Of a DNA stretch of 32,000 nt, positions 1 through 32,000 are shown one piece after another. The translations under genes and the position numbers were made by a program. A model generated the notes under the pieces. That model did not search any database. It saw nothing but the letters and a program-made list of their open reading frames with translations, and was not told the DNA's origin. The first letter of the stretch is position 1, and each line of letters begins with the position of its first letter. Source of the DNA: Candidatus Saccharimonadota bacterium (GTDB lineage Bacteria > Patescibacteriota > Saccharimonadia > Saccharimonadales > UBA4665); the NCBI GenBank assembly GCA_003516025.1, contig CP023991.1:540001-572000 (forward strand). Reading direction: 5' to 3'.

Positions 1-2520
1 GATGAGCACGCTCACAACATCCGTTCCGCGACCCGCATGATTGAAACTGGTGACGTCGCCGTTTGGGACGCCCTCGACACCGTCATTAAGGGTAAGTACG
101 TTCTGTTGAATCGTGCCCCATCCTTGCACCGCCTTTCAATCCAGGCCTTCCAGCCGGTACTTATCGAAGGCCGCGCCATCCAGCTGCACCCACTCGTCTG
201 TAAGGGCTTCAACGCCGACTTCGATGGTGACCAGATGGCCGTCCACCTTCCTTTGAGCGATGATGCTCAGGCAGAGGCCCGCGACATCATGGCTGCTAAC
301 AAGAATCTTCTGAAGCCAGCTGACGGTTCGCCAATTCTGCACGTTGAACAGGACATCGTCCTTGGTTGTTACTACCTCACGTACGACCGCCCTGACACCA
401 ATAAAGTACCTTTCGTATATAGCGACATCAATGAAGCTATTTTGGCACTCGATGCCGGTAGCTTGACGCTCCAGAACCGCATCCGCGTACCATTCCGTGG
501 CGAACGCCGCGAAACAACGCTTGGCCGCCTGCTGTTCAATGAAACCTTCCCGGATGATTTTCCATTCCAGGACGAGCCAATGACCAAGAAGCGTTTGCAG
601 AAAGTACTGGCTGACGCTTACCAGGCTTACGGCCAGGAAGTAACCGCTGAACTCGCCGACAAGTTGAAAGACCTCGGATTTGAATACGCCACAATTTCCG
701 GCCTCTCAATGGGTATGGGTGACTTCCATGCGGTTGAAGGTCTCGACGCCATGCTTGCTACCGGTGATACCCGCGCCAGTGCCATTTCAGAGCAGTTCGA
801 ACAAGGTTTTATTACCGAAGACGAACGATACCGCTTGACCGTCGATAACTGGGCCCGCGTTGAAACGCAGGTACAGGACGCTTTAGCCGAACAGATGAAG
901 GGCCGCGACAGCGCGACTGCTATCGCCATCAACTCTGGTGCCCGTGGTAACATCGGCCAGTTGAAGAACGCCGTTGGTATGCTTGGTGTCCAGTCCGACG
1001 CCTCCGGCCGCGCCATCGAACTTCCAGTCCGCTCCGGCTATGTCAAGGGTCTCAACCCGCTTGAATACTTTACGGGTACCCGTGGTACCCGTAAGGCGCT
1101 CATCGACATCGCCCTTAAAACCGCCGATGCCGGTTACCTGACGCGCCGCCTGGTAGACGTTTCTCAGGATGTCTTTACTATCGACGAAGAAGGCGACTCT
1201 AGCGATCCAGGCTTCGCGATGCTTCGGGCTGACGCTAAAGAGATTGGTGTTGGCTACGGCTCACGCCTGGTTGGCCGCTTTGCTGCCCAAGACGTCTCTA
1301 ACGGAAAAGTAGGTTACCTCAAAAAGGGTGAACGCTTTACTCCAGAAGTAGCTGCCAAGATCGACGCGGACGAGTCTCTCGACGCGGTCCGTATCATGAG
1401 CGCCCTCAGCTGTACCAGCGTCCGTGGAGTTCCACAGAAATCCTACGGTGTCGATCCGGCTACCGGTAACCTGGTTGCCAGCCACCACCCAATCGGTGTC
1501 ATCGCTGCCCAGTCTATCGGTGAGCCTGGTACGCAGTTGTCCCTCGACTCCAAGCACCGTTCCGGTGGTTTCGTCGCCGATGACACTGCGCAGGGTCTGT
1601 CCCGTATCGAGGAACTCTTCGAAGTCCGTACACCAAAGGGTCAGGCTTACCTGACTGACATTGCCGGTACGGCAAACACATGGGAAGAAGGCGACCACTA
1701 CGTGGTTCAGGTTACTGCCCATGATAAAGAAAACATCGAACTCGAAATTGGTGACCGCACGGTCCAGGTCAAGAGTGGTTCCGATGTTGCTATCGGTGAC
1801 GTCATTGCTTCACTCGAAGACGGCGCATCACCACTAATCGCACCAATGGCTGGCAAGGCCGAGGTCAGCGAAAAGACTATCATCATCACACCGGCCCGCA
1901 CCAGCGTGGTCCGCTACGAAATCCCTGGCTTCAAGCAATTGCAAGTCAAGGACGGTGATGAAGTCGAAGCCGGCCAGCGCTTGACTAACGGTTCCATTAA
2001 CCTACAGGACCTTCTGCGTCTCCAGGGTGTTGAGCCAACGCAGCGCTACATCATGAATGAAATCCTGCGTATCTTCGCAGGCCAAGGTCAGATCATTGCT
2101 GATAAGCACCTTGAAATCATCGTTCGCCAGATGTTCAGCCGCGTCCAGATCGAAGATGCTGGCGACAGCGAATTCGTGACCGGTGACGTCGTTTCCAAGC
2201 TGGCTGTAGTTGACGCTAATGAGCGCTTGGCTGCTGATAGCAAAGAACTCGTACAGTTCAACCAGCTGTTGCTTGGTATCACCAAGTCCAGCTTGAGTAC
2301 TGATTCGTTCCTGAGTGCCGCATCCTTCCAGGACACCACCCGCGTACTGATCGGTGCCGCGACCTCCGGCCGCGTCGACCGCCTGTACGGCTTGAAGGAA
2401 AACGTCATCTTGGGTCGCAAGATCCCAGTTGGCACTGGTTACGGCCAGGTCGCAGTCGCTGAAGATGCCATTGAAGACCAGCTCGCCGAGCCGCTTTCAA
2501 GCATCACTGACGCGCTGTAA
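1..2520 (+). CDS. rpoC: DNA-directed RNA polymerase subunit beta' (C-terminal ~840 aa; 5' end lies outside the window)
   Basis: Frame 1 is open from base 1. It contains the [12 protein letters not shown] catalytic motif and conserved beta' C-terminal blocks, ends in TAA at 2518-2520, and sits directly upstream of rpsL-rpsG-fusA-tuf. Confidence 0.95.
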
Positions 2521-2542
2521 GCCTCGCCAAGGCTGGGTAAAC

Positions 2543-2593
2543 ATAAGGGGTATTGACACAGGGTGTAATAGCGCTGTTGTCAATACCCCTTAT
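2543..2593. repeat. Perfect 16-bp inverted repeat ATAAGGGGTATTGACA / TGTCAATACCCCTTAT with a 19-nt spacer (IR-1), 23 nt after the rpoC stop
   Basis: The arms were read directly and are exact reverse complements. It could be the rpoC terminator hairpin (no clean U tract), and its 3' arm overlaps the putative rpsL -35. Confidence 0.7.
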
Positions 2594-2605
2594 ATCTGTT
2601 AAAAT
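2577..2605 (+). promoter_or_regulatory. Putative rpsL operon promoter: -35 TTGTCA, 17-nt spacer, extended -10 TGtTAAAAT
   Basis: Hexamers and spacing read from the sequence. It lies 114 nt upstream of the rpsL ATG. Confidence 0.45.
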
Positions 2606-2718
2606 CATTAGGTTACAAACTAAGTAGTCCGAGCCAGGGAAGTAGCCGTAAGCGTAGTTGGCACTCGCATACGCAGCCATGATCTTTCTTGCAGCAGCAG
2701 ATTACATAAGGAGCATAA

Positions 2719-3132
2719 ATGCCAACAATCAACCAATTGGTTCGCAAGCCCCGCACCAAGGTGATCGTCAAGACGAAATCACCTGCCATGCAGCGCGTTG
2801 TGAACAACCTCAAAACCACAAACTACGAAAAACACGCGCCGTTCAAGCGTGGTGTTTGCGTCAAGGTTACTACTAAAACACCAAAGAAGCCGAACTCAGC
2901 TCTTCGTAAGGTTGCCCGTGTGCGCCTGACCAACGGCTACGAAGTTTGGGCTTACATCGGTGGCGAAGGTCATAACTTGCAGGAGCATGCCGTTGTACTG
3001 GTACGCGGTGGCCGCGTAAAGGATCTTCCTGGTGTTCGTTATCATATTGTCCGCGGTAGCCTAGACCTTCAGGGTGTTAACAACCGCAAACAGGGCCGTT
3101 CCAAGTACGGTGCCAAGAAGGAGAGCAAGTAA
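2719..3132 (+). CDS. rpsL: 30S ribosomal protein S12
   Basis: 137 aa starting [12 protein letters not shown], with KKPNSALRK and [23 protein letters not shown] at 2708-2713. Confidence 0.97.
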
Positions 3133-3611
3133 TGCCACGTAAAAAGACTAAAGCATTAGTACGCGACGTCGCTCCAGATCGCCTGTATAACAGCGTTCCT
3201 GTAGCTCGTTTGATCAACCGCGTTATGTTGAACGGTAAAAAGCAGCTGGCTGAACGCCTCGTATACGACGGTATGCAGAAAGCCGCCGACCGTTTGAAAG
3301 TCGAGAACCCGCTTGAAGTTTTCGAAACTGCTTTCAAAAACATCCAACCGCATGTCGAGACCCGTTCCCGCCGTGTCGGTGGTGCCAATTACCAGATTCC
3401 GTTTGAAGTTCGTGGCCAGCGCCAGAACCACCTGACTACCATGTGGTTCGTCGCTGCCTGCCGCAGCCGCAAAGGCATTTCCATGGCTGACCGCATCGCC
3501 GCTGAACTGACCGACGCCTACAATGGCCAAGGCGCAGCAGTTAAGAAGCGTGAAGACACGCACAAGATGGCTGAAGCTAACCGCGCCTTTGCGCACTTTG
3601 CCCGAGGCTAG
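3132..3611 (+). CDS. rpsG: 30S ribosomal protein S7
   Basis: 159 aa with S7 family sequence. The start overlaps the rpsL stop (TAATG). Confidence 0.96.
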   Translation: MPRKKTKALVRDVAPDRLYNSVPVARLINRVMLNGKKQLAERLVYDGMQKAADRLKVENPLEVFETAFKNIQPHVETRSRRVGGANYQIPFEVRGQRQNHLTTMWFVAACRSRKGISMADRIAAELTDAYNGQGAAVKKREDTHKMAEANRAFAHFARG

Positions 3612-3615
3612 TTTT

Positions 3616-3864
3616 ATGGAGCTAGAACATCACCGCGAACGTGCGTCTATCGTATTTGATGCTATGAATACTGCTTCTGAGCAAAGTGCTCAAGCGACGA
3701 TTGCACATTCCGGTGATGTTTTGGGAATATTTCACCCAGATGTTTTAAAATCACGATGGGAATTGACAAAGGCGCTTGGTATGGGTGTACGAGAATTAAT
3801 CTCAATCGTGCCTCACGCGCCCGAGTTGTATAGAGAATGGCGAGTCCGACGTACTAATGAATAA
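3616..3864 (+). CDS. Hypothetical small protein (82 aa) inserted between rpsG and fusA
   Basis: ATG at 3616 lies 8 nt after GAGG (3604-3607). The track ORF 3523-3864 shares this frame, but its upstream part overlaps rpsG. No family recognised. Visibly more AT-rich than the flanking genes. Confidence 0.5.
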   Translation: MELEHHRERASIVFDAMNTASEQSAQATIAHSGDVLGIFHPDVLKSRWELTKALGMGVRELISIVPHAPELYREWRVRRTNE

Positions 3865-3897
3865 TATGGGGAATAAGGATATTTAAGAAGGAACTAC

Positions 3898-5985
3898 ATG
3901 GCAGATAAGAAAACAGCAATGGATAAGATTCGGAACCTTGGTATTATCGCGCATATCGATGCCGGTAAGACTACGACGACCGAAGGAATTCTGTATCGTA
4001 CCGGTTTGAACCACAAGATTGGTGCCGTACATGAAGGTGAAACAACGACCGACTGGATGGCCCAGGAACGTGAGCGCGGTATTACTATCGTAGCCGCTTC
4101 CGTTACCTGTTTCTGGAAGGGTCACCAGATCAACATTATCGATACCCCGGGACACATCGACTTTACCGTGGAAGTGGAGCGCTCACTGCGTGTCCTCGAC
4201 GGTGCCTGTGTGGTCTTCGACGGTAAGATGGGTGTTGAAAGCCAGTCTGAAACCGTTTGGCGCCAGGCTGACAAGTACGGCGTGCCACGCGTTTGTTTCA
4301 TCAACAAGATCAACCAAACCGGTGGCGACTTCTATAAATCTCTGGAAAGCATCCACAACCGCTTAAGCAAGCGCGCGTTCCCAATCCACCTGCCAATCGG
4401 TTTCGAGCAGGCCATTAACGGTATCGTTGACCTGGTTGAAATGAAAGCCTTCACTTACAAGGACTTCACCGATAAAGCTCTTGTTGAAGGCGAAATCCCA
4501 GCCGACATGATGGACCAGGTTAAAAAGTATCGCAGTCTCCTGATTGAAAACGCTGTTGCCGAAGACGAAGCTATGCTCGAAAAGTATTTCGAAGTTGGCG
4601 AAGACGGCCTGAGCACCGAAGAAGTCAAGCAGGCCATCCGTTCTGCTGTTTTAAGTGGTAACTTCTTCGCGGTTACCGGCGGCGATGGCCGCGGTGTGAT
4701 CGTCGAGAAAGTCCTCGATATGGTTGCCGACTACCTGCCAAGCCCGCTTGACCGTGGTTCTAACTGGGGTATACACCCTAAGACCGGTGACGAGATCGAG
4801 CGCAAGCCAAGCGAAGAAGAGCCATTCAGCGCGCTGGCATTTAAGATTACCACCGACCCATTTGTCGGTAAGCTGGCTTACTTCCGCGTGTACTCTGGTA
4901 CTATTACTGCCGGTTCATATGTTTACAACTCTACTAAGGGTGAAAAAGAGCGGGTTGGCCGTATCGTTCGTTTGCAGGCTGATAAGCGCGCAGATGTAAC
5001 TGAAGTCGGTGCCGGCGACATTGCTGCCATCGTCGGCCTTAAAGGTACGACAACCGGTGACACACTGTGTGACCAGGCTAACCCAATCGTTCTTGAAAGC
5101 ATTGACTTCCCAGAACCTCCAGTTTCGATTGCTATCGAACCAAAGACGAAAGCCGACCAGGAAAAAATGGGTATCGCCCTTGGCCGTTTGGCCGAAGAAG
5201 ACCCAACCTTCCGCGTACGCACCGATGAAGAGACCGGGCAAACTATCATCTCCGGTATGGGTGAGTTACACCTTGAGATCCTGGTAGACCGCATGAAGCG
5301 TGAGTTTAACGTGGAAGCTAACATCGGCCAGCCACAGGTTGCCTACCGCGAATCAATCCGCAAGAGCGGTATTGAAGCCCAGGGTAAGTTTGTCCGCCAG
5401 AGTGGTGGCCGTGGTCAGTATGGTGACGTCTGGCTGCGTGTTTCTCAGAACGAGCAGGGCGCCGGATTTGAATTCATCAACTCTATCAAGGGTGGTGTGG
5501 TTCCAACCGAGTACATCAAGCCGGTCGAAGAAGGTATCAAAGAGTCACTTGCTAACGGTATTATTGCTGGCTACCCGGTCGTAGACATTAAGGCCGAACT
5601 GTATGACGGTTCTTACCACGAAGTCGACTCCAACGAAATGGCCTTCAAGATCGCCGGTTCGATGGGTATCCAAGAAGCCGTTAAGAAAGCTAACCCTGTC
5701 TTACTTGAACCAGTGATGAAAGTAGTTGTTGTTACTCCTGAGCAGTTCATGGGTGACGTCATTGGCGACTTAAACAGTAAGCGTGGCCGTATTGAATCCA
5801 TGGAAGATCTTCCTGCCGGAATCAAAGAAATTACCGCCTACGTACCACTGGGTGAAATGTTCGGTTACACGACTAACCTGCGTTCCACAACCCAGGGCCG
5901 TGCCTCAAGTTCTATGGAACTCGACCACTACGCTGACGTACCGGGCCACGTTGCGGAAGCTATCATCGCCAAGAATTCGAAATAG
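3898..5985 (+). CDS. fusA: Elongation factor G
   Basis: 695 aa. G domain [15 protein letters not shown] and DTPGHIDF, with conserved EF-G domains II-V. Confidence 0.97.
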
Positions 5986-5998
5986 TCTCGCGGGACTA

Positions 5999-6043
5999 AT
6001 AGAGAGATGCTGACCTCTTTACAAAATGTTGGCATTTCTCTAT
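5999..6043. repeat. 12-bp inverted repeat ATAGAGAGATGC / GCATTTCTCTAT (one G-T pair) with a 21-nt spacer, enclosing the tuf promoter
   Basis: Read directly. It begins 14 nt after the fusA stop. Confidence 0.55.
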
Positions 6044-6046
6044 ACT
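6018..6046 (+). promoter_or_regulatory. Putative tuf promoter: -35 TTTACA, 17-nt spacer, -10 TATACT
   Basis: Near-consensus sigma-70 type hexamers with ideal spacing, 95 nt upstream of the tuf ATG. Confidence 0.5.
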
Positions 6047-6140
6047 ACCTCGGTAACTTGTGTGAGTTGTCTTTTCATAGTGACAATGGTCTCATGCAAA
6101 TAACGGACAAATGATTAATTAAACAAGGAGTCATATAAAT

Positions 6141-7325
6141 ATGGCAGATCAATTCGACCGAACCAAGCCTCACGTGAATGTCGGTACTATGGGTCACGTT
6201 GACCACGGTAAGACTTCACTGACCGCTGCTATTACTATGGTGCTCGCAAAGCGCCTCCCAACCGCAGTCAACAAGCCAGTTGACTACGCGATGATCGACA
6301 ACGCTCCAGAAGAGCGCGCTCGTGGTATTACTATCGCTACTTCCCACCAGGAATACGAAAGTGAAAAGCGCCACTATGCTCACGTCGACATGCCAGGCCA
6401 CGCCGACTACGTTAAGAACATGATTACCGGTGCTGCTCAGATTGACGGGGCTATCCTCGTTGTATCTGCTGCTGATGGTCCTATGCCTCAGACCCGTGAG
6501 CACGTTCTGCTCGCGAAGCAGGTTGGCGTACCAAGCATCCTGGTTTTCATGAACAAGATGGACCTCGCCGACGCTGACCTCGTTGAGCTCGTTGAAGAAG
6601 AAATCCGCGATCTGCTCGCTAAATATGACTTCGACCGCGACTGCCCAGTTATCAAGGGTTCAGCTACTAAAGCTATTGAAGGCGACAGCGCTAACGAAGA
6701 CGCTATCATGGAACTCGTTGCTGCTATGGATGCCTACATCCCAGAACCAGCTCGCGACCTTGACAAGCCATTCCTGATGCCTGTCGAAGACGTTTTCTCA
6801 ATCAAGGGTCGTGGTACTGTTGCTACGGGTCGTGTTGAAAGCGGTATCGTTAAACTAAACGACGAAATCGAAATCGTTGGTATCCGTACTACTCGTAAGA
6901 GTGTCGTTACTGGTATCGAAGCTTTCAAGAAGCAGCTTGATCAGGGTCAGGCCGGTGACAACGCCGGTGTTCTGCTCCGTGGGATTGAGCGTGATGACAT
7001 CGAGCGCGGCCAGGTCTTGGCTAAGCCAGGTTCTATCACTCCTCATACGGAGTTTGACGCTGAAGTCTATATCCTAACCAAGGAAGAAGGTGGTCGCCAC
7101 ACTCCTTTCTTCAAGGGATACAAGCCTCAGTTCTACTTCCGTACAACGGACGTAACTGGTGAAGTTGAACTTCCAGCTGACAAGGAAATGGTCATGCCTG
7201 GTGATACTATTACCTTTAAAGTTAAGTTGCTTGCTCCAATCGCCATGGACCAGGGTCTCCGCTTCGCTATCCGCGAAGGTGGCCGTACCGTTGGTGCTGG
7301 TGTTGTGACCAAGATCAACAAATAA
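6141..7325 (+). CDS. tuf: Elongation factor Tu
   Basis: 394 aa with [23 protein letters not shown] and NKMD motifs. SD AAGGAG at 6125-6130. Confidence 0.98.
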
Positions 7326-7341
7326 TCAGTCCTGCTGATTC

Positions 7342-7380
7342 AAAAAGAGCGCTCGGATCAATAATCCGGCGCTCTTTTTT
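7342..7380 (+). terminator. Rho-independent terminator after tuf
   Basis: Stem AGAGCGCTCGGA / TCCGGCGCTCT (one bulge), 7-nt loop, followed by TTTTTT. Confidence 0.85.
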
Positions 7381-7387
7381 GTTATCG

Positions 7388-7393
7388 TATAAT
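7388..7393 (+). promoter_or_regulatory. Putative -10 box TATAAT placed for a leaderless transcript of the J-domain gene
   Basis: The ATG at 7401 is 8 nt after the hexamer. There is no SD and no clear -35. Confidence 0.35.
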
Positions 7394-7400
7394 AAAATGA

Positions 7401-7811
7401 ATGGGTATGACAGAAAGTAGTAATTTCACGGACTATTATGAAGTTCTTGGCGTAAAGCCGACATCTGAAGTAGCCGAAATTCGCCGTGCCTATATAGCTT
7501 TGGCTAAGCAGCAGCATCCTGATGCCGGCGGTTCAATGGAAGCCATGCAACAGTTGAACATCGCGTACCGGACATTGACGAGCGATAGCGCGAAAACAGC
7601 TTATGATATGCTGCACAACTTCCATACCGGTAGCACTGCACCGGCTGACTACCGCTATAGTGATGGACGTGAGGTACATGGTGTCACCGATATGTCGGAT
7701 GATGAAATCGACGCTTTTCTTGATGACTTATTCACTGAGTATCGGAGCGGCCCGCCAAAGTCTAAGCAAAGTATTCGTGACTGGTTCAAGAACATCGTAA
7801 AAAAGATGTAA
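7401..7811 (+). CDS. J-domain (DnaJ N-terminal domain) protein, 136 aa, with an uncharacterised C-terminal half
   Basis: The N-terminus DYYEVLGV...IRRAYIALAKQQHPD carries the HPD tripeptide of J domains. There is no Gly/Phe or zinc-finger region, so it is not a full DnaJ. Confidence 0.8.
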   Translation: MGMTESSNFTDYYEVLGVKPTSEVAEIRRAYIALAKQQHPDAGGSMEAMQQLNIAYRTLTSDSAKTAYDMLHNFHTGSTAPADYRYSDGREVHGVTDMSDDEIDAFLDDLFTEYRSGPPKSKQSIRDWFKNIVKKM

Positions 7812-7841
7812 CCTCAAGTACTTTAGTTATCTCAAAACACC

Positions 7842-7850
7842 TGGTATAGT
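7842..7850 (+). promoter_or_regulatory. Putative extended -10 TGgTATAGT placed for a leaderless transcript of the 114-aa ORF
   Basis: The ATG at 7857 is 7 nt after the hexamer. No SD. Confidence 0.35.
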
Positions 7851-7856
7851 CTTTGA

Positions 7857-8201
7857 ATGAACACGCCTACTCCGGATTATCCGCAACAACTCTTTCCTCA
7901 TTCCATGCTTCCGGTCAATACTACGCTTATGGCTCAGTTGGCCGTAAAGTTCAGCCGGGTAACTGGCGGCGACTATCACGCCTATCTTATTAGTACCCCT
8001 GAGAACCGTGATCCTCGGTTTTTGATTAAACCAACTTGTCAGATCGATGCGATAGCCCGAGAATATAAAGAGGAACAAGCTGACCGAGGCGTAGAAGTTG
8101 TTATTAAGCCTTTGCCGGACGAGGCCGTGCAGGACATCTACGCCCAGTGTCTCGACGAATTAGACGTTATGATGCGAAGTCTGCGCCTAAACACGCAGTA
8201 G
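7857..8201 (+). CDS. Hypothetical protein (114 aa)
   Basis: ORF directly downstream of the J-domain gene. No family recognised. Coding status rests on ORF length and position only. Confidence 0.5.
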   Translation: MNTPTPDYPQQLFPHSMLPVNTTLMAQLAVKFSRVTGGDYHAYLISTPENRDPRFLIKPTCQIDAIAREYKEEQADRGVEVVIKPLPDEAVQDIYAQCLDELDVMMRSLRLNTQ

Positions 8202-8203
8202 AC

Positions 8204-8231
8204 TTTCCAATGAACGTTTAATATGTTAAAG
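8204..8231 (+). promoter_or_regulatory. Putative rpsJ promoter: -35 TTTCCA, 16-nt spacer, extended -10 TGtTAAAGT
   Basis: Read from the sequence. It would give a ~100-nt leader containing small hairpins (TGACT/AGTCA 8252-8264, TGTAGG/CCTACA 8269-8288). Confidence 0.3.
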
Positions 8232-8338
8232 TACATCTACTTACTAATTGTGCTGACTAAAAGTCATTTGTAGGCACTGAAACCTACAGAAGATGTTACA
8301 GCGCCATAACCGTCCAGACGGACAAAGGAACATTATTA

Positions 8339-8668
8339 ATGGCTGAAGCTCCTAAAGATGCTAAGCAAAAAATTCGTATTCGCCTGAAGGCATATGACCA
8401 TAAGGTTATTGATCAGGCCGCTAAGCAGATCGTCGATACCGCACTGCGTACCGGCGCGTCACTAGCCGGCCCCATCCCTCTGCCAACCCGCCGCAGCACG
8501 TTTACGGTTATCAAAAGCCCGCACGTCTACAAAAAAGGTCGCGAGCAGTTCGAAATGCGCGTTCATAAGCGCCTGATCGACGTTTTTGAGCCAACGCCAA
8601 AAACAATCGACAGTCTGATGAACCTCAGCCTGCCTGCTGGTTGCGACGTCGAAATCAAGATGTCCTAA
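8339..8668 (+). CDS. rpsJ: 30S ribosomal protein S10
   Basis: 109 aa with [16 protein letters not shown] and an S10 family core. Confidence 0.96.
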
Positions 8669-8693
8669 GTGCCCCCCCAAGCCTATAAAAAAC

Positions 8694-8721
8694 CGCTCTC
8701 CGTAAAAAAAGGGCGTTTTTT
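8694..8721 (+). terminator. Weak candidate terminator after rpsJ
   Basis: 5-bp stem CGCTC/GGGCG (one G-U) with a 12-nt A-rich loop, followed by TTTTTT. The stem is marginal. Confidence 0.3.
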
Positions 8722-8817
8722 ATGTGCATATACTTAAGTCGTGTAAGTAATTTCATATACCAGTAACCGACGGAAGCCTACACTAACTAATACACTAATA
8801 ATGTATAGGAGACCGAA

Positions 8818-9186
8818 ATGGCACACACATCAGACAGACAAGCACCGAATACATTAGGTCTTATTCTTGTCGCAGCCGCTGCAGGCGCAGTAGCAGGAAT
8901 GCTGTTCGCACCAAAGCGCGGAACAGAAATGCGCGAAGATCTTAAAGGCCGGGTAGGCGACCTTAAATCTAAAGCGCAAACTAAAGTAGACGATACGAAG
9001 ACTGCCGTAGGCGAAGGCGCTGACGCCGCCCGCACTAAAGCACACGATGTAGCAGATAAAGCACGCTCGACTGTTACGAAAACCGCTGATTCAGCTAAAG
9101 ATAATGCCGATAAGCTGGCTGACGCGACAAAAGAGGCTAGCGACCAAGCGGCTGACGAAGCGAAGCGCCGCTCCAAGCGTGCCTAA
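8818..9186 (+). CDS. YtxH-like protein (N-terminal membrane helix plus K/D/A-rich helical tail), 122 aa
   Basis: GLILVAAAAGAVAGMLFAPKRGTEMREDLK matches the YtxH signature (hydrophobic helix then FAPKxGxExR). SD AGGAG lies 7 nt upstream. Confidence 0.75.
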   Translation: MAHTSDRQAPNTLGLILVAAAAGAVAGMLFAPKRGTEMREDLKGRVGDLKSKAQTKVDDTKTAVGEGADAARTKAHDVADKARSTVTKTADSAKDNADKLADATKEASDQAADEAKRRSKRA

Positions 9187-9199
9187 GCTCCAACATAAC

Positions 9200-9245
9200 C
9201 CCCTGTCACTGAGTTGCCGTTAAATTTGCAACACATTGACAGGGG
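9200..9245. repeat. Inverted repeat CCCCTGTCA / TGACAGGGG (9 bp, IR-2) with a 28-nt spacer holding an inner GTTGC/GCAAC stem
   Basis: Read directly. It lies 14 nt after the ytxH-like stop, and its 3' arm overlaps TTGACA at 9236-9241. Confidence 0.65.
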
Positions 9246-9265
9246 TTAGTTATTCGTGATACTCT
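9236..9265 (+). promoter_or_regulatory. Putative rplC operon promoter: -35 TTGACA, 18-nt spacer, extended -10 TGaTACTCT
   Basis: Read from the sequence. It would give a ~160-nt leader before rplC. Confidence 0.35.
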
Positions 9266-9292
9266 AATACGGTACATTATAAAAAACCTGTA

Positions 9293-9392
9293 CTTGGTAT
9301 ATGCATAGGTCACCCATTGTTATTAACATAACAGGGGCGAAACCGGGCGTTACCAAGAATTTTTATGTCTTGCCACTTGCAGTTTCGCAAGT
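9293..9392 (+). promoter_or_regulatory. Structured rplC leader, a candidate attenuator or r-protein autoregulatory element
   Basis: CTTGGTA (9293-9299) pairs with TACCAAG (9351-9357), enclosing hairpin TGTTAT/ATAACA (9318-9333), and is followed by AATTTTT. A second hairpin ACTTGC/GCAAGT lies at 9375-9392. Confidence 0.3.
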
Positions 9393-9433
9393 AATCGGGA
9401 GTAAAGGTATCAGGGGTAACAAACGAGGTAACT

Positions 9434-10048
9434 ATGAAAGCTCTCATTACTAGGAAGGTTGGCATGACCAGTACTATCGCAGAAGATGGTGTCGTGACTG
9501 CTGTAACCTTGCTTTCCGCTAGTCCTTGCGTTATTACGCAAGTGAAGACCGTCGACACTGATGGATACACTGCTATCCAGCTCGGTGCCGAAGAAGCAAA
9601 GCATGCCGGCAAGGCTGCTGAAGGTCATTTTAAAGCTGCAGGCGTCACGCCTAAAGTCGTACGTGAGTTCCGCGTCGATGAACTCAGTGAAGACCTGAAG
9701 GTTGGCGCGACTATCGCGGCAGATACTTTTGAAGCCGGTGACGAAGTAGATGTTACAGGCACTACTAAAGGTAAGGGTTGGGCCGGTACTATCCGCCGCC
9801 ACAACTTCCACCGTCAACGCAAAACCCACGGTGGTAAAGGTAACACTCGTAAAGTCGGTTCTATCGGCTCTATGTACCCTCAGCGTATTTTCCCAGGTAA
9901 GAAAATGGCTGGCCAGCTCGGTGGTGACCAGGTTACCGTTAAAAACCTAAAGATCGCTTTTGTTGATACAGAGAATAATCTCATCGGGGTTACTGGTGCC
10001 GTTCCTGGTCCACGTAAAGGCATTATCATTTTGAAAGGAGCTAAATAA
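9434..10048 (+). CDS. rplC: 50S ribosomal protein L3
   Basis: 204 aa starting MKALITRKVGMTS, with TKGKGWAG. Confidence 0.96.
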   Translation: MKALITRKVGMTSTIAEDGVVTAVTLLSASPCVITQVKTVDTDGYTAIQLGAEEAKHAGKAAEGHFKAAGVTPKVVREFRVDELSEDLKVGATIAADTFEAGDEVDVTGTTKGKGWAGTIRRHNFHRQRKTHGGKGNTRKVGSIGSMYPQRIFPGKKMAGQLGGDQVTVKNLKIAFVDTENNLIGVTGAVPGPRKGIIILKGAK

Positions 10049-10710
10049 TGGCGACTCCTACATTCACAAGCGCTGGCGCCAAGGCTACTAAGCCAGCTCA
10101 GCTCGATCAAGCCGTATTTGGTGTAGCTCCTGAAAACCATGAGCTGCTCAAGCGCGTCTACACTGCCTACCTCGCTAACGGCCGCACCAACAATGCTGTC
10201 ACTCTTAAGCGTGGTGAAGTCAGTGGTGGTGGCCGCAAGCCTTGGAAGCAAAAGGGAACCGGCCGAGCACGTTTCGGTTCAACCCGCGTGCCTATTTGGC
10301 GCGGTGGTGGTGTTGCTTTTGGTCCTACCGGGCAGGAAAACTACACACTTAACGTCAATGTTAAAGCTAAGCGTTTAGCTATCCGTCAGGCACTCAGCCT
10401 GGCCGCAAACGAAGAAAAGATTGTCATTATCGAAGACTTCGCGGTTAAGGATGGTAAAACATCAGCCGCAGCGGCATTGCTCGCTAAGGTAGGCGCCAGC
10501 CGTAAGACGCTGGTGGTCGTTGATCACAAATCAGTGGAACTCACCCGCGCCACAGCAAACCTCGGCGACGTTAAGTTAGTCCAGGCTACCTACCTGAATG
10601 TCTTTGATCTTATGAACGCTGACACTATCGTAGTAACCAGCGCCGCTTTGTCTGCTATTAGCGAATGGCTTGGTGCCGAGAGCACTACCGCAAAAGAGGA
10701 GACTAAATAA
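10048..10710 (+). CDS. rplD: 50S ribosomal protein L4
   Basis: 220 aa with GGGRKPWKQKGTGRAR. TAATG junction with rplC. Confidence 0.96.
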   Translation: MATPTFTSAGAKATKPAQLDQAVFGVAPENHELLKRVYTAYLANGRTNNAVTLKRGEVSGGGRKPWKQKGTGRARFGSTRVPIWRGGGVAFGPTGQENYTLNVNVKAKRLAIRQALSLAANEEKIVIIEDFAVKDGKTSAAAALLAKVGASRKTLVVVDHKSVELTRATANLGDVKLVQATYLNVFDLMNADTIVVTSAALSAISEWLGAESTTAKEETK

Positions 10711-11135
10711 TGAGCAATCCAATCGTAACCTCGCTGGTTCTTAAGCCTCGCATGAGCGAAAAGGCTTACGGCATGAGTCAGGTCAGCAACACATACGTGT
10801 TTGATGTTGACGGCAGCGCTAACAAGCACACCGTCGCCCGGGCTGTTAGCGAACAGTTCGGCGTTACCGCGACAACCGTCCGTGTAATCAACGCTAAAGG
10901 TAAAACTAAGCGTACTGTCCGCAAGGGTGGACGCCCAACTATGGGCCGCCAGTCTGACGTCAAAAAAGCCTATGTAACTCTTAAGGCTGGTGATACGCTA
11001 CCTATCTTCGCCGCTATCGAAGAAGCCGAAGCAAAGGAAGCTGAAACAACTGAAAAGCTGGCTAAAGCCGCCGCCGAATCTGAAAAGAAGGCCGAGAAAA
11101 AAGAGGCTAAAAAGTCTAAGAAGGAGGACAAGTAA
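10710..11135 (+). CDS. rplW: 50S ribosomal protein L23 with a ~40-aa K/E/A-rich C-terminal extension
   Basis: 141 aa. L23 core, then EEAEAKEAETTEKLAKAAAESEKKAEKKEAKKSKKEDK. Confidence 0.93.
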   Translation: MSNPIVTSLVLKPRMSEKAYGMSQVSNTYVFDVDGSANKHTVARAVSEQFGVTATTVRVINAKGKTKRTVRKGGRPTMGRQSDVKKAYVTLKAGDTLPIFAAIEEAEAKEAETTEKLAKAAAESEKKAEKKEAKKSKKEDK

Positions 11136-11971
11136 TGGCTATTAATGTTTACAAGCCAACCACTCCTGGCCGCCGTGGCATGACGAGCATCAGCTCGAGT
11201 GACATTACAACCAAGAAGCCGCTGCGCTCTCTTGTTGTCATCAAGCGCCGTACCAATGGCCGCAACAACCAGGGACGGATTACAACCCGCCACCGCGGCG
11301 GTGGAGCTAAGCGTTACTACCGCTTAGTTAACTTCGGTCTCGAATCCGGCGTCACTGCTACTGTCGAGCACATTGAATATGATCCAAACCGCAGTGCCCG
11401 CATTGCCCGTATTAAAGACCAGACCGGTCAGTACCACTACATTCTTGCCTCACAGGGCATGGGGGTAGGCCAAACTATAACAAGTGGCGAAGAAGCTCCT
11501 ATTGAAGCTGGTAACCGCTTGAAGTTAAAAAACATCCCCGTAGGCTCTACTATTCATGGTATTGAGCTGCAGCCAGGCAAGGGCGCCCAGTTAGTCCGCT
11601 CTGCCGGTAACAGCGCGCAGCTGATGGCCAAAGAAGAAGACTACGCTCAGGTTCGCCTGCCAAGCGGTGAAGTTCGCCGCGTCAACGTAGAATGTACTGC
11701 CAGCATTGGCGTATTGAGCAACGAACAACACCAAAACGTCAAAATCGGTAAGGCCGGCCGTAACCGTCTTAAGGGTAAGCGCCCAAGTGTCCGTGGTGTC
11801 GTCATGAACGCCGTAGACCACCCGCACGGTGGTGGTGATGGTGGTCGTCACCGTATGGCTAAGGCTCCTCGTACGCCTTGGGGTCAGAAGACACTCGGTT
11901 TCAAGACTCGCCGCCGTAAGAATACCAACCAGTTCATCGTAAGAAGCCGTCATCAGGCGAAGAGGAAATAA
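11135..11971 (+). CDS. rplB: 50S ribosomal protein L2
   Basis: 278 aa with VDHPHGGGDGG and KPTTPGRRG. Confidence 0.97.
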   Translation: MAINVYKPTTPGRRGMTSISSSDITTKKPLRSLVVIKRRTNGRNNQGRITTRHRGGGAKRYYRLVNFGLESGVTATVEHIEYDPNRSARIARIKDQTGQYHYILASQGMGVGQTITSGEEAPIEAGNRLKLKNIPVGSTIHGIELQPGKGAQLVRSAGNSAQLMAKEEDYAQVRLPSGEVRRVNVECTASIGVLSNEQHQNVKIGKAGRNRLKGKRPSVRGVVMNAVDHPHGGGDGGRHRMAKAPRTPWGQKTLGFKTRRRKNTNQFIVRSRHQAKRK

Positions 11972-11974
11972 GAC

Positions 11975-12244
11975 ATGAGTAGATCACTGAAAAAAGGTCC
12001 ATTTATTGATCCGAAGCTTGCCAAGAAGGTTGAGGCTCTCGGAAACGATGACCGTACTATTATCAAAACTTGGGCTCGCGCCAGTACCATTACGCCTGAC
12101 TTCGTCGGCCGTACCATTGCCGTACACAACGGCCGTGTCCATGTCCCGGTATTTGTTACCGAAAACATGGTTGGTCACAAGCTCGGTGAGTTTAGTCCAA
12201 CCCGTAAGTTCCGTAACCACGGCGGAAAGCTGGCAAAGAGGTAG
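11975..12244 (+). CDS. rpsS: 30S ribosomal protein S19
   Basis: 89 aa starting [15 protein letters not shown], with AVHNGR. Confidence 0.97.
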
Positions 12245-12247
12245 ACC

Positions 12248-12637
12248 ATGAGTGTACTAGCAATCGCAAAAGGAGTTCGTATGAGCCCGCGTAAGGTCGG
12301 CGTTGTAGCCAGCCTGGTCCGTGGCCGTACCGTTGAGGACGCTTTGACTATTTTAGGGCATACCCCTCGCCGCTCCGCACTTCCTGTTATCAAGGCTATC
12401 AATAGCGCCAAAGCCAACGCCGACCATAACCACGGCTATAAGCCCGCAACCCTTCGTATTGTTGAAATCACCGTTAACCACGGTCCTCGCATCAAACGTT
12501 TCCGTCCAGCCGCACATGGCCGCGCGTTGCCGTTTATGCGCCGCACCAGCCACATCCGTGTGGTCGTTGACGGGGATAAGCGTGAAGTCAAAAAAGCCAG
12601 CCAGAAATCAACGGCTGCAGTAAAGAAGGAGGCATAA
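12248..12637 (+). CDS. rplV: 50S ribosomal protein L22
   Basis: 129 aa with VRMSPRKVGVVASLVRG. Short basic C-terminal tail. Confidence 0.95.
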   Translation: MSVLAIAKGVRMSPRKVGVVASLVRGRTVEDALTILGHTPRRSALPVIKAINSAKANADHNHGYKPATLRIVEITVNHGPRIKRFRPAAHGRALPFMRRTSHIRVVVDGDKREVKKASQKSTAAVKKEA

Positions 12638-12638
12638 T

Positions 12639-13268
12639 ATGGGCCAAAAAGTAAACCCAATTAGCATGCGCCTCCAGGCCAACAAAGATTGGCGCAGCAA
12701 GTGGTTCGCCAGCAAGCGTGATTACGCGTCATTCCTGCAGAACGACCTGGCTGTCCGCAAGCTGATCTCTACGAAGCTTGGTTCTCGCGCAGCTATTAAC
12801 AAAGTTGACATTGAGCGTTCGCCAAACCTCGTAACCGTTACTATCGCCACTGCTAAGGCAGGTGTTGTAATCGGTCGTGGCGGTCAGGGCGCACAGGAAC
12901 TAAAAGCCGCTATCGAAAAGATCTACGGTGTTCCGGTACGTGTTAACATCGAAGAAGTTAAGAAGAGTGAACTGTATGCCAAGCTTGTAGCCGAGAATAT
13001 CGCTCACCAGCTGGAGCGTCGCATGAGCTTCCGCCGCGCTATTAAGAGCTCGGCTGCCGCGACTATGCGCGCCGGTGCCCAGGGTGTTCGTATCCAGGTA
13101 GCAGGACGATTGAACGGCGCTGAAATGTCACGCCGCGAAAAAGAAGTCGCTGGTTCAGTTCCTCTGCACACTATCCGTGCCAACATTGATTTTGCTCAGG
13201 TTCCTGCTCAAACCGCAGCCGGCATTATCGGTGTCAAGGTTTGGATTTACAAGGGGGAAAATAGCTAA
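12639..13268 (+). CDS. rpsC: 30S ribosomal protein S3
   Basis: 209 aa starting [12 protein letters not shown], with a KH domain ([10 protein letters not shown]). Confidence 0.97.
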
Positions 13269-13681
13269 TGTTAGTCCCAAATCGAATGAAGTTCCGCAAG
13301 GTACGCAAGGGTAAAATCCGCGGCGTAGCTACTGCAGGACATTACATTGCTTACGGTGACTTCGCGCTTCAGGCCCAGGGCCATGAGCGTATCACCAGCC
13401 GCCAAATCGAGTCTGCTCGTCAGGCGATGACCCGCTACGTCAAACGTGGTGGTAAAATCTGGATCCGTATTTTCCCTCACACCCCAGTAACCCGCAAACC
13501 GCAAGACGTTAAAATGGGTAGCGGTAAAGGCAGCCCTGAATTTTACGTCGCCAAGGTTAAGCCAGGTACTATTATGTTCGAAATGCAGGGTGTACCAGTA
13601 GAGACTGCCCGCGAAGCTATGCGCCTTGCGGCACATAAGCTTCCAGTGAAGACTAAGTTCCTCGTGAAAGAGGAGGTGTAA
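13268..13681 (+). CDS. rplP: 50S ribosomal protein L16
   Basis: 137 aa starting [15 protein letters not shown]. Confidence 0.97.
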
Positions 13682-13682
13682 T

Positions 13683-13883
13683 ATGAAGATCGTTGATATC
13701 CGCAAGCTCTCAACAGCAGAGCTGACAACTGAAACCACTAAGCTCCGCGACGAAATCGCGGGACTGAAGCGTGGCCTTCACACCGGTGAAATGCAAAACG
13801 TCCGTTTAATTCGTAATAAGCGTAAGGATCTTGCGCGCATGCTGACTGTTCTATCAGAACAACTCACTAAGGAGACCGTATAA
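13683..13883 (+). CDS. rpmC: 50S ribosomal protein L29
   Basis: 66 aa in the conserved position between L16 and S17, with an L29-like helical sequence. Confidence 0.92.
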   Translation: MKIVDIRKLSTAELTTETTKLRDEIAGLKRGLHTGEMQNVRLIRNKRKDLARMLTVLSEQLTKETV

Positions 13884-14197
13884 TGGCTAAAACAATCACA
13901 GGTATTGTGTCCTCGGACAAGGCTGACAAGACCATTATCGTCACCGTTCAGACCCGCAAGACCCATCCTATTTACCGTAAACAATATTCAGTAAGCACTA
14001 AATTTATGGCCCACGACGAAAACAATGAAGCCCAGGTTGGCGACAAAGTTTCCATCGTAGAAACCCGACCGCTGAGCGCCCGCAAGCGTTTTACGCTTGA
14101 CCGCATCATCGAGAAGCCAAAACTTCGTGAAGACTCTTTGGGCGCGACGAAAGTCGTAGCGGCCGAGGAATCTTCTGCAGAGACGGAGGAAGCGTAA
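13883..14197 (+). CDS. rpsQ: 30S ribosomal protein S17 (acidic C-terminal extension)
   Basis: 104 aa with [14 protein letters not shown] and [13 protein letters not shown]. Confidence 0.95.
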
Positions 14198-14565
14198 TGA
14201 TTCAACAAGAAACCCGCTTGGTGGTTACCGATAACTCTGGTGCCAAGGAAATCCTTTGTATCCGTGTTCTTGGTGGCACACGCCGCCGTTACGCGCGCGT
14301 CGGTGACGTTATCGTCGCAACCGTTAAACAGGCCGCGCCGAACGGTACTGTAAAGAAGAAGAGTGTCGTTAAGGCAGTCGTCGTGCGTACCCGCAACCAA
14401 ATCCGTCGTAAAGATGGTTCCACCATTAAATTCGACGATAACGCCGCGGTTATCATTGGTGACGACAAAACCCCACGCGCAACCCGTATCTTTGGACCGG
14501 TTCCCCGTGAACTGCGTGACCTTGGCTACGCTCGTATCGTTAGCTTAGCCCCGGAGGTACTATAA
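14197..14565 (+). CDS. rplN: 50S ribosomal protein L14
   Basis: 122 aa starting [17 protein letters not shown]. Confidence 0.97.
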
Positions 14566-14897
14566 TGGAAAACAAAATGTTTAAGATCCGTTTGAAGAAG
14601 GGTGACACCGTCGTTATCCGTTCTGGCAAATATAAGGGCCAGACTGGTAAAGTCGTAGCTACTCACCCGGCCGATAACAAGGTTACCGTCGAAGGTATCA
14701 ATGTTGTCAAAAAGGCAGTCAAGCCAACCCGTACAAACCCTACTGGTGGCTTTCAGGAAATCACCAAGCCACTGTTTGTCGGTAAGGTAGGCTTGGTCGA
14801 ACCAACTACCAAAAAAGCTAGCCGTATTGGCTACACAGTTAAAGAAGATGGCTCGAAGACACGCGTCTTTAAGAGCACCGGAAAGGAGATCAAGTAA
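14565..14897 (+). CDS. rplX: 50S ribosomal protein L24
   Basis: 110 aa with a KOW motif (KKGDTVVIRSGKYKGQTGKV). The start could instead be ATG 14577. Confidence 0.93.
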   Translation: MENKMFKIRLKKGDTVVIRSGKYKGQTGKVVATHPADNKVTVEGINVVKKAVKPTRTNPTGGFQEITKPLFVGKVGLVEPTTKKASRIGYTVKEDGSKTRVFKSTGKEIK

Positions 14898-15481
14898 TGG
14901 CAACCGCGACTAAAACTACTACTGTTTCAACGCAGCCACGGTTGCGCGCAGTCTATAACGAGACGATCGCTCCGGAACTTCAAAAGGAACTCGGCCTGGA
15001 TAACCCACATCAGATCCCGCGCTTGGAAAAGATCGTTGTTAACATCGGTCTTGGCCGTGCCAAGGACGATAAACGCCTTATGGAAATCGCCACTAACACG
15101 CTTCGTAAGATCACCGGTCAGCAGCCGGTTGAGACGACTGCTCGCCTGAGCATCGCGACTTTCAAACTTCGCGAAGGCAACAAAATTGGTCTCAAGGTTA
15201 CGCTTCGGGGTGACCGCATGTACGAATTCCTGGACCGTCTGCTTACTGTAGTCCTGCCACGCTTGCGTGACTTCCATGGTGTCAGCGCCAAAGCTTTTGA
15301 CAAGCAGGGTAACTACAGCCTCGGCATGACCGATCAGTCTGTATTTCCTGAACTGACATTCGAGGAAACAACAACTACCCATGGTCTACAGGCCGTCATG
15401 GTAATTAAATGCGAAGAACAAGCGCATGCCCGTGCTCTCTTAGAGAAATTCGGCATGCCATTCGAGAAGGAGGACAGGTAA
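14897..15481 (+). CDS. rplE: 50S ribosomal protein L5
   Basis: 194 aa with L5 family sequence in the conserved position. Confidence 0.95.
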
Positions 15482-15750
15482 TGGCTAAGAAATCAGCAGT
15501 AGCTCGCGACCTAAAGCGACAGAAGATGATTAAGAAGTATGCTGCCAAGCGCGCTGAACTAAAGGCTCTTGGCGACCAAGAAGGTCTGGCTAAGTTGCCT
15601 CGTAACTCAAGCCCAACCCGCTGGAAGAACCGTGACGCCATTACTGGCCGCCCACGTGGTTATATGCGCACCTTCGGCCTGAGCCGTATTACCTTCCGTG
15701 AATTTGCAAGCAAGGGTGAAATCCCCGGCGTAACGAAGTCGAGCTGGTAG
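15481..15750 (+). CDS. rpsN: 30S ribosomal protein S14, long cysteine-free (C-minus) form, 89 aa
   Basis: The start [13 protein letters not shown] at 15481 forms a TAATG junction with rplE. The upstream part of track ORF 15409 overlaps rplE. No Cys residues. Ends ...GVTKSSW. Confidence 0.93.
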
Positions 15751-15766
15751 AAAGGAGATATGGAAC

Positions 15767-16165
15767 ATGATTACAAGTACTGACCCAATCGCCGACATGC
15801 TGTCCCGCATCCGTAACGCAATCGCTGTACGCAAAAACGAGGTAAGTATGCCACATTCAAAAGCGAAAGAAGCTGTCGCCCAGCTGCTCAAGGACAATGG
15901 TTTCCTGAGCGCCGTAAATACTTCTGACGCTGCAATCGGCAAAACTCTGACTATCACCATTAACAGTGAATCAGACAATGCCCGTATTACTGAGATTACC
16001 CGCCTCAGCAAGCCTGGACGCCGTTTTTACACCAAAGCCAAGGAAATCCCAACCGTTAAACGCGGCCGTGGCTTGGTTATCGTCTCTACCTCAAAAGGCA
16101 TGATGACTGGTGTAGAAGCCCGCAACCAAGGTGTTGGTGGCGAGTTAATTTGTAAAGTTTATTAA
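15767..16165 (+). CDS. rpsH: 30S ribosomal protein S8
   Basis: 132 aa with DPIADMLSRIRNA. Confidence 0.96.
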   Translation: MITSTDPIADMLSRIRNAIAVRKNEVSMPHSKAKEAVAQLLKDNGFLSAVNTSDAAIGKTLTITINSESDNARITEITRLSKPGRRFYTKAKEIPTVKRGRGLVIVSTSKGMMTGVEARNQGVGGELICKVY

Positions 16166-16196
16166 TAAGTAGTCGCAAGACTGAAGGATTAAGGAA

Positions 16197-16736
16197 ATGA
16201 GTCGAGTTGGAAAACTACCGATCGAACTACCGAACGGCGTGACAATCACTGTCGACCCAGACACTATTACGGTGACTGGACCGAAAGGCAGCCTCACGCA
16301 GTTCACACTGCCTGGCATCAATATCGCACAGGAAAATGGTGTTCTCACTGTTGCCCGTGAAGATGACGAGCCCAAGAACCGCGCCAAGCATGGCCTGATG
16401 CGCGCCCTCATCAATAACATGGTTGTTGGTGTAACCGAAGGCTTCTCCAAGAAATTGGAAATCAATGGCGTAGGTTACCGTGTAGCTGCCCAGGGCGCCG
16501 GCCTTAAGCTGAACCTCGGTTTCTCCCATGATGTCAATTTCGTATTGCCAGCGGGCATCACGGCTACAGTTGAGCAGAATACCATTACGGTTTCCGGCAT
16601 CAGCAAGCAGCAGGTCGGTCAAGTCGCCGCCGAAATCCGGGCGCTTAAGAAACCTGAACCATATAAGGGCAAGGGTATTAAATATGCCGACGAGCGTATT
16701 ATCCGCAAGTCTGGTAAATCAGGAAAGGACAAGTAG
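16197..16736 (+). CDS. rplF: 50S ribosomal protein L6
   Basis: 179 aa starting MSRVGKLPIELPNGV. Confidence 0.96.
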   Translation: MSRVGKLPIELPNGVTITVDPDTITVTGPKGSLTQFTLPGINIAQENGVLTVAREDDEPKNRAKHGLMRALINNMVVGVTEGFSKKLEINGVGYRVAAQGAGLKLNLGFSHDVNFVLPAGITATVEQNTITVSGISKQQVGQVAAEIRALKKPEPYKGKGIKYADERIIRKSGKSGKDK

Positions 16737-16747
16737 GGTAAGTTAGT

Positions 16748-17104
16748 ATGAATAAACTTGCACATAAATTACAAAACCGTGCCCTGCGTAAGAACCGCAT
16801 TCGCAGCACCATTAGTGGAACTGCGGCCCGTCCTCGCCTGAGCGTCTACGTCAGCAACATGCACGTCACCGCCCAGATCATTGACGACGCCAGTCACGTA
16901 ACATTGGCTTACGCTTCTACGGTTGGCCAGAAAGCAGCTACCGGCACGATGAGTGAAAAGGCAGCGTGGGTTGGTTTGGAAATCGCCAAGAAAGCTAAAG
17001 CAGCTAAAGTAACAGCAGTTGTTTTCGACCGTGGTGGCCGCGTCTACCATGGCCGCGTAAAGGCATTAGCCGAAGCAGCTCGTAATGGAGGATTGGAGTT
17101 CTAA
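16748..17104 (+). CDS. rplR: 50S ribosomal protein L18
   Basis: 118 aa with L18 family sequence (FDRGGRVYHGRVKALAEAAR). Confidence 0.95.
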   Translation: MNKLAHKLQNRALRKNRIRSTISGTAARPRLSVYVSNMHVTAQIIDDASHVTLAYASTVGQKAATGTMSEKAAWVGLEIAKKAKAAKVTAVVFDRGGRVYHGRVKALAEAARNGGLEF

Positions 17105-17105
17105 T

Positions 17106-17717
17106 ATGGACGGACAAAACACTACTCAGACTCCTCAGCGGGTCGAAACAGGCCGTTCAGGCAGGCAGGGCAATAACAACGACCGCCGCTCACGCCGCCC
17201 TGAACAAGTTCCTGAAGAAAAGCAATTTGACGAACGCACCCTGCACGTTGACCGCGTGGCCCGTGTCGTAAAGGGTGGACGCCGATTCCGTTTCCGCGCG
17301 CTTGTTGTCGTTGGTGACCGCAAGAACCGCGTTGGAATCGGTATAGCCAAAGGCGCCGACGTTACCGCAGCTGTGACTAAGGCTACTGATGTCGCTAAAA
17401 AGCACATGATAGCCGTACCGCTCTATAAAGGCACTTTACCTCATGAAGCTGAAGCGAAGGTAGGCGGTGCCCGCATCCTGGTTAAGCCAGCTAGCGCTGG
17501 TACCGGACTTATCGCCGGCGGTGTCGTCCGTACTATTCTCGAAGTAGCAGGCGTCAGCAACGCGCTGAGTAAGTCACTGGGTTCAACCAACAAAGCAAAC
17601 ACAGCTTACGCGACTATCGCGGCTCTACAGAGCGTCGTTCCTGCAAGCAAGTGGGTGACGAGCGCCAATAAACCAGCCAAGACCGCTGCAAAAGCTGTCA
17701 AAAAGAGCGAGGCATAA
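17106..17717 (+). CDS. rpsE: 30S ribosomal protein S5 with a ~45-aa R/Q/N-rich N-terminal extension and a C-terminal tail
   Basis: 203 aa from ATG 17106 (GGAG 7 nt upstream). The track start 17085 overlaps rplR. The core contains VDRVARVVKGGRRFRF. Confidence 0.93.
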   Translation: MDGQNTTQTPQRVETGRSGRQGNNNDRRSRRPEQVPEEKQFDERTLHVDRVARVVKGGRRFRFRALVVVGDRKNRVGIGIAKGADVTAAVTKATDVAKKHMIAVPLYKGTLPHEAEAKVGGARILVKPASAGTGLIAGGVVRTILEVAGVSNALSKSLGSTNKANTAYATIAALQSVVPASKWVTSANKPAKTAAKAVKKSEA

Positions 17718-17719
17718 CC

Positions 17720-18199
17720 ATGAAATTCAATGAATTAATTACAAACCGCAACAAACAGGCGAAGCGCCTCGGCCGCGGCATCGCTGCCGGTCAGGGTAAA
17801 ACAGCCGGCCGTGGTACCAAGGGTTACGGTTCACGTACCGGTTCCAAGGCTCGTCCTGGTTTCGCCGGTGGTCAGAACCCACTAATGCAGAAGCTTCCCA
17901 AGCTGCCTGGCTTCAAAAGCCACCGTACGCCTATGGAAACCGTCTACACTGGTCAACTTGATGCCATCACAACCAAGACCGTTGACGGCCACTCATTGGC
18001 AGCCGCAGGCCTTATCAGCAGCCCGTACGTCCGCGTTAAGCTGATTGCTAAAGGCGCTGTAACTAAAGCCGTAACCGTCGAGCTGCAGGCCGCTAGCGCT
18101 CAGGCTACCGAAGCTGTCGCAAATGCCGGCGGAAGCGTCAAAGTAGTGCCTCGCATCGCCCGTCCATCTACCAAGACTGAAAAACCTGCGAAAGTCTAG
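17720..18199 (+). CDS. rplO: 50S ribosomal protein L15
   Basis: 159 aa with LGRGIAAGQGKTAGRGTKG. It starts 2 nt after the rpsE stop, so no rpmD (L30) gene lies between them. Confidence 0.95.
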   Translation: MKFNELITNRNKQAKRLGRGIAAGQGKTAGRGTKGYGSRTGSKARPGFAGGQNPLMQKLPKLPGFKSHRTPMETVYTGQLDAITTKTVDGHSLAAAGLISSPYVRVKLIAKGAVTKAVTVELQAASAQATEAVANAGGSVKVVPRIARPSTKTEKPAKV

Positions 18200-18307
18200 T
18201 ACTACGTAGTTTTTACTGCAATACTAGGCTTCGGCCCTGTTTCGGCTGTATACTGGTACAAAACTACTGAACAATGTCACATTCTAACTGATTAAGGGGT
18301 ATCACTG

Positions 18308-19834
18308 ATGAACTGGAAGGTAATTGGCCGCTCACTAAAAGATGGTGATATGCGGAAGCGTATTTTTGCCGTACTGGGAATTCTGCTGGTGTATCGCATA
18401 CTGGCCCATATTCCGGTTCCTATCAGTGATCCTCAGACATTGCAGCAGGTGTTGTCTAACATATTCAGTAGTAGTGACTCACCTCAGTTCCTTAATTTTC
18501 TTAACGTGCTTTCCGGCGGCGCGCTCGAAAACTTCTCAATTATGATTGCCGGGCTCGGGCCATACATTAACGCCTCAATTATTATGCAGCTGCTTACCAA
18601 GGCGATACCTCGCCTTGAGGCATTACACAAAGAGGGCGAGTACGGCCAAAAGAAAATCAACCAGATGACCCGCATCTTGACGTTCCCGCTGGCAATTATC
18701 CAGTCTATCGGCGCGGTTTACTTGATTCGTCAGACTGCCCAGAGTATCGGTGGTGTCGGCGACATTACCGCTAACGCGTCACTTATGCAATGGGTCCTTA
18801 TGGTAGCCGCTCTCACCGGCGGCTCGATGTTACTGATGTGGCTGGGAGAACTGGTCACTGAGCAAAGCCTTGGAAACGGTATCTCACTATTGATTACTGT
18901 AAGTATCGTCAGCAGTCTGCCGCGTACTATCAGCGCGCTTTGGAGCAGCATTTTCGCTGGCGATGACCATTTTAAGCTGTTCGCCTGGAATCTGCCTATC
19001 AATGGCAAGGCGGCTGGTATTGGGTTGATTATTCTGGCATCGGTGCTTATTGTGACCTGGCTTGTTGTCAAACTGAACGAAGCGGCGCGCAATATTACGG
19101 TTAATTACGCCAAGCGTGTTCAGGGTAACCGGGCGTATGGGGGCGTAACAACCACCCTACCTATAAAACTTATTACCGCTGGTGTGGTTCCAATTATTTT
19201 CGCCGTAGCTTTTTTGAGCGTCCCTACATTCGCTTCTCAGTTACTCGCTACCAACAGCAGCGCTAACCTGCAGCAGTTAGCTACCAATTTGCAGACCTGG
19301 TTTACTCCGCCAAGCAGCGCGGATGCCTTCGCGGCCGGTGGCTGGCATTCCTACGTCTATCCGCTGTCGTATTTCCTGCTGGTCTTCGTATTTACGTATT
19401 TCTATACCAGTATCACGTTTAACTCAAAGGAAATTTCCGAAAACTTACAGAAGCAAGGTGGCTTCGTAGAAGGAGTGCGTTCTGGTATCCAGACAGAAAA
19501 ATATCTATCTAAAATTGTGAACCGTCTGACCTTCTTCGGGGCTTTGAGCCTCGGCCTGTTGGCGCTGCTGCCAATCATCGCGCAGATGTTCCTGTCATCA
19601 AGTATCGCTATTGGCGGTACCAGCGTCCTCATCCTGGTCTCCGTAGCTCTCCAGACGCTACGCGCCATCGAATCACGTGCACTTATGGTCACTTACGACC
19701 AATACGCCCAGCCGGACTTCTTTTACGAGCCTGCTAATGCGGCAGATGCTGCTACAGGTGGACGGCGGCTGCGTTTTGGCAAACATTTACTTAAGCGTCA
19801 AAACAAGTCATCTGGCGACGGATCGGACAAATAA
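18308..19834 (+). CDS. secY: Preprotein translocase subunit SecY (508 aa, with loop insertions and a ~40-aa C-terminal extension)
   Basis: Multi-pass membrane protein in the conserved position after rplO, with SecY-like TM2/TM7 and C-terminal ...LQTLRAIESRAL motifs. Confidence 0.93.
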   Translation: MNWKVIGRSLKDGDMRKRIFAVLGILLVYRILAHIPVPISDPQTLQQVLSNIFSSSDSPQFLNFLNVLSGGALENFSIMIAGLGPYINASIIMQLLTKAIPRLEALHKEGEYGQKKINQMTRILTFPLAIIQSIGAVYLIRQTAQSIGGVGDITANASLMQWVLMVAALTGGSMLLMWLGELVTEQSLGNGISLLITVSIVSSLPRTISALWSSIFAGDDHFKLFAWNLPINGKAAGIGLIILASVLIVTWLVVKLNEAARNITVNYAKRVQGNRAYGGVTTTLPIKLITAGVVPIIFAVAFLSVPTFASQLLATNSSANLQQLATNLQTWFTPPSSADAFAAGGWHSYVYPLSYFLLVFVFTYFYTSITFNSKEISENLQKQGGFVEGVRSGIQTEKYLSKIVNRLTFFGALSLGLLALLPIIAQMFLSSSIAIGGTSVLILVSVALQTLRAIESRALMVTYDQYAQPDFFYEPANAADAATGGRRLRFGKHLLKRQNKSSGDGSDK

Positions 19835-19847
19835 TCATCGAAAACAC

Positions 19848-19877
19848 TTTACAGAATGATGACAATTCTGCTATAAT
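19848..19877 (+). promoter_or_regulatory. Putative infA promoter: -35 TTTACA, 18-nt spacer, extended -10 TGcTATAAT
   Basis: Near-consensus elements. The ATG at 19895 is 18 nt after the -10, which implies an ~11-nt SD-less leader. Confidence 0.5.
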
Positions 19878-19894
19878 CAAACCTTGTTATATTT

Positions 19895-20116
19895 ATGGCT
19901 ACTAACAAGGAAGTAATCGAGTTAACGGGAACAATTATAGAGACCTTACCAGGTACTCAATTTCGCGTTGAACTCGAGAACGGCCATCAAATCATAGCTC
20001 ATGTCGCAGGTAAAATGCGGAAACATTTTATTCGGATCGTACCCGGCGACAGCGTGACGGTTGAGTTGACCCCTTACGATCTTACTAAGGGAAGAATCAC
20101 CTATCGCAAGTCTTAG
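19895..20116 (+). CDS. infA: Translation initiation factor IF-1
   Basis: 73 aa with [36 protein letters not shown]. Confidence 0.97.
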
Positions 20117-20193
20117 TCGGCATTATTGCTTCTAGGACGCACATTATTATCAATTAAGCAGTGAGTCACCCTCCGGAAAGGAGAATGATCCGC

Positions 20194-20310
20194 ATGAAAG
20201 TGCGTGCAAGCGTCAAAAAAATCAGTCCCGATGATAAGATCGTCCGCCGTAAAGGACGTCTTTATGTCATCAACAAATTAAAACCTAAGCATAAGCAGAG
20301 GCAGGGTTAG
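20194..20310 (+). CDS. rpmJ: 50S ribosomal protein L36, cysteine-free (C-minus) form, 38 aa
   Basis: Hand-translated because it is below the ORF-track cutoff: [44 protein letters not shown] at 20178-20183 lies 10 nt upstream. The usual CxxC...C...H ligands are replaced. Confidence 0.92.
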
Positions 20311-20312
20311 TT

Positions 20313-20693
20313 ATGGCACGTATATCGGGAGTTACTATTCCAAGTGAAAAGCAGACATGGATTGCCTTAACCTATGTCCATGGTATTGGTGTTAAAAGCA
20401 GCTACGACATCCTCAGTGGTGCCAAAGTTGAACCAACCGTCCGCGTGAAGGACTTAACTGATGCTGAAATCGGTCGCATCCAGGAAATCATCAACAACGA
20501 TTTTACCGTTGAAGGTGAACTGCAGCGTCAGGTGAGCGGCAACATCAAGCGCCTGAAGGACATCAACGCGTATCGCGGTCTTCGCCACAAGGCTAATTTG
20601 CCAAGTCGCGGCCAACGTACCAAGACCAACGCCCGTACGCGCCGTGGTCGCAAACTGGCTGTCGGTGGTGCATCCAAGAAAGGTGCTAAGTAG
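20313..20693 (+). CDS. rpsM: 30S ribosomal protein S13
   Basis: 126 aa starting MARISGVTIP. Confidence 0.96.
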   Translation: MARISGVTIPSEKQTWIALTYVHGIGVKSSYDILSGAKVEPTVRVKDLTDAEIGRIQEIINNDFTVEGELQRQVSGNIKRLKDINAYRGLRHKANLPSRGQRTKTNARTRRGRKLAVGGASKKGAK

Positions 20694-20702
20694 GAATAAC
20701 TT

Positions 20703-21101
20703 ATGGCAGATACAGCAACACGTTCTACATCAAAGAAGAAAGCCAAGCGCAGCGTTCCAAGTGGACAGGTGCATGTTTTGGCTACCTTCAACAACACAAT
20801 CATTACTATTACTGACAACCAAGGTGGCGTTATTGCCGCTTCAAGTGCTGGTGCCTGCGGTTTCCGCGGTTCTAAAAAAGGTACTGCATACGCGGCTCAG
20901 GTCGCAGCAGAGCGCGCCGCTACGACTGCTAAGCAGCAGAGCGGATTGACCAAAGCTGACATCTTTATTAAAGGTGTTGGACTTGGCCGCGACGCTGCGG
21001 TACGCGCACTTTCAGGCCTCGACATCGCGGTTGAAAGCATTAAGGACGTAACCGGTGTTCCGCACGGTGGCGTACGTCCTAAGAAGGCACGAAGGATCTA
21101 A
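20703..21101 (+). CDS. rpsK: 30S ribosomal protein S11
   Basis: 132 aa with GQVHVLATFNNTIITITD. Confidence 0.96.
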   Translation: MADTATRSTSKKKAKRSVPSGQVHVLATFNNTIITITDNQGGVIAASSAGACGFRGSKKGTAYAAQVAAERAATTAKQQSGLTKADIFIKGVGLGRDAAVRALSGLDIAVESIKDVTGVPHGGVRPKKARRI

Positions 21102-21103
21102 CC

Positions 21104-21724
21104 ATGGCACGTGACACCCAATCTATAGTTAAGATGAGCCGCCGTGAAGGTTATGCTCTACACCCTAAGGCACATAAGGCATTAGTAAAGCGCAGCGCTT
21201 TGCCAGGCCAGTCAGCCAATGGACGATTCCGTCCGAACAAAGGCAGCCAGTACTCAGTACAGCTTCGTGAAAAGCAAAAAGTTAAGCGCCTGTATGGACT
21301 CCTTGAAAAGCAGTTCAGCAACCTTATGAAGGAAGCCAGCCGTACTCAAGGCCAATCCGGTGCCGTACTTTTGCAATTACTCGAACAACGCGCTGACAAT
21401 GTCGTCTACCGGGCCGGATTCGCTCCAAGCCGCCGCGCCGCCCGCCAGCTCGTGACTCATGGCCACTTTATGCTGAACGGCACTCGTGTCGACATTCCAT
21501 CAATCCGTCTTAAAGCCGGTGACACCTTAGTTCTTCGCGACCACAGCAAGCAAACTGAATACTTTAAAAAACTTGACGAAGTAAGCCCAGCTCCATCAGC
21601 AACGCCTGATTGGATCAAAGCCAACCGCAAGAAGTTCGAAGTACAGGTTACCGGTCTGCCACAGCGTGAAGATGCTGAACCAGATATCAATGAACAATTA
21701 ATCGTAGAATACTACTCACGCTAA
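21104..21724 (+). CDS. rpsD: 30S ribosomal protein S4
   Basis: 206 aa. An S4 N-terminal region plus an S4 RNA-binding domain (RQLVTHGHFMLNGTRVDIPS). Confidence 0.95.
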   Translation: MARDTQSIVKMSRREGYALHPKAHKALVKRSALPGQSANGRFRPNKGSQYSVQLREKQKVKRLYGLLEKQFSNLMKEASRTQGQSGAVLLQLLEQRADNVVYRAGFAPSRRAARQLVTHGHFMLNGTRVDIPSIRLKAGDTLVLRDHSKQTEYFKKLDEVSPAPSATPDWIKANRKKFEVQVTGLPQREDAEPDINEQLIVEYYSR

Positions 21725-21740
21725 GGGAGGATGGACCTAA

Positions 21741-22691
21741 ATGGCAAATCATATTCACACACCAGGACTCGTTGCAGTTGAGGATCACAGCGATAACAAC
21801 GCAACCTTTACTGTCGAGCCACTGCACAACGGTTATGGCATGACCCTTGGTAACTCCCTTCGCCGCGTACTGCTTTCCAGCATTGCCGGAGCTGCGATTA
21901 CCAGCTTCAAGATCGAAGGTGTTACTCACGAGTTTACTGCCGTACCTGGCGTTAAAGAAGATGTCGTTGACATCATGCTTAATCTCAAGGGAATTCGTTT
22001 CCGCGTGTACGGCAATGACGTACAGAATCTGCGTATCGTCAAAAAGGGTGCCGGCGCTGTAACAGCCAAGGACATCCAGACGAACGCTGACGTAGAAGTC
22101 GTTAATCCTGACCACGTCATCGCTACGGTTGACGATGATAAGGCGACCTTTACCATGGACCTGACTGTCGAAGTCGGCCGCGGATACCGCACTATCGAAG
22201 AGGGTACTGCCCGCAAGGCAAGCGACTATGTCGCCCTTGATGCCGTATTCACGCCTGTGTTGCGCGTTCGGTACAAAGTTGAAAACACTCGTGTCGGCCA
22301 GGTTACTGATCTCGATAAGTTGCTTTTAACTATTGAAACAGACGGATCAATCACGCCACGCGACGCTTTCGAAGAAGCAGCCGCCATACTGGTTAACCAG
22401 TACACCGCGCTTGCCGGCAAGACCCGCGTAGCCGCTCCAGAAGCCGCCGCCGCACCAGCCGTTAGCGCGGGTAGCAATGACGAAGGTTCGAGCGACGAGG
22501 CCGGCGCGCTTAACACCAGCGTCGAAGACATGAACCTCAGCGCCCGTACCTATAACGCGCTTGTTAACAACGACATTCATTCTGTTCGCGACCTGCTGGC
22601 CTTAAGTGACGCAGAACTGCGTGATCTCAAAGGTTTCGGCAGCAAAGCTCTCGACGAAGTGAAGGAAAAATTAGCGGAGTTGGAGCTCTAA
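21741..22691 (+). CDS. rpoA: DNA-directed RNA polymerase subunit alpha
   Basis: 316 aa. NTD (EPLHNGYGMTLGNSLRRVLLSS), an Ala/Ser-rich linker and a CTD (LSARTYNALVNNDIHSVRDL). SD GGGAGG. Confidence 0.96.
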   Translation: MANHIHTPGLVAVEDHSDNNATFTVEPLHNGYGMTLGNSLRRVLLSSIAGAAITSFKIEGVTHEFTAVPGVKEDVVDIMLNLKGIRFRVYGNDVQNLRIVKKGAGAVTAKDIQTNADVEVVNPDHVIATVDDDKATFTMDLTVEVGRGYRTIEEGTARKASDYVALDAVFTPVLRVRYKVENTRVGQVTDLDKLLLTIETDGSITPRDAFEEAAAILVNQYTALAGKTRVAAPEAAAAPAVSAGSNDEGSSDEAGALNTSVEDMNLSARTYNALVNNDIHSVRDLLALSDAELRDLKGFGSKALDEVKEKLAELEL

Positions 22692-22692
22692 T

Positions 22693-23133
22693 ATGCATCG
22701 TCACGGATATAAAGGTCGGAAGTTCAATCGCGAGACTGATCAGCGCCGCGCCCTCATGAAGGGCCTGGCTGATTCTCTCGTGAAGTATGAAACGATCGAA
22801 ACTACATTACCAAAAGCTAAGGAAGTTGTTCCTTACATCGAAAAACTGATTACTAAGGCTAAGAAGGGCGACCTTCATAACCGCCGTCAGATCATTGCTA
22901 AACTGCAGACTATCGCCAGCGCACACAAGCTCGTTGACGAAATCGCGCCAAAGCTCGGCGCTCGCGACAGCGGCCATGTACGGATTGAAAAAACCCGTAC
23001 CCGCCGCGGTGATAATGCCCAGCTGGCACGTGTCAGCTTCGTTGATGACCTGAAAGAAGCTCCGGTCGCCAAAGCTGCGACCCCAGTTAAGGTTGCGGCC
23101 AAGCCTGCGGTCGACACAAAGGAGACTAACTAA
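22693..23133 (+). CDS. rplQ: 50S ribosomal protein L17
   Basis: 146 aa starting MHRHGYKGRKFNR. Confidence 0.95.
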   Translation: MHRHGYKGRKFNRETDQRRALMKGLADSLVKYETIETTLPKAKEVVPYIEKLITKAKKGDLHNRRQIIAKLQTIASAHKLVDEIAPKLGARDSGHVRIEKTRTRRGDNAQLARVSFVDDLKEAPVAKAATPVKVAAKPAVDTKETN

Positions 23134-23594
23134 TGAAGGCTAACACCAAGACTTATAGCGCTAAGCCAACTGACGTTGTCCGTAAGTGGTACGTCATCGA
23201 CGCCAGCGAGACTTCACTCGGCCGTGTAGCTACCAAAGCTGCCACCTTACTGACCGGCAAGGGCAAGCCAATGTTCACCCAGCACATTGATACCGGCGAC
23301 TTCGTTGTCATTATCAATGCTGGCGCCGTTAAGGTTACCGGTAAAAAAGCGACCGACAAAATGTACTACAAGCACAGCGGTTTCCCAGGCGGTCTCCGTG
23401 AGCGTACTTTTACCGAGCAGCTGGAAAAGGATCCGGAATCCGTCATTACATTGGCTATCCGCGGCATGCTTCCGGTTAATAAGCTCCGCGACGAGCGTTT
23501 AGCTCGCCTGAAGGTCTATGTTGGTTCTGAGCACAAGCACGAAGCACAAAAGCCGGTAGCTATTTCAGTCGTTGATAAGAAGGAAAGTAAATAA
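23133..23594 (+). CDS. rplM: 50S ribosomal protein L13
   Basis: 153 aa with KWYVIDASETSLGR. TAATG junction with rplQ. Confidence 0.95.
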   Translation: MKANTKTYSAKPTDVVRKWYVIDASETSLGRVATKAATLLTGKGKPMFTQHIDTGDFVVIINAGAVKVTGKKATDKMYYKHSGFPGGLRERTFTEQLEKDPESVITLAIRGMLPVNKLRDERLARLKVYVGSEHKHEAQKPVAISVVDKKESK

Positions 23595-23596
23595 TT

Positions 23597-23992
23597 ATGG
23601 CAGACAACTATTTCTACGCCTTAGGTCGCCGTAAAAGCGCCACAGCCCGCGTCCGCCTACAAAGCGGCAAGGGAACTATTATGGTCAATGAAAAGCCCGC
23701 GGAAGAATACTTTGCCGACAGCAAGTACCTTTTGAATAAGCTCTCTCAGCCGTTTACCGTATTGGGTCAGGAAAACAAGTACGCCATTTCCGCGCACGTT
23801 TCCGGTGGTGGCCATGACGGCCAAATCGAGGCTATCCGCCTTGGTATCGCCAAAGCACTGGCTACCATGAACGAAGACCTCAAGAGTACGCTTAAGCGCG
23901 CCGACCTGCTTGGCCGCGACTCACGCGAAAAAGAACGTAAGAAGTTCGGCTTGAAGGGTGCTCGTAAGCAGCGCCAGTTCACTAAGCGCTAG
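23597..23992 (+). CDS. rpsI: 30S ribosomal protein S9
   Basis: 131 aa with YFYALGRRKSATARV and C-terminal ARKQRQFTKR. Confidence 0.96.
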   Translation: MADNYFYALGRRKSATARVRLQSGKGTIMVNEKPAEEYFADSKYLLNKLSQPFTVLGQENKYAISAHVSGGGHDGQIEAIRLGIAKALATMNEDLKSTLKRADLLGRDSREKERKKFGLKGARKQRQFTKR

Positions 23993-24024
23993 AGACACAT
24001 TAAGTATCTTTTTGCTTACATAAG

Positions 24025-24055
24025 AAGTCCTCGACGCGAATCGGGGACTTTTTTG
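24025..24055 (+). terminator. Rho-independent terminator after rpsI
   Basis: 9-bp stem AGTCCTCGA / TCGGGGACT (one G-U), 6-nt loop, followed by TTTTT. Confidence 0.8.
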
Positions 24056-24072
24056 TTAACAGAGGTAGCGGC

Positions 24073-24114
24073 CCCTATTGACAGCCGGAGTATATACCGC
24101 TTATGTCAATAGGG
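24073..24114. repeat. Perfect 11-bp inverted repeat CCCTATTGACA / TGTCAATAGGG with a 20-nt spacer (IR-3)
   Basis: Read directly. It shares the TATTGACA...TGTCAATA core with IR-1 and lies between the rpsI terminator and the next promoter. Confidence 0.7.
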
Positions 24115-24115
24115 T

Positions 24116-24144
24116 TTGACAAATGGGCCTACCGGGAATACGAT
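24116..24144 (+). promoter_or_regulatory. Putative promoter: -35 TTGACA, 17-nt spacer, -10 TACGAT
   Basis: Consensus -35 with ideal spacing. The ATG at 24152 is 8 nt after the -10, the geometry expected for a leaderless transcript. Confidence 0.4.
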
Positions 24145-24151
24145 AAGTGTA

Positions 24152-24235
24152 ATGAAGTCTATGCAACAATTCGTATATTGGTTTTATTTTACCGGCAAAA
24201 GCTTGGCGGTTGCTCCCGTGCGTATTAGAAAATAG
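24152..24235 (+). CDS. Candidate leader peptide, 27 aa: MKSMQQFVYWFYFTGKSLAVAPVRIRK
   Basis: Hand-translated. It has six aromatic codons within seven (FVYWFYF, 24170-24190), runs through the antiterminator arm (24204-24211), and stops at TAG 24233-24235. No SD. Confidence 0.4.
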   Translation: MKSMQQFVYWFYFTGKSLAVAPVRIRK

Positions 24236-24257
24236 AGACAAAATAGAGACAAAATAG
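24229..24257 (+). repeat. Tandem 11-nt repeat AAAATAGAGAC, 2.6 copies
   Basis: Read directly: copies at 24229-24239 and 24240-24250, with a partial copy at 24251-24257. Confidence 0.9.
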
Positions 24258-24278
24258 TCTAAACTCAGTACTCATATA

Positions 24279-24306
24279 GAAACCGCCACAGCAGGCGGTT
24301 TTTTAT
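24279..24306 (+). terminator. Rho-independent terminator (attenuator terminator) just upstream of the SD of the 64-aa ORF
   Basis: Stem AACCGCC / GGCGGTT (extendable with A-U pairs), loop ACAGCA, followed by TTTTTTATT. Confidence 0.8.
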
Positions 24307-24322
24307 TATTAAGGAGATTATT

Positions 24323-24517
24323 GTGGCTGCGACATACGAACAACAAATTATAGATCAACAGTTACTGGCCGAGGCCCGCCAGCGTGTCGGCGCGTTTCTA
24401 CGTGACATCGACCAGCGCAACGGTATCTTTGTCGTGGAGCAGGTTCGAGACGTCGGAGCACGGCCGGCGGAAGTGGAGACACGGGCACTGGGCAGTCTGG
24501 CCGCGCTTAACGCCTAA
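24323..24517 (+). CDS. Hypothetical small protein (64 aa, GTG start)
   Basis: Strong SD AAGGAG (24311-24316) 6 nt before the GTG. The sequence looks helical. No family confidently recognised. Confidence 0.5.
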   Translation: MAATYEQQIIDQQLLAEARQRVGAFLRDIDQRNGIFVVEQVRDVGARPAEVETRALGSLAALNA

Positions 24518-24520
24518 CCC

Positions 24521-24529
24521 TGTTATAAT
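24521..24529 (+). promoter_or_regulatory. Putative extended -10 TGtTATAAT immediately upstream of trpS
   Basis: The ATG at 24540 is 11 nt after the hexamer. No SD. Confidence 0.35.
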
Positions 24530-24539
24530 AGAAATAATC

Positions 24540-25589
24540 ATGACTACACAGACCCACCAGAGCACACCCGTTATTCTTACCGGCCTTCGCGCCAACAACG
24601 ACTTGCATATCGGCAATTACCTAGGGGCGCTTATGCCACTGGTCGAGATGGCCACAGTTAAATCAAGCGAGTATCAAATTAATATCTTCGTGCCAGACCT
24701 GCACAGCTTTACGACACCGATTGACCACTCGAAGCTGCAAGCGCAGGTCACAAACAATCTTCGCCTGTATGTGGCCGCTGGCCTGCCGCTCAATAACAGT
24801 AACCTGCACATATACCGCCAAAGTTATATTCCGGCCCACAGCGAATTAACATGGATCCTCGACTGCTTTACCGGTTTTGGTGAAATGAATCGGATGACAC
24901 AGTTTAAAGACAAGTCGTCCAAACTTGGTGATGACCGGATAAGCGTCGGTCTCTTCAATTATCCGGTGCTAATGGCAGCTGACATTCTGCTATACGGTGC
25001 GACCTATGTACCGGTTGGGGATGATCAGACACAGCACCTGGAGTTCGCCCGCGATATCGCAGCACGCATGAACAATCAGTTTGGCGAGCTGTTTATTGTT
25101 CCGAAGCCCGTTAAAGAACAGCACGCCTTTTTTGGTAAGGAACAAGGTTTGCGCATCCGCGACCTGGTAGAACCGGCTAAGAAGATGAGTAAATCCGACG
25201 AAACCGGCAAGGGCGTTATTTTTATGAACGACAGCCCTGAGGCCGCTCGGAAGAAAATCATGTCAGCTACGACCGATAGTCTGGGTGTAGTCGCCTTTGA
25301 TTTGCAGAACCAGCCCGGCGTCTCTAACCTATTGAGCCTGCTGGCCCTTTTCGCGAACCGTCCGCTCGACGAAGTTATTGCCGAGTATCAGGGCCAGACA
25401 CAGTATGGACCGCTTAAGACGGCTGTGGCTGACGCGGTGGTCGCTTTTCTGACTACTTTCCAGGAAGCGTTGGCTAACGTGGACAACGCGCAAATTCTGG
25501 CTAAATTGGCGGATAGCGAAGCCGCCATGCGAGATCAGGCAGACGTTACACTACTGCGTGTTCAGCGCGCGGTCGGGCTACGGGGCTAA
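24540..25589 (+). CDS. trpS: Tryptophan--tRNA ligase
   Basis: 349 aa from ATG 24540, with a HIGH-type motif (LHIGNYLGA), KMSKS (KKMSKSD) and the TrpRS-typical GDDQTQHLE. The track start 24384 overlaps the 64-aa ORF and adds a non-homologous N-terminus. Confidence 0.92.
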   Translation: MTTQTHQSTPVILTGLRANNDLHIGNYLGALMPLVEMATVKSSEYQINIFVPDLHSFTTPIDHSKLQAQVTNNLRLYVAAGLPLNNSNLHIYRQSYIPAHSELTWILDCFTGFGEMNRMTQFKDKSSKLGDDRISVGLFNYPVLMAADILLYGATYVPVGDDQTQHLEFARDIAARMNNQFGELFIVPKPVKEQHAFFGKEQGLRIRDLVEPAKKMSKSDETGKGVIFMNDSPEAARKKIMSATTDSLGVVAFDLQNQPGVSNLLSLLALFANRPLDEVIAEYQGQTQYGPLKTAVADAVVAFLTTFQEALANVDNAQILAKLADSEAAMRDQADVTLLRVQRAVGLRG

Positions 25590-25594
25590 CACGT

Positions 25595-26458
25595 ATGGCT
25601 AATCTTGAAATGAGCCGCGCCCAGCGCTTAGACCAGCGTGTCATTGAACAAATGCCTACTTTAACGCGAAGTTACGCATCCAAATTAATCGAGACGGGCA
25701 AAGTTACCGTAAACGGTGAAGTCGTGACAAAATCGGGCTATAAAATGCGCGCTGGCGACGAAGTAGCCGTAGATCATGACGACGAGCTGTTCAGGCAGAT
25801 TCCGGTCATAGAGTTACCGGTAGTATACGAAGACGAAGACTGTGTGGTCATCATCAAACCAGTGGGCCTGCTGACACATAGCAAAGGAGCCTTTAATCCC
25901 GAGGCTACGGTGGCCACGTGGCTACGGGGCCGTTTAAGAAGCATGGAAGGCGAGCGGGCCGGCATCGTACATCGTCTAGACCGGGCGACCAGCGGTGTTA
26001 TGATTTGTGCCAAAACCCCTGATGCTCACTCGTGGCTGCAAAAACAGTTCGCACAGCGCCGTACCAAAAAAAACTATGCCGCTATTATCAGCGGCCACCT
26101 GAACCAGCCCGAAGCTGTCATCGACATGCCCATAGAGCGTAACCCTAAAAAACCGCAAACATTTCGAGTTGGTGCCAACGGCAAATCGGCCGTGACACAG
26201 TACCATACGCTTCAGATGATTGACGGCTACAGCCTGCTGGAACTGAAGCCAACCACCGGCCGTACGCATCAGCTCCGGGTGCATATGGCAAATCTGGGAC
26301 ATCCGATAGTCGGCGACGTATTGTATGACGGTCCACAGGCTGACCGCTTGTTTCTGCATGCCCATCATCTGGAGCTGACACTACCTAACCGCGAACGTAC
26401 AGTCTTTACTGCTCCATTGCCGCCTGAGTTCGCAGAATTCATGCAGCACCATGGCTAG
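25595..26458 (+). CDS. RluA/RluD-family 23S rRNA pseudouridine synthase with an N-terminal S4 domain
   Basis: 287 aa with catalytic HRLDRATSGV and GRTHQLRVH motifs. Confidence 0.88.
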   Translation: MANLEMSRAQRLDQRVIEQMPTLTRSYASKLIETGKVTVNGEVVTKSGYKMRAGDEVAVDHDDELFRQIPVIELPVVYEDEDCVVIIKPVGLLTHSKGAFNPEATVATWLRGRLRSMEGERAGIVHRLDRATSGVMICAKTPDAHSWLQKQFAQRRTKKNYAAIISGHLNQPEAVIDMPIERNPKKPQTFRVGANGKSAVTQYHTLQMIDGYSLLELKPTTGRTHQLRVHMANLGHPIVGDVLYDGPQADRLFLHAHHLELTLPNRERTVFTAPLPPEFAEFMQHHG

Positions 26459-27323
26459 TGATATCCTTTTGCACGATGCGACCGCCGCCGCGATCGAAAA
26501 CGTATTGTCTCAACCGCCGCACGCCCTGCTTATAACCGGACAAACTGGAACCGGCAAAATGACCGTGGCGCGCCACATAGCCCGCCAGCTTTTACATTTA
26601 CCCGCCGCCGAACTCGACAGTTATCCTTACCTGCGCCTCATATCACCTATAGACGGCAAGGCGATCGCCATTGAAACAGTGCGCGAGCTGCAGCCGTTCT
26701 TAACACTCAAGGTCCCCGGCCGGCAGGCAGTCAGCCGTTTGGTCGTGATCGAACAGGCGCATTTTATGACAACCGAAGCCCAAAACTCGCTGCTTAAAAC
26801 ACTCGAGGAGCCACCGCTTAACACGGTCATCATTCTAACCGCTTCGAGTCCGGATGCTATGCTCGTGACCATCCAATCACGAGTCCGGCAGCTTCCAGTC
26901 ACAACTCCGGCAATAAGCCAGACCCGGGAATATTTTACGACACAAGGGTTTTCAGGAGGCGCTATTGATAAGACCATGCTTATGAGTGGTGGACTACCTG
27001 GTTTGACACATGCGTTACTGACTGAGCCGGAAAATCATCCGCTATACGCCGCTACCGTCCAGGCCAGGGAAATACTGCGAGCCAGCAACTTCGAACGCCT
27101 GGCATTAGTAGACGGCTTAAGCAAGCAGAAACAACTGTGTAGCGATACACTGTTTATCCTGATGCAGATGGCCCGCATGTCACTGATGCGCCAAACCGGC
27201 GAACAAACCAAGGCGGCCGAACGCTGGCAATCAGTACTCACAACCGCGTATGGAGCCGATCAGGCCTTACGGGCTAATACCCAGGCCAAGCTCGTACTGA
27301 CTGACCTTATGCTTAACGTATAA
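26451..27323 (+). CDS. holB: DNA polymerase III subunit delta' (clamp-loader AAA+ subunit)
   Basis: 290 aa with ITGQTGTGK, NSLLKTLEEPP and TIQSRV motifs. 8-nt overlap with the upstream gene. Confidence 0.75.
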   Translation: MASDILLHDATAAAIENVLSQPPHALLITGQTGTGKMTVARHIARQLLHLPAAELDSYPYLRLISPIDGKAIAIETVRELQPFLTLKVPGRQAVSRLVVIEQAHFMTTEAQNSLLKTLEEPPLNTVIILTASSPDAMLVTIQSRVRQLPVTTPAISQTREYFTTQGFSGGAIDKTMLMSGGLPGLTHALLTEPENHPLYAATVQAREILRASNFERLALVDGLSKQKQLCSDTLFILMQMARMSLMRQTGEQTKAAERWQSVLTTAYGADQALRANTQAKLVLTDLMLNV

Positions 27324-27328
27324 TCTTC

Positions 27329-27337
27329 TGATATAAT
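27329..27337 (+). promoter_or_regulatory. Putative extended -10 TGaTATAAT upstream of the TPR gene
   Basis: The ATG at 27347 is 10 nt after the hexamer. No SD. Confidence 0.35.
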
Positions 27338-27346
27338 AAGCCTACA

Positions 27347-28000
27347 ATGTTTGAACTTCTCCTCGTAGCCGGTTTTGGTGCTTTGGCGTTCCATAACGCC
27401 GCTATCCGTGAAGATGAATTTGGTATGGTATCACGTAAAGTGGGTGACCGGTTAGGTAAATTGTGGGACATCGCCCATCAGGGCATGCGCGAGAACCGTT
27501 TTTTGCGAGCTGAAAAAGCGTTGCTCACCATACTAAAAATCGATGAAAAGAACGCGGCCGCTTATAACCGCCTTGGCATCCTATATGCCAAGCAGAAGGA
27601 ATACCGTGATGCCATCGACTGTTTTGAGATCGCTTCCAGCATCGAAGCGACTGCGTCGAGCTTACATAACCTGGGGCTCATATACTATGAAACCGAAAAC
27701 TACGAAAAGGCAGCTATCGCTTTCGAACAGGCCCTTAAGCTGGAAGATAAGCTGGCAGCCCGCCATGTCGCCTACGCTAAAGTCCAGGAAAAGCTTGGTA
27801 ACACCCGTATGATGATTCAAGAGCTGCAGAAGGCCTCGGAGCTTGAGCCGAATCAGGAAACATACTCTTTACTGCACAAAGCTTATACGGCTAACGGTAT
27901 GGCTACTGAAGCCGATGAAATCGCCGATAAACTCAAGAAATTAATCGTTCCAGCTGGCCGCCCGCGCCGGATTGTCCGACCCCGTCGCGTAGTTGTGTAA
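27347..28000 (+). CDS. Membrane-anchored tetratricopeptide (TPR) repeat protein with an Arg-rich C-terminal tail
   Basis: 217 aa. An N-terminal hydrophobic helix (FELLLVAGFGALAF), TPR-like repeats (AAAYNRLGILYAKQKEYRDAIDCFE, LHNLGLIYYETENYEKAAIAFEQAL) and the tail GRPRRIVRPRRVVV. Confidence 0.75.
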   Translation: MFELLLVAGFGALAFHNAAIREDEFGMVSRKVGDRLGKLWDIAHQGMRENRFLRAEKALLTILKIDEKNAAAYNRLGILYAKQKEYRDAIDCFEIASSIEATASSLHNLGLIYYETENYEKAAIAFEQALKLEDKLAARHVAYAKVQEKLGNTRMMIQELQKASELEPNQETYSLLHKAYTANGMATEADEIADKLKKLIVPAGRPRRIVRPRRVVV

Positions 28001-28021
28001 ACCGGTTGTTTTTGGTACACT
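27993..28021 (+). promoter_or_regulatory. Putative tRNA-cluster promoter: -35 TTGTGT, 17-nt spacer, extended -10 TGgTACACT
   Basis: Read from the sequence. It lies about 30 nt upstream of the first tRNA. Confidence 0.3.
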
Positions 28022-28050
28022 AGCATCTGTTGTCGACAGACCACAATCCT

Positions 28051-28127
28051 GCCGCCTTAGCTCAGCTGGTTAGAGCATCAGTTTTGTAAACTGAGGGTCG
28101 TCGGTTCGAATCCGACAGGCGGCTCCA
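28051..28127 (+). tRNA. tRNA-Thr (anticodon TGT), CCA encoded
   Basis: Hand-folded cloverleaf: acceptor GCCGCCT/AGGCGGC, anticodon stem TCAGT/ACTGA with loop TTTGTAA, T arm GTCGG-TTCGAAT-CCGAC. Confidence 0.92.
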
Positions 28128-28138
28128 AGATAACATAT

Positions 28139-28223
28139 GCAGGGTTAGTGAAGCGGTCAAACACGGGTGACTGTAAATCATCTGGCTCAGCCTTCGGGGG
28201 TTCGAATCCCTCACCCTGCACCA
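28139..28223 (+). tRNA. tRNA-Tyr (anticodon GTA), class II long variable arm, CCA encoded
   Basis: Acceptor GCAGGGT/ACCCTGC, anticodon loop CTGTAAA, variable arm TGGCTCAGCCTTC, T loop TTCGAAT. Confidence 0.9.
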
Positions 28224-28298
<75 letters not shown>

Positions 28299-28310
28299 AA
28301 CCGAAACAGT

Positions 28311-28336
28311 AAAAGCCCACGTACGGGCTTTTTTGT
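28311..28336. terminator. Bidirectional terminator between the tRNA cluster (+) and the pilin-like gene (-)
   Basis: AAAAGCCC-ACGTAC-GGGCTTTTTT. The short GC stem is extended by A-U pairs, with T runs on both strands. Confidence 0.6.
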
Positions 28337-28388
28337 TATAACAGAATATTCGCAGTCTATGATAAACCGCGGAAGGCACTAAAAGATG

Positions 28389-28856
28389 TTAGTTGCCGAG
28401 CGGAAAGACTTTATAAGCCAGTTGGACCTGGTTTTGTCCGCCGTCCATACCATCCCACTTATTGGTCAGGTTAAAGACATTGTTGGTCGAATCATACGAT
28501 ATCGTGACATCATAAAGATCAGTATCGCCCATATCTTTGCATGTGGAGTCAAAGGTAGCATTGTTGGAGTTTACACGCTGATTGGTAGTCGTGTTCATGC
28601 AAAAATACTGCGGAGAGGTGCTAAAAATAGGATCGGACGTATTCTTAGCCTTTACCGCGACTGAACGCACTTGTTCAAGTTGTCCCTGCAATAACTGCAG
28701 CGCTTCACCGCGCTCCTGGCTATCACGCACCGCCAGGGTACTTTTTTGAGTCACCGTGAAAGCGCCGGCCAACACCGAGCTGACAATAGCGATGGCTATG
28801 AGCACTTCGACAATGGTATCACCCTGATCGTTCAGTTTTATTGCTAGTCGCTTCAT
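28389..28856 (-). CDS. Type IV pilin / pseudopilin-like protein with a prepilin-type N-terminal cleavage-methylation signal
   Basis: 155 aa starting MKRLAIKLNDQG|DTIVEVLIAIAIVSSVLAGAF: a short basic leader ending in Gly, Glu at +5, then a hydrophobic helix. Confidence 0.8.
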   Translation of the reverse strand: MKRLAIKLNDQGDTIVEVLIAIAIVSSVLAGAFTVTQKSTLAVRDSQERGEALQLLQGQLEQVRSVAVKAKNTSDPIFSTSPQYFCMNTTTNQRVNSNNATFDSTCKDMGDTDLYDVTISYDSTNNVFNLTNKWDGMDGGQNQVQLAYKVFPLGN

Positions 28857-28884
28857 TGCGCCGTATACACCCTTACTTTCCCAT

Positions 28885-28893
28885 ATATTACCA
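28885..28893 (-). promoter_or_regulatory. Putative extended -10 (TGgTAATAT on the minus strand) for the pilin-like gene
   Basis: Read from the reverse complement, about 30 nt upstream of the ATG. Confidence 0.3.
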
Positions 28894-28936
28894 CAAGCGT
28901 AATGAAGAACAAAGCCAGTGTTGATTCTTCGCAGAC

Positions 28937-28965
28937 TTGCGCTGCGGGCTTATCTCTGTTAAACT
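28937..28965 (+). promoter_or_regulatory. Putative rpmG promoter: -35 TTGCGC, 17-nt spacer, extended -10 TGtTAAACT
   Basis: Read from the sequence. It is divergent from the pilin promoter. Confidence 0.3.
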
Positions 28966-29017
28966 AGCTTAAAGTCTATTACAAATAAGAAATTTTGAGG
29001 ATTAAAGGACTAATACC

Positions 29018-29218
29018 GTGGCTAAAAAAGGTGACAAACGAAAAATTGTAGGTCTTGTGAGCGAAGAATCTGGCGAACGTATTTATTACACGTCTAAAAA
29101 CACGCAAAATACCACAGAAAAACTGGCACTGCGCAAGTACAGCCCAAAACTCCGCAAGCACGTTGTCTTTACCGAGACTAAGAAGAACCTCGGACGCAAC
29201 GAAGCGCCAAAGCGCTAA
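29018..29218 (+). CDS. rpmG: 50S ribosomal protein L33, cysteine-free (C-minus) form, GTG start
   Basis: 66 aa with [47 protein letters not shown], which parallels the E. coli-type L33 lacking the CxxC pairs. AAAGGA lies 8 nt upstream. Confidence 0.9.
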
Positions 29219-29238
29219 TTCGGCGATATACATACATT

Positions 29239-29268
29239 AAAAATCCCGGGCATATGCCCGGGATTTTT
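29239..29268. terminator. Strong bidirectional terminator (perfect palindrome AAAAATCCCGGGCATATGCCCGGGATTTTT)
   Basis: 8-bp GC-rich stem flanked by A5 and T5. It follows rpmG. Confidence 0.85.
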
Positions 29269-29299
29269 AATGGTTTTTAATATATGGAACGTTGATAAA

Positions 29300-29323
29300 C
29301 TGCCACCGCTCACGCGGTGGCAG
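29300..29323 (-). terminator. Hairpin terminator downstream of the GH15 gene
   Basis: 10-bp stem CTGCCACCGC/GCGGTGGCAG with a 4-nt loop. On the minus strand it is followed by TTTAT, a weak U tract. Confidence 0.55.
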
Positions 29324-29331
29324 TAATCCAG

Positions 29332-31278
29332 CTACTTATCGTAGTAATCCAGTAATGTATTAATGAGTTCAGCGTGGCTCCATACAAGCGGTGCTACGCC
29401 CAGCGGACTGCCGTCTTCCGGGTCGAATTGCTCGCTTAAGACGCCACTCGGCTGTTGGCGGGCCAGCGCCCAATCAATCAGCTCGCGGGCCTCATCGTTA
29501 CGGTGGGCGCTAATGTAATACTGGGCGAGCCACAAGGTACCGACAATCCAAGGGTTGCCGCCGAATTCAGGCTTGCTGAGGAAGTAGTCGTCACCGAAGT
29601 AACGTATAACGCCGCCGATCGGGCCCTTTTTATATATGTCCTGTTCAACCTTTTCAACGGTTTTCTTCATGCGCTCATCGTTGAGGGGCAGCTTGGCATA
29701 CATGAACGGGCCGTACATATTGGCAATGTCCATGCTGTTATCAAGCTGGAGCTCGTCGTTTTCAAGTAAGAAACTCTTGCGGAAATAACCATCAGGGTGC
29801 ACCAGCGTACCGAGATGGGCACGAATTGAATCTGCCGCGCGCTGCCAGGCAACGGCATCGCTGGGCTGTTCGACCACCTCTGCCAGTTTAATAGCAGCCT
29901 CCAGGCCGGCTATAACCGTACAAACTGTGTAAGTGAATGTCGCGAAGCGCTGTTCCCATAAATCGTAACTAGCATGTGGCAGGCCGGTTTCCTGATCAAT
30001 GAATGACGTCAGGAAGTTGGCACAGGGCACAATAAAGGTGTGGTACATGTTTTGGATGTAGACTTCGTCGCCGCTGGCTTCATACAGCTCATTGAGCATA
30101 AACAGCATACAGGCGGTCTCGTCTTCCTGAATCGCCAACTCTTTTGAGCGGTTATGCACTAATGGATGCCAGGTGCTGCCGACAGCGCGGTCAGGCTGGT
30201 ATTTATGCAGCATGTAGCCATCCGGATGCATAACATCACGGGCGAAGAAGAAGAACTGCCGGGCTTCATCAAAGTGGCCGGTACGGATAAGCGGCCATAA
30301 GGCGTAGGCCGCGTCGCGGGGCCAGCAATAGCAGTAGTAATCGCGGCCGAAGTTAAAGATACTCGAATCGCCACTGGCTAGGATTGAACCACGACTGTCG
30401 CAGTGTGCTTTAATAATCATCAGGCTGCGCTGGAGGGCCAGGCGTTCCGGCCCCGGCATGGCCGTGAGCTGTTTATTGTTTGGATTGAGCCATTCCTGCC
30501 ATGACAGACGCGTTTGGTGCAGCCTGTCATCAACGGCGCCCGGTTTTTGCAACTGGGCATGCATTTCGCCAGCATCATTTTGGCTGCTAGCCGCTACGAT
30601 CCAGTAGTAGGTCGCTTTGGAAGATCGGGCCGGTACCTGCATGACAAAGCGAATAACACTGTCAACGCCGCCGTGCTCGACCGGGTTATCAGACAGTTCA
30701 CCGTCTTCGGCGTCCATAAAGGTTCCAGCCTTGCCTTCGATGCCGTAATTGCCTATGGCATACTGGTCGAAAGATGTTCCGTCTTCCTGCTGGCCGCCAA
30801 TAGCCAAACAGTAGCGCCCCTTGTAATCCAAGATGTAATTAGCATCCGGGACATACAGGGCAGTGTCGCTGCGACCGGTCCGTGATATCTGGAACACCTG
30901 ATGCATAAACAGGCGGATTTCACGGTCCTGGTCACGATCGTTAGTTACAGTAATTTTTCGCAGAAAAATATTCTGCATATTATCAATGGTATCCTGCAAA
31001 TGGAGGCTGATACCTAAACCGTCATGCTTCATTTTCACGGTACTGATCAGCGCGTCCTGTTCGAATAGTACGGACGTCTCCCAGCTGTCATCATCGGTCC
31101 AGCTGAATGTCCCATCAACATACAGGCCGATTTTATGATGCAGGCTGCGTGAGGTCGTTAAGTTCTCTAAACCCACATATGGATAGTAAAAGTCGTGTAC
31201 TAATCCGTTTTCGTTGAGGCCAATAAACATCTGTCCATTACTGAGTACAACTGGTCGCCCCATCCTAAACCTTGACAC
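29332..31278 (-). CDS. Glycoside hydrolase family 15 protein (glucoamylase/glucodextranase-like)
   Basis: 648 aa with CWPRDAAY and LSEQFDPEDGSPLGVAPLVWSHAELI, motifs typical of the GH15 (alpha/alpha)6 catalytic domain. Confidence 0.85.
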   Translation of the reverse strand: MSRFRMGRPVVLSNGQMFIGLNENGLVHDFYYPYVGLENLTTSRSLHHKIGLYVDGTFSWTDDDSWETSVLFEQDALISTVKMKHDGLGISLHLQDTIDNMQNIFLRKITVTNDRDQDREIRLFMHQVFQISRTGRSDTALYVPDANYILDYKGRYCLAIGGQQEDGTSFDQYAIGNYGIEGKAGTFMDAEDGELSDNPVEHGGVDSVIRFVMQVPARSSKATYYWIVAASSQNDAGEMHAQLQKPGAVDDRLHQTRLSWQEWLNPNNKQLTAMPGPERLALQRSLMIIKAHCDSRGSILASGDSSIFNFGRDYYCYCWPRDAAYALWPLIRTGHFDEARQFFFFARDVMHPDGYMLHKYQPDRAVGSTWHPLVHNRSKELAIQEDETACMLFMLNELYEASGDEVYIQNMYHTFIVPCANFLTSFIDQETGLPHASYDLWEQRFATFTYTVCTVIAGLEAAIKLAEVVEQPSDAVAWQRAADSIRAHLGTLVHPDGYFRKSFLLENDELQLDNSMDIANMYGPFMYAKLPLNDERMKKTVEKVEQDIYKKGPIGGVIRYFGDDYFLSKPEFGGNPWIVGTLWLAQYYISAHRNDEARELIDWALARQQPSGVLSEQFDPEDGSPLGVAPLVWSHAELINTLLDYYDK

Positions 31279-32000
31279 CTTTCTCGCTTAATCGGAATTT
31301 TAAATCGTGATATGAATTCATAAAGTTAATAAATGCCTCGTACGGTGTTTCGTATGGACTGAAGTAGGCGTGAATATCTCCGTCGCTGAAGTATTTGGTA
31401 CACATATAGTAAAAATGGTCGGAAGTTTGCAGCCGGCGCCAGTCTTCGATCAGCTCCAGGTCGTGCGTGGCGATGATTTGCTCCTGCAGGTCATACAAAG
31501 CATGGATGGCCTCCTGTTGCATGGCATTTCCCAGCCAAGCTGACAGATCGCGCTCCGTATCGGCCCACGTTACGGTATGCGGCATATCGACGGTATCTTT
31601 CGGCTCCAAAGCGTCAATTACTTCGCTGACCGTCATAAAAGTGTTTCCATCGGTTTTCAGCCATTCCTGTGGCAGATGCTCCAGGAAGCCAAAAATACCC
31701 GATTCATCCCATTGGTGTTCACCAAACGTTTCGTAGTCCATGAACAGGTTGAAGTTAGTGGCTTCCGGCTCGGAATTGAGCCAGTGCGAGAACTTGTCAG
31801 CCGTTAATGGCCATTCTTCCCAGGCCTGGTTGCCGAAGCGGAAGGCGATGTCGTCGCTCAACTTATAATTTTTCATCAGCAGGCGGATGTTGTTCGTGTA
31901 AGTCGGGCGGTATACGAAGTTCGGGCTGCGCCAGCCGAGTACCGGATCCCAGCCTTCGGCTAAAATACCCTTATAGCCGGCTTTATCGGCCCAGAATGCT
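31265..32000 (-). CDS. Glycoside hydrolase family 57 protein (alpha-amylase/alpha-glucanotransferase-like), C-terminal part; N-terminus lies outside the window
   Basis: The frame stays open from the first in-window Met (31876) to the window edge (hand-translated AFWADKAGYKGILAEGWDPVLGWRSPNFVYRPTYTNNIRLLMKNYK...). It carries a DYETFGEHQW catalytic-region-like motif and overlaps the GH15 start by 14 nt. Confidence 0.7.
   Translation of the reverse strand, partial: AFWADKAGYKGILAEGWDPVLGWRSPNFVYRPTYTNNIRLLMKNYKLSDDIAFRFGNQAWEEWPLTADKFSHWLNSEPEATNFNLFMDYETFGEHQWDESGIFGFLEHLPQEWLKTDGNTFMTVSEVIDALEPKDTVDMPHTVTWADTERDLSAWLGNAMQQEAIHALYDLQEQIIATHDLELIEDWRRLQTSDHFYYMCTKYFSDGDIHAYFSPYETPYEAFINFMNSYHDLKFRLSEKGVKV

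What the first reader, a model, noticed from the sequence alone, without database searches (positions are those of the whole stretch)
1..32000. TGA is completely absent from reading frames: 0 of 48 stop codons and 0 of ~9,800 sense positions, while TAG is common
I read every stop codon in the window. Of 48 CDS ends, 34 are TAA, 14 are TAG and none is TGA. TAG is normally the rarest bacterial stop, and at about 50% GC TGA would be expected to be frequent. The non-ribosomal genes (trpS, the rluD-like gene, holB, the TPR, pilin, GH15 and GH57 genes, and the hypotheticals) follow the same rule. All 11 overlapping gene junctions are TAATG (rpsL/rpsG, rplC/rplD, rplD/rplW, rplW/rplB, rpsC/rplP, rpmC/rpsQ, rpsQ/rplN, rplN/rplX, rplX/rplE, rplE/rpsN, rplQ/rplM). 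The otherwise ubiquitous ATGA overlap never occurs. Every gene is also intact under the standard code, so TGA is not used as a sense codon here either. TGA triplets are plentiful out of frame. The pattern fits a codon that is unassigned or strongly avoided, such as an RF2-poor or RF2-less lineage, or an intermediate on the path to the UGA reassignments known in other CPR groups and in Mollicutes. High-expression bias towards TAA explains part of this, but not the 14 TAG stops.
Basis: partly seen in the sequence, partly recalled or inferred. Interest (0 to 1): 0.62.

Follow-up and report, generated by a model that had tools for sequence, protein, structure and literature searches.

The report
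TGA-free window, ordinary genetic code
No gene in this ribosomal-protein-rich window ends in TGA, but the rest of this small Saccharibacteria genome uses TGA as a normal, less favoured stop codon and keeps the factor that reads it, so the genetic code is standard.

Summary
I count about 46 gene ends (32 TAA, 14 TAG, 0 TGA), and 11 stop/start junctions read TAATG.

The strong interpretation fails. The closed 1.0-Mb genome (50.7% GC) has 128 TGA stops among 1,011 called genes (12.7%; TAA 55%, TAG 32%). It has 37 ATGA overlaps, an intact canonical prfB (RF2, with SPF and GGQ motifs) and no tRNA with a UCA anticodon. Coding density is lower if TGA is read as sense. Universal enzymes (GatA, GatB, QueA, FolD) end at TGA exactly where their family profiles end.

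The window lies in the genome's longest TGA-free run, 64 genes. In this genome, 4.6% of 32-kb windows have no TGA stop. Genes with ribosomal-protein-like codon usage use TGA only 5% of the time. Orthologous ribosomal-protein genes in 34 related Saccharibacteria do use TGA (6.1%).

What remains is a real lineage habit. All 8 sampled Saccharimonadales relatives prefer TAG (26-49%) to TGA (9-24%). This is the reverse of E. coli at the same GC, and the preference is specific to functional stops.

This scan reached the same conclusion earlier on another Saccharimonadales genome. Interest is low.

The parts
1..2520 (+). 3' part of a 1,285-aa gene (the ORF starts 1,337 nt upstream of the window; probably rpoC by its position before rpsL, not tested against any family), stop TAA
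2719..7325 (+). rpsL, rpsG, fusA, tuf; stops TAA, TAG, TAG, TAA; rpsL/rpsG junction is TAATG
7401..9186 (+). DnaJ-domain protein (TAA), hypothetical protein (TAG), rpsJ (TAA), hypothetical protein (TAA)
9434..18199 (+). S10-spc ribosomal protein cluster, rplC to rplO, 19 genes; stops are TAA or TAG only; 9 of the 11 TAATG junctions lie here
18308..23992 (+). secY, infA, rpmJ, rpsM, rpsK, rpsD, rpoA, rplQ, rplM, rpsI; stops are TAA or TAG; rplQ/rplM junction is TAATG
24384..28000 (+). trpS (TAA), rluD-like pseudouridine synthase (TAG), holB-like DNA polymerase III delta' (TAA), TPR protein (TAA)
28051..28298 (+). tRNA-Thr(TGT), tRNA-Tyr(GTA), tRNA-Thr(GGT)
28389..29218 (.). pilin-like protein (- strand, TAA) and rpmG/L33 (+ strand, TAA)
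29332..32000 (-). GH15 glucoamylase-like gene (TAG) and GH57 gene (TAG; runs off the window)

Best explanation
This organism uses the standard bacterial code, with all three stop codons working. The window is TGA-free for two combined reasons. First, the Saccharimonadales lineage uses TGA sparingly (about 13% of stops here) and TAG freely (about 32%). Second, about three quarters of the window's genes belong to the translation and transcription core. Such genes presumably carry high expression, and they favour TAA and avoid TGA most strongly. With about 3.6 TGA stops expected among 46 genes, zero has a chance of roughly 1 in 20 to 1 in 40 per window. That is about one such window per 1-Mb genome, and this window is that one. 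Shown: TGA terminates real conserved genes; RF2 is intact; no UGA-decoding tRNA exists; TGA use falls with codon adaptation; relatives use TGA in the same operon. Inferred: the lineage-wide preference for TAG over TGA comes from selection at the termination step. The likely basis is that RF2 is less abundant or less efficient than RF1, or that UGA is leakier.
For: Genome-wide stop counts are TAA 559, TAG 324, TGA 128 of 1,011 genes, at 89% coding density. The caller was validated on 100 kb of E. coli K-12: 0.64/0.30/0.06 (TAA/TGA/TAG) against 0.63/0.32/0.05 annotated, with 83 of 92 stop positions shared. Outside the window there are 37 ATGA, 5 GTGA and 2 TTGA stop/start overlaps. prfA and prfB are both present and above the curated cut-offs. 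RF2 aligns over its full length to solved RF2 structures with SPF and GGQ conserved. Of 44 tRNAs, none has a UCA anticodon and tRNA-Trp is CCA. Reading TGA as sense lowers coding density from 0.892 to 0.867 and lowers the total coding score. In-frame extensions past TGA are short and score as non-coding. GatB, GatA, QueA, FolD and a histidine kinase end at TGA exactly where their NCBIfam profiles end. TGA falls from 12-18% to 5% in the top codon-adaptation quintile, while TAG stays at 28-36%. In 34 Saccharibacteria loci holding the same operon, 48 of 785 orthologous stops (6.1%) are TGA. Of the 16 loci with at least 27 genes scored, 2 have no TGA. 45 of 974 sliding windows in this genome are TGA-free. 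prfB is present in 41 of 41 genomes of the relatives search (G000 plus 40 relatives), over the curated cut-off in 37.
Against: The TGA-free run of 64 genes is longer than in 98% of shuffles, so pure sampling is not enough and the expression argument is needed. Expression was not measured. Codon adaptation to the window's own ribosomal genes is only a proxy. The 12 non-ribosomal genes at the window's right end are also TGA-free (chance about 0.2). Gene calls come from my own simple caller, not a curated annotation.
Confidence: 0.9

Rival explanations
1. UGA is an unassigned codon, or the lineage has lost RF2, so genes cannot end in TGA.
For: No gene in the window ends in TGA and no junction is ATGA.
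Against: An intact canonical prfB is present in this genome and in all 40 relatives searched. There are 128 TGA stops and 37 ATGA overlaps genome-wide. Conserved enzymes end at TGA. Relatives use TGA in the same ribosomal-protein genes.
Confidence: 0.01
2. UGA is reassigned to an amino acid, as in code 25 (Gly) of Gracilibacteria and Absconditabacteria or code 4 (Trp).
For: The genome belongs to the CPR, where code 25 occurs in other classes (PMC10746230, PMC13462651).
Against: No tRNA has a UCA anticodon and prfB is present. Coding density and coding score drop when TGA is read as sense. Extensions past TGA are short and non-coding. Family profiles end at the TGA.
Confidence: 0.005
3. The absence is pure sampling chance, with no role for gene expression.
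For: 4.6% of 32-kb windows in this genome lack TGA stops. This scan reads many windows, so such cases will be flagged.
Against: At the genome-wide rate of 12.7%, zero of 46 has p of about 0.002. The 64-gene run exceeds 98% of shuffles. TGA use depends on codon adaptation (5% in the top quintile; Mann-Whitney p = 0.0007).
Confidence: 0.08
4. This concerns the genome-level layer and is compatible with the best explanation. The lineage is RF2-poor: RF2 is made at a lower level, or works less well, than RF1. Selection therefore shifts stops from TGA to TAG and TAA. This is a standing state like the 'primed for reassignment' condition proposed for Tapirivita.
For: At true stops TAG:TGA is 2.5. It is 1.1 in intergenic DNA and 1.07 for the next in-frame stop in 3' flanks, so the bias is specific to functional stops. 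TGA is avoided in codon-adapted genes and TAG is not. prfB has a GTG start, no autoregulatory +1 frameshift, and codon adaptation at the 68th percentile, against the 90th for prfA. All 8 sampled Saccharimonadales relatives have TAG above TGA. RF1:RF2 is reported to correlate with TAG:TGA across bacteria (reviewed in PMC9348620). Low UGA use (about 9%) with prfB retained was called 'primed' in PMC13462651.
Against: Ho and Hurst argue that the RF-abundance correlation may be effect rather than cause (PMC9348620). Codon adaptation of two genes is a weak proxy. The RF2 sequence is canonical.
Confidence: 0.35

Closest known systems
Ordinary stop-codon usage bias under code 11 (TAA favoured in highly expressed genes; usage varies by lineage; reviewed by Ho and Hurst 2022, PMC9348620)
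   Same: All three stops are used and both release factors are present. TAA is enriched and TGA depleted in genes with ribosomal-protein-like codon usage.
   Different: The rank of the two minor stops is reversed. TAG is 32% and TGA 13% at 50.7% GC. The general bacterial trend is TAG near 20% with TGA rising with GC (PMC9348620). E. coli at the same GC gives TGA 30% and TAG 6%.
Genetic code 25 (UGA = Gly) of Gracilibacteria and Absconditabacteria
   Same: Same superphylum (CPR/Patescibacteria), small genome, symbiotic lifestyle, and low use of UGA as a stop.
   Different: Here prfB is intact, no tRNA has a UCA anticodon, and no in-frame UGA is needed. UGA terminates 128 genes.
Tapirivita (Eggerthellaceae): UGA still a stop, used at about 9%, prfB retained, called 'primed for reassignment' (Parks et al. 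2026, PMC13462651)
   Same: Reduced genome, prfB retained, and UGA a rare but functional stop (about 13% here; 9-24% in relatives).
   Different: Different phylum. No reassigned sister species is known within Saccharimonadales. The reassigned CPR lineages are in another class, and their relation to this trait was not tested.

Membership tests
UGA-reassigned codes (NCBI tables 4 and 25) | In-frame UGA at conserved sense positions; genes are fragmented under code 11 | tested here: not met
   Coding density is 0.892 under code 11 and 0.867 with TGA as sense. The search tool lists the genome as 98.46% complete. Profiles of GatA, GatB, QueA and FolD end at the TGA.
UGA-reassigned codes (NCBI tables 4 and 25) | Loss of prfB (RF2) | tested here: not met
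   prfB lies at G000:C1:805003-806091 (-) and scores 455 bits on TIGR00020 against a cut-off of 370, with SPF and GGQ motifs.
UGA-reassigned codes (NCBI tables 4 and 25) | A tRNA with anticodon UCA (Trp or Gly) | tested here: not met
   ARAGORN finds 44 tRNAs and none has UCA. Trp is CCA; Gly is UCC, GCC and CCC.
Unassigned UGA / RF2-less lineage | No gene in the genome ends in TGA | tested here: not met
   128 of 1,011 genes end in TGA, and 44 of these are in NTGA overlaps with the next gene's start.
Standard code 11 with stop-usage bias | RF1 and RF2 are both present and TAA, TAG and TGA all terminate conserved genes | tested here: met
Standard code 11 with stop-usage bias | Stop choice depends on expression level | tested here: inconclusive
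   Only a proxy was available. TGA is 5% in the top codon-adaptation quintile against 12-18% elsewhere. No expression data could be obtained.
'Primed for reassignment' state (sensu Parks et al. 2026) | Low UGA stop usage (about 9%) with prfB retained in a reduced symbiont genome | tested here: inconclusive
   TGA is 12.7% here and 9-24% in 8 relatives. The genome is 1.0 Mb. The term has no formal threshold.

The most novel reading that the evidence does not exclude
Saccharimonadales, and perhaps much of the CPR, keep UGA as a legitimate stop that is selected against. The signs are a preference for TAG over TGA that is specific to functional stops, avoidance of TGA but not TAG in codon-adapted genes, and a prfB without its autoregulatory frameshift. 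This would be an RF2-poor condition at mid GC. It could be the standing precondition from which the UGA-to-Gly reassignment arose in other CPR classes.
Probability: 0.25. Interest if true: 0.45.

Novelty: already known. Interest (0 to 1): 0.15.

Why it matters
The report removes a false lead: this is not a new genetic code, an unassigned codon or an RF2-less lineage. The useful residue is a quantified lineage trait. In Saccharimonadales, TAG is used two to three times more often than TGA at about 50% GC, despite a canonical RF2. The bias is confined to functional stops. This bears on the 'TAG paradox' and on how CPR lineages came to reassign UGA, but it needs a proper phylum-wide survey and expression data.

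Tried and rejected
- Code 4/25: rejected on coding density, coding score, tRNA set, prfB and profile ends.
- Leaky TGA with backup stops: no clear excess of tandem stops after TGA (within 6 codons: 0.33 against 0.28 for TAA and 0.25 for TAG; within 2 codons: 0.09 against 0.13 and 0.10).
- TGA stops confined to foreign DNA: only a weak, non-significant enrichment in the highest-GC genes (19% against about 11%; p = 0.10). Core genes also end in TGA.
- Mutational explanation for TAG above TGA: rejected. TGA triplets outnumber TAG genome-wide (31,989 against 19,913), and intergenic TAG:TGA is 1.1.
- prfB +1 frameshift site: none found.
- Korkmaz et al. 2014 (PMC4215218) is not held in the library. 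I cite it only through PMC9348620.
- Literature searches found no paper describing stop-codon usage of Saccharibacteria or the CPR as such.

Full report
**1. The observation**

The window is G000:C1:540001-572000 of a closed 1,005,782-bp genome at 50.7% GC. My ORF caller uses a codon log-odds score with greedy non-overlap selection. It finds 44 gene ends in the window. Adding rpsN (15481-15750) and rpmJ (20194-20310) gives 46 ends: 32 TAA, 14 TAG and 0 TGA.

Its 34 TAA probably includes two very small ORFs. Eleven stop/start junctions read TAATG. The window also contains an 8-nt and a 14-nt overlap, and a 20-nt overlap at rplR/rpsE at the starts I called.

Out-of-frame TGA triplets are abundant, 585 on the + strand and 513 on the - strand.

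**2. The whole genome**

The same caller finds 1,011 genes at 89% coding density, with stops TAA 559 (55%), TAG 324 (32%) and TGA 128 (12.7%).

As a control I ran it on 100 kb of E. coli K-12, which has the same GC. The stop fractions below are in the order TAA/TGA/TAG.

| Source | TAA | TGA | TAG |
|---|---|---|---|
| My caller | 0.64 | 0.30 | 0.06 |
| Annotation | 0.63 | 0.32 | 0.05 |

The caller shared 83 of 92 stop positions with the annotation.

Outside the window, 37 gene pairs overlap by ATGA, 5 by GTGA and 2 by TTGA. There are 27 TAATG junctions in the whole genome, and 11 of them lie in this window.

**3. The termination machinery**

- Two class-I release factors are present.
- One is RF1 (474 bits, cut-off 400), and prmC follows it.
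- The other is RF2 (TIGR00020, 455 bits, cut-off 370).
- RF2 aligns end to end with solved RF2 structures. The SPF stop-recognition tripeptide and the GGQ motif are both conserved.
- RF2 is encoded in one frame with no CTT-TGA frameshift site.
- ARAGORN finds 44 tRNAs. None has a UCA anticodon, and tRNA-Trp is CCA.
- A tmRNA is present.

**4. Is TGA really a stop?**

Reading TGA as sense lowers coding density from 0.892 to 0.867 and lowers the total coding score. In-frame extensions beyond TGA are short (median 15 codons) and score as non-coding, at -0.075 per codon against +0.198 inside genes.

Ten TGA-ending genes were scanned against NCBIfam. Several matches reach the last few positions of the profile at the last few residues before the TGA:

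| Protein | Residues matched | Profile positions matched |
|---|---|---|
| GatB | 4-484 of 486 | 3-479 of 481 |
| GatA | to 472 of 475 | to 462 of 466 |
| QueA | 1-342 of 342 | 1-343 of 346 |
| FolD | 1-269 of 272 | 1-283 of 285 |
| Histidine kinase | to about 681-685 of 692 | to the end of several kinase models |

TGA is a working stop codon in this organism.

**5. Why this window has none**

The window lies in the longest TGA-free run in the genome: 64 genes at 533-588 kb. The shuffled mean for the longest run is 40 genes, and p = 0.017. 45 of 974 sliding 32-kb windows (4.6%) have no TGA stop.

I took the window's translation genes as the reference set for codon adaptation. Among genes outside that set, TGA use is 18, 14, 12, 16 and 5% from the lowest to the highest quintile. 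TAG stays at 28-36% throughout (Mann-Whitney p = 0.0007 for TGA-ending genes against the rest). TGA, but not TAG, is therefore avoided in genes with ribosomal-like codon usage.

As an independent check, I fetched the same operon from 80 genomes. The 34 closest are Candidatus Saccharibacteria or Saccharimonadales MAGs at 52-95% identity, which also confirms the lineage. I read the stop codon of each ortholog.

- Among 785 orthologous stops in the 34 loci, TAA is 75%, TAG 19% and TGA 6.1% (48 cases). These include rpsQ, rplP, rplC, rplX and infA.
- One relative has 8 TGA stops among 30 genes.
- Of the 16 loci with at least 27 genes scored, 2 have no TGA.

With 6.1% for the 34 core genes and 12.7% for the other 12, about 3.6 TGA stops are expected. 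The chance of none is about 0.02, close to the empirical 4.6% of windows. That amounts to roughly one such window per genome of this size.

**6. The residual lineage trait**

I took samples of about 60-100 kb from 8 other Saccharimonadales genomes: one of the same genus, six of the same family and one of the same order.

- TGA is 9-24% and TAG is 26-49%, with TAG above TGA in all 8.
- Pooled over 792 genes, TAA is 49%, TAG 36% and TGA 15%.
- Of 8 other Patescibacteria, 6 have TAG at or above TGA. The exceptions include a 62%-GC genome.
- prfB is found in all 40 relatives and in 59 of 61 genomes of a phylum sample above the cut-off. The two exceptions are fragmentary.

The general bacterial pattern is TAG near 20% regardless of GC, with TGA rising with GC (PMC9348620).

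In this genome the preference is specific to functional stops:

| Context | TAG | TGA | Ratio |
|---|---|---|---|
| True stops | 324 | 128 | 2.5 |
| Intergenic DNA | 3,234 | 2,934 | 1.1 |
| Next in-frame stop in 3' flanks | 78 | 73 | 1.07 |
| Whole genome, all frames | 19,913 | 31,989 | 0.6 |

This pattern points to selection at termination rather than mutation.

There are weak hints of an RF1-over-RF2 imbalance. prfB has a GTG start, no autoregulatory frameshift and codon adaptation at the 68th percentile, against the 90th for prfA.

Parks et al. 2026 (PMC13462651) call about 9% UGA use with prfB retained 'primed for reassignment'. Saccharimonadales sit near that state. I tested no link to the code-25 CPR lineages.

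**7. Comparison and verdict**

None of the three defining features of a UGA reassignment is met: in-frame UGA at conserved sense positions, loss of prfB, and a tRNA with a UCA anticodon. The 'unassigned codon' reading fails on 128 TGA stops. This is code 11 with a lineage-specific stop preference, plus an effect of expression and sampling in one window.

An earlier follow-up in this scan reached the same conclusion on another Saccharimonadales genome (e1-2744651). My result agrees with it and was obtained independently on this genome. I found no paper describing the stop-usage habit of Saccharibacteria, but the kind of phenomenon is well known. Interest is low.

Noticed in passing
G000:C1:805003-806091 (prfB; outside the window): prfB is a single open frame with a GTG start 6 nt after a TATAAT box and no +1 frameshift site. 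All 40 Saccharimonadales relatives also show one unbroken frame. In four other Patescibacteria (G041, G069, G070, G095) the N-terminal ~65 codons lie in a different frame, which is the classical frameshift.
   Followed up: partly
window 3132-23133 (the 11 TAATG junctions): This one window holds 11 of the genome's 27 TAATG stop/start junctions. All 37 ATGA junctions lie elsewhere. In this genome the ribosomal-protein operons use the TAA-based form of translational coupling.
   Followed up: partly
G000:C1:289418-289822 (+): ARAGORN did not report the tmRNA, but the Rfam model RF00023 finds it at 61 bits.
   Followed up: yes
whole genome G000: At true stops TAG:TGA is 2.5. It is 1.1 in intergenic DNA and 1.07 for the next in-frame stop in 3' flanks. 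The bias is therefore confined to functional stops. This differs from the report that 3' flanks mirror canonical stop usage (Ho and Hurst, PMC9348620).
   Followed up: partly
L117-L162 (non-CPR ribosomal-protein operons; mostly Acidobacteriota MAGs): In the same operon of 46 unrelated genomes at 47-67% GC, TAG (32%) also exceeds TGA (19%). TAG above TGA in core translation genes is therefore not peculiar to the CPR.
   Followed up: no
G061 and G073 (phylum sample): Only an RF1-like match is found and no RF2. These are possibly code-25 lineages (Gracilibacteria or Absconditabacteria), but both assemblies are fragmentary (140-150 contigs, 85-88% complete).
   Followed up: no
window 7401-9186: A small DnaJ-domain protein (7401-7811) and two hypothetical genes (7857-8201, 8818-9186) lie around rpsJ, between tuf and rplC. 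Several core proteins are unusually long: rplW 141 aa, rpsE 210 aa, secY 508 aa.
   Followed up: no
G000:C1:135718-137268 and 267250-268800: Two ORFs of 516 aa that both end in TGA have similar N-termini (MNSVVYVRVSTDEQ... and ...VVYVRVSTTQQ...) that look like serine recombinases. I did not test this against any family. They may belong to mobile elements.
   Followed up: no

Follow-up and report, generated by a model that had tools for sequence, protein, structure and literature searches.

Does the small self-contained unit that lies between the rpsI terminator and trpS, the gene for tryptophanyl-tRNA synthetase, encode something of its own, or does it control the genes behind it? The unit comprises a promoter, a 27-codon ORF, an intrinsic terminator and a strong Shine–Dalgarno (SD) sequence, and the window in which it occurs (the whole 32,000-nucleotide stretch of DNA analysed here) is a ribosomal-protein cluster of Saccharibacteria (TM7). 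These bacteria are ultrasmall, have reduced genomes, are mostly uncultured and are thought to be host-dependent for amino acids; to our knowledge, almost nothing is known about their gene regulation. From the nucleotide sequence and its conservation we suggest, with a probability of roughly 0.8, that the unit senses charged tRNA-Trp as a ribosome-mediated (leader-peptide) transcription attenuator. Its mRNA would very probably begin directly with the start codon of the leader, and the switch would decide whether transcription proceeds into trpS. Attenuation of this kind is textbook, and there are precedents in Streptomyces trpS, in Corynebacterium aroF and among leaderless leaders of actinobacteria; the value of the finding therefore comes from the setting and the targets of the element, the principle being an old one.

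Organization of the rpsI–trpS region

The intrinsic terminator of rpsI (Table 1) separates the leader unit from the ribosomal-protein operon; it is absent from the output of a consensus terminator scan, and its stem also lies inside the alignment of a weak, non-significant Rfam match. The leader promoter has 10 of 12 consensus matches, is the top site of a 3-kb scan and lies exactly where a preliminary description of this DNA had located it. The same description had correctly placed the 27-codon ORF at its ATG and recognized that six of seven consecutive codons within it specify Phe, Tyr or Trp. The −10 box ends 7 nt 5′ of the leader ATG, and therefore leaves no space for an SD sequence; the leader ORF is accordingly predicted to be leaderless, with transcription starting at or beside the A of the ATG. 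A tRNA/tmRNA scan found neither in the leader region.

Table 1. Features of the region between rpsI and trpS, with positions in the window
Feature	Position	Strand	Sequence or remarks
rpsI intrinsic terminator	24026–24054	+	AGTCCTCGA / TCGGGGACT followed by a T-run; read from the sequence
42-nt palindrome	24073–24114		CCCTATTGACA...TGTCAATAGGG; 11-nt perfect arms; adjoins the leader −35 box
Leader promoter (predicted)	24116–24144	+	TTGACA 24116–24121, 17-nt spacer, TACGAT 24139–24144
Leader ORF	24152–24235	+	27 codons, MKSMQQFVYWFYFTGKSLAVAPVRIRK; ATG 24152, stop TAG 24233–24235
Aromatic codon run	24170–24190	+	F-V-Y-W-F-Y-F; Trp codon 24179–24181
Region 1	24191–24198	+	ACCGGCAA; 5′ arm of the anti-antiterminator 1:2 hairpin; minimum free energy (MFE) and centroid folds
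Region 2	24200–24215	+	AGCTTGGCGGTTGCTC; partner of region 1 or region 3
Spacer, leader stop to region 3	24229–24277	+	A-rich, G-poor; tandem repeat AAAATAGAGAC ×2.6 (24229–24257)
Region 3	24277–24293	+	Terminator 5′ arm (24278–24287) plus loop; partner common to regions 2 and 4
Intrinsic terminator hairpin	24278–24304	+	10-bp G+C-rich stem, 6-nt loop, then T6
SD and 64-aa ORF	24311–24517	+	AAGGAG 24311–24316; GTG 24323 to TAA 24517
Extended −10-like box of trpS	24521–24529	+	TGTTATAAT; ends 10 nt before the ATG
trpS, tryptophanyl-tRNA synthetase	24540–25589	+	349 aa; PF00579

The core of the intrinsic terminator is formed by AAACCGCC (24280–24287) and GGCGGTTT (24294–24301), with T6 at 24299–24304. 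That it precedes a strong SD sequence had been seen before; the gap between the T-run and this SD is, however, 6 nt and not the 5 nt given then. The heptamer GGCGGTT occurs as a direct repeat, once within region 2 (24205–24211) and once in the 3′ arm of the terminator (24294–24300), and region 2 can form an alternative helix with region 3 (2:3), in which TGGCGGTTGCT (24204–24214) faces AGAAACCGCCA (24278–24288) with 91% complementarity. The preliminary claim that both repeats are complementary to one shared segment, making antiterminator and terminator mutually exclusive, is thus confirmed, and the complementarity exceeds chance: the 2:3 duplex in the window has an energy of −18.5 kcal/mol compared with −8.6 ± 2.3 kcal/mol for shuffled sequences, only 2 of 500 shuffles being as good.

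The leader ORF and its Trp codon

Copies of the unit were sought in trpS loci collected from one genome and one metagenome collection scan. Nineteen distinct copies, from 18 Saccharibacteria lineages, were found, and seven of the nine nearest TrpS relatives whose contigs were looked up carry the unit. In what follows, the Trp codon and the terminator-loop base were scored on 19 units and the promoter and leader on 18, and the covariance model was trained on 16. An equivalent promoter was found in 18 units; the distance from the end of the −10 box to the ATG or GTG is 6–8 nt in all 18 (7 nt in 15), and 17 of these 18 units have no SD-like motif 5′ of the leader start.

The ORF is kept in the 19 copies and every one of the leaders has an in-frame Trp codon, against a background Trp frequency of 0.55%. 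Trp is codon 10 in 12 of 18 leaders, and L014 has a tandem WW. In the 18 leaders counted, 19.6% of the residues are aromatic, compared with 6.6% in the window's proteins, so that the ORF and its aromatic character do recur in relatives, as the earlier reading had demanded. Judging by these leader sequences, the invariant regulatory codon is Trp, with Phe and Tyr codons frequent but dispensable, as leaders reading AWWTG, FAWRTG and NWQTD illustrate. With just one Trp codon, most leaders have fewer regulatory codons than most characterised attenuators do. Wherever units differ in length between the ATG, the TGG and region 1, they do so by multiples of 3; it is from these frame-preserving indels, together with the maintained ORF, as the one indirect line of support, that we infer translation of the leader.

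Such conservation might equally be expected if the unit were a stand-alone small-protein gene, with the aromatic peptide of 23–31 aa as its product and the complementarity between ORF and terminator incidental: the ORF recurs together with its promoter and terminator as a whole transcription unit, and the N-terminal half is conserved as a peptide (e.g. QNNQYWFT and FVYWFYFTGKSLAV). The C-terminal half, however, occurs in two frames with the nucleotides GGCGGTT fixed. Eight units read the GGCGG of region 2 as L-A-V and eight as G-G, so that it is conserved as RNA and not as peptide; the conserved T-G/D residues, too, coincide with the ACCGrC hairpin arm. In addition, the ORF is in every unit complementary to the arm and loop of the terminator, to a degree far beyond that of shuffled sequences, and the unit is always upstream of trpS or a DAHP synthase gene on the same strand, all of which makes a small-protein gene highly unlikely.

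Mutually exclusive helices across units

A second hairpin, overlooked in the preliminary description, is formed in the window by ACCG (24191–24194) in region 1 and CGGT (24207–24210) in region 2. Region 1 lies here 12 nt 3′ of the Trp codon, within the footprint of a ribosome stalled there; across units it has the form ACCGrCAC, begins 3–12 nt after the Trp codon and pairs with region 2 (GUGGCGGU), which alternatively pairs with the 5′ arm of the terminator and the first bases of its loop. The earlier caveat that the geometry was not textbook, the leader stop codon lying 22 nt past the antiterminator arm, falls because this conserved 1:2 hairpin directly follows the Trp codon.

The 1:2 helix is 83.8% paired over 16 units, as against at most 47% when the partner columns are slid; the antiterminator (2:3) helix is 81–82% paired, and at most 56% when slid. 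The terminator helix is 95.8% paired (16 units) and four of its pairs show compensatory changes, so that the terminator and antiterminator helices are both conserved. The 2:3 duplexes range from −12.5 to −25 kcal/mol across units, with a mean z of −3.9 against shuffles. The first base of the terminator loop pairs with region 2 in 17 of 19 units, as U-A, G-C, A-U or U-G; the antiterminator reaches in this way into the loop, where the terminator itself sets no constraint. Covariation is modest, since the helix cores (GGCGG/CCGCC) never vary; pairs in which both partners have changed are no more numerous than in shuffles (184/500), and the RNAalifold consensus recovers the terminator alone and hence lends no independent support to 1:2 or 2:3. 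The spacer that follows the leader is, summed over 16 units, composed of 193 A, 91 C, 90 T and 53 G.

Folding with the constraints that a ribosome would impose gave a divided result. When the stretch under a ribosome at the Trp codon is masked and the RNA ends before the 3′ arm of the terminator, 2:3 is in the MFE structure in 16/16 units, and with the ribosome at the stop codon 2:3 pairing is missing in 15/16; the free full-length RNA has 1:2 plus the terminator as its MFE structure in 15/16. The expected effect of a stalled ribosome thus appears in RNA that lacks the 3′ arm, but when region 1 is masked in the full-length RNA the MFE structure retains the terminator in 9/16 units, that of the window included. 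By duplex energies, moreover, every unit favours 2:3 over 1:2, and in most units RNA that still lacks the 3′ arm has 2:3 as its MFE structure with no ribosome at all. Equilibrium folding is consequently not decisive as a model of the switch, given that ribosome-free truncated folds also yield 2:3. Because 2:3 beats 1:2 thermodynamically, the argument requires co-transcriptional kinetics, and termination under Trp-replete conditions must rest on them.

A strong promoter and an efficient-looking terminator should make the short RNA abundant, and the unit might then be mainly a small-RNA gene, whose terminated transcript of ~150 nt acts in trans, with cis regulation secondary or absent. There is a precedent in Sinorhizobium, where the trp attenuator RNA rnTrpL is reported to act in trans (PMC6614838). 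We regard this as very unlikely for the main function, since the conserved parts are exactly those required by a cis switch, and neither an in-frame Trp codon nor frame-preserving indels would have a role in a small RNA. Action of the RNA in trans would be compatible with attenuation, the two not being mutually exclusive.

Known RNA classes and distribution of the element

Rfam was searched at gathering thresholds and at E ≤ 10. The check proposed in the preliminary description, the exclusion of T-boxes and known leaders, assigned no family: no T-box (RF00230), riboswitch or known leader was found in these searches, which returned weak terminator-driven matches alone. Trp_leader (RF00513) has no match in the window, and Phe_leader (RF01859) reaches 19 bits against a threshold of 55 bits (E = 1.9), which is below membership.

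These results bear on the idea that the switch is operated not by a ribosome but by a tRNA or a protein (a T-box, a TRAP-like system or another RNA-binding protein). Firmicutes trpS genes are under T-box control (PMC1262725), the 42-nt palindrome beside the promoter could bind a regulator, and the spacer in the window has UAG/GAG-rich repeats. With no match to a T-box or other Rfam family, however, and with an element that is too short for a T-box (~150 nt) and has neither a specifier nor a T-box sequence, this seems exceedingly improbable, and it would give no reason why a leaderless ORF should keep an in-frame Trp codon without exception. The spacer repeats are found in the closest relatives only and are absent from most units, for which reason a TRAP-like reading of them was rejected. 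The logic of the Firmicutes system is the same as that suggested here, antitermination of trpS when charged tRNA-Trp is low, but in a T-box uncharged tRNA is sensed by direct RNA–RNA contacts and there is no leader ORF.

The covariance model scores its 16 training members at 70–118 bits and finds three copies on which it had not been trained, in L083 (78.8 bits), L179:3913–4044 (69 bits) and L089 (43 bits). Among 45 trpS loci from outside the Saccharibacteria it has no real match; a weak match in L053 (Falkowbacteria) proved to be the 3′ end of 16S rRNA plus a terminator. Within the window there is a further weak match on the minus strand (29234–29364; 22.6 bits, E = 0.055), which we assume to be terminator-driven.

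Genes behind the terminator

All 19 copies are upstream of trpS on the same strand, the search having been made among trpS loci. Four copies have DAHP synthase as the first gene after the terminator, of class II in L163 and of class I in L173 and L179, with L083 a probable case (its class I match is just under the Pfam cut-off). One genome has two copies of the unit, one before DAHP synthase and one before an operon that ends in trpS, and some lineages retain genes for DAHP synthase and prephenate dehydratase.

In the window the first gene behind the attenuator is the 64-aa ORF, which is called as a gene in L161 and L162 and belongs to no known family. The small ORFs that follow the unit are unrelated and 55–137 aa long; they show neither a Pfam match nor mutual BLAST similarity, and the idea of a single conserved family was rejected on these grounds. 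trpS itself has its own −10 box in the window, without an SD sequence, and all the Saccharibacteria loci read, whether or not they have the leader, show a TATAAT-like box 5′ of trpS. The caveat attached earlier to the TGtTATAAT box of trpS therefore stands, and the attenuator would be an additional, conditional input and not the sole trpS promoter.

It is conceivable, if rather unlikely, that promoter, leaderless Trp leader, attenuator and SD together form a portable tryptophan-starvation cassette, which unites DAHP synthase and trpS in a small ‘aromatic’ regulon and behind which unrelated small ORFs have repeatedly been placed. Were this so, the hypervariable small proteins would be starvation-induced, perhaps for dealing with a host that supplies amino acids, leader-peptide attenuation would for the first time have been described in the candidate phyla radiation, and bacteria with reduced genomes would be using coupled transcription–translation on leaderless mRNAs for nutrient sensing.

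Comparison with characterised attenuators

The unit combines the features of a classical attenuator: a leader ORF with a Trp codon, a terminator before the first gene, a 2:3 helix exclusive with it, a 1:2 hairpin in the footprint of the stalled ribosome, and downstream genes functionally linked to the amino acid that would be sensed. The logic of leader-peptide attenuation ahead of an aromatic aminoacyl-tRNA synthetase, recognized in the preliminary description, is supported in that every refuting condition open to an in silico check came out in its favour. The literature searched held no report tying Saccharibacteria to attenuators or Patescibacteria to leaderless leaders.

The closest parallel in layout is the leader attenuator of the E. 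coli trp operon (Yanofsky, 1981, ref. 82 of PMC4046766), with its short leader ORF containing Trp codons, its 1:2, 2:3 and 3:4 helices, its U-run terminator, and the masking of region 1 by a stalled ribosome. The element described here matches the Rfam model of that leader neither in sequence nor in structure; it is predicted to be leaderless where trpL is SD-led, usually has one Trp codon in place of two in tandem, has its leader stop codon beyond region 2, and precedes an aminoacyl-tRNA synthetase or DAHP synthase gene and not a trp biosynthetic operon. The E. coli pheST leader (pheM) is likewise a leader-peptide attenuator of an aromatic aminoacyl-tRNA synthetase, but its regulatory codons are Phe only.

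Peptide conservation around the Trp residue recalls a further E. coli leader, TnaC, in which a critical Trp is likewise followed by Phe, and a W-F-x-(D/G) peptide could in principle stall the ribosome on free tryptophan or another ligand and not on uncharged tRNA. However, the number of residues between Trp and the stop codon differs among the leaders, ranging from 12 to 21, whereas TnaC requires fixed spacing, and the residues flanking Trp vary (AWW, AWR, NWQ). Moreover, induction by excess Trp would be senseless for trpS or DAHP synthase, and the 1:2/2:3/3:4 layout, with region 1 placed 3–12 nt after the Trp codon, fits starvation sensing. On the strength of the variable spacing and the regulatory logic we reject a nascent-peptide sensor as highly improbable.

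Outside E. coli, classical attenuators have been predicted upstream of trpS (trpS2) in Streptomyces (PMC1262725). They share with ours a leader peptide with Trp codons before a tryptophanyl-tRNA synthetase gene; they belong to Actinobacteria and not to Saccharibacteria of the candidate phyla radiation, their sequences are unrelated, and they serve an auxiliary second trpS, in contrast to the single trpS per locus here (loci alone were compared). For S. coelicolor, Vecchione and Sello (J Bacteriol, 2010) have reportedly shown the trpRS1 attenuator experimentally. Corynebacterium glutamicum has a leader peptide with Phe-Tyr-Phe before aroF, which encodes a DAHP synthase, and an ilvB leader that is translated without a ribosome-binding site (PMC4046766); an aromatic-codon leader before DAHP synthase and leader peptides without an SD sequence are thus common to both organisms. 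The aroF leader differs in relying on Phe/Tyr codons where an invariant Trp is found here, there is no sequence relationship, and the conserved downstream gene is in our case trpS. In mycobacteria, leaderless polycysteine short ORFs are Cys-responsive attenuators (bioRxiv 10.1101/834739). They too are 5′ short ORFs on which ribosomes stall at the codons of one amino acid, but control is there exerted on translation, by unmasking of a downstream ribosome-binding site, while an intrinsic terminator and an antiterminator imply control of transcription here.

Proposed mechanism and its implications

On the attenuator model, transcription would start at or beside the A of ATG 24152, and a 70S ribosome would load on the 5′ AUG without an SD sequence. 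With Trp-tRNA plentiful, the ribosome would pass the Trp codon and proceed to the stop codon; region 1 would re-pair with region 2 behind it, region 3 would be left free to pair with region 4, and the terminator would form and end transcription at about 24304. With Trp-tRNA scarce, the ribosome would stall with UGG in its A site and cover region 1, and region 2, being free, would pair with region 3 as soon as the latter is made; the terminator would then be blocked and RNA polymerase would continue into the 64-aa ORF and trpS. The neighbouring Phe and Tyr codons probably broaden the signal to all three aromatic amino acids.

If the attenuator works as we infer, with a response to Trp supply, Saccharibacteria monitor the charging of tRNA-Trp and use coupled transcription–translation on leaderless mRNAs, and some lineages have placed DAHP synthase directly behind this control element. 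The covariance model makes an element that gene callers miss available to annotators, and the analysis also flags a slot of fast-changing small ORFs under putative attenuator control. Finally, the palindrome that adjoins the −35 box in the window could be an operator and is a candidate as such. A comparable TTGACA..TGTCAA is present in L171.

Conservation of the Trp leader unit

With TrpS as query against genome and metagenome collections, and examination of the contigs of its closest relatives, we found 19 distinct copies of the Trp leader unit, representing 18 lineages; every copy precedes trpS, in the orientation of that gene, and keeps the leader ORF with an in-frame Trp codon. In the window, every feature named in the preliminary description was found at its given coordinates (see the table of features), and its interpretation as a leader-peptide attenuator is supported by the conserved unit, the in-frame Trp codons and the predicted alternative helices. 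The best-supported reading of the unit is a classical leader-peptide attenuator whose transcript is leaderless.

A covariance model trained on 16 copies scored these members at 70–118 bits and also retrieved three untrained copies (L083, 78.8 bits; L179:3913–4044, 69 bits; L089, 43 bits; L numbers denote trpS loci or contigs of relatives, L179 being the whole contig of L170), with no genuine match among 45 non-Saccharibacteria trpS loci. The unit is present in seven of the nine closest TrpS relatives examined and absent from the more distant Saccharibacteria examined, oral Nanosynbacter among them. The window TrpS has a 100 % identical protein on a 1,005,782-bp NCBI contig, and its closest relatives are exclusively Saccharibacteria; the window (rpoA, rplQ, rplM, rpsI, then trpS, a pseudouridine synthase gene and a DNA polymerase III delta'-like gene, PF13177) is the ribosomal-protein cluster of Saccharibacteria (TM7). 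A cluster of three tRNA genes (Thr-TGT, Tyr-GTA, Thr-GGT) lies at 28051–28298, 2.5 kb 3' of trpS.

Features of the Trp leader unit and its surroundings in the window
Feature	Sequence or detail	Position
rpsI		end 23992
rpsI terminator		24026–24054
Leader promoter	TTGACA, 17 nt, TACGAT	24116–24144
Leader ORF	27 codons, MKSMQQFVYWFYFTGKSLAVAPVRIRK; 7 nt 3' of -10 box	ATG 24152
Region 1	ACCG(G/A)CAC	24191–24198
Region 2	GUGGCGGU	24200–24215
Direct repeat	GGCGGTT	24205–24211 and 24294–24300
Terminator	AAACCGCC-N6-GGCGGTTT, then T6	
SD	AAGGAG	24311–24316
64-aa ORF	first gene behind terminator	24323–24517
Box preceding trpS	TGTTATAAT	24521–24529
trpS		start 24540

Variation between units is found in the peptide tails, the terminator loops and an A-rich, G-poor spacer (21–44 nt; summed composition A193 C91 T90 G53). 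The window spacer is made longer by an 11-nt tandem repeat (AAAATAGAGAC, 2.6 copies, 24229–24257) running across the leader stop codon; L002 has a comparable 12-nt duplication (AGAGACACGATA twice, ~2657–2685), L165 a single copy, and a related sequence, TAGAGACACATTA, overlaps the window rpsI stop codon (23990–24002).

The leader ORF and its Trp codon

All 18 scored units have a -35/-10 pair with 16–18 nt spacing, the -10 box ending 6–8 nt (7 nt in 15 units) 5' of an ATG, or a GTG in two, and no Shine–Dalgarno motif precedes the leader ORF in 17 of them; by sequence, the transcript bears the signature of a leaderless mRNA. Two nucleotides 5' of the -35 box, the window carries a 42-nt palindrome with a TATATA centre (CCCTATTGACA-N20-TGTCAATAGGG, 24073–24114), and L171 a similar TTGACA...TGTCAA element at the equivalent position (~1990–2025); the palindrome could serve a dimeric regulator as its operator, which would add a second control layer.

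In 12 of 18 leaders the Trp codon stands at position 10; a tandem Trp-Trp occurs in L014 and a second Trp in three further leaders. Trp makes up 0.55 % of residues in the window proteins. Aromatic residues amount to 19.6 % in the leaders against a background of 6.6 %. The ATG–TGG distance (27, 30, 33 or 45 nt) varies only in steps of three, as does that between TGG and the conserved block that follows (3–12 nt), which is expected if the stretch is translated. The region 2 block GGCGG(T)T, 3' of the Trp codon, is read as Leu-Ala-Val in eight units and as Gly-Gly in eight others; being fixed in nucleotides across two reading frames, it is conserved as RNA. Since the leaders AWWTG, FAWRTG and NWQTD have no Phe or Tyr codons after Trp, these codons are dispensable. 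A single Trp codon is a lean sensor.

Predicted alternative helices and proposed mechanism

Region 1, directly 3' of the Trp codon, repeats region 3 (ACCGCCAC) with slight imperfections, and region 2 repeats region 4, as in the classical attenuator design. Regions 1 and 2 pair in a hairpin overlooked in the preliminary description; free folding of full leaders gave it together with the terminator (3:4) in 15/16 units. The 2:3 duplex has energies of -12.5 to -25 kcal/mol (mean z -3.9 versus shuffles), with at most 5 of 500 shuffles as good in 13/16 units.

The effect of a stalled ribosome, a check set by that description, was simulated by masking the ribosome footprint on the RNA and refolding. 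With the ribosome at the Trp codon and the RNA ending before the 3' arm, 2:3 was in the MFE of 16/16 units. With the ribosome at the stop codon there was no 2:3 pairing in 15/16. On full-length RNA, masking of region 1 still left the terminator in the MFE of 9/16 units, the window among them. Equilibrium stability favours 2:3 over 1:2, so efficient termination must depend on co-transcriptional kinetics.

Pairing and covariation of the three helices
Helix	Cells paired	With slid partner columns	Covariation
Terminator (3:4)	95.8 %	at most 61 %	4 compensatory pairs; score reached by 0/500 shuffles
Antiterminator (2:3)	81–82 %	at most 56 %	score 0.135–0.153 versus 0.078–0.097; 0/500
Anti-antiterminator (1:2)	83.8 %	at most 47 %	41/500

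In the helix alignments, pairs with both partners changed were no more numerous than in shuffles; an RNAalifold consensus recovered the terminator and neither 1:2 nor 2:3. Covariation is thin because the helix cores are invariant. The most telling detail lies in the terminator loop, on which the terminator itself places no constraint: its first base pairs with the base 5' of GGCGG in 17/19 units (U-A in 14; G-C, A-U and U-G in one each), and its second pairs in 13/19, with five pair types.

With ample Trp-tRNA, the ribosome would move past the Trp codon, 1:2 would re-form behind it, 3:4 would form and transcription would end at ~24304. With Trp-tRNA scarce, a ribosome stalled on UGG would cover region 1, region 2 would capture region 3 before region 4 exists, and polymerase would continue into the 64-aa ORF and trpS. 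Stalling at Phe or Tyr codons +1 to +3 after the Trp codon would likewise mask region 1, and these codons may widen sensing to all three aromatic amino acids. The leader stop codon, whose position had seemed ill suited to occlusion of the antiterminator arm, ceases to be a concern given the 1:2 hairpin just after the Trp codon: its position would matter little, since the state after ribosome departure is predicted to default to 1:2 plus 3:4.

Genes behind the proposed attenuator

Roughly half of the copies follow rpsI, and the rest follow other genes. Downstream, conservation covers the terminator–SD junction (TTTTTTAAT..TAAGGAG) but does not extend to the first gene behind it. In the window and 11 other loci (L001, L002, L005, L081, L084, L089, L094, L164, L165, L171, L172) it is a small ORF of 55–137 aa with a strong SD; no Pfam family and no mutual similarity were detected among these ORFs, which, with the junction conserved, makes this position a hypervariable slot for genes controlled by the attenuator. 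Elsewhere the first gene encodes a class II DAHP synthase (PF01474; L163, 214–1446), a class I DAHP synthase (PF00793; L173, 846–1808, and L179:3913) or a class I-like DAHP synthase protein scoring slightly under the Pfam cut-off (L083, 1034–1999), so that one control cassette seems to have been joined to non-homologous isozymes in different lineages. At L170/L179:5015 a 278-aa protein without known family is followed by a luciferase-like monooxygenase gene, and in L092 no gene intervenes between terminator and trpS. The L179 genome has two copies, one directly 5' of DAHP synthase and the other before an operon ending in trpS. With trpS and DAHP synthase as targets, the element marks tryptophan/aromatic amino acid genes, in agreement with its regulatory codon.

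The caveat that trpS has a -10 box of its own was well founded: a TATAAT-like box lies 5–12 nt 5' of the trpS ATG in every Saccharibacteria locus read (L001–L022, L081–L094 and the window), leader present or not, and its closeness to the ATG implies a near-leaderless trpS transcript throughout the phylum. The window trpS has no SD; in several loci an SD is squeezed in between box and ATG, where it could serve read-through transcripts only. The attenuator is probably a conditional input to trpS added to a basal promoter.

Relation to known attenuators

Rfam, searched as the preliminary description had advised, gave no match to a T-box, a riboswitch or any known leader; Phe_leader, with its threshold of 55 bits, scored 19. 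By every sequence-level criterion the unit belongs with the classical attenuators, and it is outside all Rfam leader families. For S. coelicolor trpRS1, an attenuator was reportedly shown experimentally by Vecchione and Sello in 2010. The interest of the element lies in the organism that carries it, its predicted leaderless single-Trp design, the DAHP synthase link and the variable small-ORF slot under its control; no paper in the literature searched ties Saccharibacteria or Patescibacteria to attenuators or leaderless leaders. Classical attenuators have been predicted 5' of trpS in Streptomyces (PMC1262725), and Corynebacterium glutamicum has a Phe-Tyr-Phe leader 5' of the DAHP synthase gene aroF and an ilvB leader translated without a ribosome-binding site (PMC4046766). 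Leaderless short ORFs of mycobacteria are Cys-responsive attenuators, which, unlike the proposed Trp attenuator, control translation (bioRxiv 10.1101/834739).

An aromatic-pathway insert in L179

In L179, rpsI and trpS are separated by an insert of aromatic-pathway genes (2334–8272), a biosynthetic capacity unexpected in a Saccharibacterium. The insert consists, in order, of prephenate dehydratase (PF00800), a 69-aa ORF, a Trp leader, class I DAHP synthase, and a second Trp leader followed by the 278-aa protein, the luciferase-like monooxygenase and a 104-aa protein. At 2880–2975, 5' of the prephenate dehydratase gene, where no aromatic-rich leader ORF was seen, there are four CCTAGG/CTAGG arms (CGCCTAGG, CTCTAGGCGG, TGCCTAGGG and, with a T-run after it, CCTAGGCA); these could pair as alternative hairpins and hint at a possible second switch, of another type.
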